Part shown: positions 1 to 64,000 of the stretch, piece after piece
Position numbering within the stretch: position 1 is the stretch's first letter
Layout: every line of letters begins with the position of its first letter
Assembly: GCA_043800255.1 (NCBI GenBank)
Contig: JAZDNF010000008.1
Span: forward strand, 1 to 64,000
Direction: 5' to 3'
Length of the DNA: 64,000 bases
DNA from: Candidatus Altiarchaeota archaeon
GTDB taxonomy: Archaea > Altiarchaeota > Altiarchaeia > IMC4 > SCGC-AAA252-I15
The notes under the pieces: generated by a model
What the model saw: only the letters and a program-made list of their open reading frames with translations
What the model was told of the DNA's origin: nothing
Database searches by the model: none
Program-made: the position numbers and the translations under genes

Positions 1-3000
1 CTGACCTGCTGCAACTCCGCTAGCAGCGATACCTGTTACTTCAACAGCAGTCCCAACCGTTGCACTTCCTGTTAAAGCACTTGCTGCAAGAGCACCCTTA
101 CTTGCTAGACCAGCAACACCCGCTCCAGTAGCACCTGCTACTGCTCCAACAGCAAAAGAAGTAACAGCTTGCTCTGATGAATAACTCTGGTGGTATATTT
201 GCGTTGTTATGACATAATCTATACCAACACTTACTACACCCCCAATCGCTGCCGAAACCAATAAAGGATTATCGCCTTCTGGATCATTGTATTTCAGTGG
301 GTTATTACGAACATAACTGTAACGATTTAAGTCCTGAGGATTAAATGGGTCAGGTATATCCCTATCAGGACTGATAACTCTACCAATTTCTGGGTTATAA
401 AACCTATGCGTAGCATCATACAATAAAATATTTTTATCATACTCATAACCCGTATATAGATTCCTACTAGTTCCTTCTCTCAAAATCTTCCCGTATGGGT
501 AGTACCTTGTCCTTTCGACTACACCGCCAGACGAGTTAGTAACGACATGCGTTCCTCCCAAATGATCGTCATGGTAGTAGTACTTCTTACCCTCTGAGTC
601 AAGACGTGCTACCAGTTCCCCATTCGCATAATAGTAAGCAGTAGTGTATGTTCCTGATGAATTTACTTTTGTTTCGAACTCTTTTCCAAGGTAGTATGTC
701 GTTACGTTACCGCCACCTGTTAGATATTCTACCTTTTTGAATCTCCTGTTATTATGATCATACCAATATTCAGCTACGATTGAACCACTAGTTCCACCAC
801 TTCGAACTCTCTTCAATTGATTCGCATCATTGTACTCATAATAAAACCCACTACCACTCTGCAAATTGCCATTAGCATCATAAGCCATAGTGGTCGGAAG
901 CGAGCCGAACTCGATGGTAGAACCGCTAACATCCAACACTCCGTCCAAAGTCAAATCAGCGTCCAAGTATATTGTGGTTGATGAGAGGGTCAGTGATTTA
1001 CTGGAACCCATGCTAATTCCACCACCAGAGGGGAGAGTCACATTACCCCCTGCTGCAGTTGTATTGGTACTAATAAGCCAATCTCCTGTAACAGGCGGGT
1101 TTACGCCTGTGACAGTAGCAGTAAAGTGACCTGCCCCAGAAGTCAACGCATGCGGACCAGCAGAACCCTCACCATAAGAATAATTAGCCACCAGCCCAGA
1201 AGTGTTAACTCTCACGATATTGCCAATCGTAGAATACGTGTATGTGATCGTATAGTTTCCTGTTTCGATAGCAGTTATTAACCGGTCAATGTCATCATAC
1301 GTGAAGGTTTGAGTAAAGCCTTCAACAGTCTCGTTAATGCCCAAAATGTTGCCAACACCATCATAACCGTAAGTGAGATTCTGAACTCCCGAAGTCAAGA
1401 TATTACTCAGGCGGAAATCGTCCGAATTATATGCTAGTATAGTGGTTTTACCGTTGTTGTAACTCTTGCTCGTGATCTTACCCAAAGCATTATAGTCGAA
1501 ATCCTCGACAACGCCGCTCAAATTCTCCAACAGACCCTGCGAATTATACGACAGATAGACGGTGCTGGCATCCGGGAACGTGACACCTGTAACCCTGTCC
1601 AAGGAATCATAACTGTAAATCTTCCTCCAATCGAAGGAGCCGGAGGTCACGTTCTCCTCAGTCTTCCTAAGCCTCTGATCAAAGCCGAACCGCGTCCTGG
1701 ACGCGGAGGTGTTAACCTCCGTGAGAGTTCCAAGCACGTTCTCATCATAAGAGTAAGTTGTGTCGGTGTCGCTTGGGAAATCCTGTTTAGTGACTCTGTT
1801 CAGAGAATCATAGGTAAAAGAGATGTTTGTGCTCAGGGCGTCAGCCTGCCAGACGAGATTCCCAACCCCGTCAAAACCATACTGCCAAGTGCCCAAATCA
1901 GGATCGATAAGCTTCGTCTTCCTGCCCAAAGAATCATACTCAAACTTGAAGACATTACCAGCGTCATCTGTGATGTTCACCAGATTATCCATCGCATCAT
2001 AAGCGTACTGGGTCGTGAAAGTCTGACTGCCGACCTTCTCCTTAACCCTCACAATCCTGCCAAAAGCGTCAGAATAATAGATTCTCCTGTGGCCGTTCTC
2101 ATCCCAAACGGTAGTATTCCAATGGTCATAAGTGAGATTCCGGAACGAACCATCAGTGTTAATCTGCCTGACAACCCTGTCAAGAACATCATACTCAAAC
2201 GAGACGTTCCTCTGAGTGTTATCAGGGCTCGTATACCAGCTACCGGCAGCCACAAGATGAGGCACGGACTTCTTCTCCACCCTGCCAAGAGCGTCAAAGA
2301 AGATGTTAGAGACTATTTGATTGGTGCCGCCCTCGGCTTCACCCCTAGTCTGCACAACACGGCCGAAACCGTCCACGAAAGTGTATGTGTCCAGAGTACT
2401 GCCGCCGGCAGACTCCCTCCTAGAAACCAAGAGACCCGCAGGCGCGGAACCATTCCGATAATAACTATAACTGACTGTAGGACTGCCACTGCTATCATAT
2501 GGCTGAACCTCCTTCAGAACCCGCCCGAAAGCATCATACTCATACGTTGTAGTATAACCGTTCGGATCCTCCACAGACAGCAAGTTGCCAGTGCCCAAAT
2601 CATAAGAATAGTTGACAGTATGGCCTAATGCGTTGACCATCTGATCAGGATACGTGTAAGTCGTATCGCCGCTGCCAAAGGCGTATTCTGTAACCCTGCC
2701 CTTAGCGTCGGTCACATTGATAAGATTACCGTAAGAATCGTAACCAAACTCTGTAATAGGATCGACTCCAACAGCCAACCACTCCTCCGTCTTAGTAAGT
2801 TCGCCCTTGGTCGGCACATCGTCTAAGTCGCCGTGATCATAGTAGTAGAGGGTCTGCTGCACTTGAGTACCATCCTTATCGAACAATGAGGAGTTCTTCG
2901 CTCTGTCAACAATCCACAGACTGGAATTATAGACATAGTCGGTGTATGCCGTCCTGTCATCATCAGAATCAGAAGTGTCGCCCACAAAGGAAGTCTTGTT

Positions 3001-5502
3001 CACATTACCATAAAGGTCATAGACGTACTGGGTTCTCTTGATTCTTGAGTCAGAACCTGAACCATCAAAAGTGAACTCGTCAACCTGCTGGAGATAGACA
3101 TCATATATACCACTTCCCAAGTTAGTCACGCCGAAACTATAATTAGTCTGCGAATGAGGATTGCCGGAAGAATCATTGGTCCGGGTCTTATACTCCCTGC
3201 CCCTGTGACTGTCATTCTGATAAAACCAATGCTCAACAGTGCCATCCAACGGGCCAGTGACCTTAACATAAGCGAAACCCCTGAAATCATGCTCCACATA
3301 ATCATAAGCCCCGCCAGAATACTCAAACCCGTAAGAGCCAGTAGAATTATGAGAACCAGACAGACCATTCTCCTCAGTGGTAGAATTAACACAACGGAAA
3401 ACCATGCTAAGATTATAATTCTCAAACCCAGAGGAGGGAATATAATCGATAGACGTCCTACCGCCGAGACTATTATTCACACCAGACAACAAATCAGGAG
3501 TAGAACCATTATTAAGGTAAACCTTCTGGTAGGGAGGCTCGCCTGAAACTGGAATCGATCTAAGCACATCAACTAACCCGTCACCATTAACATCAGCCAA
3601 CCGTGTTCCCTCATCGCTCTCATAATAGTTGAACCACTCAGGATTACTCCAACTCCCATCCTCAACCCAGCCAGTGCCATTGTTAATGTAAACCTTGTTA
3701 GTACAATCCCCCTCCCTGCAATAGTATCTTAGAACGTCAACCAGACCATCACCATTCGCATCCGCTAACCGCGTGCCCTCATCATAGCCTGTGGAACTGG
3801 CAAAAGCCTCAGGATTACTCCAACTAGCATCCTCCTCCCAATTAGTCCCGTTATTAATGTAAACCTTATCATGAAGCGACACCCTCCTAAGAACGTCAAC
3901 CAAGCCGTCACCATTCACATCAGCCAACCGCGTGCCCTGATCCTTACCATTAGAGCTGAAGACTTCTGGAAGAACCCAGCCAGCATCCTCCTCCCAACCC
4001 GTGCCGTTGTTAATGTAAACTACCTTCGTAGTATCAGGCGTCACATATGACCCAAAGATGATGTCAGGATAACCATCGCCATTCACGTCCGCAATCCGCG
4101 TCCCATAATCACCGGAAGTGTCGCCCAAATCCACAGGAATAAACCAATGAGTCGCATTAGTGGCATTATCCCAACTGGTCCCATCATTTAACCATACCAT
4201 GTTATCACTACCACCATCAACTCTACGCAAAATGTCGACTAAACCATCATTGTTAACGTCATCCAAACGAGTTCCATAATCCCCACCACTATTCCCCAAA
4301 TCTGTTGGAATAATCCAATGAGAAGCGTTAGTGGCGTTCTCCCAACCAGAACCAGTATTAAGGTAAACTACGTTCACCGTTCCACCAGCCACTCTCCTAA
4401 GCACATCAATCAAACCATCAGCGTTCACGTCAGCAAGACGTGTACCAATATCATCCCCATTAGAAGATAGGAAATACTCGGGTATGCTCCAGCTGCTGTC
4501 TTCCTCCCAGTTCTCCTGCTTGCGCTGGTATCCGAACCGGGTCGGCGGGAGACTCACACTGGTAACGTTCGCATACTCTGCGATAGAGACCAGCAAAGAC
4601 TTGGGCGAATAAGAACTCTGCGAATAGTTGAACTCGTACAACCTAACCTGCTTAGTATTAACTGTGATGTTAACCTCCCTCAGACGACGAGCCTGCAAGA
4701 CCTCAGAACCCTGATCAAAAACCGTCACAAGATCAGGGCGGTCGCTGCCCTCTCTCGTGAAATAGACGACCCTGTCCTTGTCATTATTGTACTCGATCTT
4801 GTCCAAATAGACGGTGCCCTTATCCTTCGCCGTCGGATTCTCCTGATAACTGTAATAAATCTTATTACCATGCGTGTCCTCAACCTGGTCCAGACTCCAA
4901 CGCCACACATAATCCTGGGTGTTCGATAAAGCCTCGGAATCATTATTATAGCCGAATCTGTACTCGGTACCCCCCCAGGTAATAACAACCCAGTAATCAC
5001 CTTCCGTATTTGGAGCGCCAGACTGGTTTGATATATACAGGTAAGATTCTACTCGAGTGTGATACCTCCCATCAGAAGTGTTATAAATCAGATCATGTTT
5101 TTGTCCGTTGAAGATTAAATCAAAAGAATCGTCAGCCGTATCATCCGGAGTATAATTCACATCCCTCTGAACATAATCCAGATTAAGATCCCAACCCAAG
5201 CCAGCGAAACCAGCCCGGCCCTTAGAACCGTGGCTGTTATAGGACAAGACAACTTGGGGAGTCAGACCGTTCGTGCCAGGCGGAAGCTTAAGAGGATACG
5301 AATACGAACCACCGCAAGTGAACAACGAAGTCTCAAAAGCATCCTCAAGCGTTAAAGGACTCTCAGGCGGAGACACAGACTCATGCAAATACGTCTTATA
5401 CTCGAAGTCGGCGGAAACAGACAAAGAAAACAAAAAAAGACACAAGACAATGGAGAAAAATTTAACCCTGAAGATAAAACCAAGACACGCCACTCCAACC
5501 AC
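1..5502 (-). CDS. Secreted SpvB/FG-GAP/YD-RHS repeat polymorphic toxin (3' end runs off the window)
   Basis: Not in the ORF track because no stop lies in the window. Manual translation from GTG 5502 gives a signal peptide (..FSIVLCLFLFSLSVSA) and SpvB-like LPPGTNGLTPQVVLSYNS. Six GTRLADVNGDG repeats and YD repeats follow, then the RHS core PQDLNRYSYVRNNPLKYNDPEG near 270-340. The frame was open in every stretch spot-checked. Confidence 0.9.
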   Translation of the reverse strand, partial: MVGVACLGFIFRVKFFSIVLCLFLFSLSVSADFEYKTYLHESVSPPESPLTLEDAFETSLFTCGGSYSYPLKLPPGTNGLTPQVVLSYNSHGSKGRAGFAGLGWDLNLDYVQRDVNYTPDDTADDSFDLIFNGQKHDLIYNTSDGRYHTRVESYLYISNQSGAPNTEGDYWVVITWGGTEYRFGYNNDSEALSNTQDYVWRWSLDQVEDTHGNKIYYSYQENPTAKDKGTVYLDKIEYNNDKDRVVYFTREGSDRPDLVTVFDQGSEVLQARRLREVNITVNTKQVRLYEFNYSQSSYSPKSLLVSIAEYANVTSVSLPPTRFGYQRKQENWEEDSSWSIPEYFLSSNGDDIGTRLADVNADGLIDVLRRVAGGTVNVVYLNTGSGWENATNASHWIIPTDLGNSGGDYGTRLDDVNNDGLVDILRRVDGGSDNMVWLNDGTSWDNATNATHWFIPVDLGDTSGDYGTRIADVNGDGYPDIIFGSYVTPDTTKVVYINNGTGWEEDAGWVLPEVFSSNGKDQGTRLADVNGDGLVDVLRRVSLHDKVYINNGTNWEEDASWSNPEAFASSTGYDEGTRLADANGDGLVDVLRYYCREGDCTNKVYINNGTGWVEDGSWSNPEWFNYYESDEGTRLADVNGDGLVDVLRSIPVSGEPPYQKVYLNNGSTPDLLSGVNNSLGGRTSIDYIPSSGFENYNLSMVFRCVNSTTEENGLSGSHNSTGSYGFEYSGGAYDYVEHDFRGFAYVKVTGPLDGTVEHWFYQNDSHRGREYKTRTNDSSGNPHSQTNYSFGVTNLGSGIYDVYLQQVDEFTFDGSGSDSRIKRTQYVYDLYGNVNKTSFVGDTSDSDDDRTAYTDYVYNSSLWIVDRAKNSSLFDKDGTQVQQTLYYYDHGDLDDVPTKGELTKTEEWLAVGVDPITEFGYDSYGNLINVTDAKGRVTEYAFGSGDTTYTYPDQMVNALGHTVNYSYDLGTGNLLSVEDPNGYTTTYEYDAFGRVLKEVQPYDSSGSPTVSYSYYRNGSAPAGLLVSRRESAGGSTLDTYTFVDGFGRVVQTRGEAEGGTNQIVSNIFFDALGRVEKKSVPHLVAAGSWYTSPDNTQRNVSFEYDVLDRVVRQINTDGSFRNLTYDHWNTTVWDENGHRRIYYSDAFGRIVRVKEKVGSQTFTTQYAYDAMDNLVNITDDAGNVFKFEYDSLGRKTKLIDPDLGTWQYGFDGVGNLVWQADALSTNISFTYDSLNRVTKQDFPSDTDTTYSYDENVLGTLTEVNTSASRTRFGFDQRLRKTEENVTSGSFDWRKIYSYDSLDRVTGVTFPDASTVYLSYNSQGLLENLSGVVEDFDYNALGKITSKSYNNGKTTILAYNSDDFRLSNILTSGVQNLTYGYDGVGNILGINETVEGFTQTFTYDDIDRLITAIETGNYTITYTYSTIGNIVRVNTSGLVANYSYGEGSAGPHALTSGAGHFTATVTGVNPPVTGDWLISTNTTAAGGNVTLPSGGGISMGSSKSLTLSSTTIYLDADLTLDGVLDVSGSTIEFGSLPTTMAYDANGNLQSGSGFYYEYNDANQLKRVRSGGTSGSIVAEYWYDHNNRRFKKVEYLTGGGNVTTYYLGKEFETKVNSSGTYTTAYYYANGELVARLDSEGKKYYYHDDHLGGTHVVTNSSGGVVERTRYYPYGKILREGTSRNLYTGYEYDKNILLYDATHRFYNPEIGRVISPDRDIPDPFNPQDLNRYSYVRNNPLKYNDPEGDNPLLVSAAIGGVVSVGIDYVITTQIYHQSYSSEQAVTSFAVGAVAGATGAGVAGLASKGALAASALTGSATVGTAVEVTGIAASGVAAGQ
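3540..4500 (-). repeat. Six FG-GAP/VCBS-like repeats inside the RHS gene
   Basis: GTR(L/I)(A/D)D(V/A)NxDG(L/Y)xD recurs about every 55-60 aa. Confidence 0.85.
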
Positions 5503-5580
5503 TGGTTACCAATTAGAACCACCCTATAAAAAGAATCCGCGCAGGCCCGGCCGCTTTTTTATAGGCTTGTCTAATTGTTT

Positions 5581-5808
5581 ATGATGTTGGACGAGAATGG
5601 GATTAGGGAGCAGGGCATCAGGATCATTGAAGAGTTCTCGAAGGCCTTGAAGGACATTCCAGAGACCGGCGAGACGCACTATGTGGTTGAGCTGAAGAAT
5701 GTCTGGCGGGAGGACGGGAAGCCTGTCCTCGACAGGACATACAGGGACAGGTTCAGGAAGCTGGTCCCCAGATGGGAGGATAATCATGTCATCACGGAAA
5801 AAGGCTGA
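5581..5808 (+). CDS. gatC: Asp/Glu-tRNA amidotransferase subunit C (archaeal type)
   Basis: IIEEFSKAL..ETHYVVELKNVWREDG..EKG pattern. Confidence 0.75.
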   Translation: MMLDENGIREQGIRIIEEFSKALKDIPETGETHYVVELKNVWREDGKPVLDRTYRDRFRKLVPRWEDNHVITEKG

Positions 5809-7027
5809 TAGGGTGTCAACTGCCATAATAATGGCAGCGGGGGAGGGGACGCGGTTGAGGCCTCTGACTTCGACCAGGCCCAAGCCGATGCTGCCCATAG
5901 CAGGCAAGCCGATACTCAAATGGGATCTTGACGCCCTCGCAGATGCAGGCATAAGGAAGGCCGTACTTGTCGTAGGATACATGAAGGAGTCGATCCAGGA
6001 GTACTTCGGCAAGAAATACAGGACAATTAACCTGGAGTATGTCATCCAGAAGGAGCAGCTGGGCACAGGCCACGCTGTGCTGACAGCAGAGGATAATGTA
6101 AAAGGCGATTTTTTGGTGATGAACGGTGACGTGCTCGTCTCCTCAAAGCTTGTGAAGTCGTTCCTCAAAAGCCACAAGTATGACGCATCCATGTGCCTTG
6201 TGAAAGTCGACAGGCCGGAGCACTTCGGCATAGTCCAGCTGAGAGATGACGCTGTGGCATCGCTGGAGGAGAAGCCAGCAAAGCCTAAAAGCAACCTCGC
6301 GAACGCGGGACTGTACATTTTCGATGAAAAGGTATTCGACATCCTCAGGAAGCTGAAGAAGTCGAAGAGGATGGAATACGAGCTGACTGACGCCATAAAA
6401 GCGCTCATCAAAGACGGCAGAGTCTTCGGATGCGTCTGCAACGAGCTGTGGGTCGACGTCGGAAGGCCCTGGGACCTGCTGGACGCGAACGAGATAATCA
6501 TCAAAAACGAAAACCTGAAGGTAAGCAAGAGTGCCATAATAGAAGACTATGCTGTCATCAAAGGCAAAGTCCACATAGGAGAAGGCACCGTAGTCCGGTC
6601 AGGCTCTTACATAGAGGGCCCCTGTTACATAGGCAGGGACTGCATCATAGGGCCGAACTGTTACATACGGCCCTACTCGACCATACAGAACAGATGCCAT
6701 ATCGGCAACGCCGTCGAGATAAAGAACTCGATAATAATGCCTGACACGAGCATAGGCCACCTGAGCTATGTGGGCGATTCCATAATAGGGAAAGGTTGCA
6801 ACTTCGGCGCAGGCACCAAGGTGGCAAACCTCAGGTTCGACAATCAAGAGGTAAAAGTCGAGATAAGCCAGACCCTGCAGACTTCAGGGAGGAGGAAGTT
6901 CGGCTGCATCATGGGCGACAACGTGAAGACGGGGATCAACGTGTCGATAATGCCAGGCCGTTCGATATACCCTGGAGCCTACGTTGAGGCTGGCAGCGTC
7001 GTCAGGAACACAATATTCACCGAATGA
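5786..7027 (+). CDS. glmU: Bifunctional sugar-1-phosphate nucleotidyltransferase/acetyltransferase
   Basis: AAGEGTRLRPLT..PKPM motif, LGTGHA, C-terminal hexapeptide LbH domain. Confidence 0.9.
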   Translation: MSSRKKADRVSTAIIMAAGEGTRLRPLTSTRPKPMLPIAGKPILKWDLDALADAGIRKAVLVVGYMKESIQEYFGKKYRTINLEYVIQKEQLGTGHAVLTAEDNVKGDFLVMNGDVLVSSKLVKSFLKSHKYDASMCLVKVDRPEHFGIVQLRDDAVASLEEKPAKPKSNLANAGLYIFDEKVFDILRKLKKSKRMEYELTDAIKALIKDGRVFGCVCNELWVDVGRPWDLLDANEIIIKNENLKVSKSAIIEDYAVIKGKVHIGEGTVVRSGSYIEGPCYIGRDCIIGPNCYIRPYSTIQNRCHIGNAVEIKNSIIMPDTSIGHLSYVGDSIIGKGCNFGAGTKVANLRFDNQEVKVEISQTLQTSGRRKFGCIMGDNVKTGINVSIMPGRSIYPGAYVEAGSVVRNTIFTE

Positions 7028-7842
7028 TGATCCGAAGACCGTCTGTCGCAGGACAGTTCTACCCCTACGATTCCAGCGTGCTGTACCAGACCATCAAGGA
7101 GATGGTGGAAGACGTTCCAAAAAAGAGAGCAGTTGGCGTCATGTCGCCGCACGCAGGCTACATGTACTCCGGCACTGTGGCAGCGAAGGTCTTCTCAAGG
7201 GTTGAGGCAGCCGACACCTACGTCATACTCGGCCCGAACCACACTGGCATGGGCCCGGACTTTTCGATGATGACTGAAGGCGTATGGCAGATGCCATTGG
7301 GTGAAGTGAGAGTTGACGGCATACTGGCGAAGGAGATGCTCTCAAGGTCCAAATATCTAGAAGACGATTTCACAGCCCACCAGCGGGAGCACTCGATAGA
7401 GGTCCAGCTTCCGTTCATACAATACTTCAAGAAGGACTTTCAGATAGTTCCCATCGCGGTGAAACATTACATCCCGGACGGGAACTTCCTGAAAAACCTT
7501 GCCGACATCGCAGACGCCATCGCGGAGGGGATAAAAAAGACAAAACTGAAGGTGCTTATCGTGGCAAGCACCGACCTTACCCACTATGAATCCCAGGAAA
7601 AGGCTAACGCGAACGACAAGCTGGTTCTCGACTCCGTGCTCGCATTGGACGAGGGCAGACTATTCGAAGCCGTCAGGGAGAATGACATCTCAATGTGCGG
7701 TTACGCCCCGACTGCGGTAATGCTTATGGCAGCGAAGTCCCTCGGAGCCAAGAAGGCGGAACTCGCAGGGTATATGACTTCAGGCGACACGACAGGGGAC
7801 TATTCTGCTGTAGTCGGCTACGGCGGAATAATAGTCAGATGA
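7024..7842 (+). CDS. amrB: AmmeMemoRadiSam protein B (MEMO1 family)
   Basis: RRPSVAGQFYP, PHAGYMYSG, EHSIEVQLPF, STDLTHY, SMCG. Confidence 0.92.
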   Translation: MMIRRPSVAGQFYPYDSSVLYQTIKEMVEDVPKKRAVGVMSPHAGYMYSGTVAAKVFSRVEAADTYVILGPNHTGMGPDFSMMTEGVWQMPLGEVRVDGILAKEMLSRSKYLEDDFTAHQREHSIEVQLPFIQYFKKDFQIVPIAVKHYIPDGNFLKNLADIADAIAEGIKKTKLKVLIVASTDLTHYESQEKANANDKLVLDSVLALDEGRLFEAVRENDISMCGYAPTAVMLMAAKSLGAKKAELAGYMTSGDTTGDYSAVVGYGGIIVR

Positions 7843-8025
7843 CTACTTTCCGAAAACCCAGCTGAGGTTGCTCCAGGAGGTGCTTACAACGTATATGGTT
7901 ATGATGATGACTCCGATTACTGCCGCGAGCGCCACCATGCTGTTCTCCCTCGCATAGTCCCTGAGCTGCTCTATGAAATAGCCCAGCCCCTCTCCGACCA
8001 TCCCCTCCTGGCCTTCGGATGACAT
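7843..8025 (-). CDS. Small single-pass membrane protein
   Basis: 60-aa ORF with one hydrophobic helix, coupled to the upstream ORF. Confidence 0.6.
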   Translation of the reverse strand: MSSEGQEGMVGEGLGYFIEQLRDYARENSMVALAAVIGVIIITIYVVSTSWSNLSWVFGK

Positions 8026-8282
8026 TATCTGTTATCCCCCCTGAAGTCGAACCTGCTTTTCCTAACCTCGGGAGGCTTCTCATCCTCGCCGACGTATTCT
8101 GAATCTGACTTCATCTCCCTACGCATTGCAGCAATCTCCCTGTAGATTTTATCAAGCAGTCCTTCGATGGATTCCATCTTGCTGCGGACGGCGTACACCT
8201 CCTGCCATATCTCCTGCAGATAGTCGATCCTCGAGCGTATTGCATAGAGCTCCTGATAAATTTCATTACCCATGTCAGCCAT
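8025..8282 (-). CDS. Hypothetical coiled-coil protein
   Basis: 85-aa ORF with repeated EIYQELYAIRS/EIWQEVYAVRS units. Confidence 0.65.
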   Translation of the reverse strand: MADMGNEIYQELYAIRSRIDYLQEIWQEVYAVRSKMESIEGLLDKIYREIAAMRREMKSDSEYVGEDEKPPEVRKSRFDFRGDNR

Positions 8283-8320
8283 GTTAATAGATATTTAAAC
8301 TTAGGATATAAATTGCTATC

Positions 8321-8419
8321 ATGGGAGTCAGCAGAAAAAAGAAGCGCCAGAAGATGCGCAAACACAAGCAGAAGAAGCGTAGGAGAAAGCTGAGGAACCT
8401 CAGGCTGAAGAAGAAATAG
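8321..8419 (+). CDS. Small basic protein, bS22/mS38 (AURKAIP1/COX24)-like ribosomal protein
   Basis: Manual translation MGVSRKKKRQKMRKHKQKKRRRKLRNLRLKKK*; TATA-like ATTTAAA upstream at ~8293. Confidence 0.75.
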   Translation: MGVSRKKKRQKMRKHKQKKRRRKLRNLRLKKK

Positions 8420-8422
8420 GTA

Positions 8423-9007
8423 TTACTTCTTCAACCTCTTCAGTTCGGTTTCTATCTCTATCAGACGCTTATGGTACTCTCCAGTTATCTCCCTGAACGT
8501 CGCCTCGTCTATCAGCCTCTTGTGATAGTGTTTTTTCGAATTGTTTATCTTCTCCTCGATCTCCTTGTACTCTGCCCTGAGTTCGTCAACCCTGCTGTCC
8601 GGGACAGCAGCATCGAGCGAAGTTTTCATGCTCTCCTCTATCTTATCCCACTGCCTTATCAGCGCGGCCTCCTCCCTCGCAGTCCTCGTCGTTATCTTCC
8701 CGATTTCGCCTGCAACGGCAGCTTCCTCCTCGCTGGAAAGGCTCAGCCGCTTCTTCTGAATTTTAGACTCAATGTCGGAAATCTCCTTAAGCTTGCCATC
8801 CTTCAAGCCCTGGAGATTGTATATCTCGGTCTTGAGGCCGTCGCGCCTCCTCTTAAGGCTGAGAAGAGCCTTCAGCAGGAGAATGCATAGCACCGCAAAA
8901 GCTATGAGAACGTAAACGACAGTCTGACCGGGAAGATGGTAGAAGAACTCCACCGGCTTCCCCAGGTCGCCTGTTATGAGCACGTCAATGGATTTTTGGG
9001 ATGGCAT
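8423..9007 (-). CDS. Membrane-anchored coiled-coil protein
   Basis: One TM helix followed by heptad-rich charged sequence. Confidence 0.7.
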   Translation of the reverse strand: MPSQKSIDVLITGDLGKPVEFFYHLPGQTVVYVLIAFAVLCILLLKALLSLKRRRDGLKTEIYNLQGLKDGKLKEISDIESKIQKKRLSLSSEEEAAVAGEIGKITTRTAREEAALIRQWDKIEESMKTSLDAAVPDSRVDELRAEYKEIEEKINNSKKHYHKRLIDEATFREITGEYHKRLIEIETELKRLKK

Positions 9008-9011
9008 TATT

Positions 9012-9920
9012 CTAACCTAGGATCATCCGCGTGTTTGAGACTGTTATGGCCGAGGCCCCGTTCCTTACCAAGTCCGGGATTATGTGCCTGAGGTTCCCCT
9101 CCTCTATCACTATGAAGATGTCATACCCGCCTCCCCTGAGGTCTGATATGGTCGGCCTGCCGACGTATCTGTTCAAGGTCTTCAGAACCCTGTCAATGTT
9201 CTTGGAATTTGTGACGTTCAAGTAGACGTTCACCATGCCCTCAGCCCTCAGCGAGCCTTCGAACAAGCTGACTATCTCCTTGATCTTAATGGCCTTCTTC
9301 TTGTCAGCGAGGCTCTTCCTGTTGGCGACAAGCCTTGCAGACGTCTCCCTTATCACGTCGATTATCCTGCAGTTGTTCTCCTTAAGGGTTCTGCCGGTCT
9401 CCGAGGTGTCGACGACGACGTCCGCCTCAGGGTTTGGCGGCACAATCCAGGCCTCCGTCTTCCCCGCAGGCCTCTGGACTATGGCGTTTATCCTGTTCTT
9501 CCGTAGATAGTCTTCAGTCATCTTCGGATACTCTGTTGCGACGACTATCTGCCTGCTTTTGGAGAATTTTTTCAGATCAGATGTGGTTCTCACCTTTGGC
9601 ATGGCATCCAATGAGACAGAAACTACGAGTTTGGTCCTCCCGAACCTGAGGTCCAAGAGCTCCACTATGTTCCTGCCTGCCTTCGGATTCAAAAGCCGGT
9701 ACTCCTCTATTATGTCAGAGCCGGTTATTGCCATGTCGCCCTTCCCTATTGAAATCAATGAAGGGAAATCCTGCGGGCGCAGGCGCTTCAGCATTATCTG
9801 CTCGTCGTCTATGTACGGCGCATACCCTCTCTCGGATATCCTGACCTTGTAGCCTGAGTTCCTGAACAGATCGAGAACTTGATCCTGGAGATGGCCATCC
9901 GGAACGTAAAACTTTATCAT
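9012..9920 (-). CDS. hisG: ATP phosphoribosyltransferase
   Basis: RPQDFP, GITG-like motif, ATEYP, GKTEA, DTSETGRTL, C-terminal regulatory domain. Confidence 0.92.
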   Translation of the reverse strand: MIKFYVPDGHLQDQVLDLFRNSGYKVRISERGYAPYIDDEQIMLKRLRPQDFPSLISIGKGDMAITGSDIIEEYRLLNPKAGRNIVELLDLRFGRTKLVVSVSLDAMPKVRTTSDLKKFSKSRQIVVATEYPKMTEDYLRKNRINAIVQRPAGKTEAWIVPPNPEADVVVDTSETGRTLKENNCRIIDVIRETSARLVANRKSLADKKKAIKIKEIVSLFEGSLRAEGMVNVYLNVTNSKNIDRVLKTLNRYVGRPTISDLRGGGYDIFIVIEEGNLRHIIPDLVRNGASAITVSNTRMILG

Positions 9921-10010
9921 CTGATTATTTATCGCAATCCTGTTTTATTAAGTCAGCAGTTTTATATAATCCTAATCCTATAAGTTTACCGAATTCTGCA
10001 CGTGGTGGGG

Positions 10011-10409
10011 ATGAAAGAACCTAGACCTGTCAGGGAACTGGCATTAGAGCATGAGCACCATAATCTTGCGAACGACTACTACAGGATCGAGGAGTTCGAC
10101 AAGGCGATAGAACATTACACGAAGGCTTTGAAGCTGAGGCCTGACCTCGTTGAATCCTACTTCAACAGGAGCCTTGCATACACCAGGCTGAAAGACTATG
10201 AGAAAGCCCTTGAAGACCTCAACAAGGTAGACCATCTGGATGCCAGCATACCGGAAGTATATTACACGAGAGGCCTTATTCTGGAGCACCTCAAACACTA
10301 CGATAAGGCGATAGGCGATTACAACAAGGCTCTGGAGTTGGACCCGACGTACACCGAGGCGTTCAACCAGAGGAAGACAGCCATAGTCAAGAAGGCAGAT
10401 CTAAGCTGA
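10011..10409 (+). CDS. TPR protein
   Basis: Three TPRs (AIEHYTKAL, YYTRG, AIGDYNKAL). Confidence 0.85.
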   Translation: MKEPRPVRELALEHEHHNLANDYYRIEEFDKAIEHYTKALKLRPDLVESYFNRSLAYTRLKDYEKALEDLNKVDHLDASIPEVYYTRGLILEHLKHYDKAIGDYNKALELDPTYTEAFNQRKTAIVKKADLS

Positions 10410-10410
10410 T

Positions 10411-10935
10411 ATGCAAAAGCTCCATCTCGTGGTAGACAAAATCCCCGAGTTCCCATACTTTCTCCTGGCATTTGCCTACATGTTCCTCCATCCAGGCCAC
10501 GATTACATACACATATTCGCAGTGGCTTTCCTCTTCGTTACAACGTCTCTGGCAATCGGCATAACATTGAAGCTGGTATGCAAAACCCAGCGGCCTGTAG
10601 AGTACACCACCATAAAGTTCTTCAAGTATGGGTTCCCGTCGCTGCACAGCATGATATCCCTGGGCGCCATCGCCTTCCTGCTGTTCTTGGACGGGTACAT
10701 AGCGCTGCTGCTGCTCCCGGTCGGGGCATTCTACGTGTACTCCAGGATAAGGATGAGATTTCACACGGCGCATGACGTTATAGGCGGCGCTATATTGGGA
10801 CTTTCAGTGGGCGCGATTTTCGGGTACTATGGTTTTGGGATGACCATGCCGCATGTGATTGAGTTCATGTTCGCAGTCCTGTTCTTCGTCCTTCCCATAA
10901 GCTTCAGCATCGCAAGGGTCAGGATGTCCGTTTAG
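10411..10935 (+). CDS. PAP2-family membrane phosphatase
   Basis: K-x6-RP, FPSLHS, SR-x5-H-x3-D motifs. Confidence 0.88.
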   Translation: MQKLHLVVDKIPEFPYFLLAFAYMFLHPGHDYIHIFAVAFLFVTTSLAIGITLKLVCKTQRPVEYTTIKFFKYGFPSLHSMISLGAIAFLLFLDGYIALLLLPVGAFYVYSRIRMRFHTAHDVIGGAILGLSVGAIFGYYGFGMTMPHVIEFMFAVLFFVLPISFSIARVRMSV

Positions 10936-11675
10936 GAGAACTCGACGAGACGGTCCGCTTTTATGGTCTTGCATGTTCTTTTGTTCTTGAAGAAGACCGC
11001 GTTTCCCCTGAGCAGGAGTTCCACGTTGAATGATGGATGTCTCATCCTGAACTCCCTTCTTCGGCAGTGTCTTCCATCGCAGCCTATGCTGTAATCGCCC
11101 GTGGAATAGGCTTTCGTGAGGCAGTATCTGGTCGTCGTCACGTAAACGTATGGATGGTATAATGTGAGATGTCCCGTCCATCCCCTGCTGTTTATCTTAA
11201 TCGGGAAATTGTCAACTTCCACGCGCGAGATGCCGTTCTCCTCCAGGAAGTCCCTGAACCTATCCTGCGACAGGTTAGAGGAGAGGAAGTGTTCTACAGC
11301 AGTTTTTGGAAGCTTTTTCTCGAGTGCGGAAATGCGGGGGTCCCTCTTGAACTTGTGAAGCAGCCTGCCGAGGACAGGTTCAAGATTGCAGTCTCTCACC
11401 AGCTCCAAAACGCCGTAGTCGTTCACAACAACTTCTGTGCCATCAGGCAGCGCCCTTAGCACTCCACTCAGTTTTTTTATCCCAGACTCTGAGACATAAG
11501 GCGTCAGTAGCGTGAAATCCAGCCCCCGCCTCTCAGATGCACTGAGCGCCTTCCTCACATCCCCCGCGCTTGGAATCAGATACTGGCAGAACTCCTCCCC
11601 AAAGTATGCTCTGGAATAGCCATCAAGATTCTCGATTTCCCTGTAATCTCTCACGTGTCTGGCTTTCTCTGTCAT
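10932..11675 (-). CDS. U32-related (UbiV-like) partner protein
   Basis: YFGEEFCQ, EVVVNDYG, LGRLL, TTTRYC; ATGA-coupled to the U32 gene. Confidence 0.7.
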   Translation of the reverse strand: MTEKARHVRDYREIENLDGYSRAYFGEEFCQYLIPSAGDVRKALSASERRGLDFTLLTPYVSESGIKKLSGVLRALPDGTEVVVNDYGVLELVRDCNLEPVLGRLLHKFKRDPRISALEKKLPKTAVEHFLSSNLSQDRFRDFLEENGISRVEVDNFPIKINSRGWTGHLTLYHPYVYVTTTRYCLTKAYSTGDYSIGCDGRHCRRREFRMRHPSFNVELLLRGNAVFFKNKRTCKTIKADRLVEFS

Positions 11676-12655
11676 AGCATCTCCGGATAGTAGCAGTTGT
11701 ACTGCGTGCACGTCCTAATCCTGCCTCCCATAAGGTCATATTCGACAATCCCCTTCACCGTGTCAGTGAACTCGCTCTTCGTCGGGTTCTCATCTAGGAA
11801 ACCTATCAGGAAGCTGGTCAGCCGGACTCCCAAAAGTTTCATCCACAGCGGCTTGGACCTTCCGATAATCTTCACCGAGTGCAAGCCCAGCCTCTTGAAC
11901 TCATACAGTGCGCAGAGCCCGCACTGGAACGCTATGTTATCCATGAAGCCTTGGGGGGAAAGGCATGACTTCGCATAATATTCTATGTTAGATGAAACTC
12001 TGCTGGATGGCGGAACCGGGATGATTTTATAGTCCAGCGAGCATGCGTTCGCTCCGAGGCCGTACTCTTCTGAGCCGTGTTGGAAGGTGCACAGTCCGTC
12101 GCAGTTGGCGCATCTGTTGTATAATATGAACGCTTCGAACTCAACCTTACTCTTGCCTTTCACGACCTTCTTGATCTCATCCACAGTCAGATGCCGGGGG
12201 AGTATTATCCTCCTGACGCCCATCCTCTCATAGAATCCGGCCGCGAGGCTGTTGTACACGTGGGCGACGCTGCTCAGATGAAGTGCAACGTCCTCATAGT
12301 CTTCCCTGAGAAGCCTTAACAGCCCGATGTCTGACACGAGGTAGGAGTCCACTCCAGCTGATAGGGTCTCGTCAACGTATCTTCTAAGGTCCGGAACCTG
12401 CTTTTCAGAATAGTATTGGGCGTTCAGTCCGAGGCTTACCGTTACGCCGAAGTCGTGCGCTATTCCCACAATCTCCTCAAGCTCGCTGATGTCTTTCAGA
12501 TTGGCGTCAGCCCACTCCCTCCTGTTGAGTGAGCCAACTGGAGTGTACTTCCTAATCCAATATCTTGGGAGGTAACCGCAGTACAGTTCAGAAGCTCCTG
12601 CAGATATCAGAAGCTCAGTTTCATGGACTCCGTTCACAGGAGAGGCAACATTCAT
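11672..12655 (-). CDS. U32 family Fe-S protein (UbiU/TrhP-like)
   Basis: GASELYCG, RIILPRHLT, C-x6-C, CGLC, VKIIGR. Confidence 0.85.
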   Translation of the reverse strand: MNVASPVNGVHETELLISAGASELYCGYLPRYWIRKYTPVGSLNRREWADANLKDISELEEIVGIAHDFGVTVSLGLNAQYYSEKQVPDLRRYVDETLSAGVDSYLVSDIGLLRLLREDYEDVALHLSSVAHVYNSLAAGFYERMGVRRIILPRHLTVDEIKKVVKGKSKVEFEAFILYNRCANCDGLCTFQHGSEEYGLGANACSLDYKIIPVPPSSRVSSNIEYYAKSCLSPQGFMDNIAFQCGLCALYEFKRLGLHSVKIIGRSKPLWMKLLGVRLTSFLIGFLDENPTKSEFTDTVKGIVEYDLMGGRIRTCTQYNCYYPEML

Positions 12656-15066
12656 CTCCTGGATTTCAGGCTTCCGAGTTTCTTCTCCTTCTTGGCGATC
12701 AGGAGCCTGGTTTTGAGAACGGTGTCCGGGTTCAAGCTCATGCTGTCTATGCCGCATTCCACCAGGAATTCAGCGAACTCCGGGAAGTCTGAAGGAGCCT
12801 GACCGCATATTCCAATCTTCCTCTTGTGCTTTTTCGCGGTCCTTATGACCTGCGCCACGAGCCTCTTTACGGCATCATTGCGTTCGTCGTAGATGTGGGC
12901 CACGAGCTCGGAGTCCCTGTCCAATCCCAGGGTCAGCTGGGTGAGGTCGTTGCTGCCTATGCTGAAGCCGTCGAACACTCTTGAGAACTGGTCTGCAAGC
13001 ACGACGTTGCTGGGAATCTCGCACATGACATACACTTCGAGGCCGTTCTCACCCCGCACCAGTCCGTTCTTCTTCATCTCTGCTATGACGCTCATGCCCT
13101 CCTTGACCGTGCGGCAGAATGGTATCATGACCTTCACGTTCGTGAGGCCCATCTCGTCCCTCACCTTGAGGAAGGCCTTGCACTCGAGGGCGAACGCGTC
13201 CCTGTATTTCACGTCATAGTATCTGGAAGCCCCCCGCCACCCTATCATCGGGTTGCTCTCCTTCGGCTCGAACAGTTCCCCGCCTATCAGGTTCGCGTAT
13301 TCGTTGCTCTTGAAGTCTGACATCCTCACTATGACGTCCTTGGGATAGAATGCTGCCCCGATTTTCGCCATGCCCTGCGCGAGCTTGTCGATGAAGAACT
13401 GCTCCTTGTTCTTGTACCCGTGAGTCAGCGCGTCTATCTTCTCTATGATGTGCCTGTTCTCCTCCTTCTTTCTTATGGCATTATAGTTTATGAGAGCAAG
13501 CGGGTGAACCTGTATGTACGAGTTTATTATGAACTCCAATCTGGCGAGGCCGACGCCGTCGTTGGGTATGAAGGACTGCTCGAAGGCGTTCTCAGGTATG
13601 CCGACGTTCATCATGATCTTGGTCCTTGTTTTTGGAAGCTTCTTTATGTCAGTCTTCCTGATTTCGAAGGGCAGAAGCCCGTTGTAGACGTTGCCTTTCT
13701 CGCCCTCGGCGCAGGATACTGTCACCTTCTGCCCGCTCTTGAGCACGTGGGTCCCGTTGCCTGTGCCGATTATGCAGGTTATGCCCAGCTCTCTTGACAC
13801 GATAGCGGCATGACACGTGCGGCCGCCCCTGTTTGTAACGATTGCGGACGCTATCTTCATTATCGGCTCCCAGTCAGGGTCTGTCATCTCAGTGACAAGC
13901 ACCTCTCCTTTGCTGAATCTCCTGATGTCGTCAACGTTCTTTATCACGTTCACCGTGCCCTGGCCTATCTTGTCGCCAACGGAGTCTCCCTGTACCAGTA
14001 CCTTACCTCTCTTCTTGAGTATGTACTGCTCGAGGACGTCTTTCTTGTGCTGGGAGTGGACGGTCTCAGGCCTGGCCTGGACGATATAGAGCTTATTTTC
14101 TATGCCGTCCTTGGCCCATTCTATGTCCATCGGCTTTTTGTAGTGGTCTTCTATGATGCAAGCCCACTTTGCGAGCGTGAGTATGTCCTTCTCGTCCAGG
14201 ACGAACGAGTTTCTCTCCTCCTCAGACGTTCGAATGTTCTTTGTCGGGTGCTTGCTGCCGTCTGCAGAGTATATCATCTTGATCTTCTTGGAACCGATTG
14301 TCTTGCTGAGTATTGGCGTCTTGCCTTTCTTCAATGTTGGTTTGAAGACATAGTATTCGTCCGGGTTGACGTTGCCCTGGACGACGTTCTCGCCCAAGCC
14401 CCAGCTCCCTGTTATAAACACGACCTCCCTGAAACCGGATTCGGTGTCCAGTGTGAACATCACGCCAGAAGAGGCCCTGTCAGACCTTACCATCTTCTGG
14501 ATGCCTATGCTCAGGCATACTGAAAAGTGGTCGAAGCCCTTGTCAACCCTGTAGGATATGGCCCTGTTCGTGAACAATGAGGCGAAGCATTTTTTGCAAG
14601 CCTCTATCAGGTGGTATTCTCCCCTGATGTTCAGGTAAGTCTCCTGCTGGCCTGCGAACGAGGCATCAGGCAGGTCTTCGGCAGTTGCTGATGACCTCAC
14701 TGCGACGTCAACCTCACGCCGGTACGGTTTGCACAGTCGCTTATACGCTTTTGCTATCTCATCTCTCAGGTCGTCCGGGAAGCTGGCGTTTATTATCAGA
14801 TCCCTGACCTTCTGACCTCTCTCCATCAGGTTGTCAACGTCTCCGGTATCGAGGTCAGACAGTAGCTCCCTTATCTTCTTGTCTATCCCTGACTCGCGGA
14901 CTAGGTGGCTGTAGGCTTCAGCGGTTATCGCGAAACCGTTCGGCACCTTAATCCCCCTCTTAGTAAGCTTGGAGTACATCTCACCGAGGGATGCGTTCTT
15001 GCCGCCAACCTTCGGGACATCCTGCATGCGCAGCTCATCAAACCAGAGGATGAATTCAGAAGACAT
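12652..15066 (-). CDS. ppsA: Phosphoenolpyruvate synthase
   Basis: VGGKNASLGEM, SFAGQQETYLN, GGRTCHAAIVSRE, SIGSNDLTQ. Confidence 0.97.
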   Translation of the reverse strand: MSSEFILWFDELRMQDVPKVGGKNASLGEMYSKLTKRGIKVPNGFAITAEAYSHLVRESGIDKKIRELLSDLDTGDVDNLMERGQKVRDLIINASFPDDLRDEIAKAYKRLCKPYRREVDVAVRSSATAEDLPDASFAGQQETYLNIRGEYHLIEACKKCFASLFTNRAISYRVDKGFDHFSVCLSIGIQKMVRSDRASSGVMFTLDTESGFREVVFITGSWGLGENVVQGNVNPDEYYVFKPTLKKGKTPILSKTIGSKKIKMIYSADGSKHPTKNIRTSEEERNSFVLDEKDILTLAKWACIIEDHYKKPMDIEWAKDGIENKLYIVQARPETVHSQHKKDVLEQYILKKRGKVLVQGDSVGDKIGQGTVNVIKNVDDIRRFSKGEVLVTEMTDPDWEPIMKIASAIVTNRGGRTCHAAIVSRELGITCIIGTGNGTHVLKSGQKVTVSCAEGEKGNVYNGLLPFEIRKTDIKKLPKTRTKIMMNVGIPENAFEQSFIPNDGVGLARLEFIINSYIQVHPLALINYNAIRKKEENRHIIEKIDALTHGYKNKEQFFIDKLAQGMAKIGAAFYPKDVIVRMSDFKSNEYANLIGGELFEPKESNPMIGWRGASRYYDVKYRDAFALECKAFLKVRDEMGLTNVKVMIPFCRTVKEGMSVIAEMKKNGLVRGENGLEVYVMCEIPSNVVLADQFSRVFDGFSIGSNDLTQLTLGLDRDSELVAHIYDERNDAVKRLVAQVIRTAKKHKRKIGICGQAPSDFPEFAEFLVECGIDSMSLNPDTVLKTRLLIAKKEKKLGSLKSRR

Positions 15067-15087
15067 GTTATAGTATCCGCCTGGATA

Positions 15088-16683
15088 TTAAAATACTGTC
15101 TCACTCAGGATAACATCAGCGAGATTTTCTGCAATAAGCCTGTTACCCTTTAACGTGCAGTGCCCGAAATCTCCTGCAAAACGGTCTATAAAATAATCGT
15201 CATAGCTGGCATTCTCCAACGCCCCTTTGAAGTTCGCCTCGTTGCTCACGAATAGTATGTCGTCATATCCCTCGAACCTCATTTTTCTATCGTCGATTTC
15301 TTTGAGGGGATATTGCATAACAATATGCACTATCCCCCTGTTCTGCAGCATCTCATGCAAGTTTTGATAGTGGTACTCTGTGAGTTCACGAGTGGTATAC
15401 TCCTCCTGTGTCTTGGAAAAAATCCCTCTCCGTTGGAGATATTCTTTAGACTTCTCGTTTGAAACATCCCTGATGCTTAGAATTCGTAGGAATCCGAGAT
15501 ATGCTGTGTTATATGCCTGATTGTTCGGCTCAAGGTCCGAGTTTATAACCTTAAAGAACATCTTCTCAGCGTCATCCAGTCTATTTTGGGATAAATAGAT
15601 GGTTCCCAATCCAGCGTATGCTTCAGGTGTCGGGTTCAATTCTATCGCCCTAAGGAACATCTCCTCGGCGAGAAACATATCCTCAGCATCCATCAAACGA
15701 GATTTGTACGCATAAAAGGCCCCCAACCAAACATAACCTGATGCATTTTCTGGATTCAACTCTATATGCATTTTTAATATTCTTTCAGCGTCTTCTAATC
15801 TTTGGCGATCGTAATAGAAGCTGCACAACACGACATAGTTAAGACCAGAACTTGGATTTAACTCGATGGCTTTTTTAAACATTCGTTCTGCATCATTTGG
15901 GCTGCCATGCTTGCAGAAATAGAGTTGTAGACCCAAATACACTAACTCGTTATTTGGATTCATCTCAAGACCTCTTTTGAACATATACTCAGCATCGTCC
16001 AATCTATCCTGTTTACAATATAGTACCATCAAGCCAGCATATGAGCCTTCATCGTTTGGGTTCAAGTCAATGCTTTTATCGAACATCTCCTCGGCATCCT
16101 CATATCTCTCCTGTAGCAGATACATTACTCCCAGGCCAGCTAGATCGCTCCTCTCCTCTTTGTCCGGAGTGCTCCTTAGCGATGACGAAATCCACTTCCC
16201 TAACTTGTAGACTCTAAACTCCCTAACGAGTAAAGTAATCTTAGCTTCAGGAGTATGCTCGTACAGGACATTCATCCCGAAGAGGATGTCGTTGACTCCC
16301 ATCATAGTAATGACCATGTCCGGCTTATACTCCTCCAAATTTCGTTCAAGATGGGATAATATGTAAACTGTAGTCGCACCGGCAAGCCCTTCATTATAAA
16401 CCGTAAACTTGGTATTCTGACTTCGGTTGTTCAGGATCAGTTCAAGCTGTTCTGGCCATGTGCTCTGACCATTAAGTAGGTTTGCTGTTGTGGACTCGCC
16501 CAAAGCTAGTATGCGATAGGTATCATCTGGTTCGTCTACGATGCTACCGGTTCTATTTCCATATCTTTGTAGTGACAGAACAATGTAACCTCCAAGACGC
16601 AAAGAAAACTCAATGATGAGTAGTGTTAAGAAAATGCTGAACAGTAGCAGGCTAATCTTCTGTTTAACTGTTGTTCTAACCAT
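15088..16683 (-). CDS. Membrane-anchored SGNH/GDSL hydrolase with inserted TPR array
   Basis: N-terminal TM, LGESTT, MGVND, TPRs, C-terminal GDFGH..GNRLIA. Confidence 0.8.
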   Translation of the reverse strand: MVRTTVKQKISLLLFSIFLTLLIIEFSLRLGGYIVLSLQRYGNRTGSIVDEPDDTYRILALGESTTANLLNGQSTWPEQLELILNNRSQNTKFTVYNEGLAGATTVYILSHLERNLEEYKPDMVITMMGVNDILFGMNVLYEHTPEAKITLLVREFRVYKLGKWISSSLRSTPDKEERSDLAGLGVMYLLQERYEDAEEMFDKSIDLNPNDEGSYAGLMVLYCKQDRLDDAEYMFKRGLEMNPNNELVYLGLQLYFCKHGSPNDAERMFKKAIELNPSSGLNYVVLCSFYYDRQRLEDAERILKMHIELNPENASGYVWLGAFYAYKSRLMDAEDMFLAEEMFLRAIELNPTPEAYAGLGTIYLSQNRLDDAEKMFFKVINSDLEPNNQAYNTAYLGFLRILSIRDVSNEKSKEYLQRRGIFSKTQEEYTTRELTEYHYQNLHEMLQNRGIVHIVMQYPLKEIDDRKMRFEGYDDILFVSNEANFKGALENASYDDYFIDRFAGDFGHCTLKGNRLIAENLADVILSETVF

Positions 16684-16694
16684 CTATACCAACA

Positions 16695-18269
16695 TCAGCC
16701 TTCTGTCTGTCTTTCCAATGCGCTTCTGACCAGTCCCACGAAGAGGGGTGCCGGGTTCTCGAGGCGCGATTTGAATTCAGGGTGGAACTGCGACGCGATG
16801 AAGTACCTGTGCTTCGGCAGCTCGATGATCTCCATCAGGTTCCTGTTCGGGTATTTGCCGGAGAATACCATCCCCTTCTGCTCCAGCACTTCTATGTACT
16901 TGGGATTCATCTCGTACCTGTGCCTGTGCCTTTCGAAGATCTGGTCCTTTCGGTAAATGCGATGCGCGACTGTATTCTCCTTTATGACGCAAGGGTATGC
17001 TCCGAGGCGCATCGTCCCCCCTTTCTTGCTTATGTCCTTCTGCTCCGGGAGCAGGTCAATCACTGGGTGCGGGGTATGGGGGTCAGATTCCGTCGTGTTT
17101 GCGTCCTCGAGGCCGCATACGTTCCTCGCGTATTCGATGACGGCGACCTGCATGCCCAAGCATATGCCTAGGAAGGGAACGTTATTCTCTCTCGCATATC
17201 TGACCGCCTCTATCTTCCCTTCAACTCCCCGAGAGCCGAAGCCTCCGGGTACGAGCAGTCCATCGTATTTCCTCAGCTGTTCTGCGTTCATCTCATCCGA
17301 TTCTATCCACTCCAGGTTCACCTTGCACGAGTTCGCCGCCCCAGCGTGCTTGAAAGCCTCCTTTATGCTCAGGTAGGCGTCCTCCAGACCAGTGTACTTT
17401 CCGATTATGCCGATGGTAACCTCCTCGCTGACGTTGTGTACCTTATCGACCAGATGCTCCCACTTTGAGGTGTATGCAGGTATCCTCTTCAAATCGAGCT
17501 TCCTTATGATTATGTTGGCCACGTCCTGCCTGATGAGCTCCAGCGGCAGGTAGTAGATATCCTCAACATCAGGGTCTGAGAGCACGTGCTCCTTAGGAAC
17601 CCCGCAGAAGAGCCCTATCTTCCTCTTGGTGTCGTCCGAAAGCGGTGTACTGCATCTGCCGACTATTATGTCAGGTTGGACTCCGAGGCTCAGGAGCTCC
17701 TTGACGCTGTGCTGCGTCGGCTTCGTCTTCTGCTCCTTCGACAGTATTACCGGGACGTATGACAGGTGTACGAAGATGAAGTTGTTCTCTGATTCCCTGC
17801 TCATCTGCCTCAGGGCTTCTATGAAGATCCTGTTCTCCAGGTCTCCTATCGTGCCGCCGACCTCTATCAGGACGACATCAGTCTTGAACTTTCTTATCCT
17901 CTCCTTTATCTCATCGGTTATGTGGGGGATTATTTGGACGGTCTTCCCCAGGTATTCTCCGTTCCTCTCCTTCTCTATCACAGCCTGATACACGGATCCT
18001 GTCGTCATGTTGGAGTCCTTGGTCAGGTCCATGTTCAGAAAACGCTCATAGTGTCCCAGGTCCAAGTCGGTCTCTGAGCCGTCATCGAGAACGTAGACTT
18101 CCCCGTGCTCGTAGGGGTTCATGGTGCCCGGGTCGACGTTCACGTAGCCGTCGATTTTCAGGGGTATTACGTTGTAGCCCTTGTCTTTGAGAATCCTGGC
18201 GATGGACGCAGCTGTCACGCCCTTGCCCAATCCGCTTAAAACACCACCCGTCACTACGATGCACTTCAT
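16695..18269 (-). CDS. pyrG: CTP synthase
   Basis: GGVLSGLGKG, DPGTMNPYEHGE, GICLGMQ, QFHPEF. Confidence 0.97.
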   Translation of the reverse strand: MKCIVVTGGVLSGLGKGVTAASIARILKDKGYNVIPLKIDGYVNVDPGTMNPYEHGEVYVLDDGSETDLDLGHYERFLNMDLTKDSNMTTGSVYQAVIEKERNGEYLGKTVQIIPHITDEIKERIRKFKTDVVLIEVGGTIGDLENRIFIEALRQMSRESENNFIFVHLSYVPVILSKEQKTKPTQHSVKELLSLGVQPDIIVGRCSTPLSDDTKRKIGLFCGVPKEHVLSDPDVEDIYYLPLELIRQDVANIIIRKLDLKRIPAYTSKWEHLVDKVHNVSEEVTIGIIGKYTGLEDAYLSIKEAFKHAGAANSCKVNLEWIESDEMNAEQLRKYDGLLVPGGFGSRGVEGKIEAVRYARENNVPFLGICLGMQVAVIEYARNVCGLEDANTTESDPHTPHPVIDLLPEQKDISKKGGTMRLGAYPCVIKENTVAHRIYRKDQIFERHRHRYEMNPKYIEVLEQKGMVFSGKYPNRNLMEIIELPKHRYFIASQFHPEFKSRLENPAPLFVGLVRSALERQTEG

Positions 18270-18308
18270 AACAACGGGTTAATAATAGGGCAGTACGAAT
18301 AAAAATAG

Positions 18309-18761
18309 CTACCTGAGGACTTCCCCGTCGAGGGCGAGGTGGCTTATGAAGCCAATGAACGCCGCCGCTGCTATCATCGGCGCGAGAAGGTACAGTGGAG
18401 CTGAGAGTATAAGCCCGGCAACCGGTGTGTGTAGTATCCCCCTGTGCTTCACGAACCATAGTATGTACAGCATGGAAGAGAGGCTAAGCGATATGTACAG
18501 CAGCCGGTTGTCTCCGTACCCGATGAGGTAAATGATGAGCGATGCTAGGGTGACGCTGAGAAACAGCTTCGCTACCACCCTCCTCATCCTGCTTGAAGGC
18601 GTGTCCAGGTCAGGCAGCAGCGAGTAAAGCGCCCCGAAAGCGACTGCAGGTATTATGGAATAGATGCTAGCATCTACTATCAGATGAAAGTGGTAGATAG
18701 CTGATACTACTAGGAGGGCTGTCAGAAGGTAGCCTATGAGGTGAGTCTGGTATCCTGGCAT
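18309..18761 (-). CDS. Membrane metal-dependent hydrolase (YdjM-like)
   Basis: TH, LPDLD, HRGILH, SHLALD motifs. Confidence 0.85.
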   Translation of the reverse strand: MPGYQTHLIGYLLTALLVVSAIYHFHLIVDASIYSIIPAVAFGALYSLLPDLDTPSSRMRRVVAKLFLSVTLASLIIYLIGYGDNRLLYISLSLSSMLYILWFVKHRGILHTPVAGLILSAPLYLLAPMIAAAAFIGFISHLALDGEVLR

Positions 18762-18789
18762 TTTTCAATCAGAAGACGTTATATATACT

Positions 18790-19059
18790 GTGATCCCAAC
18801 GCAAAAAACGAGGTCTAAGCCCAGGGTAATGGAGAAGGAGCCTGCTGAAAAGGAACTCCATGATGAGTTAATCCTGCAGGAGATCAAGCCCATGTCGCCG
18901 GTTGATGCCCTGGAGACTGAGAAGAAGCTTAAGCCTACGAGCGAATTCTACGCGTCAAACAGGAAGCAGAGGATTTCGGCTGATGGGAGCGATGATAGCG
19001 ACTCTGACGATGACGGGAAATCCCAGAAGAAGACTGTTTCAGGGGACGAGAAAGGGTAA
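18790..19059 (+). CDS. Hypothetical low-complexity protein
   Basis: 89-aa hydrophilic ORF with acidic tail; start uncertain. Confidence 0.45.
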   Translation: MIPTQKTRSKPRVMEKEPAEKELHDELILQEIKPMSPVDALETEKKLKPTSEFYASNRKQRISADGSDDSDSDDDGKSQKKTVSGDEKG

Positions 19060-19090
19060 TTGTCTTGTAGGATACATCTATCCAACTAGA

Positions 19091-19106
19091 GAAAACTTTT
19101 TATATA
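19091..19106 (+). promoter_or_regulatory. BRE/TATA promoter of the candidate ncRNA
   Basis: GAAAACTTTTTATATA ~25 nt upstream of the 14-bp closing stem. Confidence 0.6.
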
Positions 19107-19127
19107 CTCAAACGTATAGTTAATTCC

Positions 19128-19339
19128 TCTCTAAAAGAGTGTGGGGATATTAGGCGTCCCATTGGATGACATCCCATAGGATAACATTTATAGGGATTTA
19201 TCCAGTCGGCTTCGGCTGAGTACTCGTAAGAGTGATGCGATGTTAACCTCAGTCTAGAACTGGTGGTTAGCTGATGGGAGCCATTCTCGGATGGCGGGTT
19301 CCTAGAACCCAGCTTAACCCTATATCGCTCTTTTGGAGA
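19128..19339 (+). ncRNA. Candidate structured ncRNA, family unknown
   Basis: 14-bp terminal stem with G-U pairs on the + strand, several internal helices, upstream TATA, downstream T-tract, no ORF. Confidence 0.6.
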
Positions 19340-19457
19340 ATTTTCTATTTTTGTTTGTCTGCCTTCCTCTGATTTTTATTTCCTGAATACTATAGTATAC
19401 TCTGGTCGGGGGTGATTGGTTTTTCGTCCGACATCAGCGGGTATACTCATTGTCAAA

Positions 19458-20969
19458 ATGAAGGCAGCAATACTTGCGGGAGGATTAGGCACAAGGCTCA
19501 GACCTCTCACTTTCACAAAGTCCAAGCCGATGATACCGCTCGTCAACAGTCCGGTGATAGAGCACATAATAGCATACCTGAAGAGCCATAGGATACGGGA
19601 CATTGCGATAACGACAAACTACCGGAGGGATGAGCTGATAGGTCACCTTGGCACAGGCGACAGATACGGTGTCAGACTATCATACCCTGTCGAGGAGACT
19701 CCTCTGGGGACTGCAGGCTCTGTCAAGAACATAGAGGGCTATTTTGACAGGACGTTTGTCGTGATACAGGGCGACAACATAACCGACATAAACCTGAGAG
19801 ACCTCATAAAGTTCCATAAGAAGTCCGGCGGCTTGTGCACAATCGCAGTTAAAAAGGTTGAGGACTCCGCCAAGTACGGTGTTGTTAGAATGGACGACCA
19901 CGGCATGGTCACCGAATTCATCGAAAAACCGGGCAATGGTCTGAAGCACAATCTCATAAACACTGGGCTCTATGTGATGGAGCCTGGAATATTCGAATAC
20001 ATCCCGAAGAACCAGTTCTTCGACTTCTCAAGAGACCTTTTTCCCGTCATGAAGGAGAAGGGCCTGCTCTACGGGAAGCGGATGAGCGGCTTTTGGTCTG
20101 ACATCGGAGACCCATCAGGTTACAAAGCAGCCCAGAGTTGGATGCTGCAAAACCTGGAGGAGTCGCATATGGACTATCCAAACGTCGAGATCAGGAATGC
20201 CGTTCACGTGGGCGACAACGTCAGTCTTGGGAATGGCACAATGGTAATCGGGCCGGTTGCGATTGATGACGACACGATTATAGAGGATGACTGCATGATA
20301 GGTCCGAACACTATGATAAGCAGGGGAAGCGTGATAAAGTCTGGAACATGCATCCTGGGTTCGGTGTTCTTCAACAACGTCAGAATAGGCGAAAAATCCC
20401 ATACCGAAGGGTGCATGGTGGCAGAAGACTGCACTATAGGCTATGGCAGCACCATCCAGACGAACGCCATGATAGGCTCAAACTGCAGGATAGGATACGG
20501 CGTGGACATCATGAAAGACTCGAGGATATGGCCTGGCATGGAGATATCGGCTGGCACGGAGATCAATGGAACGTTTAGGAGATTCCAGCCGGTGCATTTC
20601 GTTAACGATGAGATCGCATGGAGGTTGCGAGGGTTGTCACAGGATGAGGCGTTCTACTTCAACAAGTGCGAGAACAATGCCATGATGTTCACAGGCCGCA
20701 AGGCGTTCTCGCTCAAGGAGTTCAGGGACATCCTGAAGGACATAGAAACCAGCTCTGTCAGCCACCATCTGAGGTATGATATAAACGACTTCAGTGATTG
20801 GATTAGGAAAGTTATATGCGACGCCAGGCTGGCCGACGACCTTGAACGTGTGAAAAGAGAGGTCGGCGTCGGCGCCCAGGATGATGTCCTCAGGAGCAGA
20901 CTGGTTAAGAGGACAACGAACAGGCTATATGATCTTGTATGCGAGTCTACTTCCCACCTAAAAAGCTGA
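19458..20969 (+). CDS. NDP-sugar pyrophosphorylase (mannose-1-P guanylyltransferase-like) with LbH and C-terminal DUF5752-like domain
   Basis: LAGGLGTRLRPLT, PLGTAG, WSDIG, hexapeptides; tail FYF..A.SL.EF..HH..NDFS.WI. Confidence 0.85.
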   Translation: MKAAILAGGLGTRLRPLTFTKSKPMIPLVNSPVIEHIIAYLKSHRIRDIAITTNYRRDELIGHLGTGDRYGVRLSYPVEETPLGTAGSVKNIEGYFDRTFVVIQGDNITDINLRDLIKFHKKSGGLCTIAVKKVEDSAKYGVVRMDDHGMVTEFIEKPGNGLKHNLINTGLYVMEPGIFEYIPKNQFFDFSRDLFPVMKEKGLLYGKRMSGFWSDIGDPSGYKAAQSWMLQNLEESHMDYPNVEIRNAVHVGDNVSLGNGTMVIGPVAIDDDTIIEDDCMIGPNTMISRGSVIKSGTCILGSVFFNNVRIGEKSHTEGCMVAEDCTIGYGSTIQTNAMIGSNCRIGYGVDIMKDSRIWPGMEISAGTEINGTFRRFQPVHFVNDEIAWRLRGLSQDEAFYFNKCENNAMMFTGRKAFSLKEFRDILKDIETSSVSHHLRYDINDFSDWIRKVICDARLADDLERVKREVGVGAQDDVLRSRLVKRTTNRLYDLVCESTSHLKS

Positions 20970-22392
20970 TAATATCCGTTATCTGGATTCTCTCCTGTTT
21001 TTTCGTGTCCCTGTCCCTGACTGTAACAGTATCGTCCTTGAGCGTGTCATAGTCGACTGTAATGCAGCAGGGAACCCCGATCTCATCAGCCCTTGCGTAT
21101 TTCTTTCCTATGCTCCCGCTGACGTCCATGAGAGAATACGACCCATTTTTTGTTAGGCTGTCATAGACCTCGCACGCCTTCTCGTATATGCCGTCCTTGT
21201 TCACGAGGGGGAACACGGCAGCAGCGTAGGGGCTGACAGCCTTGGGAAACCTGAAGTATGACCTCTCCCCGTCCTCTGAGTAACATGACTCGAGAACGCA
21301 GTAGAACGGCCTGTCGATTCCGTAGGCAACCTCTATCACATGTGGGACGAACTTTTTCCCATCCTCTGTGACAGAGAGGTCCTGTTTGCTCAATTTTATG
21401 TGAGCAGAGAGATCATAGTCACCCCTGTCCGCTATCCCGACAAGCTCTATCCTGCCCAGAGAGTCGCTCATGAACTCGACGTCCCATGTGTCTGATGAGT
21501 AGAACGACCGCTCAGTGTCCTTGTGCTGCCTCAGCCTCAGCTTTTCCCTGCTGATTCCAATCCCCGTGAAAAAGTTCATCGCAACCGCAAGATGATAGGC
21601 TATGAATGAGTTGGGTATGATTCCCTCATCATAGGCCTTCCTGAAGGTTGAAGTCAGCTCCCGGTCATCCTTCGCCAGGATGGAAGCCGTCTGATCCCCC
21701 ATCTCCCCAGAAAGGTCAGCCTCCTTCTTATCTGGGTTCATGAAGAACTGTATCTCAGCCTGGTTGAACTCCCTCAACCTTATCATGCCCTGGCGCGGGG
21801 AGATCTCATTCCTGTAGGAGCGTCCCATCTGTAGCACCCCGAACGGCAGTTTCTTCCTGGCGACCTCCCAAAGCCTTTTGAACCCAATATAAGTGGTCTG
21901 CGCAGTCTCAGGCCTCAAGTAAGCGGTCACCTTGTACTTCCCAGGCCCCACGAAAGTCTGGAACATCAGATTATAGTCGTACAGCTTATCCAGTTTTCCG
22001 CCGCATTTGGGGCATGAAACGCCAGCATCCTGGATTATGGCTTCTATTTCAGGGAGCGTCTTCCCCTCGACGCCCTTTTTCAGCTTCTCCTCCAGGAGAT
22101 GGTCCGCCCTGTAAGGCTCACCGCACTTCAGGCACTCTGTCGTGAAGTCCGTGAAATTTTTGACGTGTCCCGAGGCGACCCAGACGTCCTCCGGGCTCAG
22201 CGTCGGGCACTCGACTTCCAGGCAGCCGTGCTCTACGACGTAAATCCTCCTAAGTGCGTCTTCTATGTTCTTTTTTATCCTGACGCCAGTAGGCCCGTAG
22301 TCGACAAAGCCCGAAACGCCCCCATATAATTCAAACGACGGGTAGACTATGCCGCGCCTCTTTGAAACGTCCAATATCTTCTGGTACGTCAT
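20947..22392 (-). CDS. glyS: Glycine-tRNA ligase (archaeal/eukaryal type)
   Basis: LRPETAQ, RNEISPRQGMIRLREF, anticodon-binding domain. Confidence 0.95.
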   Translation of the reverse strand: MTYQKILDVSKRRGIVYPSFELYGGVSGFVDYGPTGVRIKKNIEDALRRIYVVEHGCLEVECPTLSPEDVWVASGHVKNFTDFTTECLKCGEPYRADHLLEEKLKKGVEGKTLPEIEAIIQDAGVSCPKCGGKLDKLYDYNLMFQTFVGPGKYKVTAYLRPETAQTTYIGFKRLWEVARKKLPFGVLQMGRSYRNEISPRQGMIRLREFNQAEIQFFMNPDKKEADLSGEMGDQTASILAKDDRELTSTFRKAYDEGIIPNSFIAYHLAVAMNFFTGIGISREKLRLRQHKDTERSFYSSDTWDVEFMSDSLGRIELVGIADRGDYDLSAHIKLSKQDLSVTEDGKKFVPHVIEVAYGIDRPFYCVLESCYSEDGERSYFRFPKAVSPYAAAVFPLVNKDGIYEKACEVYDSLTKNGSYSLMDVSGSIGKKYARADEIGVPCCITVDYDTLKDDTVTVRDRDTKKQERIQITDIISFLGGK

Positions 22393-24245
22393 TTTTTGAC
22401 CATCTTCTCCCTTTCAGCCTCTATCATCCGCTTCAGCTCGTCCTTGACCTTCTCCTCAGTCTCCTCCTCCTTCTCGACCTCCCATTTCTTCTTGGCGAAC
22501 CTCTCTTCTTCAACCCTGGCCCTCTTCGACTTCTCAGCCTCTTCGACAATCTCCTTCCTTTTCCTGGTGTAGTTTATCACAAGTATGGCTATTATTACCA
22601 GGACTATCACAACAGATACGACAGTCATCCACAGCCTGTTGTTGAGCCTATTGACCTCAATAGTAGCCTTCTCCAGCAGTGCACCAGACTCGGTAACACC
22701 CAGAGAGTGATTTAGCTCAGCATATATGTTATAAGCCGTCTCGGCGCTCTTCTTCGCTCCTCGGTAATCCTGACTCTGGAACAGCTCGTACCCTTTCTCG
22801 AAATATTGCCTGGCTTCAACCTTCCTCTTCTCGCCGTATTCTATACAGTTCGTCACATTGTCTATATCCGCGGACTTGTTCGTCCCGATGAGCGTGGAAA
22901 ATAGCTGCTTCGCAACATCCAGCGAGATTCTCGCGTTCTCGTAGTCCGAAACCCTGCAATAGGACAACGCTTCCGTCAGGTTGCCGCTGGCTGAGTTCTC
23001 CCTGCTGACCCTGTCGATTATGGTGTTGATCAGGGCGTTGGACTTTTCCACGCCGACGTAATCGTCAACGGTCGTGTAGAGGTCCTTGGCCCTGCGCGCG
23101 TATGACAATGCATCATTCGCCTGCCCTGCTATGAAGAACTCCTGAGCCCGGTCATAGTAGCTTTCAGCGCTCTTTTTTGTCTGCTTGTCGCCCATCGCAG
23201 TCGTTATCTTATCGTATAAAAGATTGGTCTCTATTATGACCTCCCAGTAGTATTTTTTCTCAGCGCTACCCTTGAGAGCCAACCTGTAGAATTCGTAGTA
23301 TATCTCTCGCGCCTCGAACACGTTCTCTGTTGCCGTCTCATAGTTGCCAAGGACGAATCCCTGCTCAGCCTTCTGTATGAGCTCCTGCGCAAGCCTTTTT
23401 CTGTCTGTGACAGCCCTGTCCGTCATCTGATGGATGAGCGATATAAGGTCTTCTGCCTTCCCAAGGCCGTCAGCATCCTCTATGGAGGAGTAGAGTTCCT
23501 TCGCCTTTTCCGCAAGAGTCAGAGATCTGGTGAGGTTGCCCTCGCCGTAAAGGAGCTTCGCGTTCTGGTATGTCGTAAAACCGTTCTGTCTTATCTCATA
23601 TATGGTATTCTCGATCCTCTTCTCCAGCTGTTGGGAGATGATTGTCCCGCTGGCATCGCTGATGTTCTTATACACGTCCGTCGCGCTTTTGGCAAAGTTT
23701 AACGCAGTATTGTACTCTTTCTTTATGTAAAGCGTCTGCGCCTGGACCCGGTAGGATTCAGCCCTCTCCCGCTCGGCGTTCCTAATCCTCAGGATCTCTC
23801 TGGAGGACCTGTCGACTATATCATTAGATTTGAAAATCCCGGTCGTATGTTCTAGAATCTCGTATATTTTTAGGGCCTCTCTCCCGAAGTACTTTGATAG
23901 CTCATATAGCTCTATGTCCCTCTGGGGATTTGGGCTTGATGGGTTCGGCGTAAGGAAATATTCTGACGCTATCGTGAAATAGATGTCAGCTTCTATGTTC
24001 TTTGTTATGGTCTTCTGTATGTCAGAAAGCAGCTGGTCACACTGGCGCACCCCATAGGAGTATGATAGGTTCTCGTATATGCGCCTCGCAAGGTGAGCAT
24101 TCTTAAGGGCGTTTTTTTCATCGTCTTCGGCATAGTACGACCTTGCGAGGTTAAGGTACTCGTTCGCTTCGATAAGCGTGTACTCTGCGACAACACCCGC
24201 TGCCATGATCAGAATGAACAGAACGGCCCAGAACTTTGAGTTCAT
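22389..24245 (-). CDS. Signal peptide + helical TPR-like repeats + C-terminal TM anchor
   Basis: Recurring A..YY..A..L helices, TM near the C-terminus, charged tail. Confidence 0.8.
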   Translation of the reverse strand: MNSKFWAVLFILIMAAGVVAEYTLIEANEYLNLARSYYAEDDEKNALKNAHLARRIYENLSYSYGVRQCDQLLSDIQKTITKNIEADIYFTIASEYFLTPNPSSPNPQRDIELYELSKYFGREALKIYEILEHTTGIFKSNDIVDRSSREILRIRNAERERAESYRVQAQTLYIKKEYNTALNFAKSATDVYKNISDASGTIISQQLEKRIENTIYEIRQNGFTTYQNAKLLYGEGNLTRSLTLAEKAKELYSSIEDADGLGKAEDLISLIHQMTDRAVTDRKRLAQELIQKAEQGFVLGNYETATENVFEAREIYYEFYRLALKGSAEKKYYWEVIIETNLLYDKITTAMGDKQTKKSAESYYDRAQEFFIAGQANDALSYARRAKDLYTTVDDYVGVEKSNALINTIIDRVSRENSASGNLTEALSYCRVSDYENARISLDVAKQLFSTLIGTNKSADIDNVTNCIEYGEKRKVEARQYFEKGYELFQSQDYRGAKKSAETAYNIYAELNHSLGVTESGALLEKATIEVNRLNNRLWMTVVSVVIVLVIIAILVINYTRKRKEIVEEAEKSKRARVEEERFAKKKWEVEKEEETEEKVKDELKRMIEAEREKMVKK

Positions 24246-26110
24246 CTTGTTTTCATCTTCCCGAGATCCTCCATGTCCTCATCAAGGGTCTTCTCGAGGT
24301 CATGTTCGTACTTTTTCATGGATTCTTCCATTGATTTCACGTATCTCCTTCTCTTCATTATGAATCTCATAAGAAAAACGAGGACTATGACGACGACAAC
24401 CACCAGGATGACCTGGTTTAGCGATACGCTGCTCTTCTCCTCCATGGGTTTTAACGTAGTAAGCGGGGCTGTTGTCGGGACTGAAACGATCATATTATCA
24501 GCCCTCTTTATGAGAATCTCCGCCCTCAATACGTTCTGGGTGTCACCGAATTCGTCATAGATTACCTGGGATTCCAGAGCGAACTGCTTGGACTTCTCGT
24601 AATCCCCGGCAATGAAGAACTCCTGGGCCTTGCTGTAGAATGCTTCAGCCTGCTTTAGCCTGAGGCCTGTGAGTTTCTCGTTGATATTCTCGATGAGCTT
24701 GTCAATCCGTTCAATACCTGTCATATCGCCTATGCGGATGTATATGCTTTTCGCCTTGAGCAACATTTCCAGTGAGTTGTTATAATCCGAGTTAACGTAT
24801 AATCGCTGGGCCTCCTGGTAGTAGAAATTGGCGGTTTCCCGCTGGGTATACGAGATGTTAACCTCGTAAGCGTATACGCTCTTGTCCGACGTTCCGAGAA
24901 TCACTTCAGACAGGCTGTCATTCTCCAGGTCTTCGACGTCCAGCGCGATTATGGGTTCGTCTATGTCGAACTTCCACTGGAATTTCCCGTCTTGGGTCAG
25001 CACGTAGACGATGCCTGCCATCGTCCCTACAACTACGTCATCATGGTCGTCCCCATTCACGTCCGAGACTTCTACGTCGTTTGCGTATCCGCCCAGCTCA
25101 TAGACCCAGAGAACCCGGCCGTCATTGTCTATTGCCTGCACGTAGTCGTCTGACGTTCCCACAATTATCTCATTATTCTCGTCTAAATCCAGGTTGGCGA
25201 CGGCCAGTGTTGTAACGTCGCCTCCAAGCGGATAAGTCCATCTCTGTGCGAGCTGGTACGCATCGGTAGTGTAGTTCAAGAACGGCGCAAGCACATATAG
25301 GGTATTCGACTTCTCCGTGCCAAGTACAATTTCCATCTCCCTTTGGGGAGTTATCTTCCCTATCACAACCTTCGAGATTCTGTCATTTTTCCTGTTTGAT
25401 ATGTCATCTACTTTCTTTTGCAGTATCATGCTCCCGTTGTAGTTGAAGAGGTAAAGGCTGTCCGAAACCGCGATTATATCCTTGTACCCATCACCGGTCA
25501 TGTCTGCCGCCAGCACCAGATCGATTGGATCGTTCAGCAGGATGTCCCACCTTGTGAGGCCGAAACTGTCAAACAGGTAAAGCTTCGACGTCGACCCTCC
25601 GATTATGTCGCTCCATCTGTCGTTGTCGAGGTCAGCAACGTATATGGTCTGGATTATCGCTGACGATGAGTAAGTTCTCTGGATTGTGCCGTCGCTCTCT
25701 ATTATGTATACCCTGCCTCTTGAGAGTTCCTCTATGAGCCTGCCCGCACCCACTACAATCTCAATCTCACCATCACGGTCGAAGTCATTCAAGAAGGCAG
25801 ACCTCAGGATGTCGTCTACAGGCCTCTTCCAATAGAGTGTGCCGTTGCCTCTGATAGCATAGACTACGTTGTTGAGCTCGTATTTTCCTGTCCCTATGGA
25901 ACCCTTTGTTGTTGCGATAACCTCCTTTTTTCCGTCGTTGTCCAAGTCTGTGACCTGCAGGAAGTTTATGTCGCCCTTGAAATCCTCAGAGCCTTTCCCG
26001 ACATTATAGCCCCATCGGAATATGAGCGCGTCCGAATATTCCTGAGAACTTGACGTGCATGATAGGAAATAAACCGCTAAAATGAACAGAATCTTTTTAG
26101 GATCTAGCAT
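24242..26110 (-). CDS. Surface FG-GAP/PQQ-like beta-propeller with helical domain and TM anchor
   Basis: DLDNDG/DVNGD repeats, W-x-Y blade motifs, signal peptide, C-terminal TM. Confidence 0.8.
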   Translation of the reverse strand: MLDPKKILFILAVYFLSCTSSSQEYSDALIFRWGYNVGKGSEDFKGDINFLQVTDLDNDGKKEVIATTKGSIGTGKYELNNVVYAIRGNGTLYWKRPVDDILRSAFLNDFDRDGEIEIVVGAGRLIEELSRGRVYIIESDGTIQRTYSSSAIIQTIYVADLDNDRWSDIIGGSTSKLYLFDSFGLTRWDILLNDPIDLVLAADMTGDGYKDIIAVSDSLYLFNYNGSMILQKKVDDISNRKNDRISKVVIGKITPQREMEIVLGTEKSNTLYVLAPFLNYTTDAYQLAQRWTYPLGGDVTTLAVANLDLDENNEIIVGTSDDYVQAIDNDGRVLWVYELGGYANDVEVSDVNGDDHDDVVVGTMAGIVYVLTQDGKFQWKFDIDEPIIALDVEDLENDSLSEVILGTSDKSVYAYEVNISYTQRETANFYYQEAQRLYVNSDYNNSLEMLLKAKSIYIRIGDMTGIERIDKLIENINEKLTGLRLKQAEAFYSKAQEFFIAGDYEKSKQFALESQVIYDEFGDTQNVLRAEILIKRADNMIVSVPTTAPLTTLKPMEEKSSVSLNQVILVVVVVIVLVFLMRFIMKRRRYVKSMEESMKKYEHDLEKTLDEDMEDLGKMKTR

Positions 26111-26133
26111 CAGAAAAAATTATGCGTAAACGC

Positions 26134-27069
26134 TTAAATACGGCCTGTCCGATAGTATCTGGCGGCCTCCTCTGGGGGCATCGTGTTGATGTACATGCCA
26201 GAACCCAGCTCGAAGCCTGCTAGTATGGACATCTTAGGAATCAGCTCCAGGTGCAGGTGGAGGTTTCCGCCTTTTGGCGATTGATGCAGGTAGAAGTTGT
26301 ATGGTGCGCAGTCCATAAGCTCGTCAAGCCTCTTTAGGATGAACTGCAGGGTCTTGGCGAACGACCGGGTCTCGCTTTCGCTCATCTCGCTCAAACGTGT
26401 GATATGGCGTTTCGGCTGCAGGCAGGCCTCGAAGGGGAAGCGTGAGGCGTATGGTGCGAATGCTATCACGTTCTCGTCTGATCTTATCCTGCGCCTTCCT
26501 CTAAGCTCCTGCCTTCCGATGTCGCATATCCTGCATCTGCCCTTCGACGCATTTATCTCCTCAGTCACAAGCCCCGGCACTATTGGAACCCCTATTATCT
26601 GAGTGTGAGTATGATACAGGGATGCTCCGGCATCCTTTCCATAATTTTTGAACAGTGAGACGTATCTCACTCCGCTCATCCTGCCTATGGCTTCAACCCT
26701 GCGATTGTACATGTCAAAGACTTTCATCATATGTTCTGTGCTCAGCTGATGGAGTTTTCCCTCATGCTCCGGGGTTTCGACTATTATCTCATGCTTTCCG
26801 ACGGCAGGCATTGAGCCGCCCTTCATCCTCCTGGCTTTTCCCTCGCTTGTGGCGGGGAACTTGTTCGGGAAGCATCTCACAATCCATCTGCCTCCCTTTT
26901 CTATCCTGTCGATTTCGGGCGGCGTCAGATGCTCATTCGACTGGCAGAAGTAGCAGACTTTCTCATCAGGTTTCTCGCAATATTTATTGTAACTGTCAGG
27001 CCTCTTGGATCTTTTCGATGCTATGATGACGTACCTGTCAATGAGGGAGTCCTTCCGTATCTCGTTCAT
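26134..27069 (-). CDS. galT: Galactose-1-phosphate uridylyltransferase
   Basis: RSKRP, CYFC, NKFP, GASLYHTHTQ. Confidence 0.92.
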   Translation of the reverse strand: MNEIRKDSLIDRYVIIASKRSKRPDSYNKYCEKPDEKVCYFCQSNEHLTPPEIDRIEKGGRWIVRCFPNKFPATSEGKARRMKGGSMPAVGKHEIIVETPEHEGKLHQLSTEHMMKVFDMYNRRVEAIGRMSGVRYVSLFKNYGKDAGASLYHTHTQIIGVPIVPGLVTEEINASKGRCRICDIGRQELRGRRRIRSDENVIAFAPYASRFPFEACLQPKRHITRLSEMSESETRSFAKTLQFILKRLDELMDCAPYNFYLHQSPKGGNLHLHLELIPKMSILAGFELGSGMYINTMPPEEAARYYRTGRI

Positions 27070-27093
27070 GTTTTACTATTCTCCCAGCCCTTA

Positions 27094-27294
27094 TCAGAGT
27101 CTCGCCAGCTTTATGTCTTCTCGTGTCACGGTCTTCCTGTTGGCGTGCTCTGCGAGCTTTATTGCCTTCCGGGTCACATCCGCGGTAACCTCCTCCAGGA
27201 CGTCCCGCAGCTCCTCGCATGCGCTCATGCTGACCCTTTCGGCGCCGTTCTTCTTCATCAGCCTCTCGAGGGGGGCCAAAGGTATCTCAGCCAT
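27094..27294 (-). CDS. Archaeal histone (HMf type)
   Basis: LAPLERLMK..AERVS..HANRKTV..EDI. Confidence 0.95.
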   Translation of the reverse strand: MAEIPLAPLERLMKKNGAERVSMSACEELRDVLEEVTADVTRKAIKLAEHANRKTVTREDIKLARL

Positions 27295-27344
27295 TTTTAA
27301 GACCTGTATTATATTAGATATTATATCTTAAATGAGGTGACAGC

Positions 27345-27698
27345 ATGGATCACAAAATTGGGAGTTGGGCTTTTCTCGTAGGAATTGTAGTAAGCGTACT
27401 CGCGGGGCTTGCCATCGAGAGGAACGTCTCAGGAGCGCCGCCAAGCAACTTCGCTGCGATAGCCGCCGTCCTTACGGTATTAGGGCTTATCGTAGGTTAC
27501 GTTAACATCACGCCCGGCGAGGCGACCCTGTTCCTCGTCGCAACCATGACATTGATAGTCGCTAGCTCTTCGGTCATATTGATACCCTTCGTTGGAGCGG
27601 CAATAAAATATATCCTGACGTCTGTCATCGTCTTCTGCTCTTCAGCCGCTGTCGTGGTCGCGCTGAAGACCATCTACGCCCTGGCTGCTGAGAAGTAG
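27345..27698 (+). CDS. Four-helix membrane protein
   Basis: Hydrophobic 117-aa ORF with GAGGTGA RBS. Confidence 0.8.
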   Translation: MDHKIGSWAFLVGIVVSVLAGLAIERNVSGAPPSNFAAIAAVLTVLGLIVGYVNITPGEATLFLVATMTLIVASSSVILIPFVGAAIKYILTSVIVFCSSAAVVVALKTIYALAAEK

Positions 27699-27699
27699 C

Positions 27700-30339
27700 C
27701 TACTTCTTCTTTCTGGGATTCTTTATCTGGGCGTGCGCTGCGGCCAGGCGCGCTATCGGCACCCTGTATGGGCTGCAGGACACGTAGTCGAGGCCGACAT
27801 TGTGGCAGAATTCCACAGAAGATGGGTCTCCTCCGTGTTCGCCGCATATCCCAACCTTGAGGTTGTTCCTGGTCTTCCTGCCTTTTTTCACGCCCATCTC
27901 AACGAGCTGGCCGACTCCCGTCTGGTCCAGGGACTGGAACGGGTCAACGTCGAGTATCTTCTTCTCTATGTATTCCGGCAGGAACTTTCCTGCGTCGTCC
28001 CTCGAGAATCCGTAGGTCATCTGGGTCAGGTCATTGGTGCCGAAACTGAAGAACTCGGCCTCCTCTGCTATCAGGTCGGCTGTGAGAGCGGCTCTCGGAA
28101 TCTCTATCATGGTGCCGACCTTGTAGTCAACTTTGACCTTCTGCTCCTTTATCACGCTCTCGGCCGTCTTGACTGTGAGGTCTGTCAGGAGCTTCAGCTC
28201 CTTTATTTCACAAACCAGAGGTATCATTAGCTCAGGCCTGACGTCTACTTTCTTCTTCTTGAGCTCGCATGCTGCCTCCATTATGGCGGTGACCTGGATC
28301 TCGCATATCTCCGGGTAGGTGACTGCGAGCCTGCATCCCCTGTGGCCCAGCATCGGGTTGATCTCATGCAGTGATTTAATCTTAGCCTTCAGTTTTTCGA
28401 CTGAAACTCCCATCTCGGCGGAAAGCTCTGTTATCTCCCTGTCCTGGGTGGGCAGGAACTCGTGCAACGGCGGGTCCAGAAGCCTTATAGTGACAGGTTT
28501 GCCTGCCATCACCTTGAATATGCCGATGAAGTCTGACTTCTGCATCGGAAGCAGTTTCTTCAGTGCCTTCCTCCTGCCGGCTTCGTCCGACGATAGTATC
28601 ATCTCCCTCATCGCCTTTATCCTGTCAGCCTCGAAGAACATGTGCTCTGTCCTGCAGAGGCCTATGCCTTCAGCGCCGAAGTCGAGCGCGACCTTAGAGT
28701 CTTTGGGCGTGTCGGCGTTGGTTCTGACGCCGATAACCCTCATCTTGTCGGCCAGCTTCATGAGCGTCTTGAACTCCTTTGACATCTCAGGCTCTATCAG
28801 CTCAACTTCGCCCAGGATGACTTCGCCGGTGTTGCCGTTCAACGCTATGACCTCGCCCTCCTTGACCATGAACTCGCCGACCGTGAACTGATGCTTATCA
28901 TAGTCCACTTCTATCTTCTCGCAGCCTGCGATGCAGCATTTGCCCATGCCTCTCGCAACCACTGCAGCGTGGGAGGTCATGCCGCCTCTTGAAGTCAGTA
29001 TGCCCTGCGCCACGGCCATGCCGTGTATGTCCTCAGGGCTTGTTTCAGTTCTTACCAGGATCACCTTCTCGCCTTCGCCGCTCAGCCGTTCAGCGTCGTC
29101 GGCGTTGAATACGACCTTCCCTACTGCCGCTCCCGGCGACGCGGGAAGGCCTTTCGCGATAACCTGGAGTCTTGCTTCCAGGTTTATCTGTTTGTGCAAC
29201 AGCTGATTTATCTGGTCAGGTTTAACCCTGAGGATGGCAGTCTTCTCGTCTATGAGGCCCTCGCGGGCCATGTCAACCGCTGCCTTAACTGCGGCTTGGG
29301 CTGTCCGCTTCCCATCCCTTGTCTGGAGCACATAGAGTGTGCCGTCCTCTATCGTGAACTCGAAATCCTGTATGTCCTTGAAGTGCTTTTCGAGTATGCT
29401 GTAGACTTTCAACAGCTCCTTGTACGCCTTTGGAATGTACTTTTTGAGGTCGTCTATGGCTTGCGGCGTCCTTATTCCTGCGACCACATCCTCGCCTTGG
29501 GCGTTGAGCAGGAACTCCCCGTAGTGCTCTTTCTCCCCTGTGGCAGGGTTCCTTGTGAAGGAGACCCCGGTTGCGGAGTTGTTGCCTGTGTTCCCGAAGA
29601 CCATCGTCTGCACGTTCACTCCGGTGCCGAGGTCGTCAGGTATTCGGTGGAGTTTCCGGTATGTGATGGCTCTCTTCGTGTTCCATGATTCGAACACCGC
29701 GTTGATGGCCATCTTCAGCTGCTTCTGCGGGTCGTCCGGGAACTTCATGCCGGTCTCGGACTCTACGAGCTTCTTGTACCTTATCACAACCTCCATCAGC
29801 GCTTTCGCGTCCAGGTCGGTGTCGAGTTTCGCCCTGTTCTCCTCCTTCACCTTTTCGAGAATCTTTTCGAATTTCTCGTGCGGCACTCCGAGGACTACGT
29901 CGCCGAACATGTTGACGAACCTCCTGTAGGAGTCGTAGGCCATGCGCTCGTTCTTGGTCTTCCTTATGAGGCCGTTCAGGGTGTCGTCATTCAATCCGAG
30001 GTTGAGGACTGTGTCCATCATCCCAGGCATCGAGAACTTCGCGCCGGAGCGTATTGATACCAGCAGGGGGTTGTCTTTTCCGCCGAACTTTTTCCCAGAC
30101 ACCTTCTCCAGCCTGCTCATGTTCTGCGCAATCTGCCTGTCAAGTCCTTCAGGATGCTTCTTCCGGTTCTTATAATATAGTATGCAGGCGTCAGTCGTTA
30201 TCGTGAAACCTGGCGGGATAGGCAGACCTATGTTAGTCATCTCAGCTAGGTTGGCGCCCTTACCGCCTAAGAGCGCTTTCATCTTCGAAGTCCCGTCGGC
30301 TTTTCCAGCGCCGAAAAAGTAAACGAATTTTTTGGCCAT
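27700..30339 (-). CDS. ppdK: Pyruvate, phosphate dikinase
   Basis: LLGGKGANLAEM, SMPGMMDT, GGMTSHAAVVAR, SFGTNDLTQ. Confidence 0.97.
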   Translation of the reverse strand: MAKKFVYFFGAGKADGTSKMKALLGGKGANLAEMTNIGLPIPPGFTITTDACILYYKNRKKHPEGLDRQIAQNMSRLEKVSGKKFGGKDNPLLVSIRSGAKFSMPGMMDTVLNLGLNDDTLNGLIRKTKNERMAYDSYRRFVNMFGDVVLGVPHEKFEKILEKVKEENRAKLDTDLDAKALMEVVIRYKKLVESETGMKFPDDPQKQLKMAINAVFESWNTKRAITYRKLHRIPDDLGTGVNVQTMVFGNTGNNSATGVSFTRNPATGEKEHYGEFLLNAQGEDVVAGIRTPQAIDDLKKYIPKAYKELLKVYSILEKHFKDIQDFEFTIEDGTLYVLQTRDGKRTAQAAVKAAVDMAREGLIDEKTAILRVKPDQINQLLHKQINLEARLQVIAKGLPASPGAAVGKVVFNADDAERLSGEGEKVILVRTETSPEDIHGMAVAQGILTSRGGMTSHAAVVARGMGKCCIAGCEKIEVDYDKHQFTVGEFMVKEGEVIALNGNTGEVILGEVELIEPEMSKEFKTLMKLADKMRVIGVRTNADTPKDSKVALDFGAEGIGLCRTEHMFFEADRIKAMREMILSSDEAGRRKALKKLLPMQKSDFIGIFKVMAGKPVTIRLLDPPLHEFLPTQDREITELSAEMGVSVEKLKAKIKSLHEINPMLGHRGCRLAVTYPEICEIQVTAIMEAACELKKKKVDVRPELMIPLVCEIKELKLLTDLTVKTAESVIKEQKVKVDYKVGTMIEIPRAALTADLIAEEAEFFSFGTNDLTQMTYGFSRDDAGKFLPEYIEKKILDVDPFQSLDQTGVGQLVEMGVKKGRKTRNNLKVGICGEHGGDPSSVEFCHNVGLDYVSCSPYRVPIARLAAAHAQIKNPRKKK

Positions 30340-30375
30340 TTTGAAGTAATATCTATGGAAGATGTTGCTTAAAAA

Positions 30376-31344
30376 TTAACTCCCTCTCTTGAAGCGTTCG
30401 ATTATGTTCTTTATCTCATCCGTCGGTTTTATTTCATAGGCTGTCTTGTAGTATTCGAGGGCGATGTCCTTCTCCCCGCTCAGGTTGAAGATGTGCCCCA
30501 GGTTGTAGTATGCCGGCAGACATCCGGGGTCGACGTCTAGCGCAGTTTGGTACTCGTCTATCGCTCCCGTCAGGTTGCCCTGTGACGCGAGTATGTTGCC
30601 TGCCTGGACATAGACTTCAGGGGATTCAGCGTCAAGTTCCTTCAGTTTTTCAAGCAGGCCTAATGCTGGCTCGTGCTTGCCCTGCGACTCCAGCAGGAGG
30701 GCCTTCTCGTACAATGCGTCCCTGTCCTTTGGGTTTATCTTAAGCGACCTGTCAAAACATTCAAGAGCCTCGAGAATCCTGCCCAGCTCCTTCATAAGCA
30801 GCCCCTTCTGGTAGTATACTCCTGCAAGATTCGGGTTCTTTTCCAGCGCCAGGTTATAGTATTTTTCAGTTTTCACGTAATCCCTTCTTTCCATCGCTAT
30901 CGCCCCGACTGTGAAATAAGTCTGCTCGGAGTCCAGGCCCAGTTTTATCGCCTTCATGAGGGACTCCTCAGCCAGGTCGTACTCTTTCTTCTTGTATAGT
31001 ACCAGCCCCACCCTGTTATAGGATCTTGCGTGAAGCGGGTCCATCTTAAGGACTTTCTGGTATTCCTCAAGGGCGAGCACGTATTTTTTCGATTTCTCGA
31101 GCGTGAGGCCCAGATGGTAGACGGCGTCCTTGAAGTTCGGTTTGAGCGTTAAGGCCCTCTCGAAGTTCTTTATCGCGACATCGTACTCGCCGTTGCGGTA
31201 TAGTGCAAGCCCGAGCGCATAGTGGTTTGTTGATATCCTGGGCTCCAATGCGACGGCGCGCTTGTAGTATTTTACGGCCTCAGAGTATTTTCCTTTCCGG
31301 TATAATTCATCCCCGTTTTTGGAGTATTCTTCAGCCTTCCCCAT
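30376..31344 (-). CDS. TPR protein
   Basis: About 9 tandem TPRs. Confidence 0.88.
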   Translation of the reverse strand: MGKAEEYSKNGDELYRKGKYSEAVKYYKRAVALEPRISTNHYALGLALYRNGEYDVAIKNFERALTLKPNFKDAVYHLGLTLEKSKKYVLALEEYQKVLKMDPLHARSYNRVGLVLYKKKEYDLAEESLMKAIKLGLDSEQTYFTVGAIAMERRDYVKTEKYYNLALEKNPNLAGVYYQKGLLMKELGRILEALECFDRSLKINPKDRDALYEKALLLESQGKHEPALGLLEKLKELDAESPEVYVQAGNILASQGNLTGAIDEYQTALDVDPGCLPAYYNLGHIFNLSGEKDIALEYYKTAYEIKPTDEIKNIIERFKRGS

Positions 31345-31379
31345 GCTGTTGACTATTAGAATCCCGATAAAAATAGGCC

Positions 31380-31787
31380 CTACTCTTTCTCGCCTTTGGC
31401 CTGCAGTATCTTCCGCTTGCCTTCGACGTCCATGAAAAGCACCTCCCTGCCTTCAGTCATGGCGTCCTTCAGTTCACGCTCGCTTGGCATCGGGAGCTCG
31501 AAAGTCTCGTAGGTTTCCAAGTCCATCAGCTGCACGTTGTCGCCTATTACGTTAAGCACCTGCGCGCTTTTCTTGTTTATTATCGGGACCTCAACCTTTT
31601 CGCCGACCGGCCCCATCAGAGTCTTCTTGTTGCCGTTGAAGATGTCCTCAGCCACTATCTGCGCCTTGGCGCCTCCGTGTTTCCCTGGCTTTGATTTTGT
31701 TATGGATGTTACCCTGCATGGAAGGTCATCGATTACCACATACCGTCCCACTTTCAAGTCCTTGATCTCCTCTATCTTCCGGTTCAT
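31380..31787 (-). CDS. eif5a: Translation factor aIF5A
   Basis: SKPGKHGGAK hypusine motif. Confidence 0.95.
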   Translation of the reverse strand: MNRKIEEIKDLKVGRYVVIDDLPCRVTSITKSKPGKHGGAKAQIVAEDIFNGNKKTLMGPVGEKVEVPIINKKSAQVLNVIGDNVQLMDLETYETFELPMPSERELKDAMTEGREVLFMDVEGKRKILQAKGEKE

Positions 31788-31873
31788 CCTATCACCTTTC
31801 TTACTTATAGTCCTTCGGGTATATAAACTTCCTAAAATTTTGATTTTTATTCTCGTTTTGTTCTTAATATGAG

Positions 31874-31969
31874 ATGGAACCTATCTGCGATGACTGTCCG
31901 AATGTGAGTGGCTGTGATTTTTCTTCTAAGGGCAGGGGAGTCGTCTGGTGCGCTGGCTTCAACGGATAG
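31874..31969 (+). CDS. Putative Cys-rich micro-protein (31 aa)
   Basis: Manual translation MEPICDDCPNVSGCDFSSKGRGVVWCAGFNG*; TTTTTATT box upstream. Confidence 0.5.
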   Translation: MEPICDDCPNVSGCDFSSKGRGVVWCAGFNG

Positions 31970-32007
31970 CGCAGAGTGTCTTCTTGCAGGGGATTATAGA
32001 GAAAAAG

Positions 32008-32098
32008 GGTGAGGCTTCAGTCTTATGCGATTCAGCCAGATCAGTGTAAGCAGAGGTGTTTACTGATACATAGATTCATAGGTAATCCGAGCCTCACC
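32008..32098 (-). ncRNA. Candidate small rod-like ncRNA
   Basis: 9-bp perfect terminal inverted repeat plus inner hairpin; on the - strand a TATA-like CTTTTAAA lies upstream and a T-tract downstream. Confidence 0.4.
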
Positions 32099-32172
32099 AT
32101 AATCATATGGTACTAAGGGTTTAAAAGATTGTCGGTTGCTGGTTTTAATACTTTTTCAACAATATGTAACCC

Positions 32173-32700
32173 ATGTTGGGCAATATACTGCATGGCCTGT
32201 GGTTCATACTTCCGGCCTATTTTGCCAATTCTATAGCAATAGACGTCACAGTTCTGCCTTTTCTTAAGCGCCTGAGCGCTCCAGTAGACTTCGGGAAAAG
32301 CTTGAGGGGGAGGAGGCTATTGGGCGACGGTAAGACTTGGAGAGGCCTGTTCTCGGGCGTCCTCGGCGGGACTTTCGTCGGCTTCCTCATGTCCTACTAT
32401 CAGCCGGCTGCCATAGGGTTTGCGCCTATGACTGTGAAGCTCGCGTTTCTGCTCTCTCTGGGGGCGATGTTGGGCGACATGACAGCCAGCGCCATAAAAA
32501 GGCAGTCAAGGTTCGAGAGGGGAAGCGCTATCCCATTCCTCGACCAGCTTGATTACATATTCGGCGCTTTTTTCCTGGCGTGGACTGTGGTTCCAGTCGA
32601 CATTAGCCTTTTCCTGACAGTCTGCGTAGTCACTCTGCCGCTGCACGTTTTTGCGAACATCGTCGCCTGGGCGTTGAAGATAAAAAGCGTTCCCTGGTAA
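32173..32700 (+). CDS. carS: CDP-archaeol synthase
   Basis: PAYFAN, PVDFG, GDGKTWRG, GDM.AS.IKR, LDQLD. Confidence 0.93.
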   Translation: MLGNILHGLWFILPAYFANSIAIDVTVLPFLKRLSAPVDFGKSLRGRRLLGDGKTWRGLFSGVLGGTFVGFLMSYYQPAAIGFAPMTVKLAFLLSLGAMLGDMTASAIKRQSRFERGSAIPFLDQLDYIFGAFFLAWTVVPVDISLFLTVCVVTLPLHVFANIVAWALKIKSVPW

Positions 32701-32701
32701 C

Positions 32702-34039
32702 ATGAGCTATGACGCCATAGTTGTCGGAGGCGGGATAAGCGGTCTGCTTTCAGCCCTCGTGTTGACGAAGGAGGAGAAGGATGTCATCCTCCTGGAGAGG
32801 GATTCTTTTGTAGGCGGCAATGTGCGCTCCTACGAGCTCGAAGGCTACAGGGTGGACACGGGCCCTCATGCGATAACGTACATAAATGATGGGCCTCTGC
32901 GGGAGCTCATGGACAGGTACTTTGTGAGGGTTCCCGAGTTCCTGCCTTATGGGAAGTATTATGTGAGGGATTCCAGGAATTTTCTGCCTTTCCCGTGGAC
33001 TATGCTGGCTTGGGCCAGGTTCGCCATTCTCCCTCTGGAGGACAGGCTGCAGCTTATAAAGGTGATGGGCTCCGCGATGACGGCATCGGCTTTCAGGGGA
33101 GTCGACCTCAACGCCAGCCTTTACGACTATCTCAGAGCGTGCAGGCTGTCTGACAGGACATGGAAGTTCGTCGACGCCCTCTCCTATTTCATGAGCGGGA
33201 AGTCGATGAAAGAGATGCCAGCCTGGAGGATGCTTAAGGGAGCCAGGTACGTGCAGGAGACCGATAGAAGGAGTCTTGGCGAAAGATTTCGTAAAGTGCT
33301 CAAGCTCTTCAGCTATGATGGAGCCTACCACCAGGGCTATCCGCGTGAGGGCTTGGGCGACATACTATCCTGTCTTCTGGATTCCATCCCTGTGGAGAGG
33401 TTCCAGCTGAAGTTGGACTCCAATGTCGAGTCGATTCTCGTGTCAGACGGCAAAGTCAGAGGGGTTTCCACCTCTGATGAGACGTTCGACTCGGATCTTG
33501 TCATATACTCAGGGTGTGCGAGCCAGCTTCCGAATCTTGTGGGAGGCCTTCCAGAGGAGTATGCGAAGAAGCTGTCGTCCCTTGAGCAGTCGACTTCTGT
33601 CAGCATATGGCTGGGCTTCGGGAAGCGGCTGCCGGAGCTGGATTACGTTGGCTCTGAGATATGGTTCGAGAGCGGGAAACCGTACTGGGGGATGCCAACC
33701 TCTAACTATAACAGCAGGTTCGCCCCTGATGGGAAGCAGCTTGCAGTGTTCACATCCTATGTTGAAGGCGACGCCAGAAAGGCCGAATCAGAGCTTCTGG
33801 AGACGGTCTATTCCGCTATACCGTCTGCCGAGGGGAATGCCGAATTCAAGCATGTTCAGGTCACCCACCCTGAGAAGGCTGCGCTGTCTGTCAATTATCA
33901 GTTCCCACAGGCTTCTACTCCTGTCGCCGGATTGTATCTTGTCGGCACCGACACTGACATGAGGAGCATGGGCATCACGCGGGCTGCGTTCTCTGTTCAG
34001 ACTCTTGTGGGCCTGCTAAAACAGAAGAAGACGTTATGA
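32702..34039 (+). CDS. FAD-dependent oxidoreductase (phytoene desaturase-like)
   Basis: VVGGGISGL, DTGPH, GLYLVG. Confidence 0.85.
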   Translation: MSYDAIVVGGGISGLLSALVLTKEEKDVILLERDSFVGGNVRSYELEGYRVDTGPHAITYINDGPLRELMDRYFVRVPEFLPYGKYYVRDSRNFLPFPWTMLAWARFAILPLEDRLQLIKVMGSAMTASAFRGVDLNASLYDYLRACRLSDRTWKFVDALSYFMSGKSMKEMPAWRMLKGARYVQETDRRSLGERFRKVLKLFSYDGAYHQGYPREGLGDILSCLLDSIPVERFQLKLDSNVESILVSDGKVRGVSTSDETFDSDLVIYSGCASQLPNLVGGLPEEYAKKLSSLEQSTSVSIWLGFGKRLPELDYVGSEIWFESGKPYWGMPTSNYNSRFAPDGKQLAVFTSYVEGDARKAESELLETVYSAIPSAEGNAEFKHVQVTHPEKAALSVNYQFPQASTPVAGLYLVGTDTDMRSMGITRAAFSVQTLVGLLKQKKTL

Positions 34040-34587
34040 ACCGTAAGGTAAAACATTTTTTCATAGTCTCATCCCTGCTAGGAGTCTTAGATTATATCAC
34101 AACAGCGTTGGCTGCTGCCGCTGTCGGCTTGGAGTATGAGTCTAACAGGCTGGTCGCTTCCCTCATAGGGCAGTCAAATAGTCCTGCATTGTTGTTGGCG
34201 TCTTTTTCCATGGGTTTGGGCTGCGTTCTGTTGTACGAGGGTTTTGGCAGGTTAAGGGCTGGGTCGGGGCATACGATGGCTTTGGCCTTTGTAGGCGCCC
34301 AGCTGACTGTCGTAGTCTCGAACATGGCATCCTTCGCTTTTGGAATGTCTTACATCAACCATCAGTGGATTCTCTACCCTGTTCTGGCTCTTCTAACTTA
34401 TAGTGGAGTATTCTATGCTTCTGACAGGAGGAATCTTCCAACAACAATCGGGTGCGTTTTTTTGAGCGTGCTGTCAGCCTTCTTCCTTTACTTTTTTATC
34501 GGCCTCAGGTTTCAAGCTTATTATATGGCCCCGTTGCTCGGCGTAATGCTCTTCAAGGCCGTTGTTGAGGTGTCAAAAAGGGGTTAG
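34036..34587 (+). CDS. Membrane protein (DUF5658-like N-terminus)
   Basis: LDYITT..E.N motif, several TMs. Confidence 0.6.
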   Translation: MNRKVKHFFIVSSLLGVLDYITTALAAAAVGLEYESNRLVASLIGQSNSPALLLASFSMGLGCVLLYEGFGRLRAGSGHTMALAFVGAQLTVVVSNMASFAFGMSYINHQWILYPVLALLTYSGVFYASDRRNLPTTIGCVFLSVLSAFFLYFFIGLRFQAYYMAPLLGVMLFKAVVEVSKRG

Positions 34588-34963
34588 ACGTTCTCCTCGA
34601 ATGCCTTTTTTATAAGAGCTAATAGTTCGCTTTTTTGAATGGTTTCTTCAGGTAATAGTTTTTCGCGTGATTTCGTATGAACTCTTCCTTCTCCTCCCTG
34701 CCCAGATCAACAACAGTTAAGTAGATTATGGGTATTTCAGCCCACTCTTTAGCTTCTCGTATAAGCCTTCTGACCTCACGACCGTCCATCCCCGGCATCA
34801 GAACATCCAACAGTATGAGGTCTATCCTCTCTGCAGCCATCAGATTCAGGCATTCCTCGCCTCCGTAGGCTATGAGGACGTCATAGCCTTCCCTCTTGAG
34901 CAGAGTCTCCAGCAACTCCACTATCTCAGCATCGTCGTCGACGACGAGGACTGTCCTGCCCAT
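34584..34963 (-). CDS. Stand-alone response regulator receiver; apparent 1-nt frameshift near the 3' end (in-frame stop at 34619)
   Basis: VLVVDDD, LLDVLMPGMDG, KPF; the final helix SELLALIKKAFEENV is in another frame after an A6 run. Confidence 0.8.
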
Positions 34964-35089
34964 GATCATATTATTGAAAGGAAAAATTTATATATGAAAC
35001 GAGGGCAGATGTGAGAAGAATTACGCCGAGGTTTGCGCAAGCCTATCCGGCTTGCTAACCTCTGCGTTCACCTTAACTATTGCCATTAA

Positions 35090-35125
35090 GAGCCACTAAG
35101 CGAACGAAGTGAGCGCATGTGGCTC
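35090..35125 (+). repeat. TAAGCGA..GAGCGCAT hairpin module, copy 1
   Basis: gagccac-TAAGCGA-acGAAgt-GAGCGCAT-gtggctc. Confidence 0.8.
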
Positions 35126-35150
35126 ATTTGATGAACCTTTGGAAAAGGTT

Positions 35151-35307
35151 CGCCGAGGTTGGGATTTGAACCCAAGTGGCCACAAGGACCACGGACTAGC
35201 TGCCACCTTGTCTTGTTTTTTCTTTTTCGTGCACGTTTTTCTTTTTTTCTAAAAAAGAAAAAGGTGCTAGCAGGCCCGCGCGTTAGACCATACTCCGCCA
35301 CCTCGGC
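35151..35307 (-). tRNA. tRNA-Ser(GCT) with 70-nt canonical intron (35198-35267)
   Basis: Acceptor GCCGAGG/CCTCGGC, G73, long variable arm, TTCAAAT loop, BHB CTGC/GCAG with 3-nt bulges. Confidence 0.93.
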
Positions 35308-35442
35308 ATTGTGTTATCGGGTTTTGTTATCCTCTTGGCGAGGTGGTGGGTCTGAGCCCTTGCAGGGCGAAGCTGACCGCCACCTCAGCATTTTATGGCG
35401 ATGTTAACGACCCTCAGGTCGCGACCACCTCGGCATAAAAAA

Positions 35443-35619
35443 TTATTCTAGCTTCTCTGCCTCGTCGATGAGCATTATGGGTATGTCGTCTTCCACCCTG
35501 TATTTGAGTTTGCAGGCGTGGCATGTGAGGTAGTGCTCTTTCTTGTTGTTCACGTACTCGAGGTCGCCTTTGCATTTGGGGCATGCGAGTATGTCCAGTA
35601 GTTTTTTGTCTAATGCCAT
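35443..35619 (-). CDS. trm112: Trm112 family protein
   Basis: Manual translation MALDKKLLDILACPKCKGDL..C..C..Y.VEDDIPIMLIDEA. Confidence 0.9.
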   Translation of the reverse strand: MALDKKLLDILACPKCKGDLEYVNNKKEHYLTCHACKLKYRVEDDIPIMLIDEAEKLE

Positions 35620-35652
35620 TTTTGGTGTAATATTTTAGTTCAAGGGCTTATA

Positions 35653-36621
35653 TTAATCGCTTTTCCACATGCGGGGGTAGACGCCGGTTTCCATGAAAAC
35701 CCTTTTGGATTTGACTATTTCCCCTTTTTTGAGTTCCAGCATCTGTTTCGAGTCGGTAAGGGCTTTTCCGACTGATATGAGCTCCCCTTTGAGGGTGGTT
35801 ATCGCAACATGGTCTCCTGCTTTTATGCCGGATTCCAGCTTCGACACTCCCGGCGCTTTCAGGGTTGCGCCGTGGCATATGGAGTCAACGGCGCCGTCTT
35901 TGACCCAGATTTTTGGCATCCCCTTGAGGGCGTCTTCCACGTGTGTCAGGCGTTCAATAAGTTTGCGGCTGTCTCCCTGCTTGTGGTATTCGAAGGCGTC
36001 TCTCAGATCATGCAGTCTGATGCAGTCGTCCTCGGTTATCCATCCTACCTTAGTCCTCCTGAGTTCGAGCATGTGCGCTCCGACTCCGAGGACTGTGCCG
36101 ATGTCGTGGCAGAGTTTTCTGACGTATGTGCCTGCCTCGCAGTTCACCTTCAGGAGGACTTTTCTCCCGTCTTTTTCGAGGATGACGATTTTGTGGATTG
36201 TCCTGACTCTGAGCTCTCTTTTGACTGCTGACTTCAGGGGCGGGCGCTGGTATATGCCGCCTGTGAATTCTCTTAGCACGCCTTCCAGGTCTTTGTCAGG
36301 CACTTCCTTGTGCAGTTCCAGGATGCCTACGTACTCTTTGTTCAGGTTCAGGAAGGTCAGCACTCTGGTGGCATACTCTAGTCCTATGGGGAGCACTCCA
36401 GTAACGTTCGGGTCCAGTGTTCCTGAGTAGCCTGCCTTTTCGATGCCAAGCATCCTCTTCACCCACACTGTGACCTGGTGGGATGTGGGGCCGCTTGGCT
36501 TGTTGAGGTAGACGAAGCTCTTTTTCAGTCTTTCTTCGACTGTTCTAGAATCTGGCTCGCAGCCGAAATCTGGGTTCGTCTTCTCCTCGTCTTTTACGAG
36601 AATGTCCTTGGCGCCTTCCAT
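35653..36621 (-). CDS. cbf5: H/ACA pseudouridine synthase Cbf5
   Basis: KPSGPTSHQV, GTLDP, EAGTYVRKLCHD, PUA domain. Confidence 0.95.
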   Translation of the reverse strand: MEGAKDILVKDEEKTNPDFGCEPDSRTVEERLKKSFVYLNKPSGPTSHQVTVWVKRMLGIEKAGYSGTLDPNVTGVLPIGLEYATRVLTFLNLNKEYVGILELHKEVPDKDLEGVLREFTGGIYQRPPLKSAVKRELRVRTIHKIVILEKDGRKVLLKVNCEAGTYVRKLCHDIGTVLGVGAHMLELRRTKVGWITEDDCIRLHDLRDAFEYHKQGDSRKLIERLTHVEDALKGMPKIWVKDGAVDSICHGATLKAPGVSKLESGIKAGDHVAITTLKGELISVGKALTDSKQMLELKKGEIVKSKRVFMETGVYPRMWKSD

Positions 36622-36622
36622 T

Positions 36623-36859
36623 TCAGGGGAGGTCGGCTTTCTTCATCGCGTCTAACACTGTTTTACTGTCCGCGCCTTTCTTGATTTTCACTGTCGCGGG
36701 GAGGGGTTCGATGTGTTTGATGTTTACTTTGCCTCTTTTGACGTTCTCCCCTTCCACTATTACGGTGTTCTTGTCTGCGGTGTCTGCTATCACGCAGTAT
36801 TCGCCAGCGTCGTTTCCGCGCAGTTTGACGCAGACTCTTCCAACTTCTATCAAAGCCAT
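36623..36859 (-). CDS. rpl14e: 50S ribosomal protein L14e
   Basis: IEVGRVCVK..G..AG, NIKHIEP. Confidence 0.93.
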   Translation of the reverse strand: MALIEVGRVCVKLRGNDAGEYCVIADTADKNTVIVEGENVKRGKVNIKHIEPLPATVKIKKGADSKTVLDAMKKADLP

Positions 36860-36902
36860 TTTGAGATAAATGATAGGGTGTTCAGCCTTAAAAAGTAAAC
36901 GC

Positions 36903-38315
36903 CTATAGTGTGTCGAGGCAGTCGGGGTCTGCGGGCGGGCACACTGGATTCTGGCCTGGGCAGTTCTGGCATGGCAGGCTATTCCAGTCGACGCAGCAGC
37001 AGGTTTCCCCCTGGAACTCGTAGAAGGCGCTTGCGACGCAGCTTGTCTTGCAATTCTGGGTTATCTGCTGCAGCTTCTGTGAGGCCCAGTCCTTGCACTG
37101 CTGTTGCGTGTTTATCACCGGCGCTCCGAAGACTCCGGTGTTTATCCACTGGTATCCGTTCACGCCCTGGTCATCGCAGTACATCTGGCAGTTAGGATAG
37201 CACAGGCAGTCGCTCTCGCATCCCAGATATATGTCGATGTCCTCGCAGTCGAAATCTGATTCGCACTCCTCTCCTGGCTCCACAACATCGTTGCCGCATT
37301 CGTACTCGTAACAGTAATAGCAGTGGCTGCATGTGTCCCACTGTTTGCAGTATCCGACGTCAGGGTCGTTGCAGTATTTTATGCATTCGGTGTAATTCTT
37401 CAGCACCAGCGCGCCTCCCAATGTTGAGCAGTCTTTGTCCTTGCAGTAGTTGCATGGCGTGCTCTGGTACTGGGAGCATTCTTCACACTCCGCATCGCAG
37501 TTTCCGCCGCAGTTCACATCGTTGTAGAGGCTTCCGCCGCAGGTCACGGAAACTGTCGTGGTAGCCTGTACAGATGTCGTTGGCGTTGATGTGGTAGCTC
37601 CTCCCACGGTTGTCGGCGTCGAGGTCGTTGCTCCGGCAGTTGTTGTTGGTTGTGTCGAAGTTGTTGGGGTCGTGCCCGTCTGGCAGTAGGCTGTGCACTT
37701 GCAGGCTGATTCATCCCAGACGCAGTTCAGCACCGTCTGGCCTCTTGAAGTGCACTGGCTGTTGCAGTGGGCTGTGCAGTCGTCTTTGCCCCAGGCGCAC
37801 TTTTTCGTGCTCGAAACTGGGACTCCCTCATCGTCGGTGCACTGCCCGTTGAGGCATCTTTCAGCGCATGTTTCGACTATCTCGGTCTTTATGCTGCCCA
37901 TGCACTTCGAGTCTGCCGTTCCCGGCTTGCTGCAACGGTATGAGGTTACATCCTGGACTACCTTCTCCTGGTAGCATCTTAGCTGGCCCAGATTCGGGCC
38001 GCCGCAGTCAGCATTTATAGTGCATGTGAACTTTGTGCTCGTGGTAGTCTCAACGCTCGTTGTTGGTTCAGCAGTTGTCGTTGATTCTACAGTGCTGGCG
38101 ACGGTCGTCTCCTCTAAAGTGGTTGTCTTCTCGTCGTTGTCGCATATCGAGTTGTTATCACCGTCCAGGCAGCATTCTTTCCCGACCTGGATGTAGGGCA
38201 CGTTGCAGACAATTTCCGCCTGAGCGGGCGCCTTCTGGCTGGGGGAAGTGCAGCCAGCAGCAAGCATTACAGAGACTAGAAACAGGACTGTGATGATCTT
38301 TTCATTCAGCTTCAT
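36903..38315 (-). CDS. Cys-rich surface lipoprotein with Thr-rich linkers
   Basis: Lipobox LAAGC, CCLD.D.N.ICD, TT tracts, dense Cys. Confidence 0.85.
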   Translation of the reverse strand: MKLNEKIITVLFLVSVMLAAGCTSPSQKAPAQAEIVCNVPYIQVGKECCLDGDNNSICDNDEKTTTLEETTVASTVESTTTAEPTTSVETTTSTKFTCTINADCGGPNLGQLRCYQEKVVQDVTSYRCSKPGTADSKCMGSIKTEIVETCAERCLNGQCTDDEGVPVSSTKKCAWGKDDCTAHCNSQCTSRGQTVLNCVWDESACKCTAYCQTGTTPTTSTQPTTTAGATTSTPTTVGGATTSTPTTSVQATTTVSVTCGGSLYNDVNCGGNCDAECEECSQYQSTPCNYCKDKDCSTLGGALVLKNYTECIKYCNDPDVGYCKQWDTCSHCYYCYEYECGNDVVEPGEECESDFDCEDIDIYLGCESDCLCYPNCQMYCDDQGVNGYQWINTGVFGAPVINTQQQCKDWASQKLQQITQNCKTSCVASAFYEFQGETCCCVDWNSLPCQNCPGQNPVCPPADPDCLDTL

Positions 38316-38362
38316 CCAACTTCCCAGATAATTATCTGATAGAGTCTATAAAAATCCCCAAA

Positions 38363-39067
38363 TCAGTTGTGAACAGTAACCTTGTTCTCGTAAATCTCAT
38401 AAACTGTCTTATCCCCTCTGATTCCCCCCTTGAGAGTGTGATATCTTGTCACGTCGGCTCTGCCGTCGTTTTTCAGCGTGATGTTCGTGACATTGTCTCC
38501 TCGCGGCTCGCCTGCGACCGGCTTCTCGAAATCCTCATACGATACTTTGAATTCCCGCCCGGACAGTTCGTCTTTTGTGAATTTTATCATGTCTGTCGCA
38601 GTGTCCTTCTCGCCGATGCCGTTCCCCTTGACCAGGTAGACAATGGTGTCCTTTGCTTTCGCGAGCTTGAGCCATTCGTCCAGGAAGCCGCCGATGTCTA
38701 CAGTAGTGTGAGTGTGTGCCAAACCTATCAGCTTCTTCTCTTTATTGACAAGGCACACGTACATGCAGCTTGAGGCGAACTCAGACGCCAGGCTTTCGAG
38801 TTCGTTGGTTATGCGCCCGTATCCCTGGATTATGCTGCCTTCTGATGTGGGGCTTCCCTTCGCCTCCTCTAGGAACGCGTCGGTGAGCCTTCCGTCGCCT
38901 GTCCGGTATTTTTCCCTGCGGGCCAGCCTGAACGTCCAAGTCCCGACCGCGTCCTCAGCTAGTTCAGTCCTCGTCTTCCATCGTTCTCCGACCTGGCGGA
39001 TTTGCTCGACCTCGTCATATTCCCTTCTCTCGTGAGGGGGGTGGCCGGCCTCTCTGGTGACGCTCAT
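38363..39067 (-). CDS. Hypothetical protein, possible CheD/CNF1-like deamidase fold
   Basis: FASSCMYVCL..IGLAH resembles the SC..H catalytic spacing. Confidence 0.5.
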   Translation of the reverse strand: MSVTREAGHPPHERREYDEVEQIRQVGERWKTRTELAEDAVGTWTFRLARREKYRTGDGRLTDAFLEEAKGSPTSEGSIIQGYGRITNELESLASEFASSCMYVCLVNKEKKLIGLAHTHTTVDIGGFLDEWLKLAKAKDTIVYLVKGNGIGEKDTATDMIKFTKDELSGREFKVSYEDFEKPVAGEPRGDNVTNITLKNDGRADVTRYHTLKGGIRGDKTVYEIYENKVTVHN

Positions 39068-39102
39068 AGTATATTACAATACGCTGCCGGCAGATTAATA
39101 GC

Positions 39103-39756
39103 TCAGAGGGTTGAGAAATCTTTCCCGTGTTTTTGGAGGAATTTTTTCAGATTTTTTTGGGGGATCTTGTGAGGTTTCCCTATCAGCTTAGCTCCAACGT
39201 AGACTTTCGCCATCTTCTCAACGAGTTCTGCCATCTTCACGGTATGTTCGACGGTGCGACCGCAGACTAGGGCGCCGTGGTTCGCCAGGAGCGTCCCGTT
39301 CCTGTTCCCAAGAGCCTTCACAGCCTTTGCCCCTATTTTTTCGGTGTTGGCTTCTGCGTATTCTGACACGTTGACTTCTCCGCCTAAGAAGATTGCCATC
39401 TCTTCCAGGAGTACGGGTATCTTTTCCCTGGCTGCTGACAGCATCGTGGCGTACGGCGAGTGCGTGTGTATGACACACTTTGCTTTAGGCTTCGCCCTGT
39501 AGACTGCAGCATGCAATCGATACTCTGATGAGGGTTTCCTGCCTTTGCTGACCTGTGTTCCGTCGAATCTTATGCGTACTATGTCTTCTGCAATCAGCTT
39601 TCCATAGTCGTTGAACGTTGGCGTTATGTAGAGTTCCTCCCTGTCAGGGACTCTGACACTCACATTCCCTTCACCGGTCTCAACCAGTCCCCTCTCGTGT
39701 ATCGCCTTAGCAGCCTTGAGAACCTCTCCCCTGAGCTTCTTCTCTTCTGAGTCCAT
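39103..39756 (-). CDS. Class II aldolase/adducin (FucA-like)
   Basis: GNVS, PSSE..H, HTHS, NHG. Confidence 0.9.
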   Translation of the reverse strand: MDSEEKKLRGEVLKAAKAIHERGLVETGEGNVSVRVPDREELYITPTFNDYGKLIAEDIVRIRFDGTQVSKGRKPSSEYRLHAAVYRAKPKAKCVIHTHSPYATMLSAAREKIPVLLEEMAIFLGGEVNVSEYAEANTEKIGAKAVKALGNRNGTLLANHGALVCGRTVEHTVKMAELVEKMAKVYVGAKLIGKPHKIPQKNLKKFLQKHGKDFSTL

Positions 39757-39892
39757 CTCCTCTGGAATATTATTAACCGAATTCTATTAAAGATTATCTA
39801 GGGACAGGAGAGAAGCCAGCTTATACGCTTACAGTGGCTGATTTCCCGGTTAGTTGGTTTTTAATCGGCAGGCCAGAATCTTATAATAGGAC

Positions 39893-40882
39893 ATGGTCGA
39901 GTACGATACTGCGGAGAGGAGCGTCGTCACGGATGTGCCGTCCATACAGTTGGGTTCTACGTTAAAGGACGCTGAGAGTCTCCTTATGAGGGGGGCGAAA
40001 TATTACAGCACGGTAGACTACGTGTACGTTCTCAACAAATCTGGGGTGCTTGTCGGCGTCATGTCCGTGAGGGAGATTCTCGGCGCCGCGGACAAGAGCG
40101 TGAAAGTGGACGATGTTATGGTCAAGAATCCTGTGGTCGCGCACCTTCACACTCACCAGGAGACTCTCGTGTACAGGGCTCTCAAGCATGGCATAAAGTC
40201 GATGCCCATCGTAGACAGGAGCGGAGTGTTCATCGGCGTCGTGCCTTTCAACACCATTCTGCAGATTTTCAACGAGGAGCTTCACGGCGAGATACTCAAG
40301 TTGGGAGGAGTCTACCATAAGGTCGGGAAGGAGTTCGCAACCATAAACTCTAAGACGGCGACGATGATCAGGCACAGGATGCCGTGGCTTGTTGTGGGAG
40401 TCCTTGGCGGTGCTGTCACCGCTACCATCGTCGGCAGCTTTGAGGATGTGTTGAGCAGGCTTATCACCCTCGCAGCGTTTACCCCGGTTCTCGCCTACCT
40501 CAGCGATGCTGTCGGCACACAGTCTGAGACGCTGGCTGTTAGGAGCATAGCATTAGACCCGAAACTTTCTGTCAGAGCCTATTTTGCGAGGGAGCTTTCT
40601 GTCGCGCTTGTGCTGGCGTTAACCTGCGGGATACTTTTGGCCGCGGTGGCTGAAATCGGCTGGGCTGACCCAGTCCTCAGCGTCATAGTCGGCATCTCAA
40701 TGTTCCTGAGCATCATAGCAGCGGTCATGATCTCAACAACGTTGCCTTTCATCCTGAGGAAATTTAACGTAGACCCAGCATACGCTTCAGGCCCCTTCGC
40801 TACCATGATAAGCGACATCGCAACCGTCACCATATACTTCCTCACCGCCACACAACTCCTAACAACCAACGGCCTGCTCTGA
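39893..40882 (+). CDS. mgtE: MgtE magnesium transporter (CBS pair + TM)
   Basis: CBS domains, RMPWL, GTQS, DPA.ASGPF.T.I.D. Confidence 0.9.
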   Translation: MVEYDTAERSVVTDVPSIQLGSTLKDAESLLMRGAKYYSTVDYVYVLNKSGVLVGVMSVREILGAADKSVKVDDVMVKNPVVAHLHTHQETLVYRALKHGIKSMPIVDRSGVFIGVVPFNTILQIFNEELHGEILKLGGVYHKVGKEFATINSKTATMIRHRMPWLVVGVLGGAVTATIVGSFEDVLSRLITLAAFTPVLAYLSDAVGTQSETLAVRSIALDPKLSVRAYFARELSVALVLALTCGILLAAVAEIGWADPVLSVIVGISMFLSIIAAVMISTTLPFILRKFNVDPAYASGPFATMISDIATVTIYFLTATQLLTTNGLL

Positions 40883-41139
40883 AAAGAACTAACACGCAGC
40901 TTCTGAGATGATTTAGATTCCATATAGAATCACCTCAGCTTGGCTATATGAACCTAAAACGAAGAAGTGATTTGTTTTTATTCTCGTTCTAATACATAAC
41001 TGAGGGGCTGATATGGCAACTAAAAACAGGGTATGCGGGATACATACAAGAGTGTAATGGAGCTTGTCAGAGACGCTTTAACAAAACCAACTCCTGAGGA
41101 ATAACATCCTAGATATACACTCCAGCCTCTTGTCCGAAA

Positions 41140-41667
41140 ATGAAGGAGAAAACAAAAAACGTGGTAGTGCATCTTGGGGATGTTGGACCCGATGACTCGG
41201 CTAAAGGTAGAGAGTATACTGAGAGGTTCCCAGACATTATGTTCATTGGAATAGACATTGAGGAGCGTCTTGAAAAATTCGAACTCGACAATTATAGGCA
41301 TCTCACTGCCGATTTTATAGGCGGGCTTAAAACCTTAGAGGACAACTCCATAACATTAATCTCCTCTAATCTGGCTTTAGGCTACTATGATGTGGCAGGT
41401 AATATGATCAAAGCCAAAGAAGCGGCAGACTATACTATGCGAGTAGCTCAATTAGCCCACGATAAACTAAAGAGGGGTGGGAAACTGCTGGTAGTAGTGG
41501 CTGAAGATCAGGCTGATATAATAAAGGAAGCCGTCATTAAAGGATCCTTTCATCCTGAAGATGTCAAAACACGCCCCCTAGAACCAAACGAGTATAAACG
41601 AACACACTGGATAAAGGATTACGTCAAAGATAACATTCCCCTCTGTCAGATAACTGCGACAAAATAA
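41140..41667 (+). CDS. Class I SAM-dependent methyltransferase-like protein
   Basis: GDVGP, FIGID, ADF, LKRGGKL; upstream frames are broken. Confidence 0.55.
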   Translation: MKEKTKNVVVHLGDVGPDDSAKGREYTERFPDIMFIGIDIEERLEKFELDNYRHLTADFIGGLKTLEDNSITLISSNLALGYYDVAGNMIKAKEAADYTMRVAQLAHDKLKRGGKLLVVVAEDQADIIKEAVIKGSFHPEDVKTRPLEPNEYKRTHWIKDYVKDNIPLCQITATK

Positions 41668-41794
41668 AACGTTTTAAAGTTTGGGGCCAGTGACTTATTG
41701 GAGTCTGAAATCTAGCTATTATTGTGAAACAACCGCGTAAGAAGAAGTTAGGTGTAGGATTTTTACCTTCGTTTTTAATACATAAGAGATGGGA

Positions 41795-41811
41795 TGGGCC
41801 TGCGGAGATTT
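41795..41811 (-). repeat. 17-bp duplicate of the tRNA-Ile 3' end
   Basis: TGGGCCTGCGGAGATTT identical to 41966-41982. Confidence 0.9.
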
Positions 41812-41965
41812 CTTAACCGCGGGGGCTCCCGCCCCCTCAGTTTCAAGTTCTTCCTGAACCCCCGAAACGAATTGCGAGGTCTCTCGACCTCGCGAATGCA
41901 TTATCACGCTCAAGGGGACTGAGCGAAGCGAAGTCGCCGCCGCATGTAAACTGGGCGTGACAGTT

Positions 41966-42128
41966 TGGGCCTGCGGAGATTTGAACTCCGGACCTCTCGA
42001 TTTCAGAAGCGACGCGTAATTCGCGTCCTGCACCTCCCGTCTTTTTTCTTTGGGGGTGAAGCACCTTTCTTTTCTAAAGAAAGGGGCTCTATCAGTCGAG
42101 TGCTCTAACCAGTCTGAGCCACAGGCCC
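41966..42128 (-). tRNA. tRNA-Ile(GAT) with 88-nt canonical intron (42002-42089)
   Basis: GGGCCTG/CAGGCCC, A73, CTCGA-CTGATA|A-TCGAG, BHB with one U-U mismatch. Confidence 0.92.
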
Positions 42129-42199
42129 TTGTAAGCAAAAGGTGAGTTAATCTTAGTGATTTAATACTAAAATAAGTTTTTCCTAAAAGAAAAAGGCTT

Positions 42200-42292
42200 G
42201 TCGAGTGCTCAGCGCGAGAAGCTCTGCTTCTCGGCTCGCCAAAATCGCAGTGGCGATTTTGCGCGTAACCAGTCTGAGCCACAGGCCCTTGT
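42200..42292 (-). pseudogene. Duplicate tRNA-Ile 5' half interrupted by a 55-nt twin-hairpin insertion
   Basis: GTCGAGTGCTC (42200-42210) and TAACCAGTCTGAGCCACAGGCCCTTGT (42266-42292) match the tRNA; no anticodon. Confidence 0.8.
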
Positions 42293-42310
42293 TTATTCTT
42301 TAGTTATTAT

Positions 42311-42395
42311 GGGCCATTAAGCGACCGAAAGGGAGCGCATATGGCTCAACCGAGACATCCGTCTCGGTGAGCACGAAGACGAATGTCTTCGTTGC
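42311..42395 (+). repeat. TAAGCGA..GAGCGCAT module copy 2 plus CGAGAC/CGAAGAC twin hairpin
   Basis: Matches 35090-35125, 63199-63231 and 63625-63672. Confidence 0.8.
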
Positions 42396-42482
42396 TCCTT
42401 TGGCCAGCCTTTAAAAAGGCTGTGAGCCACAGGCCCGTGAAAATTTGAGGTTATTTTTAGTGTTTTTAAGATAAAAAATAGT

Positions 42483-42821
42483 CTACTTAATCCATTTTTG
42501 TCTGGCTTTTTTGATGGTGCCGCTGACTCCTATGATGTGGGGGAGTACGGGCGTCTTGTTTATCTCTGTTATTGTTACTATTGAGGCTCTCACTGGGTCG
42601 ACTGTCTTATGGTTTGTTTTTAGTATTCCAATGTTCTTGTTCTCATCCCATTCTATGAGCCAGAGGCTGGTTGTGGCGGCCTGCACCTCCCCCAGAAGCC
42701 TCTGAGTTGCGTTCAACAGCGCGTGTAGGACGTCCTTCTCATTCAGCCTAACGCTGGATTCTACCTTCAAGACCAGGTACCGGTTCCGTTCCCTCAATGT
42801 TGGGGGGTAGCGTGCTGCCAT
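42483..42821 (-). CDS. rnp2: RNase P protein Pop5/Rpp14
   Basis: PTLRERNRYL, GVSGTIKKA. Confidence 0.92.
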   Translation of the reverse strand: MAARYPPTLRERNRYLVLKVESSVRLNEKDVLHALLNATQRLLGEVQAATTSLWLIEWDENKNIGILKTNHKTVDPVRASIVTITEINKTPVLPHIIGVSGTIKKARQKWIK

Positions 42822-42823
42822 GG

Positions 42824-44278
42824 TTATTTTTTCTTCCAGTAATCTGCGTGTTTTTTCTCCACCTTTACTCTGCTGAGGAGGTTTATTATCGCATAGGATG
42901 CGAACATTATCTCGAACGGTATAAGCGGCACCTTGTACCTCTGCATGTAGAAGCTGACCATGTAGGTGACCGTGGTTATCGCAAAATATAGGTAAAATAT
43001 GCTGTGCTGCTTCCAGTATCGTTTGCAGGTTAACGCGACCCCGGCCAGAGTTAGAATCCACAGAGGCCACGCGTATGCGAGGTAATTCTCAGGATACCAT
43101 CGTAGTATGCACGTTTCAGTGGGTATGAACCAGAATTCTGTCAAGAAACGGTTTATCTTCTGTATGAAGATGTCCGGGTGCGCGGTTATGTGCTCTAGCG
43201 CGAGTTTTATCGCCAGCCTGTTCTTCGCCGCATCGTAGTTGGGCTGCGCCGGGTCCAAATTCTCGAAGGGGCTATAGTGGACTCCCTCCGGAGGCGAGTG
43301 CTCGTAGCATCCTGAGCTGTAGGGGTTGTTCCCGATCCAGAAGTTGACTCCGCTGTTCGTTGAGACGAACACGATTTCTCCGCCGCTGACGTTGTAGTTC
43401 CTGATGAACCAGGGCAGCTGTATTATGAGCACGGCCGCCAGGAGTATGGCCGAGAGCCGGAGCACATGCTTGCGGTCTTTCAGGTTTATGAGCAGCCAGA
43501 TTATGATCGCAGGTATCAGGAACACGGTCTGGGCTTTCAGGTACAAGGAAAAACCCACGGCAGCGCTAGCAACAATCCACGATTTCAGGTTGTTGTATTT
43601 TCGGAAGATGAACATGCAATAGAATCCAACCAGGAGAACGGATATGAGAAGCATCTCATTGTAGAGGTTTGTGGCATGGAAGAATAGGTCCAAATCGACC
43701 AACGAGATTACGAACGACGCCCACGCGACTCTGTCGTTGAAAAGCAGCTTCGCTATCTTCCACAACAGGAAGGCGTTTATTACGCTAAGGAGCACGAGAC
43801 TGAGCCTCCCGATAACATAGTCTCCGCCGAACAGGTAGTAGACCATGCCCAGGAAGTACGAGAACCCGGGCTCGTAATAGTATCCTGGGAATCCCTTCCC
43901 GCCTGCTATGCTCAGCCCGAACCTGTGATAGCCTTCGTCATCTTGGCCTGGGAGAGGCGCCCTATAGTCTCTGGCGAAGTCGACCTTCATGTAAGTCGAG
44001 CCTATGAGGATGAACAACGTTATGAGGGCGACAAGCGGCCTCTCTTTTATGAAATTGACCACGTCGGAGAGTGTGGAGTTGATGTCCTCCAGCAGGTTGT
44101 ATTCGTTCTCGAACTCGAGGCCACAATTGGGGCAGTAGGGGTAGTCGTCTCTTATAGGTGAGTCGCATTCACCACACCTGAGTTCTGTTTTCAGCTTTTT
44201 CACCACCCTGGTCCTGCATTCGGGGCAGCTGCTGTCGCCTTCAGCAAGCTCTCTCCCGCAATTGTAACAGTAGGCCAT
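42824..44278 (-). CDS. Double zinc ribbon + GT-C glycosyltransferase (PMT/ArnT-like)
   Basis: Four CxxC motifs, then DD.GY, PWFIRN, NFWIGNNP, many TMs. Confidence 0.85.
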   Translation of the reverse strand: MAYCYNCGRELAEGDSSCPECRTRVVKKLKTELRCGECDSPIRDDYPYCPNCGLEFENEYNLLEDINSTLSDVVNFIKERPLVALITLFILIGSTYMKVDFARDYRAPLPGQDDEGYHRFGLSIAGGKGFPGYYYEPGFSYFLGMVYYLFGGDYVIGRLSLVLLSVINAFLLWKIAKLLFNDRVAWASFVISLVDLDLFFHATNLYNEMLLISVLLVGFYCMFIFRKYNNLKSWIVASAAVGFSLYLKAQTVFLIPAIIIWLLINLKDRKHVLRLSAILLAAVLIIQLPWFIRNYNVSGGEIVFVSTNSGVNFWIGNNPYSSGCYEHSPPEGVHYSPFENLDPAQPNYDAAKNRLAIKLALEHITAHPDIFIQKINRFLTEFWFIPTETCILRWYPENYLAYAWPLWILTLAGVALTCKRYWKQHSIFYLYFAITTVTYMVSFYMQRYKVPLIPFEIMFASYAIINLLSRVKVEKKHADYWKKK

Positions 44279-44321
44279 CTTCTGGAGTATAAGATTATGT
44301 TTAATTAAAATTTAAGTGAGG

Positions 44322-45341
44322 ATGAAATCCGAGGTACTATATTATAGTAATACTGGGAGGATTAGGGAGGGCGTTGACAGGTTCCTCAAGGTTGTCTCCG
44401 ATGACCTTGGAAGGGACGGGGTAGCTTTCAAGATACACTTCGGCGAAAAGGGGAATGATACGCACATAAGGCCCAAATGGGTTAAGGGCATTCCCGAATA
44501 CTTCAACGACCCTGTGTTCGTCGAGTGCAATGTGATGTACAGGGGCTCGAGGACGAGGCGTTCAGACCATCTGAAGATGGCGAAAGAGCATGGCTTCGAT
44601 TTCATCAACATAGACATACTGGACGGCGAGATGGGTGAGGATTCTGTTGACGTGCCAGTCGCGCTGAAAGGCAGGAAGTCCGTGAAGCTTGGGGCTGGCA
44701 TACTAAAGTATGACAGGCTGGTGGCGCTCTCACACTTCAAAGGCCATATGGCGACCGGCTTCGGAGGCGCGCTGAAGAACATTGGCATGGGCTTGGGCTC
44801 GAGGGCTGGGAAGATGGAGATGCATTCTATAATCTCGCCCTACGTTGACAGCGCCAAATGCACTGCCTGCGGCGTCTGCGTGGAAAACTGCGACTTCAAC
44901 GCCATCGAATTGGGCAAGGCTGCCAGCATAGACAAAGAAAAGTGTGCAGGCTGCGCCAGGTGCATCGCAGTATGCCCGAACGGCGCGGTCAGCATACCCT
45001 GGGATATGAGCGACGAGGTTAATAACAGACTAATGGAGAACATCGCAGACTACGCCTTCGGCGCAACATCAGGGAGGAGATGGTGGTACATCAATTTTTT
45101 GACTGACATGACAGTGGACTGCGATTGCATGCCGCACGCCCAGAAGAGAATCGCCGATGACATTGGGATTCTGCTGTCAAAGGACCCGGTAGCGATAGAC
45201 CAGGCCTCCCTGGACTTAATAGTCGAGAAGAACGGCAAAGACCCGTTCAAAGCAGCCAACAAAGTGGACAGCTCCCACATTCTGGAGTATGGCGAAAGCA
45301 TCGGCCTCGGAACCAGGGAGTATACGCTGAATCGTATTTAA
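44322..45341 (+). CDS. DUF362 Fe-S protein with 2[4Fe-4S] insert
   Basis: KIHFGE.GN, HFKGH..GFGGALKN, two CxxCxxCxxxC, CDC, DPVAIDQA. Confidence 0.9.
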   Translation: MKSEVLYYSNTGRIREGVDRFLKVVSDDLGRDGVAFKIHFGEKGNDTHIRPKWVKGIPEYFNDPVFVECNVMYRGSRTRRSDHLKMAKEHGFDFINIDILDGEMGEDSVDVPVALKGRKSVKLGAGILKYDRLVALSHFKGHMATGFGGALKNIGMGLGSRAGKMEMHSIISPYVDSAKCTACGVCVENCDFNAIELGKAASIDKEKCAGCARCIAVCPNGAVSIPWDMSDEVNNRLMENIADYAFGATSGRRWWYINFLTDMTVDCDCMPHAQKRIADDIGILLSKDPVAIDQASLDLIVEKNGKDPFKAANKVDSSHILEYGESIGLGTREYTLNRI

Positions 45342-45365
45342 TTGCGGGCTTCCAATAATAATGTT

Positions 45366-47300
45366 ATGCGCACAGCAGAGGCTGGTTTAAAGCAGAAACC
45401 TGAAGGCACTTCTAAGTTTGACGTCCCGCTCAAGCAGGTCACAGGCTCAGACAAGCAATCGGAAGGGCAACTTGTTCTAGTCATCCTGGACGGCTGGGGT
45501 TTGGACAAAAAACTGAACGGTTGGGCTGACCCAGCTAACAGGAAGAAACTGACGGGAAATGCGATAGCGATGGCTAAGACCCCGAATATGGACTGGCTGT
45601 GGGCCAGTTACCCTCATCTCGTGATGAAAGCAAGCGGAGACCACATCGGCCTCAGGCCGGCAGACCCGACCATCGGACGGCAGGATGAGGAGGGGAACAG
45701 CGAAGTAGGCCACATGAACACCGGCTCAGGCCAGAAGCTCACGCTCTCGAAAGGCATAGACGAGAAGCTCGCTGACGGCTCCTTCTTCGAGAATCCTACA
45801 CTGAGAAAGGTCATGCAAAATGCCGTGGACAACGGCAGGCCGTTGCACATCTTTGGGATGGTGTCTGACATGGGCGTCCACAACAGGATAGACCACATGT
45901 TCGGGCTTTTTGAACTTGCGAAACGCGTTGGAGTGAAGGACGTACTGGTTCACGCCTTCACGGATGGCAGAGACACTGTCGAAAAGAACGAGGCAGTTTT
46001 GGGCGACGGGACAGGATACTTCGAGAAAGTGGTTGACGGGATAAAAAAATTCAACGCAGAAGCCGGAGGAAAGACTAGGGTCAAAGTAGCTTCCATCATG
46101 GGCCGCAGCTGGGGAATGGACAGAAACGATGAGAACTGGGACAAGACCGTATTCGCCTACAAGAGCATGCGATTCGGCGTTATTGTGGATGATAATGTGA
46201 CGGTTCGGACAGCTAAGGACCCGATAGAAGCCGTTAAAGCAGCGTATACGACTGAGAAGAAGAGGGGGGAATTCGAATCGGACGAGGACATAGTTCCAAC
46301 ACTGATCGTCGGGGCAGACGGCAAACCGATAGGCATAATACGCGACGGCGACTCAGTAATCGCAGCCAACTTCAGGAAGGACCGGATGATACAAATCACC
46401 AAGTGCTTTGTGGAGGATAACCTCTGGGACAAGAAGCACAACCCTGTTGACCTCAAAAGAGGGCCGGGAGACAAAGACGAGAAACCGGAGGTCGCCTTCA
46501 CAGGCCTGACATACTACTATGACGAGCTCAGAGGCAAGGTTGGGATGGCATTCACGACGGAGCCGCCGAAGAATACACTCTCAGACGTCCTGTATGAGGC
46601 TGGCAGGAAATCCTGGGCATGCGCAGAGTCGAACAAGTACAGTCACGTGACCCAGTATTTCGCAGGAGGCGAGCGCGACAAGCCGCTTCCCAACGAGGTC
46701 TGGGATCTCGTGGAATCTCCAACAGTGGTAGTGAATGGGAAAAAACAGAAAATCCAGACCGTAGACCTGTGGAGGAAGCCTGGCATGAGCGCGGCAGCCG
46801 TCGCAGACCACGCGGTTGATGCCATCAGCTCCGGCAATTACGATTTTGTCAGAATGAACTTCGCGAACCCGGATATGATAGGACACTGCGATCCTGTAAT
46901 AGGAGCAACCGATTTGGAGGGCAACAGGATAACATCAAGCGTAGATTCGGCAAAATTCGCCGTGGAGGCTGTCGACCGCCAGGTTGGCAGAATCGTGGAA
47001 GCCTGCCAGAAAACCAACTCCACCCTCATAATCACAGCAGACCACGGCAACGCTGAGGTGATGATCAACCAGAAGGGGACTACGAGCAAAAAGCACACGA
47101 ACAACGACGTGCCCTTTATCGTCATCCCCGCCAGGGGGACGAAAGTCGAACTCGCTTCTGATGATGCCCGCGGCAGGGCGGCTGAACTGAGGGACATCGC
47201 GCCCACGATACTCACCCTCATGAACTTAAAAGACAGAATCCCTAAGGAGATGACAGGGAAAAACCTTGCGACCAGGATAACCCACGCCAACACCGTCTGA
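45366..47300 (+). CDS. gpmI: 2,3-BPG-independent phosphoglycerate mutase (divergent, expanded)
   Basis: ILDGWG, GNSEVGH, DGRD, NFRKDR, NPDMIGH, TADHGNAE. Confidence 0.88.
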   Translation: MRTAEAGLKQKPEGTSKFDVPLKQVTGSDKQSEGQLVLVILDGWGLDKKLNGWADPANRKKLTGNAIAMAKTPNMDWLWASYPHLVMKASGDHIGLRPADPTIGRQDEEGNSEVGHMNTGSGQKLTLSKGIDEKLADGSFFENPTLRKVMQNAVDNGRPLHIFGMVSDMGVHNRIDHMFGLFELAKRVGVKDVLVHAFTDGRDTVEKNEAVLGDGTGYFEKVVDGIKKFNAEAGGKTRVKVASIMGRSWGMDRNDENWDKTVFAYKSMRFGVIVDDNVTVRTAKDPIEAVKAAYTTEKKRGEFESDEDIVPTLIVGADGKPIGIIRDGDSVIAANFRKDRMIQITKCFVEDNLWDKKHNPVDLKRGPGDKDEKPEVAFTGLTYYYDELRGKVGMAFTTEPPKNTLSDVLYEAGRKSWACAESNKYSHVTQYFAGGERDKPLPNEVWDLVESPTVVVNGKKQKIQTVDLWRKPGMSAAAVADHAVDAISSGNYDFVRMNFANPDMIGHCDPVIGATDLEGNRITSSVDSAKFAVEAVDRQVGRIVEACQKTNSTLIITADHGNAEVMINQKGTTSKKHTNNDVPFIVIPARGTKVELASDDARGRAAELRDIAPTILTLMNLKDRIPKEMTGKNLATRITHANTV

Positions 47301-47301
47301 G

Positions 47302-47452
47302 CTTTTGTCAAGAACCGCTGGTGTGGCGGAGGCAGATGCCTCCGACACGCGCCCGAGCAAGGCTCGGCCGCGTCAGAGACCGGCGGCATGAAATCAGAGG
47401 GGAAATAGTCTTGACAGAAGATTTCCGCCACCAGTCAATAGACTGGTGGAAA
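47302..47452. repeat. Nested multi-hairpin intergenic element
   Basis: 12-bp outer stem enclosing GC-rich twin hairpins, followed by a further 9-bp hairpin. Confidence 0.6.
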
Positions 47453-47486
47453 TCTCTGATTTATACCGTGCCATTTCATAGTTATC

Positions 47487-48035
47487 ATGGAGTTCATGAC
47501 AGATGCGTTGCTGGAAGTCGGAAAGGCAGGATTGTTAATTGCATCTGAGGTTGTAATCATCATAGTAGTCGCCCACGTTCTCATAAAAACCGTGGACAAA
47601 CTGCTTGGAAAGATCCTCAAGTTCACTAACTTCGACAGGACGCTTGAGAAGTTCTTCCACAAGAGCGTTATAATGCTGCTATGGATACTGACAGCAGGAG
47701 TCATCCTGCTGGTTCTGGGAGTCGACCTGAACACGCTCCTAGCCAGCTTCGGGGTGATGAGCTTCATAGTCGGTTTCGCGCTGAAGGACACCCTCAGCAA
47801 CTTCGCCTCAGGGATTATGATACTCGTCAACAAACCATTCGTCGTCGGGGATGACATAGAAATCAAAGAGGCGAAGGGCACGGTCAAAACGGTCAGCATG
47901 ACGTACACCAAAATCGTCACAAAAGACGGCGCCAAAATAACCATCCCCAACAATGTAGTCTGGAGCAACCCCATAATAAACCACACAGCATACAGGGCGA
48001 AAGACAGAGTCAGGAGAGAGGGGGAAGCTCAGTAG
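47487..48035 (+). CDS. mscS: Small-conductance mechanosensitive channel
   Basis: GFALKDTLSNFASG, PFVVGD.I, IPN. Confidence 0.92.
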   Translation: MEFMTDALLEVGKAGLLIASEVVIIIVVAHVLIKTVDKLLGKILKFTNFDRTLEKFFHKSVIMLLWILTAGVILLVLGVDLNTLLASFGVMSFIVGFALKDTLSNFASGIMILVNKPFVVGDDIEIKEAKGTVKTVSMTYTKIVTKDGAKITIPNNVVWSNPIINHTAYRAKDRVRREGEAQ

Positions 48036-48126
48036 GTTGTTTATTTTTCTACGGAACCGCGGGGGGAGAGCACAATCTCGTGTAATGCGCTCGGTTTAAT
48101 AACGGAACTGATACATAGGTGATAAT

Positions 48127-48273
48127 ATGGCCTCTAAGAGATTTTTCAGGTGTAATGTCTGCAATGACGTACACTTCGGGCTGGCAGGCCCCGCAGTATG
48201 TCCGACATGCCAGGCTAAGAACGCCTACGTCGAGATTGACGCCCAGGAAGCTAGGAACGTGATGAACTTATGA
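48127..48273 (+). CDS. Rubredoxin-like small metal-binding protein
   Basis: Manual translation MASKRFFRCNVCND..CPTC..; ATGA overlap with the next gene. Confidence 0.8.
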   Translation: MASKRFFRCNVCNDVHFGLAGPAVCPTCQAKNAYVEIDAQEARNVMNL

Positions 48274-48536
48274 ACAAACAGGAGCTTAGGGCGGCTTGGG
48301 AAAAGTTCACGGAAAAAAACGACTTCAAACTGAACCCTGACGACGAACACGTATCTCTCGTCATAGAAGGCGTTCTCGAGAACGAGAGAAAATGCGGCCT
48401 CAAACTGTGCCCCTGCAGGCTGAGGGACGGCAGCAGGGAGATGGATTTGAAGCTCATATGCCCATGCAACTTCAAGGCCCAGGACACATGGAAAACGAAG
48501 GGACAGTGCTGGTGCGGCCTGTTCGTCAGAAAATAG
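48270..48536 (+). CDS. Ferredoxin-thioredoxin reductase catalytic subunit
   Basis: CPCR, ICPC, CWCGLF. Confidence 0.9.
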   Translation: MNKQELRAAWEKFTEKNDFKLNPDDEHVSLVIEGVLENERKCGLKLCPCRLRDGSREMDLKLICPCNFKAQDTWKTKGQCWCGLFVRK

Positions 48537-48574
48537 GTTAATATTTTATAATACAATAATATTGGGGTGACAGC

Positions 48575-49426
48575 ATGAGAACAGCAGTTATCGGAATATT
48601 CATCGCATTACTTGTTTTGGCTTCAGGGTGCACTAAGGAACCATCAGTCCCTGCGACAACGACGGTTACGCCCACATCAGCCGAGACGACTGTCGCAGTA
48701 AAGCCTTCGATAAAGGTCTCCACCAACCCAGCTGGCAGCACCGTCAGCGTCGACAGCCTGTACGTGGACGAGGACGGTTTCGTGGTAATACATAAGTTCG
48801 AGAACGGCCAGCTTGGGGAAGCCGTAGGCAACACTTACGTCACAGCAGGCCAGAAATCCGACGTCGAAGTTGGGATTTCCGGCGTCGAGGCTCCAGCGGA
48901 GCTTATTGCGATGCTCCACTATGATGACGGCGACGGAGTCTACGAGTTCCCGGGGCCTGACGGGCCGGTGAAGATTGGCGACATGATAGTGATGACAAAC
49001 TTCAGCCTCGTTGAGGCAACAGGAATCCAGTGCATAGACTGCGCTACAGGCTACACTGGAGGCGGATGCGCGACCGTGGATGATGTAACAGGAGAGATTG
49101 TCTCACCGCCGCCGTGCGTTCTGGAGGAGACTACCACATCCGTCACCGTGAGCGTTAAGGAATTCGACATCACAGCCAAACGGTTCAGCTTCACCCCGTC
49201 AACGATCAGGGTAAAGCAGGGCGACAATGTCAGGATAAGATTGACGAGCGCCGACGTCACGCACGGCTTCGCGATATCAGAATACGAGATAGACGAGAAG
49301 GTTAGCGGAGGCGAGACGAAAACGTTCGAGTTCACTGCTGACAAGGAGGGTATGTTCACCTTCAAGTGCTCCGTCTACTGCGGCACAGGCCACATGAACA
49401 TGAAAGGAACTCTGATAGTGGAGTAG
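48575..49426 (+). CDS. Lipoprotein with C-terminal CuA-type cupredoxin domain
   Basis: LASGC lipobox; DVTHGF...CSVYCGTGHMNM. Confidence 0.85.
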   Translation: MRTAVIGIFIALLVLASGCTKEPSVPATTTVTPTSAETTVAVKPSIKVSTNPAGSTVSVDSLYVDEDGFVVIHKFENGQLGEAVGNTYVTAGQKSDVEVGISGVEAPAELIAMLHYDDGDGVYEFPGPDGPVKIGDMIVMTNFSLVEATGIQCIDCATGYTGGGCATVDDVTGEIVSPPPCVLEETTTSVTVSVKEFDITAKRFSFTPSTIRVKQGDNVRIRLTSADVTHGFAISEYEIDEKVSGGETKTFEFTADKEGMFTFKCSVYCGTGHMNMKGTLIVE

Positions 49427-49427
49427 G

Positions 49428-49646
49428 ATGGCAATCGACATAGGATACTATGAGGTATGGGGTGTGCCGTTGATAATCTACGGCGGCATCATAACCCTAT
49501 TATCTCTTTTTATAACAGCATCAATAGCTGTATTGAACCGCAAGGGAGTTACAAAAATCCCATTCAAATGGCATCCTAGGATGGCGAAACTTTCGATAAT
49601 CCTTGCAGTCACTCACGCGACTTTGGTTGTGCTCTCAAGGATCTAG
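49428..49646 (+). CDS. Small membrane protein with two His-bearing helices
   Basis: Hydrophobic; KWH..TH. Confidence 0.65.
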   Translation: MAIDIGYYEVWGVPLIIYGGIITLLSLFITASIAVLNRKGVTKIPFKWHPRMAKLSIILAVTHATLVVLSRI

Positions 49647-50050
49647 CCCTCTTCTCTCATCCTCGAACACAGTTCGCAGTCCATTCTCTTGCAGTCGAAG
49701 GTGCCCTTTCCGCCCCACTTCAGGCCATAAGCCTTGAACCCTTCTATGATGTCGCAGGCGTCCCTGCCTTTTTCAGTCAGGATATAGTCGACTTTCACAG
49801 GCTTGACTTTAGAGTAGACTCTCCTCCTCAAGAGGCCGTCCCCCACCATCTCCTTAAGCCGCTCTGAGAGGACTTTTGTGCTTACGTTCCCCAGTCTGGT
49901 TTTCACTTCCATGAAACCCAGCCTCTTCTTTTTTGAATAGTATACTTCCTTGAGGATGAGCAGAGTCCATCTTTTGCCCAGAAGCCTGAGGGTCTGCCTC
50001 ACGGGGCAGAACTCGTTTATCGGCAGCCTGCTGGTGGATCCCTTTTTCAT
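49643..50050 (-). CDS. HxlR-family (redox-sensing) transcriptional regulator
   Basis: CPV..L..LG.RWTLLIL, LSERLKEM, Y.LT.KG. Confidence 0.9.
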   Translation of the reverse strand: MKKGSTSRLPINEFCPVRQTLRLLGKRWTLLILKEVYYSKKKRLGFMEVKTRLGNVSTKVLSERLKEMVGDGLLRRRVYSKVKPVKVDYILTEKGRDACDIIEGFKAYGLKWGGKGTFDCKRMDCELCSRMREEG

Positions 50051-50056
50051 CTCAAG

Positions 50057-50072
50057 GTAACTTTATGGTTAC
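50057..50072. promoter_or_regulatory. Putative HxlR operator
   Basis: GTAAC-N6-GTTAC palindrome just upstream of hxlR; a further GTAAC half-site at ~50115. Confidence 0.5.
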
Positions 50073-50204
50073 TGTCAGTTATTAATATTGTCAGATTAAT
50101 ATTAGTTTATAAAAGTAACCAACTCATGAGGTGAGCGCAATGGGGCCAGGCTGCTGTTAATCTGAAGGATAATTAGTATAGCACCATCTTCTTTATTTAT
50201 TAAT

Positions 50205-50714
50205 ATGAAACTGACTGAGAATAGGATTTTCGCATTTATACTGTTGGTTGTTATCCTCTTTGTATTCGCAGCCTACGTTGTGAACTACAACAGGGAGGGA
50301 ATTACAAGACCTATAGAGGCGCAATCGTCTACGACAACGACATTGACTGCAACGACAATCCAGACCACGACGATAGAGCCTGTCTCGGACGTTAACTCGC
50401 AACCGACAGAGGTGGAAGAACAGTCTACGACGACCACGCTGCAACCGGCCTCCACGGCGAACTCGTACTTTTCCAGGTTCGAGGGGAGGGGCTACAGGCA
50501 CGCATACGTTGGCGTCATCTATCAGTGCCCGAGCTGCGTGCCGGCGATAGCCTCAGTACTTAATGACGAGCCGGGAGTAATCGCAAAGAGCATGGCATAC
50601 AAGCAGAAAGTCAGCTGGGTTGTCTATGACCCAACGGAGGTCACACCAGAGAGGATGGTCTCGATCTTGGGCAGTAGCGGCGAAGCCAGCCTGATAAACG
50701 ACACAGCCATCTGA
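50205..50714 (+). CDS. Membrane-anchored HMA-like domain protein
   Basis: TM, Thr linker, CPSC..L...PGV..V.YDP. Confidence 0.75.
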   Translation: MKLTENRIFAFILLVVILFVFAAYVVNYNREGITRPIEAQSSTTTTLTATTIQTTTIEPVSDVNSQPTEVEEQSTTTTLQPASTANSYFSRFEGRGYRHAYVGVIYQCPSCVPAIASVLNDEPGVIAKSMAYKQKVSWVVYDPTEVTPERMVSILGSSGEASLINDTAI

Positions 50715-50715
50715 C

Positions 50716-51063
50716 ATGGACCTCAGGGGAGTCTACACTGGCGTCAAGGCGAGCATACTGGCATCAAGCTGCTGCACTTTACCCCTCCTGCTGGTCTACG
50801 CATTCAGCCTGCTTGGCGCAGGCAGCGTAACCGCGGCGCTTGCGATACCTAGATACAAGGGCTTTTTTATAGCCGCAGGCATGGTATTCCTGGCATCCTC
50901 GCTTTACATGACCATAAAGAAGCGCTGCAGGGGAACATGCAACTTAGGGGACGTTAATGCGAACAGGAGCCTTGTGCTTGTCAGCGTCACAACATATGTC
51001 ATCCTGACAATAGTCATAATATACTATCTGCTCCCCGTTATAGCAGAACTGGTTTTCAGCTGA
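50716..51063 (+). CDS. MerT-like metal transport protein
   Basis: ASSCC in TM1, C..C loop, three TMs. Confidence 0.7.
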   Translation: MDLRGVYTGVKASILASSCCTLPLLLVYAFSLLGAGSVTAALAIPRYKGFFIAAGMVFLASSLYMTIKKRCRGTCNLGDVNANRSLVLVSVTTYVILTIVIIYYLLPVIAELVFS

Positions 51064-51137
51064 GCTCCATCAGGTTACATAGGGGATACTAGCCCATTTT
51101 TATATGCTCTTTCAATCAATAATGTTGAGGTGATATT

Positions 51138-51503
51138 ATGACAGATGATAAATGCGACGGAGACCTGTTCTGCGGCGTTAACAAGGCAAATAGTTCGAGA
51201 GTGGAGGATATGTCCGACCTCGAGAAAAAACACACTCCAGTGATTGACGTGAAAAAGGAGGGTGACGCGCTTACCGTAACCGTCAAGGTCGGCAAGCTCC
51301 TGAAGCACCCGAACGAGCACGGCCACTTCATACAGTGGATAGAACTCTACAGCGGGGAGACATTCCTCGGGCGTGTCGACTTCGCGTCAGAGAGGACCGA
51401 ACCGAGCGCAGCGTTCACCGTCAGATTAAACCACAATCATCCGCTGCGGGCGATAGGGCACTGCAACATGCACGGCACATGGGAGTCGGAAAAAGGAGTA
51501 TGA
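51138..51503 (+). CDS. sor: Superoxide reductase (neelaredoxin-type)
   Basis: EKKH.P, HP..H.HFIQWI, CNMHG. Confidence 0.92.
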   Translation: MTDDKCDGDLFCGVNKANSSRVEDMSDLEKKHTPVIDVKKEGDALTVTVKVGKLLKHPNEHGHFIQWIELYSGETFLGRVDFASERTEPSAAFTVRLNHNHPLRAIGHCNMHGTWESEKGV

Positions 51504-51513
51504 GGTGAGGACT

Positions 51514-51807
51514 ATGGGAGAGACATTCGAGGAGAAGATGGAGCAGATGGCCGAACTCTCAGACGAGGAGGTGGCCGAGAGGATAGAGGAATTGAAAGAC
51601 GTGTGCAAGAGCTACTGCGGCGAGTGCCCCAGCTACACGGGCACGGACGAGACGGAACTGGGCTTCTGCGCCATAGGCAGGAGCGAGAACATCACCGAGG
51701 AGAAGGGTTGCCTCTGCGGGAGCTGCCCCATTACGGAGAAGATGTCACTACGCTGGAGCTACTACTGCACTAGAGGCGCTGGCAGGGAGCAGGCGGCAAC
51801 AGAATAG
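51514..51807 (+). CDS. Cys-rich protein (DUF2769-like)
   Basis: C..CPSY, FC..G.S, GCLC..CP, YYC..G. Confidence 0.75.
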   Translation: MGETFEEKMEQMAELSDEEVAERIEELKDVCKSYCGECPSYTGTDETELGFCAIGRSENITEEKGCLCGSCPITEKMSLRWSYYCTRGAGREQAATE

Positions 51808-51851
51808 CTTATCACGCTATTTAATGGATTTCATACTAATAACCCCAACAG

Positions 51852-52964
51852 GTGGTTAAGATAGCCGCTAAATCGGGGGTTGTTAATTTTCCGTTAAAGT
51901 ATCACAGAAGGCTGAGCAGAAGGTATCCATCCTATGTTATCGGCGCCGACGTTGGCGGGACGAACACATGCATTGGAGTGGCTGGCATCACAGGAGGTAA
52001 GCCGGAGCTGCTGTTCTCCTTCCATTTCAGCAGCAGGGAGCTGGATTCTCTCAGCCCGGCGCTGTCTGTGGTCTTGGATTACGCACACAGAGAGCATGGC
52101 ATACGGCTTCAGAAGGCCTGTATCGCTGCCGCAGGCCCGCCCTCAATCGGAAACGATTACTGCAAACTGACCAACCTGGACTGGAGTGTGAGCGTTAAGG
52201 ACATTCTCAGGAAGACGGGCCTGGAGTCTGCCTTCATAATAAACGATTTCGAGGCTGTGGGATACAGTGTGAATCTCTTAAGTACCGGCAGTAAGACTAT
52301 GTTCAAGGCAGGCGGCGGCCGCTCCAAAAAGTCTAAGGCTGCGAAGGCCGTATTGGGAGCAGGCACAGGCTTCGGGAAGACCATCCTAGCCTACAGTGAG
52401 TGCCACAAGGCTTACATTCCCCTCCCAAGCGAGGGAGGCCATGCCGACTTCCCCGCTCAAGACGGCGACGATATCAAACTGCTGGATTTCATCCGCGATT
52501 ACAGGAACACCAGCCAAGTCACCTGCGAGGATGTTCTGTCAGGGAGAGGCATAGAGGCAATCTGCATGTTCCTCCTTAGAGGCAAGAAGTTCAGAGGTAG
52601 CAAGTACACGGAGGAGATAGAAGACGCTGCTGATAAGGTGCCGCTGATTTCAAAGTATAGGAGGAAGGATGAAACCTGCAGGGAGACTTTCAATATTTAC
52701 TCACGATACTATGGGAGAGTTGCCAGGGACTTTGCGCTGGAGGCGCTCGCCACGGGCGGAGTGTACATTGGAGGGGGTGTCGCGCAGAAGAACAGTGAAA
52801 TATTCAGGAGCAGAGGATTCCTGAACGAATTCAGGAGGTCTGAGGCATACTCTAAACTGCTCGGCAGAATACCAGTATATGTCATAGTAGACTCTCACGC
52901 GGGCATGCTCGGAGCAGCTTACGCTGCCGTTATTAGAGACGATATTATTAAGCGAGTGGGCTGA
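51852..52964 (+). CDS. glk: Bacterial-type glucokinase
   Basis: ADVGGTN, INDF, GAGTGFG, SEGGH, LSGRG, GGVYIGGG. Confidence 0.9.
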   Translation: MVKIAAKSGVVNFPLKYHRRLSRRYPSYVIGADVGGTNTCIGVAGITGGKPELLFSFHFSSRELDSLSPALSVVLDYAHREHGIRLQKACIAAAGPPSIGNDYCKLTNLDWSVSVKDILRKTGLESAFIINDFEAVGYSVNLLSTGSKTMFKAGGGRSKKSKAAKAVLGAGTGFGKTILAYSECHKAYIPLPSEGGHADFPAQDGDDIKLLDFIRDYRNTSQVTCEDVLSGRGIEAICMFLLRGKKFRGSKYTEEIEDAADKVPLISKYRRKDETCRETFNIYSRYYGRVARDFALEALATGGVYIGGGVAQKNSEIFRSRGFLNEFRRSEAYSKLLGRIPVYVIVDSHAGMLGAAYAAVIRDDIIKRVG

Positions 52965-52971
52965 ATAGGAT

Positions 52972-53583
52972 ATGGTGGAATCCATGAGATGCTGGAGGGG
53001 CAGAATATCCGTTTGCATTATCATCCTGTCAGTACTGCTTGCGTCTGGCTGCACCAAATCAAACCCCAAAGGCGTCTCGGATGCTAATATTGCGTCATCG
53101 AACGATACCTTGAATCTGACCTCTAATGGAACGGTCAACGGTCTGAACCTGACCGGCTGGAGGGAAACACAGCTGGAGGATGTGCTGACAGGCGATGCCT
53201 TCAGGGTGAGCGACTTCGAGGGGCAGCCCGTCCTGGTCGAGAGCTTCGCAGTATGGTGTCCGACCTGCAAACAGCAGCAAGACCAGATGAACAGCCTCCT
53301 GAAGCTTGTCGTGGGCGAAGTCGTTGTCATATCATTGGACACTGATCCAAGCGAGGATGCTGGGCAGATAAAACAGCATATCGAAAAAAACGGTTACACT
53401 TGGCTTTTCGCCGTCCCACCGCCTGAGATGACAAGAGAGTTGATTAAGGAGTTCGGCGTGTCGGTTGTGAACGCCCCGGCCGCGCCTGTGATACTTGTCT
53501 GCGAGAACCAGAGCGCCAGGCTCCTGGGCAGAGGCATAAAATCGGATGAGACGCTGTTGGACGAGATCTCAAGAGGCTGCTAG
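52972..53583 (+). CDS. TlpA-like thiol-disulfide lipoprotein
   Basis: LASGC, FAVWCPTC. Confidence 0.85.
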   Translation: MVESMRCWRGRISVCIIILSVLLASGCTKSNPKGVSDANIASSNDTLNLTSNGTVNGLNLTGWRETQLEDVLTGDAFRVSDFEGQPVLVESFAVWCPTCKQQQDQMNSLLKLVVGEVVVISLDTDPSEDAGQIKQHIEKNGYTWLFAVPPPEMTRELIKEFGVSVVNAPAAPVILVCENQSARLLGRGIKSDETLLDEISRGC

Positions 53584-53617
53584 TTCTGCTAATTTTATTT
53601 AAAACACAATATATAGC

Positions 53618-53782
53618 ATGGCCAAATGGAAGTGCCAGGCGTGCGAGTTCGTCTACGTCGAGGAGGATGGGCTGCCAGACCAGGGCATACTTCCTGGCAC
53701 CAAATTCAAAGAGCTTCCTGATGACTGGGTGTGCCCGCTGTGCGGCGTCGGCAAGGAGCTCTTCGAGAAGCTTGAGGGGTAG
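53618..53782 (+). CDS. Rubredoxin
   Basis: Manual translation [30 protein letters not shown]. Confidence 0.95.
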
Positions 53783-53786
53783 GATT

Positions 53787-54263
53787 ATGGAGAACATGGA
53801 GAAGACCATCCGCGAGTATGTTGAAAGCCACAATGTCTGCACCATCGCCTTGTCAGACGGCAACAGCCCGAACGCCCACACGGTGTACTACGTCAGCCAA
53901 GGCCTCAACCTGTATTTCGAGTCCGACCCAGGCTCGCAGAAGATTCACATCCTGAAGTCCAACCCCAAGATATCCGTAACCATCAACGAGGACTATCGAG
54001 ACTGGAGGAAAATCAAGGGCATTCAACTGTTCGGTAAGGCTTATCTGAGCGATGAGAAGCACGCACCAAGCCTCCAGAAACTCTTCCTCAAGAAGTTCCC
54101 CAACCTTAATGAGATGGGCGGCATCCCGGAACATCATATTTTCGTCGAAGTCGTGCCTGAGAAGATTTATTTCCTCGACTTTGAAAAGAACTTCGGGAAC
54201 AAGAGCGTCTACTACCCTAATGAGAAGGTTTCCAGGGTAAGGTGGAATGACATCGGCAAGTGA
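53787..54263 (+). CDS. Pyridoxamine 5'-phosphate oxidase-like FMN-binding protein
   Basis: Split-barrel pattern S.K..L..NP.IS, IKGIQL.G. Confidence 0.85.
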   Translation: MENMEKTIREYVESHNVCTIALSDGNSPNAHTVYYVSQGLNLYFESDPGSQKIHILKSNPKISVTINEDYRDWRKIKGIQLFGKAYLSDEKHAPSLQKLFLKKFPNLNEMGGIPEHHIFVEVVPEKIYFLDFEKNFGNKSVYYPNEKVSRVRWNDIGK

Positions 54264-54275
54264 GCGCCCGATAAG

Positions 54276-54728
54276 ATGATTCCCGACCTCGAGGTGCCGC
54301 CTGAGCTGGAGGAGAAAGCTACTGAGCGGAAGGGGGCACTCAGAATCAGAAGAATCAGCCTCTTCAAGGTTGGACTGCTCATTCTCTTGTGCACTATCCT
54401 CATCCTGGCATTCATCTACTATAATCTCAGGAACTCCGGGAAGGGCGGACTCATAGTCGAGGTTCCGCTCATATTCTCTGACGCTCTGAAACTTCCAGAA
54501 TCCTATCTGATCGTCATCAACAGCACCAGGATGTCAATCACACGTTCAACCTGCCTTGACGACACCCTGTACCCTTCGTCCGAGCCTCGGGATGCCTGCT
54601 GGCGTAGGATGGCATTAGATTCGAAGCTCCCTAAGTTCTGCGAACATATCTCAGACGCATCTCTTGAGGGAGAATGCAAGGCCGAAGTCAGAGAGCTTAT
54701 TATGGACTCGTTTTCGAACGGCAGGTAG
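54276..54728 (+). CDS. Hypothetical single-pass membrane protein
   Basis: TM plus C-terminal RD.CW..A....CE.I...C. Confidence 0.65.
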   Translation: MIPDLEVPPELEEKATERKGALRIRRISLFKVGLLILLCTILILAFIYYNLRNSGKGGLIVEVPLIFSDALKLPESYLIVINSTRMSITRSTCLDDTLYPSSEPRDACWRRMALDSKLPKFCEHISDASLEGECKAEVRELIMDSFSNGR

Positions 54729-54771
54729 GATTATGCGTTTTTATTCTGATGTAAGTAATGAATAGATTTTT

Positions 54772-56010
54772 ATGCCACTCTCGATTGTTATCCTCCTTGC
54801 TGTGTTTGTCCTGATAGCGGTGAGGAGAATAGGCAACCTCAGACTGGAGATATGGCAGATCATGCTCTTTGGCGCCTTGGCTGCACTGCTGACCGGACAG
54901 ATATCTGCGGCGGAAGCGCTCATGTCCATAAACTTGGACGTCATGCTCTTCCTGTTTGGGATGTTCGTCGTAGGCCAGGCTCTTGAAGAAAGCGGCTATC
55001 TTGCGCACATCTCATACAAGTATTTTAAGCGGGTGAAATCCGTTGACGGTCTTATACTTGCAATCCTGTTTGGCATGGGCACGGCGTCAGCATTTCTCAT
55101 GAACGACACACTGGCTATTATTGGAACGCCTGTGGTGCTGTTGCTTGCAAGGAAGCACGGCATAAGTCCTAAGGTACTGCTTCTTGCGCTTGCGTTTGCG
55201 GTGACGATAGGCAGCGTTATGAGCCCCATCGGGAACCCCCAGAACCTGTTGATTGCAGTACAGGGCGGGATAGGAAACCCGTTTCTGACGTTCTTCAAGT
55301 TTCTGCTGATACCGACAGTAGTGAACCTGTTCATGGCGTATCTCCTCTTGAAGTTCTTTTATGGGGAACACTTTCATAGCAGCTCATTGAGCCATTCCCA
55401 GGAGCCTATACGAGATCACAAGCTTGCGGTGCTTTCTAAGATTTCCCTCCTCCTGGTCGTAATCATGGTTCTTCTGAAGATGGTCGTATTTTTTGTCGGT
55501 TTGGGCTTTGAATTCGGGCTTACCTATATCGCGCTTGTTGGAATGTTACCTGTCCTGTTGAGCGGCAGGAGGCTTCATATTCTAAAATCGATAGACTGGC
55601 ATACTCTGATCTTCTTCGCCGCTATGTTCATCCTGATGGAAAGCGTGTGGGATTCCGGGTTTTTCCAAACGATTATCGATGATACGGGTTTCAGCATATC
55701 CTCCATTGGCATGATATTCGCCGTTGGCGTCATCCTGAGCCAGCTCATATCGAACGTGCCTTTGGTCACACTCTACCTGCCCCTGCTGGTACATGCAGGC
55801 GCCTCTACGAAGGAGATGTTAGCATTAGCTGCCGCCAGCACGATTGCCGGCAACCTGTCGATTTTGGGCGCAGCGAGCAATGTCATAATAGTGCAGAACG
55901 CTGAGAAGAAGTCGGGGGAGACGCTGACCTTCTGCGAGTTCGTCAGAGTCGGCGTACCGCTCACGGTATTGAATGTTGGAGTATACTGGGTTTTCCTTGT
56001 GCTTGTTTGA
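54772..56010 (+). CDS. ArsB/NhaD-superfamily anion transporter
   Basis: MNDT, SPIGNPQNL, ISNVP, STIAGNL..GAASN. Confidence 0.9.
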   Translation: MPLSIVILLAVFVLIAVRRIGNLRLEIWQIMLFGALAALLTGQISAAEALMSINLDVMLFLFGMFVVGQALEESGYLAHISYKYFKRVKSVDGLILAILFGMGTASAFLMNDTLAIIGTPVVLLLARKHGISPKVLLLALAFAVTIGSVMSPIGNPQNLLIAVQGGIGNPFLTFFKFLLIPTVVNLFMAYLLLKFFYGEHFHSSSLSHSQEPIRDHKLAVLSKISLLLVVIMVLLKMVVFFVGLGFEFGLTYIALVGMLPVLLSGRRLHILKSIDWHTLIFFAAMFILMESVWDSGFFQTIIDDTGFSISSIGMIFAVGVILSQLISNVPLVTLYLPLLVHAGASTKEMLALAAASTIAGNLSILGAASNVIIVQNAEKKSGETLTFCEFVRVGVPLTVLNVGVYWVFLVLV

Positions 56011-56064
56011 CTGCTTTTTTAGTTGGAGGTTCAATCATCTCTTATTAGTTTTTATCTTGAGGGG

Positions 56065-56505
56065 ATGATGCGGGGCGTTAAGTTGAATCAAAGATTGAAG
56101 GACTTTTTTGACAGGACTCTTAGGGCTAAGAGGTCCCCTCATTCCATAGCATTGGGTTTTGCCATCGGCAGTTTCATCGCCATAATGCCGACGCCAGGCT
56201 TCGGGACGCTGTTAGGCCTTCTTGTAGTCTTACTTTATAAGAAGGTTAACAAGCTCTCTGTTTTCCTGGGGCTGGCATTTTGGAATCCGCTGACGCTGGT
56301 GCCGCTCTACATACTGAGTTACAAGATCGGGGACATGCTCTTAGCCCCTGTGCCCGTGGTAGACTATGATATAGGGGTGATGTACGCCGGCTACCATTTA
56401 ACGAGGCGGTTCCTGTTGGGCAACCTTATCCTCTCAACACTGTTGTCAACAGTCAGCTATGCTGCTGTGAGACTGTACGTCGAATCTCAGCAGAAGAAGC
56501 TGTGA
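56065..56505 (+). CDS. DUF2062 family membrane protein
   Basis: SPHSIALGFAIG, NPLT. Confidence 0.85.
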   Translation: MMRGVKLNQRLKDFFDRTLRAKRSPHSIALGFAIGSFIAIMPTPGFGTLLGLLVVLLYKKVNKLSVFLGLAFWNPLTLVPLYILSYKIGDMLLAPVPVVDYDIGVMYAGYHLTRRFLLGNLILSTLLSTVSYAAVRLYVESQQKKL

Positions 56506-56595
56506 GGAACACACAAATCTAGGATATACTCTAGACTGTCCGCAATATAGATTAAAAAAAAAGGATAATGGGCTTTTTTGCAGCCCCGCTCATCT

Positions 56596-56790
56596 TCAGA
56601 TGACTTTCACGTTTCCGGCTTTTGGCCCGCGGTCTCCTTCTACTATGTCAAATGAAACGCGGTCGTTTTCGTTGAGCGTTTTGCCGCTTTTGAGGGCGCT
56701 CTCGTGGACGAAGTAGTCTTTACCGTCGTCGCCGTTTATGAAGCCGAACCTTTTCATCCTGTTAAAGAATTTGACTGTTCCTTCAACCAT
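56596..56790 (-). CDS. Cold-shock protein
   Basis: GTVKFFN..FGFI, YFVH, GPKA. Confidence 0.95.
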   Translation of the reverse strand: MVEGTVKFFNRMKRFGFINGDDGKDYFVHESALKSGKTLNENDRVSFDIVEGDRGPKAGNVKVI

Positions 56791-56956
56791 TGTAGTATCA
56801 CCTCCATGTAATGCTTATTTTCCGCCCGAATTGGACGTTAAATCCTAGTTGGATTCTGTTAGAAACAGAAAGAACATGCGGGAACATAAGTCAACAATAG
56901 GTAAGTGTTTTTCTACCTATTAGGGTTTTATGCTTAAAAATCAAACTATCCTGTCC

Positions 56957-57481
56957 TTACAGGTCGTCCAGGGCATCTCCCAGCAATCCCCGCACCCGTT
57001 TCTTCTCATTCAGGAAGTATTGCCTCACAAGGGCCAGGTGGTATATGGGCTTGGCCATTATCTGAGCGGGGGTGGAATCAGCCAGCAGTTTCATCACCGC
57101 CTCCTGGTCCCACGAGTCCATACCCCTCTCAACTCTTATAGTCTCCGCCTTGCTGTCCAGTCTTCCGCCTTCGGATTCCCACAGCTGCTTTAACGCTGAG
57201 AAAACTTTGGAGTTGAGGTCGTCTTCCAGCTTTTTCATAGAGAGGCCGAAAATCACAGCATCGATTTCTTGTTTGCCTAGCATGTCCCCTAACTGCGGCC
57301 CGAAGGTTGCTGCACCCTCAATCAGCGAGTCTTCTGATAGCTGGGTTCGTGGTTTCCGGCCTAAAGATTTTGGCATAAGCTCTCTCAGCTTCTGGATAGG
57401 GGAGCCCTGCTTTTCCCTGTCGTCTTCTTTTTTCTTAGGCTGCCGGCGCCTGTCCTTTGGGAATTCTATCAGCTCTCCCAT
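56957..57481 (-). CDS. Hypothetical protein
   Basis: 174-aa ORF, charged N-terminus. Confidence 0.6.
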   Translation of the reverse strand: MGELIEFPKDRRRQPKKKEDDREKQGSPIQKLRELMPKSLGRKPRTQLSEDSLIEGAATFGPQLGDMLGKQEIDAVIFGLSMKKLEDDLNSKVFSALKQLWESEGGRLDSKAETIRVERGMDSWDQEAVMKLLADSTPAQIMAKPIYHLALVRQYFLNEKKRVRGLLGDALDDL

Positions 57482-57516
57482 GGTTTATTACAATGAACGC
57501 CGGGATAATATATACT

Positions 57517-58665
57517 ATGGACCGGGTTGTCTTGCGCAGGGCATCTGATGGACTCGCGCAAGAGGTCAGGCAGAACCTGGAAGCCATTGAGAGGCTGACT
57601 CCCAAGGAGGCTGGCAAATTGAAGCCTGCTGTCACGGAGGAGCTGAAAGTTGACTTGCACCATCACTTCGTGCCTTCTACGAATCCTGCCAAGCGGGCTA
57701 AACAGGTTAGGGCGTTCTGGAAGGCTGTGCAGGCGAGCGATTTGGATGCTGTCGCCGTAACAACGCACAGTGACATCGAAAGAGGCGACGTCAATCCTGA
57801 GTCCATCTATCGTGAGCTTAGGGAGGCAATGCCTGAGAAGCTCAGGAAAGGCAAGTTCAAGCTTTTGGCTGGGCTTGAAGTCCAGTGCAGACCGAATAAA
57901 ACGGAGATAGGTCTGATATCCCCTGAGCCGGACCTCCTCTATAAGGATCCCTTCTGGTATTCGATGCCCTCTGCAGATGATGTTGGGAGGAAAATAAGAG
58001 ATGACAGCAGGCTGCTTGGTTATTTGCCGCATCCTTTCTCCGGTTCTGGGGGAGCTGCTCATGGATCACACATGGGCGCGGACGAGGCTAGGAGGCTGGT
58101 GGGAGAATACGGCCTCGGCGTTGAATTCACTGGCATGTACAGGGACGGTAAGCTGCTGACGCAGCAGCCTATTTTGAGGCAGCTTTTAGGCCTTTTTGAG
58201 ATGCTGCCTCAGAAGAATAAGGTTCTGACGAAGATTGCGGCCGTGTCCGAGGGCTTCAGGCGGGCGGATGAGGAGGTGCATAGGAGCGGGCTGGCGGGTG
58301 AAGCCAGGTTCGTAACAGTCGGAGGCGACTATCATGATGCGAAAGACCTCGGCAAATCTTACATACTCGTTCCTGTGAAGAAAAAGTCCGATAAGCCGCT
58401 CAGCCAACAGTATGACATTCTGGAGAGCGGGGGCGGCATGATCCTGTTGGAGGCGAGCAAAAGCGCAGTCTCGGATGCTGCTGGCAGGCCTGCCTCAGAG
58501 GAGGAGATCATCGAAAGCATCAAAACGACAAAAGACACTGCGGAACCCCACCTGCAGGGAGAGCAGGGGAAAGACTTCAAGCTGCTCCTGAACCTGACAG
58601 CCGAATTCGCAAGAGAGACGAAAGCCAACCTCAGAGAAAAACGCCTAGTGAAAAAACAAGAATAG
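57517..58665 (+). CDS. PHP-domain metal-dependent phosphoesterase-like protein
   Basis: DLHHH, AVTTHSD, GLEV, PHPF, GGDYH. Confidence 0.75.
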   Translation: MDRVVLRRASDGLAQEVRQNLEAIERLTPKEAGKLKPAVTEELKVDLHHHFVPSTNPAKRAKQVRAFWKAVQASDLDAVAVTTHSDIERGDVNPESIYRELREAMPEKLRKGKFKLLAGLEVQCRPNKTEIGLISPEPDLLYKDPFWYSMPSADDVGRKIRDDSRLLGYLPHPFSGSGGAAHGSHMGADEARRLVGEYGLGVEFTGMYRDGKLLTQQPILRQLLGLFEMLPQKNKVLTKIAAVSEGFRRADEEVHRSGLAGEARFVTVGGDYHDAKDLGKSYILVPVKKKSDKPLSQQYDILESGGGMILLEASKSAVSDAAGRPASEEEIIESIKTTKDTAEPHLQGEQGKDFKLLLNLTAEFARETKANLREKRLVKKQE

Positions 58666-58846
58666 ACTCTGTCAAATCCGAATCTTGCCGAAGGTGGGAA
58701 CCTAAACATTGGTACAAGAGGAGTTAAAAACGTTAGACTGTGAGGTAACAAAAAAGACGGCATAAAATAGATTTCAGACTGATTCTACTGAAGATATTAT
58801 AGAACAATGATATAAAAAGCGTTATGTTCTTATACATAAACTGAGG

Positions 58847-59221
58847 ATGAAAGCGTTGCATAGTTTTGTTCATCAGAGTAGGGAGGGTAAGATAACTTCT
58901 TTGTCAATGTATTTGGCTGATTCTGGGCAGGCGTTGAACATGTCAGTTAGTGAGAAGATCAACGACACATCGGAGATAATCCGGGTGAAATTCAACTTGA
59001 ACGAGATCGCAGCAATGTCTAAACTAAACACTTGGTCTACCTACCACTCCTTTGAGAAGGAGGGTAAGACGTCAGAGACTCGGATAAACTGGAACACCCC
59101 CTTCTTCAGCGTTGAGAAGGAGGGTAAAAAGATCGCGATAAAATTCACCGACGCTGAAATTTATGGGTTTCAGATGACGCTGGAGACCGCATTCCAAGAG
59201 CTGATCAGAAGAGGAAAATAG
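58847..59221 (+). CDS. Hypothetical protein
   Basis: 124-aa ORF with internal EKEGK repeat. Confidence 0.6.
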   Translation: MKALHSFVHQSREGKITSLSMYLADSGQALNMSVSEKINDTSEIIRVKFNLNEIAAMSKLNTWSTYHSFEKEGKTSETRINWNTPFFSVEKEGKKIAIKFTDAEIYGFQMTLETAFQELIRRGK

Positions 59222-59228
59222 ATTATTT

Positions 59229-60758
59229 CTAGTTGTTTTTAGATTCGCTGATACCTTCAAAATCGATATACCCTCGCGTGGGATCCACATTGATCAATCT
59301 AACACGAACTTTCTGTCCGACAGCCATTCTTTCCCCTCCATGCATGACCCTGCCTTCTACTGGTGGTGAGATAATCCGTACATAAGTTCCCTTTTCAGAA
59401 GCCCCGGTGACAATCCCATCAAATGAGTCCCCTAATCTATCACCCAATAATACCGCTGCCGCTGCCTTTCGCATGAAACGTTCAACCTTCTGAGCAGCTT
59501 TGTCGCGATCAGTACACCACAATGAAAGTTCAATTAACTCTTTTTGAGTATACGGACTTGATTCTTTTGCCAGAACTGATTTAAAAAGCCGTTGAAGAAT
59601 AACATCCACATAACGTCGGTTAGGGGCTGTAGCATGAGTGTAGTCCATAACGGCAAGGCCAAAATGGCCATATGAAGGCTTACCCGGCTCAAGCATGACA
59701 TATTCGCCTGCCCCCAACAACTTTACGATCGTTAAAGACAGATCAGGGAAATGTTCGGAATCAACCTCTTTTTGCCTAATGAGAAATTGTGAAAGCGCCT
59801 TTGAGTCAGGTTCAGAAGGCAAAGTCTCACCGTGGGCGACAGCGACATCCATTATACCCCTCCAGTTTCGAGGAGTGCGGACGACCCTCTGGATTACCGG
59901 AATTCCTGCTTTTTCTAAAAAATTCATCATCGTCACATTGACGGCTATCATAAGGTTCTCAATCAAGTATCGTGCTCGATTTTTCCTTTGGATTACTAAA
60001 CCTTTTACCCTCTCGTTCTCCACAACCGGTTTAGGTTCGATTGTGTCCAATTCAAGAGCCCCTTTGTCCATACGAAATTTTCTTAAACGTTGCGAGGCCT
60101 CATCCTGCAGGGCAAGTTGTTCTTCTAGCCCGGGAATTTCCCGTACGAGATGGGGAGCAGGGCCCTTCCCCTCAAGCCAGTCACCGATTTCTTCATAAAT
60201 AAGCTTTGCTTTATTGCGCACAATCGCACGGTATATGTCTCCTGAGCGGATGCTCCCGTCTAAAAGGACTGCAAACTCGATGACAACTGCCAAGCGGTCT
60301 TGGCCAGCTCGCAGAGAGGAGAGATCAGTAGACAACCTATTTGGAAGCATTGGGAAAATCTCTATCCCAGTATAAACCGATGTGCCATTTTGAACGGCAT
60401 GCTGGTCAGTTTGGGAGTTTTTTGGGGCAAACAAATCAACATCAGCAATAGCAACCTTAACCAGTATCTCTTGGTTGGAACCATGCTCACAGTATTCTAG
60501 TTGATCAAGGTCCAGAGAATCCTCATTATCGATTGAAGACCATAATAATGAACGAAGGTCTCTGGCATCATTTTGACCGCCTTTCAAAAGCTGTTTTACA
60601 TTGATAGCGTTGACTTCATTTATCACAAGCTTTGGGAATTGGGATTGGAAACCATATTTATTCATCGCCTTTCTGGCTATGGCCTTAAGGTCTAGGTTAC
60701 GGTAATTAGCGATATTTCCTATCCTCTCTCCCCCACTTTTTCGCTTAGGACGTTCCAT
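59229..60758 (-). CDS. RNB-family (RNase II/R-like) exoribonuclease
   Basis: SIDN..S.DLDQ, VAIADV, HFGLA..YTH.TAPNRRYVD, S1 domain. Confidence 0.9.
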   Translation of the reverse strand: MERPKRKSGGERIGNIANYRNLDLKAIARKAMNKYGFQSQFPKLVINEVNAINVKQLLKGGQNDARDLRSLLWSSIDNEDSLDLDQLEYCEHGSNQEILVKVAIADVDLFAPKNSQTDQHAVQNGTSVYTGIEIFPMLPNRLSTDLSSLRAGQDRLAVVIEFAVLLDGSIRSGDIYRAIVRNKAKLIYEEIGDWLEGKGPAPHLVREIPGLEEQLALQDEASQRLRKFRMDKGALELDTIEPKPVVENERVKGLVIQRKNRARYLIENLMIAVNVTMMNFLEKAGIPVIQRVVRTPRNWRGIMDVAVAHGETLPSEPDSKALSQFLIRQKEVDSEHFPDLSLTIVKLLGAGEYVMLEPGKPSYGHFGLAVMDYTHATAPNRRYVDVILQRLFKSVLAKESSPYTQKELIELSLWCTDRDKAAQKVERFMRKAAAAVLLGDRLGDSFDGIVTGASEKGTYVRIISPPVEGRVMHGGERMAVGQKVRVRLINVDPTRGYIDFEGISESKNN

Positions 60759-62887
60759 CTCTCTTTTTCTTCTTCGTTAAACGAGCTTTTTACCTGCTTT
60801 AATGCCTGCTGGAAGTGTTTCATGGTGACTTTCCTTGAAGTCGGCTTGTCTTTGCTTTGGCCTATTGACTCGCGTATGGCGTTCATCCCAGCTTCCCTAC
60901 ATACTGCGGAGATGTCTGCTCCGTTATAGTTTTCAGTCGCGTTCACCATTTCATCTAGTTTTATGTCTGAGTCAAGATTCATCTTTTTCATGTGCACTTT
61001 AAAAATCTTTTCGCGGCTTATCTTGTCTGGGAAGGGGACGTAGATAATCTTGTCCAATCTTCCGGGGCGCATCAACGCTTCATCCAAAAGATCCGGCCTG
61101 TTTGTAGAGCCTATTATCATGACGTCCTTAAGCTCTGATACTCCATCTATTTCGGTTAATATTTGAGCGACGACTTTTTCGTTCACGTCGCTTCCGAAGC
61201 TTTCACCTCTTTTCGGGATTAGGGCGTCCAGTTCATCGAAGAATATGATTGCTGGAGCAACTTGTCTTGCCCTGCTGAATACCTTCCGTACTCCTCGCTC
61301 AGACTCTCCCACGTACTTGTTCAATAGTTCCGGGCCTTTTATTGATATGAAGTTTACTCCGGATTCTTTTGCAATGGCTTTAGCGAGCATGGTTTTTCCG
61401 CAACCTGGCGGCCCGTATATCAGCACACCTTTAGGCGGCGCTACTCCAGTCTCCTTGAACATGCTGCTGTATTTGATAGGCCATTCAATGCTTTCCTTGA
61501 GTTGTCCTTTGACTTTTTCAAGTCCGCCTATATCGTCCCAGGTTACGTTGGGTATTTCAACTGAGACTTCACGCATGGCTGATGGTTCCACCCTGCTCAT
61601 GCCCTCATGGAAGTCTTCTCCAGTAATCTTTATTTTGTTTAGTATGTCCGTTGAAAGCTTCATATCTTTCGCCTTCTTTATATCCGGCATCAGTTTCCTC
61701 AACGCTTTCATGGCTGCTTCCTTGCAGAGTGCTTCAAGGTCCGCTCCAGTGTAGCCGTAAGTTATGTCTGCAAGGTGGTCAAGATTCACGTCTTTAGCTA
61801 GAGGCATGCCTCTTGTATGAATCTGCAAAACTTCCTTCCTACCGTTCCGGTCTGGAACCCCAATCTCAATCTCTCTGTCGAACCTACCCGGCCTTCTAAG
61901 GGCAGGGTCTATTGAGTCCGGCCTGTTGGTTGCTGCAATCACTACAACTTCTCCTCTCGACTGGAGACCGTCCATAAGCGTTAAGAGCTGGCTTACGATT
62001 CTTTTTTCAACTTCGCCATGGACTTCCTCACGGCTGGGTGCTATAGCGTCAATCTCGTCAATGAATATTATCGCGGGAGTGTGTTCTTGCGCATTCTTGA
62101 ATACTTCCCGCAAGTTTTCCTCACTTTGACCGTAGTATTTGCTCATAATTTCCGGGCCGTTCAGTGATATAAATTGAGCGTCGGTTTCGCTTGCAACCGC
62201 TTTTGCAAGAAGGGTTTTTCCGGTTCCGGGAGGCCCGTATAACATGACTCCTTTCGGCGGTTTTATTCCTAGCTTTTGGAAGACTTCAGGATGTTTTATC
62301 GGAGTTTCAATCATTTCTCTTATCGCGTCTATCTCATCTTTGAGCCCGCCGATGTCCTCATACCTTATTCCAGGAGACAGTTCAGTAGTCTTCACCGGAT
62401 TTTTGGATATCCTGATTTCAGTGTCGGGGGTTACAATGACTATCCCTTTTGGCTTGATGCGGGTAACCATCAACGGGAGTTGAACTCCCATGACATCTAC
62501 AACGACAACATGTCCTTGCATGAAGGGCATATTCATTAACTTCTCCTGCAGGTATATTGGAAGATCATCTCCAAACTCTATGGGCTGAAAGGGACTGAAT
62601 TGTATCTCACTCGCCTTACTGTAGTCGACTTTTTCTACTTTGACCTCTTCGTCAATGCTTGCGCCAGCATTGTGCCTTATTATCCCATCAAGCCGTATAC
62701 TACCCCGCCCCTCATCTTCCATCTGCCCGGGCCAGGCTCTTGCAGAAGCTTTCTTTTTACCTTCTATGACAAGTATATCCCCCGGTGAAAGCTTCATCTT
62801 TCTGAATACTACAGGGTCTATCCTTGCAATACCCCCACCCACTTCGTTTACCCTAGCCTCCTTGACTTTTAAAATCGCGTCTTTCAT
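60719..62887 (-). CDS. cdc48: CDC48/VAT AAA+ ATPase
   Basis: Two AAA modules GPPGTGKT and [14 protein letters not shown]. Confidence 0.95.
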
Positions 62888-63198
62888 TCTACCCTCTCTC
62901 TGGATCTCCATCCACAATGTCTTTCACATAGACGGTCATACCATCAATAAAGGAAATGCAAACTACTTGGGAAGGATATTAGAATACAACAATAAATCCA
63001 CTGTTTTGGCTTAGTCAAGGAAGATAGAACGCAACGCGGCTTAGAGTAGGTAAAAGTAGTGAACATCACAACACAATAAGCAAAGTGAGTGGGCTAAGTG
63101 CTCTGACACATCAACTGGAGGATAAGGTTCGAAGTTACAGTGTTAGAGTTCAAGTCCCTAAGGGCTCTGAAAAAACACGAATCAAAAGGATGCTCAGT

Positions 63199-63231
63199 GC
63201 GGCTAAGCGAGCGTTAGCGAGCGCATGCCGC
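63199..63231 (+). repeat. TAAGCGA..GAGCGCAT hairpin module, copy 3
   Basis: gcggc-TAAGCGA-gcGTTAgc-GAGCGCAT-gccgc. Confidence 0.8.
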
Positions 63232-63259
63232 TCCCTGGCGTAAACGGACAGTGTCGGTT

Positions 63260-63444
63260 TGCCGAAGGCGGGACTCGAACCCGCGACCTCCAGATAACTC
63301 AGCGTTATCGTGAAATCTTCCCTAGCCTTTGGCTACGGTGCCCGGCCCCAAAATTTTTTCTTTGGGGGTGAAGCACCTTTCTTTTCATAAAAGAAAGGGG
63401 CTCGCTTATGAGTCTGGCACTCTGCGCTACTGAGCTACTTCGGC
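63260..63444 (-). tRNA. Elongator tRNA-Met(CAT) with 111-nt canonical intron (63296-63406)
   Basis: GCCGAAG/CTTCGGC, A73, CCAGA-CTCATA|A-TCTGG, BHB CTCA/TGAG. Confidence 0.88.
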
Positions 63445-63528
63445 GTAACTGGAAATCCAGTTAGCAGATTGTACTGTCTTCGGCTCCGGCCTCGACAGTA
63501 CTGAATAATATTATCTTGACGTATTATA

Positions 63529-63749
63529 TTTCTTTTCCATCAACGCTTTTCTTTCCTAAAGAAAAGGGTTGCTGGATTCAATATTATGGGCGTTAGAGTA
63601 TATTAATTTTCTTTTTCGCCAACGCAAACGAGACTTTGTCTCGTTGCGCACGAAGACGCTAGTCTTCGTTGCGTTTTTCTTTTCCCTAAGGAGCGAAGCT
63701 CCTTGGGCGCAGGGAACGAAGTTCCCTCGCGTCTAAAAGAAAAAGGTTG
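63529..63749 (+). repeat. Two triplex-type modules, the second with two nested twin-hairpin insertions
   Basis: Pyrimidine tract + pyrimidine/purine hairpin at 63529-63571 and 63607-63749. Confidence 0.8.
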
Positions 63750-63788
63750 TTAGGGGTTAAATAGGGGTCGGTTGTAATAGTCTCTTGT

Positions 63789-64000
63789 ATGGTGAAGCCC
63801 AATCTCCTGTTTGAGGTCTCCTATGAGGTTTGTAACAAGGTTGGCGGCATTTACGCTCTGCTGAGGTCTAAGGCCCCGTATGTGCTGAGAGAGTACGGAG
63901 ACGATTATGTTATGGTGGGGCCGTACGTTCAGAACAATGCTGCCGTTGAATTTGAGGAGCAGATGACTCCTGAAGAGCTTTCTGATGTTGTTGATGACCT
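63789..64000 (+). CDS. Glycogen synthase (GT3-like), partial
   Basis: LFEVSYEVCNKVGGIY..SKA..GPY. Confidence 0.88.
   Translation, partial: MVKPNLLFEVSYEVCNKVGGIYALLRSKAPYVLREYGDDYVMVGPYVQNNAAVEFEEQMTPEELSDVVDD

What the first reader, a model, noticed from the sequence alone, without database searches (positions are those of the whole stretch)
19128..19339. Candidate novel ~210-nt multi-helix ncRNA with its own promoter and terminator
Seen: a 14-bp closing stem (19128-41/19326-39, two G-U pairs on +) and TATAGGG/CCCTATA (19189-95/19318-24). Further helices are CCAGT/ACTGG, GGCTGAG/CTCAGTC, an ACTC-GTAA-GAGT GNRA hairpin, and hairpins at 19280-95 and 19296-310. Possible pseudoknots are TAACATT/GATGTTA and TCCCAT/ATGGGA. 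A BRE-TATA lies ~25 nt upstream and a T-tract directly downstream. There is no RNase P GAGGAAAG motif or SRP helix-8 motif. Inference: a stand-alone structured RNA or ribozyme of unknown family.
Basis: partly seen in the sequence, partly recalled or inferred. Interest (0 to 1): 0.75.

Follow-up and report, generated by a model that had tools for sequence, protein, structure and literature searches.

The report
Circular structured RNA gene in Altiarchaeota
This is a small stand-alone archaeal gene whose transcript appears to be cut at a tRNA-intron-type motif and closed into a 175-nucleotide, highly folded RNA circle of a family not described before, whose role in the cell is still unknown.

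Summary
The feature is real, on the + strand, and matches no Rfam family. The genome has ordinary RNase P, SRP and 5S RNA genes elsewhere. Covariance-model searches found homologues in 20 of 61 Altiarchaeota genomes (families f1, f3, f4) and in metagenome contigs. Covariation is strong: 50 of 64 pairs show changes on both sides.

Together with GGGG/CCCT and two 3-nt bulges it forms a canonical helix-bulge-helix-bulge-helix (BHB) motif. All 30 homologues keep it.

Contigs from two groundwater metatranscriptome runs join 19321 back to 19147, which gives a 175-nt circle. That junction matches canonical BHB cleavage (circle 19149-19323). DNA contigs run straight through both sites. The genome encodes the splicing endonuclease EndA and the ligase RtcB.

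Closing the circle turns CCCTATA into a 7-nt hairpin loop complementary to the TATAGGG loop of helix P5. This is a likely kissing contact that spans the ligation joint.

Several copies are tandem. Only the first copy of each pair has a TATA box, which fits excision of each unit.

Verdict: a new family of stand-alone, BHB-matured circular structured RNA. Biogenesis is well supported. The cellular function is inferred only: a trans-acting RNP or ribozyme-like RNA.

The parts
19097..19106 (+). TATA box (TTTTTATATA) preceded by a purine-rich BRE-like stretch at 19090-19096. The expected transcription start is near 19124-19130.
   Evidence: Sequence. A TATA-like hexamer lies 28-57 nt upstream in 26 of 30 homologous copies. 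The 4 without one are all the downstream member of a tandem pair.
19128..19141 (+). 5' strand of processing stem P1, the outer helix h of the BHB. It is removed from the mature RNA.
   Evidence: Pairs with 19326-19339. Only the inner 4 bp are conserved in homologues, and they covary (helix 1: 92.5% paired, 3 of 4 pairs with changes on both sides).
19143..19146 (+). GGGG, the 5' strand of the central 4-bp helix H of the BHB.
   Evidence: Pairs with CCCT 19318-19321. Paired in 100% of cells in 30 sequences, with one compensatory G-C to A-U change (helix 2).
19147..19149 (+). 5' three-nucleotide bulge (ATA). The canonical cut falls after 19148.
   Evidence: Three nucleotides in 30 of 30 homologues. 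The third letter is A in 29 of 30.
19149..19323 (+). Mature 175-nt circular RNA.
   Evidence: RNA contigs of runs X5 and X6 join 19321 back to 19147, with 4 ambiguous letters. Canonical BHB cuts give 19149-19323, which is 175 nt with the identical junction sequence.
19150..19155 (+). P2 5' strand (inner helix h' of the BHB). It pairs with 19312-19317.
   Evidence: Helix 3: 95% paired, 5 of 6 pairs with changes on both sides.
19157..19162 (+). P3 5' strand (TCCCAT). It pairs with ATGGGA at 19274-19279.
   Evidence: Helices 4-5: all 8 pairs have changes on both sides.
19168..19177 (+). P4 5' strand (GACATCCCAT). It pairs with 19235-19244 around a conserved C-pyrimidine mismatch. This is the most conserved part of the RNA.
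   Evidence: Helix 6: 95.9% paired, 6 of 7 pairs with changes on both sides. See also the invariant columns.
19179..19203 (+). P5 hairpin. Its loop carries TATAGGG (19189-19195), complementary to the loop made by circularisation.
   Evidence: Covarying stem (helix 7). Loop complementarity is tested.
19206..19219 (+). P6 hairpin with a UUCG loop.
   Evidence: Helix 8: 6 of 6 pairs with changes on both sides.
19221..19234 (+). P7 hairpin. It stacks directly on the P4 3' strand (GAGTGATGCGATG).
   Evidence: Helix 9: 90.6% paired.
19235..19244 (+). P4 3' strand.
   Evidence: See the P4 5' strand entry.
19247..19266 (+). P8 hairpin. It is shorter here than in most homologues.
   Evidence: Helix 10: 90.6% paired.
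19274..19279 (+). P3 3' strand.
19280..19295 (+). P9 hairpin.
   Evidence: Helices 11-12. The natural variant T>C at 19285, seen in runs X6 and X1, turns a U-G pair into C-G.
19296..19310 (+). P10 hairpin. Its loop is A-rich in most homologues.
   Evidence: Helix 13.
19312..19317 (+). P2 3' strand.
19318..19324 (+). CCCT (H 3' strand) followed by the 3' three-nucleotide bulge ATA. The canonical cut falls after 19323. After ligation these letters form the 7-nt loop that caps P2.
19326..19339 (+). 3' strand of processing stem P1. It is removed.
19341..19352 (+). T-tracts (TTTT, TTTTT), a likely archaeal terminator.
   Evidence: Sequence. A run of 4 or more T lies within 45 nt downstream in 15 of 30 copies.

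Best explanation
An independent gene of an Altiarchaeota genome makes a precursor of about 215-230 nt from its own TATA promoter.

The two ends of the precursor pair into a stem that holds a canonical helix-bulge-helix-bulge-helix motif:
- outer helix P1;
- a 3-nt bulge on the 3' strand;
- a 4-bp helix, GGGG/CCCT;
- a 3-nt bulge on the 5' strand;
- inner helix P2.

The tRNA-splicing endonuclease EndA cuts in both bulges, and an RNA ligase (RtcB) closes the excised part into a 175-nt circle, 19149-19323.

The circle folds into about nine helices (P2-P10) around two multi-helix junctions.

Removing the 5' GGGG frees CCCT. Ligation turns CCCTAT plus the conserved A of the 5' bulge into a 7-nt hairpin loop on P2. 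That loop can kiss the TATAGGG loop of P5. So the final tertiary fold would need both excision and closure.

What is shown:
- the structure and its covariation;
- the BHB anatomy in all homologues;
- the circular junction in RNA data;
- the presence of the enzyme genes.

What is inferred:
- that EndA and RtcB do the work;
- that the kissing loop forms;
- that the circle is the working form, a trans-acting, exonuclease-proof RNP scaffold or ribozyme-like RNA with a housekeeping or regulatory role in families f1, f3 and f4.
For: Structure:
- The + strand folds far better than shuffles (z = -5.88).
- In 30 homologues, 87.3% of cells are paired against 74.0 +/- 0.6% in shuffles (0 of 500 reach it).
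- 50 of 64 pairs show changes on both sides.
- Slid-partner controls give 34-45% paired.

BHB motif:
- 30 of 30 copies have a 4-bp H flanked by two 3-nt bulges on opposite strands, with the same handedness as tRNA introns.
- H is paired in 100% of cells.

Circle:
- 205-nt RNA contigs in two metatranscriptome runs of one study consist of 19254-19321 joined to 19147-19283.
- Contig depths are 22.9 and 5.4. One contig is identical to the window and one is a variant.
- 205 = 175 + 30, the wrap-around expected from a 31-mer assembly.
- The DNA contig of run X1 and the genome assembly are colinear across both sites.
- Canonical cuts reproduce the junction sequence exactly.
- An alternative 5-bp H register would give 176 nt and a different junction.

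Enzymes:
- EndA: 179-aa frame, 109.7 bits.
- RtcB: 582 bits.

Independent gene:
- TATA-like hexamer upstream of 26 of 30 copies.
- Neighbours vary.
- In tandem pairs only the first copy has a TATA box. Per-unit excision explains this.

Kissing loop:
- 5 or more contiguous pairs in 19 of 30 copies, against a mean of 3.1 and a maximum of 8 with shuffled loops (1000 shuffles).
- The best complement anywhere in the circle lies in the P5 loop in 21 of 30 copies.
- Compensating changes occur in L054 (CCCUAAA with UUUGGGG) and L051 (CCCC with AUGG).

Not a known RNA.
Against: - The RNA evidence is assembled contigs, not raw reads. It comes from two runs of one study. It gives no strand, no ends and no ratio of circle to linear precursor.
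- The junction has a 4-letter ambiguity, so the exact cut is inferred from the motif.
- The alignment used for pair counts was fitted to the model structure, so it leans towards that structure.
- The kissing loop is weak or absent in 7-9 of 30 copies. Examples are both G004 copies, where CCCC has no compensating loop change, and the f3 copies L052 and L053.
- No partner protein, ligand, target or activity is known, so the functional part is inference.
- The RNA was not found in families f5, f8 and f9, so it is not essential to the whole phylum.
Confidence: 0.75

Rival explanations
1. The working molecule is the linear ~210-nt RNA closed by the long stem. The circle would be a minor by-product or a step in decay.
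For: The full precursor, stem included, folds very stably. Circular forms of 5S, RNase P and SRP RNAs in other archaea have been read as side or decay products (passages of PMC12558985 read).
Against: - Only the circle was recovered in the RNA contigs, and no contig covered the stem. Lack of cover is only weak evidence.
- The long stem is peculiar to this genome. In homologues only 4-6 bp of P1 remain, while the exact BHB geometry is kept in 30 of 30.
- Promoter-less downstream copies in tandem pairs need excision to become separate units.
Confidence: 0.1
2. An orphan intron: a selfish or relic BHB-bounded element in a vestigial host transcript, with no function of its own.
For: It has the same excision signals as tRNA and rRNA introns. 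There are multiple and tandem copies in some genomes. The flanking exons form only a short hairpin.
Against: - The interior, not just the BHB, is conserved. Compensatory changes occur in every helix across three families.
- The most conserved letters lie in P4, P7 and P8.
- Each independent copy has its own promoter.
- There is no homing endonuclease or other mobility gene nearby.
Confidence: 0.05
3. A divergent or circularly permuted member of a known RNA family (RNase P, SRP, 5S, an rRNA fragment, H/ACA or C/D sRNA), as with the permuted SRP RNA of Thermoproteus.
For: There is a precedent for BHB circularisation restoring a known RNA (PMC4731332, title and start of abstract seen). By eye, GGGGAAAUC and the ...CCCNGCUUR stretch before the 3' BHB strand loosely recall RNase P conserved regions CR-I and CR-V (recalled from memory).
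Against: - Canonical RNase P RNA (98.4 bits), SRP RNA (132.4 bits) and 5S rRNA (77.7 bits) are present elsewhere in the same genome.
- RNaseP-T gives no hit.
- No Rfam match at E up to 10 on the locus or at E up to 5 across three tandem loci, where a permuted match could span two units.
- ARAGORN finds nothing on the doubled circle.
- C/D-like words (CUGA) are not conserved.
Confidence: 0.03
4. The 'circle' is an artefact: a 175-bp tandem duplication in the DNA of the sampled strains, DNA carry-over, or template switching or mis-assembly in the RNA libraries.
For: Tandem copies of this gene do exist in other genomes. Only contigs were examined, and RNA libraries can contain DNA (warning).
Against: - Real tandem copies keep the spacer and both BHB flanks and are diverged. 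The observed joint lies exactly in the two bulges and loses the flanks.
- The flanking genes have no RNA-run contigs, while the circle has depth 22.9 and 5.4.
- Two sequence variants show the same joint.
- The genome assembly and the DNA run are colinear.
Confidence: 0.05
5. A cis-acting leader or riboswitch of the downstream sugar-nucleotidyltransferase gene (19416-20969).
For: It lies 77 nt upstream of that gene on the same strand, and its fold is as complex as a riboswitch.
Against: Downstream genes differ between genomes (Ssb-like OB protein, radical SAM on the other strand, and others). T-tracts separate it from the gene. The RNA is excised as a circle.
Confidence: 0.02

Closest known systems
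Circular SRP RNA of Thermoproteus (PMC4731332; only title and start of abstract seen; the rest recalled)
   Same: A stand-alone structured non-coding RNA is matured by BHB cleavage and ligation into a circle, and the circle is the working form.
   Different: There the RNA is a known family (SRP) and the gene is permuted, so closure restores a known helix. Here the family is new, the gene is not permuted as far as can be told, and a canonical SRP RNA gene exists elsewhere in the genome.
Circular pre-16S and pre-23S rRNA intermediates of archaea (passages of PMC7714728 and PMC12558985)
   Same: Inverted repeats around a structured RNA form a processing stem with a BHB. EndA cuts and a ligase circularises.
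   Different: rRNA circles are intermediates that are opened again. Here the 175-nt circle is the only form recovered, and its ligation joint lies in a conserved loop with a complementary partner loop.
Circular tRNA introns, including the tRNA-Trp intron that is a C/D box guide RNA (passages of PMC7714728 and PMC12558985)
   Same: A canonical BHB with the same handedness, and a functional RNA carried inside the excised circle.
   Different: There is no tRNA host: the exons are a short hairpin. The interior is a 10-helix fold, not a C/D guide, and the gene has its own promoter.
BHB intron in the 5' UTR of Haloferax HVO_1309, and BHB-independent circles of C/D sRNAs, RNase P, 5S and omega RNAs
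   Same: They show that archaeal EndA substrates and circular RNAs reach beyond tRNA and rRNA.
   Different: Those are small unstructured introns, or alternative forms of RNAs that also work as linear molecules. None is a dedicated gene for a folded circle.
Large bacterial structured RNAs of unknown function (raiA, OLE, ROOL, GOLLD; named from memory, raiA abstract seen)
   Same: A conserved, intricate fold with pseudoknot-like contacts, narrow phylogenetic range and no known function.
   Different: Those are bacterial and linear, with no sequence or Rfam relation.

Membership tests
Archaeal BHB (hBHBh') substrates of the splicing endonuclease | Two 3-nt bulges on opposite strands separated by exactly 4 bp | tested here: met
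   Window: GGGG 19143-46 / CCCT 19318-21, with bulges at 19147-49 and 19322-24. 30 of 30 homologues keep the 3-4-3 arrangement, and H is 100% paired.
Archaeal BHB (hBHBh') substrates of the splicing endonuclease | Flanking helices h and h' on both sides | tested here: met
   P1 is 92.5% paired and P2 is 95% paired, both with compensatory changes.
Archaeal BHB (hBHBh') substrates of the splicing endonuclease | Cleavage between the 2nd and 3rd bulge nucleotides, then ligation of the excised part into a circle (the cleavage rule is recalled from the tRNA-intron literature) | tested here: met
   The RNA contig joint 19321->19147 (+/- 4 letters) equals the junction predicted for cuts after 19148 and 19323, giving 175 nt. 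The exact phosphodiester bond is not resolved because of the 4-letter repeat.
Archaeal BHB (hBHBh') substrates of the splicing endonuclease | EndA and an RNA ligase are present in the organism | tested here: met
   tRNA_int_endo 109.7 bits, 179-aa frame. RtcB 582.1 bits.
Archaeal BHB (hBHBh') substrates of the splicing endonuclease | Processing depends on EndA | not testable with these tools
   Needs an in vitro cleavage assay or depletion of the enzyme.
RNase P RNA (archaeal, type T) | Match to the covariance model, with the CR-I to CR-V core and P4 | tested here: not met
   No RNase P family at E up to 10 on the locus. RNaseP-T has no hit in the genome. A canonical RNaseP_arch lies at C4:40207-40494, 98.4 bits.
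Archaeal SRP RNA | Match to the covariance model, with the helix 8 motifs | tested here: not met
   No hit on the locus. A canonical SRP RNA lies at C15:21916-22190, 132.4 bits.
Hammerhead ribozyme (HH10) | Conserved catalytic core (CUGAUGA ... GAAA) and the family gathering score | tested here: not met
   20 bits against a gathering score of 75. The alignment lacks part of the core.
C/D box sRNA or K-turn RNA | C (RUGAUGA) and D (CUGA) boxes placed to form a K-turn | tested here: not met
   GUGAUG words are conserved but pair in P4. CUGA is present only in this genome and genus g9. sR22 scores 13.4 bits against 40. The K-turn was judged by eye only.
Riboswitch or cis-regulatory leader | Conserved position upstream of a functionally coherent set of genes | tested here: not met
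   Downstream genes differ between genera. The RNA has its own T-tracts and is excised.

The most novel reading that the evidence does not exclude
This would be the first example of a gene whose sole product is an obligately circular, intricately folded RNA. Covalent closure by the tRNA-splicing machinery builds a loop that completes the tertiary fold by a kissing contact across the ligation joint. The RNA would then act as a new class of ribozyme or ligand- or protein-sensing core in Altiarchaeota. In that case circularisation would be a folding and activation switch rather than a mere by-product of processing.
Probability: 0.2. Interest if true: 0.95.

Novelty: new variant of a known kind. 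Interest (0 to 1): 0.82.

Why it matters
Known substrates of the archaeal splicing endonuclease are tRNA introns, rRNA precursors, a few mRNA introns and one permuted SRP RNA. A conserved, promoter-driven gene that exists only to be excised and closed into a folded 175-nt circle widens that list. It would also give a natural case where circular topology seems built into the RNA's architecture.

It adds a new structured RNA family for a poorly known, uncultivated phylum. It offers a compact natural BHB scaffold for making stable circular RNAs. It also sets a directly testable question: what does a cell do with a folded RNA circle?

Practically, genome annotation and RNA-family searches that assume linear molecules will miss or mis-bound such genes.

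Tried and rejected
Searches that found nothing useful or gave false hits:
- BLAST of the locus against 61 related genomes gave one true homologue (G015) and two chance hits inside coding regions (L007, L008).
- The metagenome pattern hit L030 is a chance hit. It has no RNA features and no model match.
- Rfam at permissive E-values on the locus and on three tandem loci, looking for a permuted known family: nothing credible.
- ARAGORN on the doubled circle found nothing.
- The search of earlier findings returned nothing in three look-ups.

Readings made by eye and dropped:
- A K-turn or C/D-box reading of GAGUGAUG, because the partner letters are not conserved.
- An RNase P CR-I/CR-V resemblance, because canonical RNase P is present and no model hit exists.

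Structure work that fell short:
- RNAalifold on the two-sequence and twelve-sequence MAFFT alignments missed P3 and P5 because of misalignment.
- MAFFT alignment A9 of all 30 copies did not align the P5 loop well enough for the count of structure pairs on the kissing pairs. Per-sequence complementarity with shuffles was used instead.

Sequencing runs:
- RNA run X7 gave no contig.
- The RNA runs gave no contigs over the flanks 18800-19146 and 19322-19700. This is not evidence of absence.

Paralogues and neighbours:
- A tree of 26 copies did not resolve two ancient paralogue types. I left out G005, G010, G006 and G001b as partial or very divergent. Copies of one genome often group together.
- Neighbour analysis found only lineage-level synteny: DUF357 upstream in 6 loci and an Ssb-like OB protein downstream in 6 loci, out of 27 loci examined.

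Literature:
- Searches for Altiarchaeota with splicing endonuclease (0 papers) and with circular RNA (1 unrelated paper) found no prior description. The search did not require the Altiarchaeota term, so none of its 25 listed papers mentions the phylum and it is no test of prior description. The search, which likewise did not require the DPANN term, found nothing relevant among its 12 listed papers.
- Supplementary files of papers were not consulted.

Full report
**What is in the sequence**

The region 19128-19339 lies between a small unassigned ORF (18790-19059) and a sugar-nucleotidyltransferase gene (19416-20969). A TATA box (TTTTTATATA, 19097-19106) precedes it and T-tracts (19341-44, 19348-52) follow it.

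The + strand folds to -92.1 kcal/mol. Shuffles average -62.8, so z = -5.88, and 0 of 200 shuffles fold as well. The - strand reaches only z = -2.30.

**Not a known RNA**

Rfam at gathering scores finds only a tRNA elsewhere in the window (63260-63444, minus strand, with a 113-nt insertion). At E up to 10 the locus gives only noise; the best hit is Hammerhead_HH10 at 20 bits against a gathering score of 75.

The window's genome (1.75 Mb, 93% complete) has these RNA genes elsewhere:
- a canonical archaeal RNase P RNA, 98.4 bits;
- SRP RNA, 132.4 bits;
- 5S rRNA, 77.7 bits;
- no type-T RNase P.

**Homologues and organism**

BLAST against 61 related genomes found one true relative (G015) and two chance hits in coding DNA.

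A single-sequence covariance model (R1) found the RNA in 10 of 21 genomes of the same family, G000 included.

A degenerate pattern taken from the alignment hit 8 stretches in 6 public archaeal MAG records. Three of these are titled Candidatus Altiarchaeales or Altiarchaeota, and several are the same genomes as the family members found before. So the window comes from the phylum Altiarchaeota, by inference from its relatives.

The same pattern hit 7 metagenome contigs. The model confirmed 6 of them and 1 was a chance hit.

A second model built from 21 copies (R2) found the RNA in 20 of the 61 genomes held for the phylum:

| Family | Genomes with a match |
|---|---|
| f1 | 15 of 20, plus G000 |
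| f3 | 2 of 2 |
| f4 | 1 of 1 |
| f5 | 1 doubtful hit in 22 (15 bits) |
| f2 | 0 of 1 |
| f6 | 0 of 1 |
| f7 | 0 of 1 |
| f8 | 0 of 4 |
| f9 | 0 of 8 |

A repeat with laxer filters on five well-assembled genomes of f5, f7, f8 and f9 found nothing better than E = 0.7. Many of these genomes are incomplete, so 'not found' does not mean 'absent'.

**Secondary structure**

On 30 copies aligned to R2, the 64 modelled pairs behave as follows:
- 87.3% of cells are paired, against 74.0 +/- 0.6% in shuffles (0 of 500 shuffles reach it).
- 50 pairs have changes on both sides, against 34.7 +/- 2.8 in shuffles (0 of 500).
- With the 3' partners slid by 1-3 columns, only 34-45% of cells are paired.

The alignment was fitted to the model, which favours it. 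However, the same helices are visible in the MAFFT alignments made without the model.

The fold has an outer stem P1, a 4-bp helix H, and then P2 and P3. P4 closes a junction holding hairpins P5, P6 and P7. P8 is a hairpin. Hairpins P9 and P10 lie between the 3' strands of P3 and P2.

Their letters belong to P6, P8 and P4.

**The key anatomy: a BHB motif**

Reading inward on the 5' strand, P1 is followed by GGGG (19143-46), a 3-nt bulge (19147-49) and P2. On the 3' strand, P2 is followed by CCCT (19318-21), a 3-nt bulge (19322-24) and P1.

That is a canonical helix-bulge-helix-bulge-helix motif with the handedness of archaeal tRNA introns. All 30 copies keep 3-nt, 4-bp, 3-nt. H is paired in 100% of cells and has one compensatory GGAG/CUCC variant.

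The genome encodes a splicing endonuclease (179-aa frame, 109.7 bits) and RtcB (582 bits).

**RNA evidence for a circle**

Of seven public runs sharing words with the locus, two groundwater metatranscriptome runs (X5 and X6, one study) held part of it.

Laid on 18800-19700, each gave one 205-nt contig made of 19254-19321 joined to 19147-19283. This is a joint that 'goes back 175', with 4 letters fitting either side.
- X5: depth 22.9, no mismatches.
- X6: depth 5.4, a variant with 4 differences.

205 = 175 + 30, which is what a 31-mer assembler prints for a 175-nt cycle. A DNA-run contig (X1) runs colinearly from 18967 to 19410, as does the genome assembly itself.

Cutting each bulge after its second nucleotide (the rule for tRNA introns, recalled) gives a circle of 19149-19323. 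That is 175 nt, and its junction sequence is identical to the observed one. The other possible register in this genome, a 5-bp H, would give 176 nt and a different junction, so the data exclude it.

Limits of this evidence:
- These are contigs, not reads.
- Both RNA runs come from one study.
- There is no strand information.
- There is no estimate of circle against precursor.

**Independent gene, and the tandem copies**

A TATA-like hexamer lies 28-57 nt upstream of 26 of 30 copies. The other 4 are all the second member of a tandem pair (G004, G013, G018 and one metagenome contig), which follows the first copy after about 9-30 nt.

Per-unit excision at each copy's own BHB explains how a promoter-less second copy can yield a separate RNA.

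A run of 4 or more T follows within 45 nt in 15 of 30 copies.

Neighbouring genes vary. A DUF357 protein lies upstream in 6 loci and an Ssb-like OB-fold protein downstream in 6 loci, of the 27 loci examined. The rest differ, including this window.

G001, G002 and G012 have two unlinked copies. Copies of one genome often group together in a tree of 26 copies (G002a/b 89/80, G018a/b 100/98). Four partial or very divergent rows were left out of that tree.

**A fold that needs closure**

After excision the 5' GGGG is gone. CCCT, the first two bulge letters and the A from the 5' bulge (A in 29 of 30 copies) become a 7-nt loop capping P2.

Across the 30 copies:
- The P5 loop offers 5 or more contiguous pairs in 19 copies and 4 or more in 23. 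Shuffled loops average 3.1 (maximum 8) and 11.9 (maximum 21) over 1000 shuffles.
- The longest complement to the junction loop anywhere in the circle lies in the P5 loop in 21 copies, and uniquely so in 13.

Compensating changes occur in L054 (CCCUAAA with UUUGGGG) and L051 (CCCC with AUGG).

Against this: both G004 copies have CCCC without a compensating loop change. The f3 copies and some very divergent ones lack the complementary loop altogether.

The copies are related, so these counts are not probabilities. I rate the kissing loop as likely but unproven.

**What it does**

The biogenesis is the well-supported part: transcription, EndA cuts at the BHB, ligation to a circle.

The function is inferred. 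These features point to a trans-acting RNA that binds a conserved partner or has an activity of its own, made exonuclease-proof by closure:
- an intricate conserved fold;
- invariant letters concentrated in P4, P7 and P8, kept even where the kissing loop is lost;
- its own promoter;
- one or two copies per genome.

It is not a leader of the downstream gene, and it is not a plain intron. Its absence from f5, f8 and f9 shows that the phylum as a whole does not depend on it.

**Comparison with what is known**

Passages read in PMC7714728 list only tRNA introns, rRNAs and one 5' UTR intron among BHB-flanked circles in Haloferax.

PMC12558985 and PMC3326292 list the classes of archaeal circular RNA: rRNA intermediates, tRNA introns, C/D sRNAs, 5S, SRP, RNase P and omega RNAs.

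PMC4731332 (listing and start of abstract only) describes a permuted SRP RNA restored by circularisation.

Searches combining Altiarchaeota with splicing endonuclease (0 papers) and with circular RNA (1 unrelated paper) found no description of this RNA. The searches did not require the Altiarchaeota or DPANN term, listed only 25 and 12 of many thousands of papers, and none of those listed was relevant, so they test little. Supplementary files were not seen.

I therefore file it as a new RNA family and a new variant of a known kind of processing: a dedicated gene for a folded circular RNA.

Noticed in passing
window 63260-63444 (-): A tRNA gene (anticodon loop reads CAU) has a 113-nt insertion at the anticodon loop (Rfam tRNA, 52.6 bits). 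ARAGORN reports no tRNA in the whole window. A long intron fits an organism with active BHB splicing. I did not examine the intron for an embedded small RNA.
   Followed up: partly
L013:1844-2260, L010:1791-2210 and four more loci; L012:1042-1308 and five more loci: An Ssb-like OB-fold protein gene lies directly downstream of the RNA gene in 6 loci, and a DUF357 small protein gene lies directly upstream in 6 loci, of the 27 loci examined (genera g2, g3, g5 and metagenome contigs). This may be plain synteny or a hint of a partner protein. It is not so in this window.
   Followed up: partly
L017:1497-1924 (-), L018:1286-1710 (+), L023:4446-4859 (+), L033: Tandem pairs of diverged copies sit 9-30 nt apart, and only the first has a promoter. 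They occur in the three genus g5 genomes G004, G013 and G018 and on further metagenome contigs (L032, which repeats the G018 pair, and L033).
   Followed up: yes
L064:1501-1675 (+), second copy in G001: An AT-rich copy (39% G+C) keeps the BHB and P4 but lacks hairpin P8 and the GGG of the P5 loop. It may be a decaying copy.
   Followed up: no
between TATA box and P1 in many copies (e.g. L012, L024, L029, L035 upstream regions): A conserved GTAATAC-like word lies about 20-25 nt downstream of the TATA box and about 10 nt before P1. It may mark the transcription start region.
   Followed up: no
window 18790-19059 (+): An 89-aa ORF with a very acidic, serine/aspartate-rich tail has no Pfam match. 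I did not examine whether it is a real gene.
   Followed up: no
window 19416-20969 (+): A 517-aa protein combines a nucleotidyl-transferase domain, hexapeptide repeats and a C-terminal DUF5752.
   Followed up: no
window 19285: A natural T>C variant in RNA run X6 and DNA run X1 converts a U-G pair of hairpin P9 into C-G.
   Followed up: yes

Follow-up and report, generated by a model that had tools for sequence, protein, structure and literature searches.

Mosaic hairpin and triplex-type modules occupy the introns and flanks of stable-RNA genes in a Candidatus Altiarchaeota archaeon

The three tRNA genes in the 64,000-nucleotide stretch of DNA analysed here (the window), which comes from an uncultured groundwater archaeon, are interrupted and bordered by members of a lineage-wide family of four kinds of module, namely hp1 hairpins with invariant internal loops, short hp2 hairpins, pyrimidine/purine triplex-type modules (T and its conserved intron variant Tv) and twin hairpins. 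The modules lie in discarded parts of transcripts (tRNA introns, 5' leaders or upstream spacers, 3' trailers and the flanks of 5S rRNA, SRP RNA and C/D sRNA), and their targets are stable-RNA genes in general. By analogy, we read them as an archaeal counterpart of REP/BIME-type repeats. The explanation we prefer, a non-autonomous, REP/BIME-like mosaic repeat family living in those discarded parts, has in our judgement about an even chance of being correct.

All three tRNA genes are located on the minus strand and carry a long intron at the canonical site, in agreement with the first-pass annotation. These are tRNA-Ser(GCU) (35151-35307; intron of ~70 nt, ~35198-35267), tRNA-Ile(GAU) (41966-42128; 88 nt, ~42004-42091) and an elongator-type tRNA-Met(CAU) (63260-63444; ~111 nt, ~63296-63406). 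ARAGORN at default settings detected no tRNA in the window and reported the three genes only once introns were permitted. tRNA-Ser scored 38.9 bits in Rfam with a 72-nt insert (ARAGORN i(42,70)) and tRNA-Met 52.6 bits with a 113-nt insert (ARAGORN i(39,111)). tRNA-Ile was not detected by the Rfam search and was misnamed by intron-permitting ARAGORN; scripted removal of 88 nt after position 37 leaves a 75-nt tRNA-Ile(GAT), and contigs of homologues with short introns join 42004 to 42090.

The same modules recur at the three loci, as had been proposed from a triplex-type motif, a hairpin and twin hairpins. The hp1 motif TAAGCGA..GAGCGCAT has three exact matches in the window, at 35097, 42318 and 63204, all on the plus strand, and none in 100 shuffles of the window. 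Triplex-type modules are present in all three introns and in the tRNA-Met 5' flank. In the tRNA-Ser intron, T (35216-35264, plus strand) consists of a pyrimidine tract, an 8-nt CGNNNNCG turn, a second pyrimidine tract, a loop and a purine tract, forming a 12-bp pyrimidine/purine hairpin with a third tract that mirrors it at 12 of 12 positions. On the 3' side of the gene, hp1 (35090-35125), a T-rich linker and hp2 (35133-35151) form a plus-strand unit (35090-35151; model R1, 59.3 bits) in which hp2 directly adjoins the complement of the discriminator of tRNA-Ser. Beyond it lies an inverted-repeat hairpin (35024-35066) with outer arms that copy the tRNA-Ser 3' end; the 10-nt 3'-end repeat has its second copy in the left arm. 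The 5' flank (35310-35437) holds two extra copies of the tRNA start (35377-35392 and 35422-35437, each comprising the first 13 nt of the tRNA and 3 upstream nt), with an inverted-repeat hairpin (35337-35389) between copies.

At tRNA-Ile, a Tv module (42040-42089, plus strand) lies beside the 5' splice site; it matches 63354-63403, as well as copies in three further tRNA introns of this genome, at 96% identity. The 3' flank (41795-41965, plus strand) starts with a 17-nt copy of the tRNA 3' end (41795-41811), followed by a 154-nt block with hairpins at 41871-41897, 41914-41946 (hp1-like) and 41948-41965 (hp2, abutting the tRNA); its sub-modules are multi-copy in 27 of the 49 genomes of the order. 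In the 5' flank (42133-42292), a promoter-like AT-rich stretch is accompanied by a pyrimidine/purine hairpin (42176-42197), and twin hairpins (42211-42265) split a copy of the tRNA 5' half (42200-42210 and 42266-42292). This flank is followed by an hp1 unit (42293-42436, plus strand) made up of an AT-rich end, hp1 (42311-42347), twin hairpins (42348-42397), a linker, hp2 (42405-42422) and a closing 14-nt copy of the tRNA 5' end (42423-42436), the third in the locus.

tRNA-Met carries a Tv module in its intron (63346-63403, plus strand), with orthologous T/Tv modules in other genomes, and a 3' unit (63197-63260, plus strand; model R1, 58.2 bits) of hp1 (63197-63233), linker and hp2 (63242-63260), which again abuts the complement of the discriminator. 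Two hairpins (63446-63463 and 63471-63501) between an AT-rich promoter-like stretch and the tRNA 5' end probably belong to the tRNA-Met 5' leader; the pair recurs 3' of tRNA-Arg(TCT) on contig 13. Further upstream are a simple T module (63529-63568, plus strand) and a composite one (63607-63746, plus strand) with twin hairpins nested in its turn, or spacer (63625-63673), and in its loop (63686-63732). Elsewhere in the genome, two tRNA introns and four flanks carry copies that are 90-97% identical to the composite. Together with the split tRNA-Ile copy, the composite confirms the nesting of modules within each other.

The idea that modules lie between duplicated tRNA ends holds for tRNA-Ser (5' end at 35295, 35377 and 35422; 3' end at 35024 and 35151) and tRNA-Ile (5' end at 42106, 42266 and 42414; 3' end at 41795 and 41966), where the duplications are 10-27 nt long, but not for tRNA-Met, of which the window contains no end copy. 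Elsewhere, tRNA-Arg(TCT) has a 112-nt composite bounded by a 15-nt duplication. On contig 5, a 21-nt tRNA-Met 3' fragment adjoins another tRNA. The genome is a 17-contig metagenome assembly, and tRNA loci and repeats are difficult to assemble, so that repeat misassembly or chance low-complexity matches might be suspected. However, independent metagenome contigs from three runs reproduce the duplications: the tRNA-Ile 3' duplication (41787-42073) is covered, an X3 contig spans 42090-42289, including two 27-nt copies of the tRNA-Ile 5' end, with one difference, and the tRNA-Ser 5' copies (35150-36464) are covered as well. Thus the duplications cannot be put down to this assembly alone. Moreover, the motifs occur in dozens of other genomes, whereas reversed-pattern controls give 0 or 1 match, and neither the window shuffles noted above nor any of 500 shuffles in the covariation analysis below reproduces the signal. 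We consider an artefact to be largely refuted and extremely improbable.

Filled and empty sites both exist in near-identical strains, as seen in metagenome contigs. In one contig, which is 99.5% identical over 42090-42289, position 42289 is followed directly by 42438, and the 148-nt hp1 unit (42290-42437), which in the window is bounded by a 14-17 nt direct repeat (target duplication), is absent. Another skips the 51-nt twin hairpins (42346-42396), and both gaps fall exactly at module borders. A related-strain contig of ~95% identity lacks or replaces 34995-35149. The gaps could represent deletions between direct repeats instead of insertions, and a joint between 42105 and 42266 may derive from a paralogous locus at 96.7 kb of the contig.

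Genome-wide, BLAST with the three loci gave 49 matches to other loci, of which 48 lie no more than 400 nt from one of 35 stable-RNA genes (1.87% of the genome); counting ARAGORN tRNAs alone, 39 do. Likewise, 31 of 33 perfect pyrimidine/purine hairpins are in or beside stable-RNA genes, 15 of them in tRNA introns. The predicted enrichment at tRNA loci is thus real, but the family is not confined to them: 5S rRNA, SRP RNA and C/D sRNA genes identified with Rfam (the last weakly supported) and one protein-gene start are also flanked by modules. Orientation follows the host gene. T reads hairpin and then purine tract along the host sense strand in 26 of 28 cases, and an antisense tRNA T-arm comes after 14 of 47 hp1 copies, a sense T-arm after none of the 47. 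The earlier statement that modules always read on the plus strand is correct within the window because all three tRNAs lie on the minus strand; across the genome, orientation tracks the host gene.

The hp1 stem is paired in 98.1% of cells compared with 79.7% in shuffles, 8 of its 12 pairs are altered on both sides, and its covariation score of 0.536 (0.183 in shuffles) was reached in none of the 500 shuffles. As judged from its sequence, T is a hairpin with a mirror-image third tract, which is how an intrastrand triple helix is built. The third tract is matched better by a mirror copy of the arm than by a direct copy in 23 modules of this genome (direct better in 3, ties in 4) and in 17 of relatives (direct better in 1, ties in 10), or 40 against 4 when pooled. 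Selection would act on single-strand folds, whose strand we infer, such that hp1 stems are kept by compensatory changes and T keeps its hairpin together with a third tract mirroring the neighbouring arm.

Such conservation bears on a second reading, which we regard as possible though clearly less probable than the preferred one, that the modules serve primarily as functional cis-elements in the expression of stable-RNA genes. T/Tv would pause, terminate or insulate transcription, form an R-loop, or offer proteins a binding handle in introns and flanks, and hp1-hp2 would be a 3'-end cassette stopping convergent transcription or guiding processing; spread and duplications would be secondary, arising from recombination and structure-caused instability. 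The orientation fixed relative to the host gene and the invariant hp1 internal-loop nucleotides within covarying stems are consistent with this. So is the tRNA-Met intron, in which T/Tv occupies the same position with three-way covariation in 10 of 11 genomes of the order, from three families. Across the phylum, 29 of 61 genomes, among them members of a second order, have an identical or almost identical 27-nt Tv core, and Tv always lies 1-3 nt past position 37, in introns of at least nine isoacceptors. In addition, T begins 1-7 nt past the 3' end of seven stable-RNA genes, the expected place of a T-rich terminator, and on the reading strand of hp1 a T-run often comes after the stem. Bacterial intrastrand-triplex repeats have also been linked to local genomic variability (PMC4666352).

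The distribution of hp1 speaks against a primarily functional element. Of the 61 genomes in the phylum, 30 have hp1 and 31 lack it, three of the latter being 91-97% complete; its copy number per genome runs from 0 to 32. The hp1-hp2 trailer of tRNA-Met is found in only 2 of 11 orthologues, and one orthologue is without the intron triplex. Whole cassettes differ between near-identical strains, the RNase P RNA gene has no clear module beside it, and T-runs of 5-6 in the intron sense strand would be an odd design for an expression helper. One relative (G033) contains identical hp1 copies and BIME-like tandem arrays, most of the arrays being without a tRNA within 300 nt (6 of 17 loci have one). 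Such arrays and the variable copy number among relatives support the REP/BIME-like character suggested by the first-pass annotation. Composite modules at unrelated loci of one genome are 90-97% identical, modules recur at stable-RNA genes across the order, and some hp1 sites, such as the one upstream of tRNA-Cys in the genome under study (G000) and in G021, appear orthologous between families. Colonisation is too simple a description of the triplex module: its fixed tRNA-Met intron site, covariation and near-invariant Tv core indicate long vertical retention under selection.

No transposase or integrase had been seen in the window, and no cognate transposase was found in the genome. A search for a HUH/RAYT-like or GIY-YIG nuclease flanked by modules had been suggested; G000 (93% complete) has no match to Y1/HUH, TnpB, RT, Cas1, rve, IS110 or GIY-YIG, and its only tyrosine recombinase and only DDE transposase are not linked to modules, the latter sharing no repeat with them. 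Six Y1-transposase loci in relatives carry no hp1, and Y1 genes there do not follow hp1 copy number. A RAYT/HUH partner is not supported. By eye, the inserts have no terminal inverted repeats, which together with the variable duplication length makes a poor fit to a classical transposase.

Alternatively, the duplicated ends and enclosed DNA might be scars of repeated site-specific integration and decay, the agent being a virus or plasmid with an integrase that attaches at stable-RNA gene ends and is unbinned here. MAG binning often loses extrachromosomal elements. The 10-27 nt direct repeats of tRNA ends flank inserts as att sites would, the tRNA-Met fragment on contig 5 fits as well, and integration at archaeal tRNA genes, with tRNA fragments left behind, is documented (PMC3293823; PMC4090602). 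Yet the same cassettes occur at many tRNAs, 5S rRNA, SRP RNA and sRNA with repeats that match each local gene, so the insert carries no fixed att site. The inserts measure just 30-160 nt, both 5' and 3' ends are used, modules also occur within introns, none was found among 2.9 million viral contigs, and the genome has a single tyrosine recombinase. We consider this origin improbable.

With REP/BIME, the modules share short GC-rich imperfect hairpins that are multi-copy, extragenic and without coding capacity, mosaics and tandem arrays with other motifs, and a copy number that varies among relatives. They differ in being archaeal, in having no RAYT (Y1/HUH) partner found, in their tie to stable-RNA genes and presence inside tRNA introns with locked orientation, and in their 10-17 nt target duplications. 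Like MITEs, including archaeal ones, they are small, non-coding, multi-copy and nested, with filled and empty sites and target duplication, whereas no related autonomous IS was found, and terminal inverted repeats and a constant duplication length are missing. Casposons are Cas1-driven and make 14-15 bp duplications, often at tRNA 3' ends; the ~14-17 nt duplications at tRNA gene ends are similar, but the genome has no Cas1, the inserts of 30-160 nt lack terminal inverted repeats, and duplications range from 10 to 36 nt. RNA triple helices of the ENE/MALAT1 type adjoin an RNase P-cleaved tRNA-like structure. T read antisense to the host is likewise a U-rich tract, small stem, U-rich tract and A-rich tract, and in the seven 3' flanks 1-7 nt separate its end from a tRNA-shaped sequence. 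However, antisense transcription would be needed, a convergent gene is missing at two of the three tRNAs of the window, and intron copies would be left unexplained. The enterobacterial PIT/BoxC motifs (Holder et al. 2015, PMC4666352) resemble T in their three tracts on one strand with short loops, inverted and mirror symmetry, conservation in multiple copies, locally variable genome context and lack of an assigned function. The bacterial motifs are G/C-rich while T is T/A-rich with one or two C/G positions, and T lies in tRNA introns and stable-RNA flanks, is oriented with transcription and covaries three-way between orthologues; the word 'tRNA' is absent from the main text of that paper. Finally, near-identical introns in different isoacceptors of one genome, with a suspected DNA-level mechanism, come from 2010 work as summarised in PMC4090602. 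Near-identical intron sequence is shared across isoacceptors here too, but only as a sub-module, with phylum-wide rather than recent conservation, and the modules are present at leaders, trailers and non-tRNA genes as well.

The observations comprise the anatomy of the modules, their enrichment, the orientation rule, the covariation, their distribution and the indels between strains; among these, the 5S rRNA, SRP RNA and C/D sRNA flanks, the orientation rule, the mirror third tract, hp1 covariation and strain-level cassette gaps are new. For the preferred mosaic-repeat explanation, the insertion mechanism we infer is that cassettes would be gained and lost at the DNA level, each insertion typically duplicating 10-17 nt of target and in occasional cases as many as 36 nt. 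Since the duplication would begin exactly at the mature end of the RNA gene or no more than 3 nt from it, the gene would survive in one intact copy with a short end fragment next to it. Earlier cassettes would in turn receive later ones, and similar modules may recombine into larger partial gene duplications. The modules would persist because EndA intron excision and end trimming strip them from the mature RNA; the genome has both EndA and RNase P RNA, which makes such removal plausible. For T/Tv, our guess is that a co-transcriptional triplex or R-loop would pause, terminate or insulate transcription. Conservation of the Tv core, the tRNA-Met intron site and some hp1 sites is deeper than expected for selfish DNA. 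The intron T/Tv copy is old and fixed and was probably co-opted, and the strict orientation rule could reflect function, not tolerance.

The genome that holds the window (G000) is archaeal, spans 1.75 Mb in 17 contigs with ~50% G+C and is 93% complete, the window being the initial 64 kb of contig 11; the sequencing runs holding part of the window are three DNA groundwater metagenomes from one study. No tRNA was called in window 1-64000 by default ARAGORN. Rfam located a tRNA-Met at 63260-63444(-) with an insert of 113 nt and, at a relaxed threshold, a tRNA-Ser at 35151-35307(-) with an insert of 72 nt. ARAGORN with introns allowed added a further gene at 41966-42128(-) with an intron of 88 nt, which was missed by Rfam even at E≤1 (41900-42200 scanned). 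When the 88 nt are cut out after position 37, a clean 75-nt tRNA-Ile(GAT) is left. The intron thus occupies the canonical 37/38 position in all three genes, by Rfam alignment for tRNA-Ser and tRNA-Met and by the 88-nt removal for tRNA-Ile. Introns are present in 28 of the 34 ARAGORN calls of the genome and range from 23 to 216 nt, the two longest being doubtful. At the tRNA-Met junctions, as judged by eye, the anticodon loop could form a 4-bp helix with the 3' part of the intron, placed between two 3-nt bulges and accompanied by an outer 3-bp helix. The splicing endonuclease EndA (PF01974, 109.7 bits, a 179-aa ORF on contig 8) and RNase P RNA were both found in the genome. Default ARAGORN found none of the three tRNAs and Rfam missed one of them, and tRNAs are probably under-reported in the annotations of the phylum.

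The three tRNA genes are surrounded by housekeeping genes (Cbf5, CDC48, an RNB exoribonuclease, MgtE and iPGM), as identified from 10 scanned ORFs. Two of the 10 have no Pfam family, namely 36903-38315(-) (470 aa) and 41140-41667(+) (175 aa), the latter converging on the module block 3' of tRNA-Ile. The gene for the RNB-domain (RNase II/R-type) exoribonuclease, a protein uncommon in archaea, lies at 59229-60758(-), directly downstream of CDC48 and ~2.5 kb from tRNA-Met. A second CAU-anticodon tRNA is present on contig 11, the contig of the window, at 96624-96908 (L067); because both of its acceptor halves share 90% identity with tRNA-Ile, it may be tRNA-Ile2.

Each of the three introns carries a perfect pyrimidine/purine hairpin of 9-12 bp, and two further copies of the three-tract module built on such a hairpin (T; Tv for its conserved tRNA-intron variant) are present in the 5' flank of tRNA-Met, one of them with twin hairpins, i.e. 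paired small hairpins, nested in its turn and loop. The TAAGCGA-type hairpin (hp1) matches the window three times, always on the + strand, and was never recovered in 100 shuffles. Both the existence of the modules and their nesting, as described in the first-pass annotation, are therefore upheld. Its proposal that they target tRNA loci holds in part. Of the 49 BLAST matches of the three loci to other loci of the genome, 48 are no more than 400 nt away from one of 35 listed stable-RNA genes. These genes make up 1.87% of the genome, and three of them were recognised only by following module matches. With ARAGORN tRNAs alone the count is 39/49, and the enrichment at tRNAs stands, but modules also flank SRP RNA (Rfam, 132 bits), 5S rRNA (78 bits) and C/D sRNA (32 bits, below threshold). 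The perfect pyrimidine/purine hairpins of the genome (n=33) are distributed similarly, with 15 in tRNA introns, 13 in tRNA flanks, 3 beside C/D sRNA, 1 at a protein gene of contig 16 and 1 at no assigned feature.

The protein gene of contig 16 also accounts for the single BLAST outlier. Here a T module (L106, 37767-37949, gene on the - strand) is located between two diverged copies of the first ~22 codons, and no other module copy was seen at a protein gene; by eye, the gene start is a candidate S-adenosylhomocysteine hydrolase-like one. No clear module was seen in the flanks of RNase P RNA, and Rfam holds no family for any module. The dense short repeats of contig 15 (~27000-112500, outside the window), spaced every 0.7-1 kb, were considered as modules and rejected; they are junctions of tandem paralogous protein-gene cassettes, 278 of 280 self-matches are internal to the region and there is no relation to the tRNA modules.

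The third tract of T is located beside the hairpin, spaced by an 8-nt CGNNNNCG mini-hairpin or by ~58 nt where twin hairpins nest. It is a mirror image of the adjacent arm and not a direct repeat: the mirror match is better in 23 cases and the direct match in 3, with 4 ties, in G000, and the corresponding values in other genomes (85 loci) are 17, 1 and 10. Many copies mirror-match perfectly (12/12 or 13/13) despite arm sequences that differ between copies. Two Watson-Crick complementary tracts and a mirror third on one strand with short loops correspond, at the level of sequence, to an intrastrand (PIT-like) triplex motif. In 26 of the 28 unambiguous cases, read along the sense strand of the host, the hairpin comes before the second purine tract; one exception is part of an insert that lies between 15-nt duplicates of the tRNA-Arg(TCT) 3' end. 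Replication strand was rejected as the cause of this orientation, which on contig 8 reverses along with the host gene over less than 4 kb. A wobble test on the arms was uninformative, all 34 selected modules having perfect arms. Folding of the sense strand would yield a purine-motif triplex, feasible in DNA and poor in RNA, and folding of the antisense strand the classical U.A-U / T.A-T motif.

Tv is located 1-3 nt past position 37 in the introns of at least 9 isoacceptors, and its copies in the tRNA-Ile, -Met, -Gln, -Glu and -Val introns of G000 are 92-96% identical. The 27-nt core of Tv (≤3 mismatches) is present in 29 of the 61 genomes sampled from the phylum, and in none with a reversed-pattern control; four of the eight genomes of family f9, which is ranked in the same class and not the same order, contain it. 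A comparison of tRNA-Met orthologues across 11 genomes in three families shows one common intron site, which carries T or Tv in 10; the G of the purine arm is placed differently from genus to genus, moving in all three tracts together. In one tRNA-Met orthologue (L080, contig 88 of genome G042, family f5) the intron is ~290 nt long and includes Tv and a second T with nested twin hairpins. In these comparisons the intron triplex module behaves as an old, constrained part of the gene.

The hp1 hairpin consists of three helices and is backed by 40 copies from 18 genomes. In the alignment 98.1% of the cells are paired as against 79.7% in shuffles, both sides change in 8 of 12 pairs and the covariation score of 0.536 (0.183 in shuffles) was reached by 0/500 shuffles; slid controls were paired at 50% or less. 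The central 3 bp and the loops do not vary, in part because they belong to the pattern by which the copies were identified, and the internal loop may resemble a GNRA-tetraloop receptor. G.U pairs are found 18 times on the TAAGCGA-reading strand vs 3 times on its complement. This bias, only a hint because the copies are related, may favour the strand antisense to the host gene, the same as the U.A-U polarity of T. A K-turn (no GA after a 3-nt bulge) and a BHB (no 4-bp helix between two 3-nt bulges) were rejected by eye as readings of hp1, and so was an independent gene with its own promoter, upstream AT-rich boxes being at inconsistent distance.

Downstream of hp1 come a linker, of which there are three types, and then hp2, a small and variable hairpin. 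The complement of a tRNA 3' end, discriminator included, directly adjoins hp2 in 14 of 47 copies, and in none is a sense tRNA next. The same arrangement follows SRP RNA and 5S rRNA as well. Twin hairpins nest at a fixed point just past the 3' conserved block of hp1 (three copies). Several twin hairpins (42348-42397, 63625-63673, locus L105) share two short stem cores that differ by one base, and other twin hairpins have unrelated stems. A MALAT1-like mode of 3'-end formation for convergent mRNAs does not hold generally and was dismissed, a convergent ORF being present only at tRNA-Ile. An hp1 unit of the tRNA-Ile type is also located upstream of the CAU-anticodon tRNA at 96624-96908, where the flanking repeat matches the sequence of that locus and not tRNA-Ile.

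The alignment-built model recovers hp1 in 30 of the 61 genomes, and these 30 all belong to the same order as the window. Copy number ranges from 0 to 32 per genome, with 8 in G000 and none in some genomes that are 91-97% complete, and the hp1-hp2 trailer of tRNA-Met is present in 2 of the 11 orthologues. The relative G033 contains a short form of hp1 in tandem arrays of 114-132-nt composite units, all in one orientation, with a tRNA within 300 nt at only 6 of 17 loci.

Variation is visible at the level of strains also. One metagenome contig has a single difference over 42090-42289 and then joins 42438, without a 148-nt unit consisting of an AT-rich end, hp1, twin hairpins and hp2; in the window this unit has a 14-17-nt repeat of the tRNA-Ile 5' end on both sides. 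A second contig is without only the 51-nt twin hairpins. Filled and empty sites, which the first-pass annotation had proposed to compare, thus exist in near-identical strains. A ~95%-identical contig with tRNA-Ser and Cbf5 skips 34995-35149, a stretch that may be absent or replaced, and the same samples hold tRNA-Ile homologues with introns of 17-22 nt. A joint 42105->42266 may derive from the paralogous tRNA at 96.7 kb, the upstream flank of which is 95% identical to 42268-42438.

The modules were further said to lie between duplicated tRNA ends. Direct copies of the gene's own ends, 10-27 nt long, bracket modules at tRNA-Ser and tRNA-Ile and none does so at tRNA-Met. Independently assembled metagenome contigs reproduce the Ser and Ile duplications, and an artefact fits poorly and is extremely improbable. 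Duplications have their starting point either at the mature 3' end or 3 nt before the mature 5' end, and they include 10-20 nt of the gene (36 nt in one relative); the RNA gene survives because one copy remains attached to it. The upstream flanks of tRNA-Arg-GCG, -Phe and -Ile follow one layout, in which a copy of the promoter region and of the first 14-38 nt of the tRNA is followed by the module, the promoter and the tRNA. An exact 21-nt copy of the tRNA-Met 3' end (window 63259-63279) is present on contig 5 (9145-9165) in the 3' flank of another tRNA, and tRNA fragments therefore seem to travel with modules. In their patchy occurrence, variable number, strain polymorphism, nesting and flanking duplications, hp1 units and twin hairpins behave like cassettes that are mobile or, at the least, dispensable. 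Their junctions at mature RNA ends, together with the orientation rule, suggest a possible link to transcription or RNA-DNA hybrids.

A HUH/RAYT-like or GIY-YIG nuclease flanked by the modules, for which the first-pass annotation had proposed to look, did not emerge. Profile search of G000 gave no Y1/HUH (PF01797), TnpB, RT, Cas1 (PF01867), rve, IS110 or GIY-YIG. One tyrosine recombinase (contig 7) and one DDE transposase (contig 9) were identified, neither in the window, in agreement with the earlier statement that no transposase or integrase is encoded there; no repeat was found at the DDE locus and none is common with the modules. Y1 genes occur in 21 of the 61 genomes and do not track hp1 copy number: the relatives G041 and G042 contain 15-16 hp1 copies and no Y1, and G032 has no hp1 but contains 17 Y1 genes. 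At six Y1 loci in relatives no hp1 match exceeded 12 bits, and at the one with ORFs listed (L128) the Y1 ORF adjoins a 396-aa ORF, as in IS200/IS605. The disruption of a Caldiarchaeum tRNA by an integrating element has been described (PMC3293823), but integration scars fit poorly as an explanation here and are very unlikely; two conserved module cores gave 0 matches in viral contigs.

The resemblance to REP/BIME elements is partial. Similar are hp1 as a short imperfect palindrome with many extragenic copies (8 in G000, up to 32 in relatives) and the mosaic clusters of hp1, linker and hp2 with or without twin hairpins, including the tandem arrays of G033. Unlike classical BIMEs, however, the array units are all in one orientation, and no cognate RAYT (Y1/HUH) flanked by the repeats was found here. 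MITEs differ in that no terminal inverted repeats could be seen by eye in the 148-nt unit, the target duplications (10-36 nt) are not of fixed length and no related autonomous IS is present, the single DDE transposase of G000 sharing no repeat with the modules. A casposon would differ by its Cas1-family integrase (PF01867), which G000 does not encode. The canonical 37/38 position and the presence of the splicing endonuclease are as in archaeal BHB tRNA introns, and the near-identity (92-96%) of Tv in non-orthologous tRNA introns is reminiscent of the unexplained intron transposition in Thermoproteales, as summarised in PMC4090602. Together with REP/BIME repeats and the Caldiarchaeum case, this transposition and the G/C-rich intrastrand-triplex PIT/BoxC motifs of enterobacteria (PMC4666352) are the nearest counterparts in the literature. 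The part of the literature that was searched yielded no description of these modules or of a triplex motif in archaeal tRNA introns.

Two layers can be distinguished, dispensable cassettes (hp1 units and twin hairpins) on the one hand and the old, constrained intron triplex module on the other. On this basis we give an even chance to a REP/BIME-like non-autonomous mosaic family which survives in the discarded parts of stable-RNA transcripts and part of which is fixed and probably co-opted. The main rival holds that the modules are primarily functional cis-elements and treats the spread and the duplications as side effects; we consider it possible though rather unlikely. The insertion mechanism, the folding strand and any function are what we infer.

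Three-way covariation, fixed polarity relative to transcription and phylum-wide conservation in tRNA introns and at stable-RNA ends raise the further possibility, which we regard as doubtful, that T/Tv is a genuine selected triple helix marking a previously unknown structural device of archaeal stable-RNA genes. It could act as a co-transcriptional DNA or RNA-DNA triplex or R-loop by which RNA polymerase would be paused, terminated or insulated, or alternatively as a structured RNA made antisense to the host gene, in the polarity that gives the U.A-U triplex. Cassette insertions, and the duplications starting at mature RNA ends, would then have their origin in the same structures. Triple-strand motifs backed by three-way covariation in natural sequences are rare, and T/Tv, if true, would add to the small number of comparative cases for triplex formation in vivo.

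How archaeal tRNA genes gain introns and become disrupted is the question that these modules address; the arrival of tRNA introns is stated as unknown in reviews and in a 2026 Asgard preprint. The long tRNA introns of this lineage can be decomposed into a small set of recognisable modules, some of which are fixed lineage-wide, and others are caught in gain and loss between near-identical strains with duplications from mature RNA ends. Defined cassettes, their junctions, a copy range of 0-32, which suits phylogenetic profiling, and no classical transposase make the question of intron arrival testable.

What the first reader, a model, noticed from the sequence alone, without database searches (positions are those of the whole stretch)
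35216..63749. Intrastrand triple-helix motif with co-varying third strand in all three introns and the tRNA-Met flank
Seen: a pyrimidine tract precedes a Y/R hairpin and matches the purine arm in parallel, with run lengths changing together. Examples: T6CT5C versus A6GA5G (35216-28/35251-63), T3CT4CC versus A3GA4GG (63529-38/63558-67), T4CT5C versus A4GA5G (63607-17/63735-45), and T3-4CT3 versus A3-4GA3 in the Ile and Met introns. A purine mismatch is kept at the stem base. Established: bacterial intrastrand-triplex (PIT-type) repeats exist. Inference: the triplex is under selection. Its residence in archaeal tRNA introns looks new to me.
Basis: partly seen in the sequence, partly recalled or inferred. 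Interest (0 to 1): 0.8.

Follow-up and report, generated by a model that had tools for sequence, protein, structure and literature searches.

The report
Archaeal three-tract triplex hairpin element
A short hairpin followed by a back-to-front copy of one of its arms, able to fold into a three-stranded helix, sits inside tRNA introns and directly after RNA genes in many archaeal groups, and I found no description of it in print.

Summary
All four quoted examples are at the stated coordinates. They belong to one family of 45-60-nt elements (up to about 145 nt with inserted hairpins). Read on the strand of the neighbouring gene, an element is: N1-N2-A-C, an unpaired C, a pyrimidine arm, a 2-5-nt loop, a purine arm, an unpaired C, G-U-N2'-N1', A-C, then a purine tract that starts with G and repeats the purine arm backwards.

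- In 206 distinct copies the third tract mirrors the whole arm in 174.
- The clamp pairs N1/N1' and N2/N2' co-vary: 145 and 144 of 147 are Watson-Crick.
- A degenerate pattern returned 115 genome stretches, all with archaeal titles (ANME-1, Altiarchaeota, DPANN, Thermoplasmatales and others), and none from viral contigs.

Copies follow the gene's strand. They lie at the 5' end of tRNA introns, 0-5 nt after tRNA, 5S rRNA and C/D sRNA 3' ends, and just after stop codons.

Selection on a three-strand fold is the best reading. Whether RNA or DNA folds, and what the fold does, is not shown. My best guess is a structured marker of the 3' boundary of RNA units. No physical or expression data were available.

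The parts
35150..35308 (-). tRNA-Ser(GCU) gene with a canonical intron of about 70 nt (roughly 35198-35267)
   Evidence: Rfam RF00005, 38.9 bits; aragorn -i gives Ser(gct) i(42,70); sequence read in tRNA sense.
35216..35267 (-). Element copy 1 (type A), at the 5' end of the Ser intron. In + coordinates: third tract 35216-35228, linker 35229-35235, pyrimidine arm 35236-35247, loop 35248-35250, purine arm 35251-35262, mismatch G35235.G35263, clamp 35231-35234 with 35264-35267.
   Evidence: In the RNAfold minimum-free-energy structure the hairpin plus the 4-bp clamp with a 1x1 mismatch gives -14.7 kcal/mol on the sense strand and -17.0 on the + strand.
41966..42128 (-). tRNA gene that I read as Ile(GAU), with an intron of about 88 nt
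   Evidence: aragorn -i call, labelled Ser(gga); anticodon loop read by eye; not reported by Rfam at E<=1.
42042..42089 (-). Element copy 2 (type B), in the Ile intron. Third tract 42042-42051, G5 42052-42056, linker 42057-42063, hairpin 42064-42084 (arms 9, loop 3), clamp to 42089.
   Evidence: RNAfold (-15.6 kcal/mol); 94-96% identical copies at C5:9339, C5:18328 and C2:12604.
63260..63444 (-). tRNA-Met(CAU) gene with a 111-nt canonical intron (about 63296-63406)
   Evidence: Rfam, 52.6 bits; aragorn i(39,111); orthologous intron in 7 other genera of the family, 76-82% identity.
63354..63403 (-). Element copy 3 (type B), in the Met intron. Third tract 63354-63363, G5 63364-63368, hairpin 63376-63398 (arms 10, loop 3).
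   Evidence: RNAfold also predicts a competing hairpin that pairs part of the third tract. Arm and third tract change together among orthologues.
63529..63571 (-). Element copy 4 (type A), free-standing and upstream of tRNA-Met on the same strand. Third tract 63529-63538, linker 63539-63545, arm 63546-63554, loop 63555-63557, purine arm 63558-63566, mismatch G63545.G63567, clamp 63541-63544 with 63568-63571.
63607..63749 (-). Element copy 5 (type C, composite). Third tract 63607-63617; two inserted hairpins in the linker (about 63623-63671); pyrimidine arm 63674-63683; two inserted hairpins in the loop (about 63687-63734); purine arm 63735-63744; clamp to 63749.
   Evidence: The same two linker hairpins occur in 5 copies in the genome. 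RNAfold gives -63 to -65 kcal/mol, z-scores -6.7 and -7.5.

Best explanation
The window holds five copies of a widespread archaeal cis-element that I could not find described.

Anatomy, read on the strand of the adjacent gene:
- a 4-bp clamp (N1 N2 A C paired with G U N2' N1');
- a conserved C.C mismatch;
- a pyrimidine/purine hairpin of 6-14 bp;
- an invariant two-base linker (A-C);
- a purine tract that starts with G at the mismatch layer and repeats the purine arm backwards over its whole length.

Shown:
- The anatomy above.
- The three-way co-variation of the two arms and the third tract.
- The orientation, which follows the gene.
- The position in transcribed but discarded RNA immediately 3' of a functional RNA segment: a tRNA 5' exon, the 3' end of a tRNA, 5S rRNA or C/D sRNA, or a stop codon.

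Inferred:
- One single strand folds so that the third tract lies in the major groove of the hairpin, forming an intramolecular triple helix.
- On the gene strand this would be the purine type (A.A-U and G.G-C, antiparallel). On the complementary strand it would be the pyrimidine type (T.A-T and C+.G-C, parallel).
- Because orientation follows transcription and many copies lie in introns, I take the transcript, or the strand displaced during transcription, to be what folds.

Most likely role: a compact, autonomously folding 'full stop' that defines or insulates the 3' boundary of an RNA unit, through 3'-end formation, processing or protection. In tRNA introns its clamp abuts the 5' splice site.

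It has multiplied within genomes by duplication.

My odds:
- real family with a selected three-strand relationship: about 0.9;
- acts on or with the sense transcript: about 0.55;
- the 3'-boundary role: about 0.4.
For: Structure:
- The third tract mirrors the full arm in 174 of 206 distinct copies, for arm lengths from 6 to 14.
- 56 departures in 1983 layers, 47 of them within 3 layers of the loop.
- The base-layer triple agrees in 94 of 95 copies.
- Mirror 90 of 138, direct repeat 14 of 138, shuffled partners 28.7 on average with a maximum of 43.
- Clamp co-variation uses all four pair types: N1 pairs in 145 of 147 copies, N2 in 144 of 147.
- The mismatch layer is C.C in 84 of 92 copies and Watson-Crick in 1 of 92.
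- The linker is AC in 195 and AT in 11 of 206.
- Extra hairpins are tolerated exactly in the loop and in the linker while the three tracts still match (window 63607-63749).

Orientation and place:
- Own genome: of 25 three-tract hits lying in or near a tRNA, 20 are on the tRNA's strand. Of the 5 on the other strand, 3 are cross-matches between neighbouring copies.
- By my reading, 18 of the 33 printed tRNA calls carry the element at the 5' end of the intron and 6 carry it right after the 3' end.
- Metagenome set: 23 copies on the tRNA's strand and 1 opposite; 25 of 108 follow an open frame of at least 80 aa.
- A stop codon of a frame of at least 100 aa lies within 12 nt on the sense side in 25 of 145 copies, and on the other side in 9 of 145.
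- The element starts 2-3 nt after 5S rRNA in four ANME-1 loci and 2-3 nt after C/D box sRNAs at C13.
- A third-tract-less mini version follows 5S and SRP RNA in this genome.

Age and spread:
- The Met intron with its element is orthologous in 8 genera, and arm and third tract change together.
- All 115 genome stretches have archaeal titles.
Against: - No RNA or structure-probing data exist here. No RNA run was listed.
- An A-rich purine-type triplex is the weaker chemistry. The passages I read of a 2026 review name the class but give no natural contiguous RNA example.
- The A/T-rich tracts with isolated C/G suit the pyrimidine type better, and that type would form on the non-transcribed-sense (template) strand.
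- Mismatch spectra give no strand signal: U.G 5 against C.A 1 in one set, and U.G 5 against C.A 9 in another.
- G.U pairs are almost absent from the clamp, which is unusual for an RNA helix.
- Near-symmetric tracts allow an 8-9-bp Watson-Crick alternative.
- Type B copies carry a C5 run that fits no triplex code, and part of their third tract is predicted to pair elsewhere.
- The distance from the clamp to the upstream RNA end varies from -2 to +5 nt, so no single cleavage point is implied.
- A boundary role does not by itself explain why the element should sit in introns.
Confidence: 0.45

Rival explanations
1. A DNA-level element. The duplex extrudes, or a single DNA strand folds, into an intrastrand triplex or H-DNA, as proposed for bacterial PIT/TMECO repeats. 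Its effect is on DNA: recombination or duplication hot spot, supercoil sink, or replication pause. It would not act on RNA.
For: - The purine arm and third tract form a classical homopurine mirror repeat with a 7-8-bp spacer.
- A/T-rich tracts with isolated C suit the well-established T.A-T/C+.G-C DNA triplex on the template strand.
- G.U pairs are nearly absent.
- By my reading of the output, 5 of the 27 own-genome copies examined are flanked by 14-28-nt direct repeats that duplicate part of an RNA gene.
- TMECO has the same Y-loop-R-loop-R order, forms a triplex in vitro and is linked to genome instability.
Against: - Orientation is tied to the gene's strand, with tRNAs of both strands on one contig. 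TMECO shows no strand bias.
- The element sits precisely against RNA 3' ends and 5' splice sites.
- Hairpins are inserted at the loop and the linker, as in evolving RNA folds.
- An orthologous intron copy is kept across 8 genera.
Confidence: 0.25
2. A transcription terminator. The T-run of the pyrimidine arm stops the gene's own transcription. The two T-runs on the other strand stop incoming antisense transcription. The hairpin and mirror are by-products.
For: - The element begins 0-5 nt after tRNA, 5S, sRNA and protein-coding genes.
- T4-T6 runs are present.
- Simpler hairpins of the same kind (CCTTTT...AAAAGG) follow 5S, SRP RNA and many tRNAs in this genome.
- That archaeal polymerases terminate at oligo-T is my recollection, not a result of any call.
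Against: - By my reading, the same element with T5-T6 runs lies inside the introns of 18 of the 33 printed tRNA calls, where efficient termination would abolish the tRNA.
- Termination needs neither exact arm complementarity, nor the clamp co-variation, nor the backward third tract.
- Downstream genes are no more often convergent (45) than co-directional (52).
Confidence: 0.15
3. A selfish miniature insertion element, DNA- or RNA-mediated, with no host function. It survives only where it is spliced out, trimmed off or harmless. The triplex serves its own propagation.
For: - Each genome has its own sequence flavour. Two-G arms such as A2GA3GA4-5 dominate here, while A4GA4 dominates in the ANME-1 loci.
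- Insertions flanked by direct repeats, and gene-fragment-plus-element units.
- Patchy occurrence across distant phyla and within the phylum (20 of 61 genomes).
- In one genus the orthologous Met intron carries type A instead of type B.
- Precedent: families of near-identical tRNA introns in Thermoproteales, read as intron transposition (passage in PMC4090602).
Against: - No terminal inverted repeats and no associated transposase were seen.
- 0 matches in viral contigs.
- Strict sense orientation and boundary placement are not what random insertion followed by purifying selection would easily give.
- The fold is conserved in an orthologous intron across 8 genera.
Confidence: 0.15
4. There is no triple helix. 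The third tract is an alternative Watson-Crick partner of the pyrimidine arm (a two-state switch) or a protein-binding site.
For: - Single-G tracts are nearly symmetric, so 8-9 bp can form in a shifted register.
- RNAfold prefers that pairing in the composite copy.
- In some introns the linker has a second complementary partner downstream, which would place the third tract in a hairpin loop (my reading: Gly-UCC, Thr-UGU).
Against: - A Watson-Crick partner should be a direct repeat of the purine arm. That is perfect in 14 of 138 copies, against 90 of 138 for the mirror.
- The base-layer agreement (94 of 95) and the full-length mirror for asymmetric two-G arms are not needed for a shifted duplex.
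- A sequence-specific protein would not read a site and its backward copy as the same site.
Confidence: 0.05

Closest known systems
Bacterial intrastrand triplex repeats (PIT elements; TMECO of E. coli; Holder et al. 2015, PMC4666352; I read sections 10, 16 and 18 and the abstract)
   Same: - Order of the three tracts on one strand: pyrimidine stem, loop, purine stem, loop, purine stem.
- Many copies per genome.
- Non-coding location.
- The complementary strand could form the pyrimidine-type fold.
   Different: - TMECO is G/C-rich and 37 nt long, with loops of 3-6 and 3 nt and no clamp helix.
- It shows no strand bias and no fixed distance to genes.
- The archaeal element is A/T-rich and has a co-varying 4-bp clamp, a fixed mismatch and a 7-nt second connector.
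- It follows the gene's strand and abuts RNA 3' ends and 5' splice sites.
H-DNA-forming homopurine mirror repeats
   Same: The purine arm and third tract are a homopurine mirror repeat separated by a short spacer.
   Different: A third, inverted copy (the pyrimidine arm) on the same strand makes a complete single-strand fold possible. The clamp and linker are conserved.
RNA triple-helix stability elements (ENE with A-rich tract; MALAT1 3' end next to a tRNA-like RNA). The reference appears in the review PMC13541005, of which I saw only passages; the details are recalled.
   Same: - A/U-rich triple helix with an isolated G-C layer.
- Association with RNA 3' ends and with tRNA-type processing.
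   Different: ENE-type helices have two U strands and one A strand on the transcript. Here the transcript of the neighbouring gene has one U strand and two A strands. The two-U arrangement is on the opposite strand.
Paralogous tRNA intron families / 'intron transposition' in Thermoproteales (Fujishima 2010, seen only as described in the review PMC4090602, passage)
   Same: [quoted passage not shown] The mechanism of spread is unknown.
   Different: - The review does not contain the words 'triple' or 'purine'.
- The present family also lies outside introns and in other phyla.
tRNA gene disruption by a mobile element leaving a 5' tRNA fragment upstream (Sugahara et al. 2012, PMC3293823; abstract read)
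   Same: A 5' fragment of a tRNA gene lies upstream of the complete gene, as at C8:132918 and C13:14797 here and in loci L068 and L111.
   Different: There the intervening DNA is 1.8 kb and encodes a recombinase. Here it is 75-175 nt and consists of the element plus a short A/T-rich spacer.

Membership tests
Intrastrand triplex motif as defined by the ITxF finder (Holder 2015) | Three stems of 6-15 nt on one strand obeying AAT/GGC/TAT (or the complementary) triplet rules, with at most one mismatch | tested here: met
   Arms are 6-14 nt. 174 of 206 copies match over the full arm and 97% of layers match. Definition taken.
Intrastrand triplex motif as defined by the ITxF finder (Holder 2015) | Both loops 1-6 nt long | tested here: not met
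   Loop 1 is 2-5 nt. The second connector is 7 nt (C-G-U-N-N-A-C) in type A and 50-60 nt in type C.
TMECO / E. coli PIT family | G/C-rich consensus CCCTCNCCC..GGGNGAGGG..GGGNGAGGG, and no orientation bias | tested here: not met
   The tracts are about 79% A (1563 of 1983 layers). Orientation follows the gene. Consensus and bias taken.
ENE/MALAT1-type RNA triple helix | Two U-rich strands clamping one A-rich strand on the transcribed strand | tested here: not met
   On the tRNA strand the order is one pyrimidine arm and two purine tracts. The two-pyrimidine arrangement is on the opposite strand.
Physically formed triple helix (any type) | A third-strand melting transition, or protection of purine N7 | not testable with these tools
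   Only sequence co-variation is available.
Archaeal tRNA intron spliced at a bulge-helix-bulge motif | Intron at 37/38 with two 3-nt bulges around a 4-bp helix | tested here: inconclusive
   By eye, a 3-4-bp central helix and 3-nt bulges can be drawn for Leu-UAA, Gly-UCC, Cys-GCA and Met-CAU, with the element's clamp next to the 5' bulge (sequences). No program was run. One splicing-endonuclease gene is present (PF01974, 179-aa frame).
Archaeal oligo-T terminator | A T-run directly after the gene at which transcripts end | tested here: inconclusive
   T4-T6 runs sit 3-10 nt after gene ends, but the same runs lie in introns. No 3'-end data; no RNA run was listed.
Miniature transposable element | Terminal inverted repeats and a target-site duplication of fixed length | tested here: not met
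   No terminal inverted repeats apart from the hairpin itself. By my reading of the output, direct repeats flank only 5 of 27 copies, and they vary from 14 to 28 nt.
Any Rfam 15 family | A match to a curated covariance model | tested here: not met
   Window 34000-64000 at E<=1 gave only two tRNA hits and one chance lncRNA hit. Fourteen further loci at gathering score gave only tRNA, 5S and group II intron hits.

The most novel reading that the evidence does not exclude
The gene-sense transcript really folds into a contiguous purine-type RNA triple helix (A.A-U with isolated G.G-C layers, capped by a C.C/G layer and a 4-bp clamp). This would be a natural example of a fold known mainly from polymers. 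Many archaeal lineages would use this fold as a common punctuation mark that sets or protects the 3' boundary of RNA units: tRNA 5' exons, tRNAs, 5S rRNA, C/D sRNAs and mRNAs. On this reading the long tRNA introns of these organisms are built around the same 3'-end signal that closes free-standing RNA genes.
Probability: 0.25. Interest if true: 0.9.

Novelty: new variant of a known kind. Interest (0 to 1): 0.8.

Why it matters
- **Wide conservation.** If the fold forms in RNA, it adds a new class of natural RNA triple helix. It would also be a new archaeal RNA-processing or 3'-end signal shared by Altiarchaeota-type genomes, ANME-1, DPANN groups and others. If it forms in DNA, it is the first gene-oriented intrastrand triplex element tied to RNA genes.
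- **Open question made testable.** Where the long and multiple tRNA introns of uncultivated archaea come from is unresolved. Here the same module sits in introns, in trailers and beside duplicated gene fragments.
- **Practical use in annotation.**
  - Default ARAGORN found no tRNA in this window.
  - The Rfam-based genome scan found 12 tRNAs, against 36 intron-aware ARAGORN calls, some of them false.
  - The element flags 3' ends of RNA genes and helped to spot C/D box sRNAs.

Tried and rejected
- **ARAGORN with default settings** found nothing. The intron-aware mode was needed. Its calls with 'introns' of 733 and 1102 nt look like protein-coding sequence with no element parts, so I dropped them. 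Those of 165 and 216 nt (printed) I also judged false, by eye.
- **Which strand folds?** I looked for an excess of U.G over C.A mismatches. The result was 5 against 1 in one set and 5 against 9 in another. This is inconclusive. One linker hairpin copy shows a G.U on the sense strand (C5:16264), which is too little to count.
- **Self-cleaving ribozyme cutting at its own 5' end.** I considered this because the upstream sequence is free. I set it aside because the clamp starts anywhere from 2 nt inside the upstream RNA to 5 nt after it and few unpaired bases are conserved.
- **Blocker of convergent transcription.** Downstream frames are 45 convergent against 52 co-directional, so there is no enrichment.
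- **Split tRNA halves with an internal promoter.** The stretch after the third tract is only 17-60 nt and I saw no TATA-like box in it.
- **Fold-back DNA synthesis as the origin of the clamp.** Rejected, because copying would not leave the conserved C.C mismatch.
- **Viruses.** 0 matches in viral contigs.
- **Expression.** No RNA holder was listed for a 9.9-kb stretch carrying eight copies.
- **Brute-force in-silico splicing** to name the 'Ile' tRNA gave mixed ARAGORN labels and settled nothing.
- **Bacteria.** Absence from bacteria is therefore not shown.
- **Supplements** of the papers were not opened. Supplementary tables of Holder 2015 (archaeal genomes in ITxF) could bear on whether A/T-rich archaeal motifs were listed there.

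Full report
**What is in the window.**
- Rfam and intron-aware ARAGORN show three minus-strand tRNA genes with long canonical introns: Ser-GCU at 35150-35308, a gene I read as Ile-GAU at 41966-42128, and Met-CAU at 63260-63444.
- Default ARAGORN saw none of them.
- Each intron holds a perfect pyrimidine/purine hairpin with arms of 9-12 bp.
- Two further copies lie upstream of tRNA-Met, on the same strand as the gene (63529-63571 and 63607-63749).

**Anatomy.**
Read on the tRNA strand, a copy runs N1-N2-A-C / C / pyrimidine arm / loop / purine arm / C / G-U-N2'-N1' / A-C / purine third tract.
- The 4-bp clamp co-varies. Among 147 distinct copies N1 pairs in 145, using all four pair types, and N2 pairs in 144.
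- The layer between clamp and hairpin is a C.C mismatch in 84 of 92 copies collected without constraining its 5' base. It is Watson-Crick in 1 of 92.
- The linker is AC in 195 of 206 copies, and the third tract always begins with G (the G was part of my anchor).
- RNAfold gives the hairpin plus clamp as the optimum on either strand, at -11 to -17 kcal/mol.

Three subtypes occur.
- Type A is as described above.
- Type B (Ile and Met introns) has a different linker and a C5 run before the third tract.
- Type C has two conserved hairpins inserted in the linker. The window copy also has two more in the loop.

**The third tract.**
- In 206 distinct copies (own genome, genome loci and metagenome loci), the tract after its first G equals the paired purine arm read backwards over the entire arm in 174. 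This holds for arm lengths 6 to 14.
- Only 56 of 1983 layers depart, and 47 of those lie within three layers of the loop.
- At the base layer the three strands read C/G/G (66 copies) or T/A/A (28 copies), with one exception among 95. The retrieval pattern left the three positions independently degenerate.
- A direct-repeat reading, which is what a Watson-Crick partner would need, is perfect in 14 of 138 copies. The mirror is perfect in 90 of 138. Shuffling partners gives 28.7 on average.
- Among orthologous Met introns of eight genera, arm and tract change together (A4GA3 with A3GA4; A4GA4 with A4GA4+). One genus carries type A instead of type B.

A backward copy cannot arise by replication. 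It also cannot be read by a protein as the same site. Selection on a three-strand fold is therefore the explanation I accept.

The limits of this argument:
- Single-G tracts are nearly symmetric and allow a shifted 8-9-bp duplex, which RNAfold picks in the composite copy.
- Type B's C-run fits no triplex code.

**Chance.**
- The genome has 31 pure Y/R hairpins with arms of at least 9 bp, against 0-1 in shuffles (the script counts each hairpin on both strands).
- A class-only pattern hit 18 of 41 relatives and 20 of 61 genomes of the phylum. The backward control hit none.

**Range.**
- Every title is archaeal: Methanophagales/ANME-1, Syntrophoarchaeum, Methanosarcinales, Methanomicrobiales, Thermoplasmatales, Altiarchaeota, and the DPANN groups Aenigmatarchaeota, Micrarchaeota, Nanoarchaeota, Woesearchaeota, Iainarchaeum, Parvarchaeota and Undinarchaeota.
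- Viral contigs gave none.
- The window's genome lacks mcrA.
- Loci shared between unnamed relatives and titled records place its order among genomes titled Candidatus Altiarchaeota.

**Context.**
- In this genome the element follows the tRNA's strand in 20 of the 25 three-tract hits in or near a tRNA. Of the 5 on the other strand, three are cross-matches, one follows an ORF on the other strand, and one lies in an insertion flanked by direct repeats.
- By my reading it opens the intron, starting at intron nucleotide 1-3, in 18 of the 33 printed tRNA calls. It begins at or just after the discriminator base in six.
- In DPANN loci it lies in D-loop and T-loop introns.
- It starts 2-3 nt after 5S rRNA in four ANME-1 loci and 2-3 nt after the terminal stem of C/D box sRNAs.
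- It sits within 12 nt of the stop codon of a frame of at least 100 aa in 25 of 145 copies, against 9 of 145 on the opposite side.
- In the metagenome set, 23 copies share the tRNA's strand and 1 does not.
- A simpler hairpin of the same design, without mismatch or third tract, follows 5S RNA, SRP RNA and several tRNAs here.

So the element always sits immediately 3' of a functional RNA segment, in sequence that is transcribed and then discarded.

**Signs of duplication.**
- By my reading of the output, 5 of the 27 copies examined are flanked by 14-28-nt direct repeats that duplicate the start or end of an RNA gene.
- This gives 'gene fragment + element + spacer + complete gene' units. The same arrangement is seen in loci L068 and L111.
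- It recalls the 5' tRNA fragment left by a mobile element in Caldiarchaeum (abstract) and the paralogous intron families of Thermoproteales (passage).

**RNA or DNA?**
For the transcript:
- orientation tied to transcription;
- residence in introns;
- helix insertions at the loop and the linker;
- the clamp adapting to constrained upstream bases (discriminator, stop codon).

For DNA, or for the opposite strand:
- A/T-rich tracts with isolated C/G are the favourable chemistry of the pyrimidine-type triplex, which is on the template strand;
- G.U pairs are nearly absent;
- mismatch spectra are uninformative.

No RNA run was listed.

**Known relatives.**
- The nearest described thing is the bacterial TMECO/PIT repeat. 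It has the same Y-R-R order, but it is G/C-rich, has no clamp, shows no strand bias and has no fixed relation to genes.
- Rfam 15 has no matching family.
- Seven literature searches and passages of two reviews gave no report of a triplex motif in archaeal tRNA introns or gene trailers.

**Verdict.**
This is a real, widespread and apparently undescribed archaeal element whose three tracts are kept in triplex register. The function is unproven. I favour a structured 3'-boundary signal acting on or with the transcript, at odds of about 0.4.

Noticed in passing
window 35120-35149 (-); also G000 C16 just 3' of 5S rRNA (63889-64004), C15 just 3' of SRP RNA (21916-22190), C8 after tRNA-Arg(GCG): A nearly identical short motif (clamp caa/ttg, CC/GG, T3-4/A3-4 hairpin without mismatch, then ATCAAATG) directly follows 5S rRNA, SRP RNA and several tRNAs. 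It looks like the plain form of the three-tract element and may be this organism's standard 3'-flank signal for stable RNA genes.
   Followed up: partly
window about 35085-35125 and 63190-63235 (-); also after tRNA-Ala, Arg, Pro and Trp in G000: A second conserved hairpin of about 40 nt (of the form ..gccacatgcgctc....cgcttagtggc..) lies 20-40 nt downstream of many tRNA genes. It is not in Rfam at the thresholds used.
   Followed up: no
window 35310-35400 (-); also C11:118230-118317 and C3:21410-21480: Upstream of three tRNA genes with long variable arms (two read as Ser; ARAGORN calls the third, on C3, Thr), a long hairpin has one arm that copies the first 13 nt or so of the tRNA and another that is complementary to it. 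It may be a leader that can pair with the 5' end of the tRNA.
   Followed up: no
G000 C8:132918-133113, C13:14637-14810, C13:42518-42661, C13:11520-11649, C16:37779-37911; loci L068, L111: Direct repeats of 14-28 nt duplicate the 5' or 3' end of a tRNA or sRNA gene on either side of 'element + short spacer'. The result is a truncated gene copy next to the intact gene.
   Followed up: partly
window 63445-63505; also G000 C13:42535-42598 and the 5' flank of tRNA-Ser(CGA) on C4: Another repeated module (..ctggaaatccag..gcagattgt.. followed by a hairpin) occurs beside tRNA genes, in either orientation relative to them.
   Followed up: no
G000 C13:11430-11870: A cluster of C/D-box-like sRNAs with C, D', C' and D boxes and terminal stems, each followed by the element. 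One truncated copy carries only the first half of the sRNA.
   Followed up: partly
window 42164-42195: A degenerate tract pair (T5CC ... A5GG in parallel register, without the Watson-Crick pyrimidine arm) upstream of the Ile tRNA. It is possibly a decayed copy.
   Followed up: no
whole genome G000: tRNA annotation is badly affected by these introns. Default ARAGORN found 0 tRNAs in the window. The Rfam-based genome scan found 12. Intron-aware ARAGORN made 36 calls with several mislabelled anticodons, such as 'Stop(tta)' and 'Ser(gga)'.
   Followed up: partly
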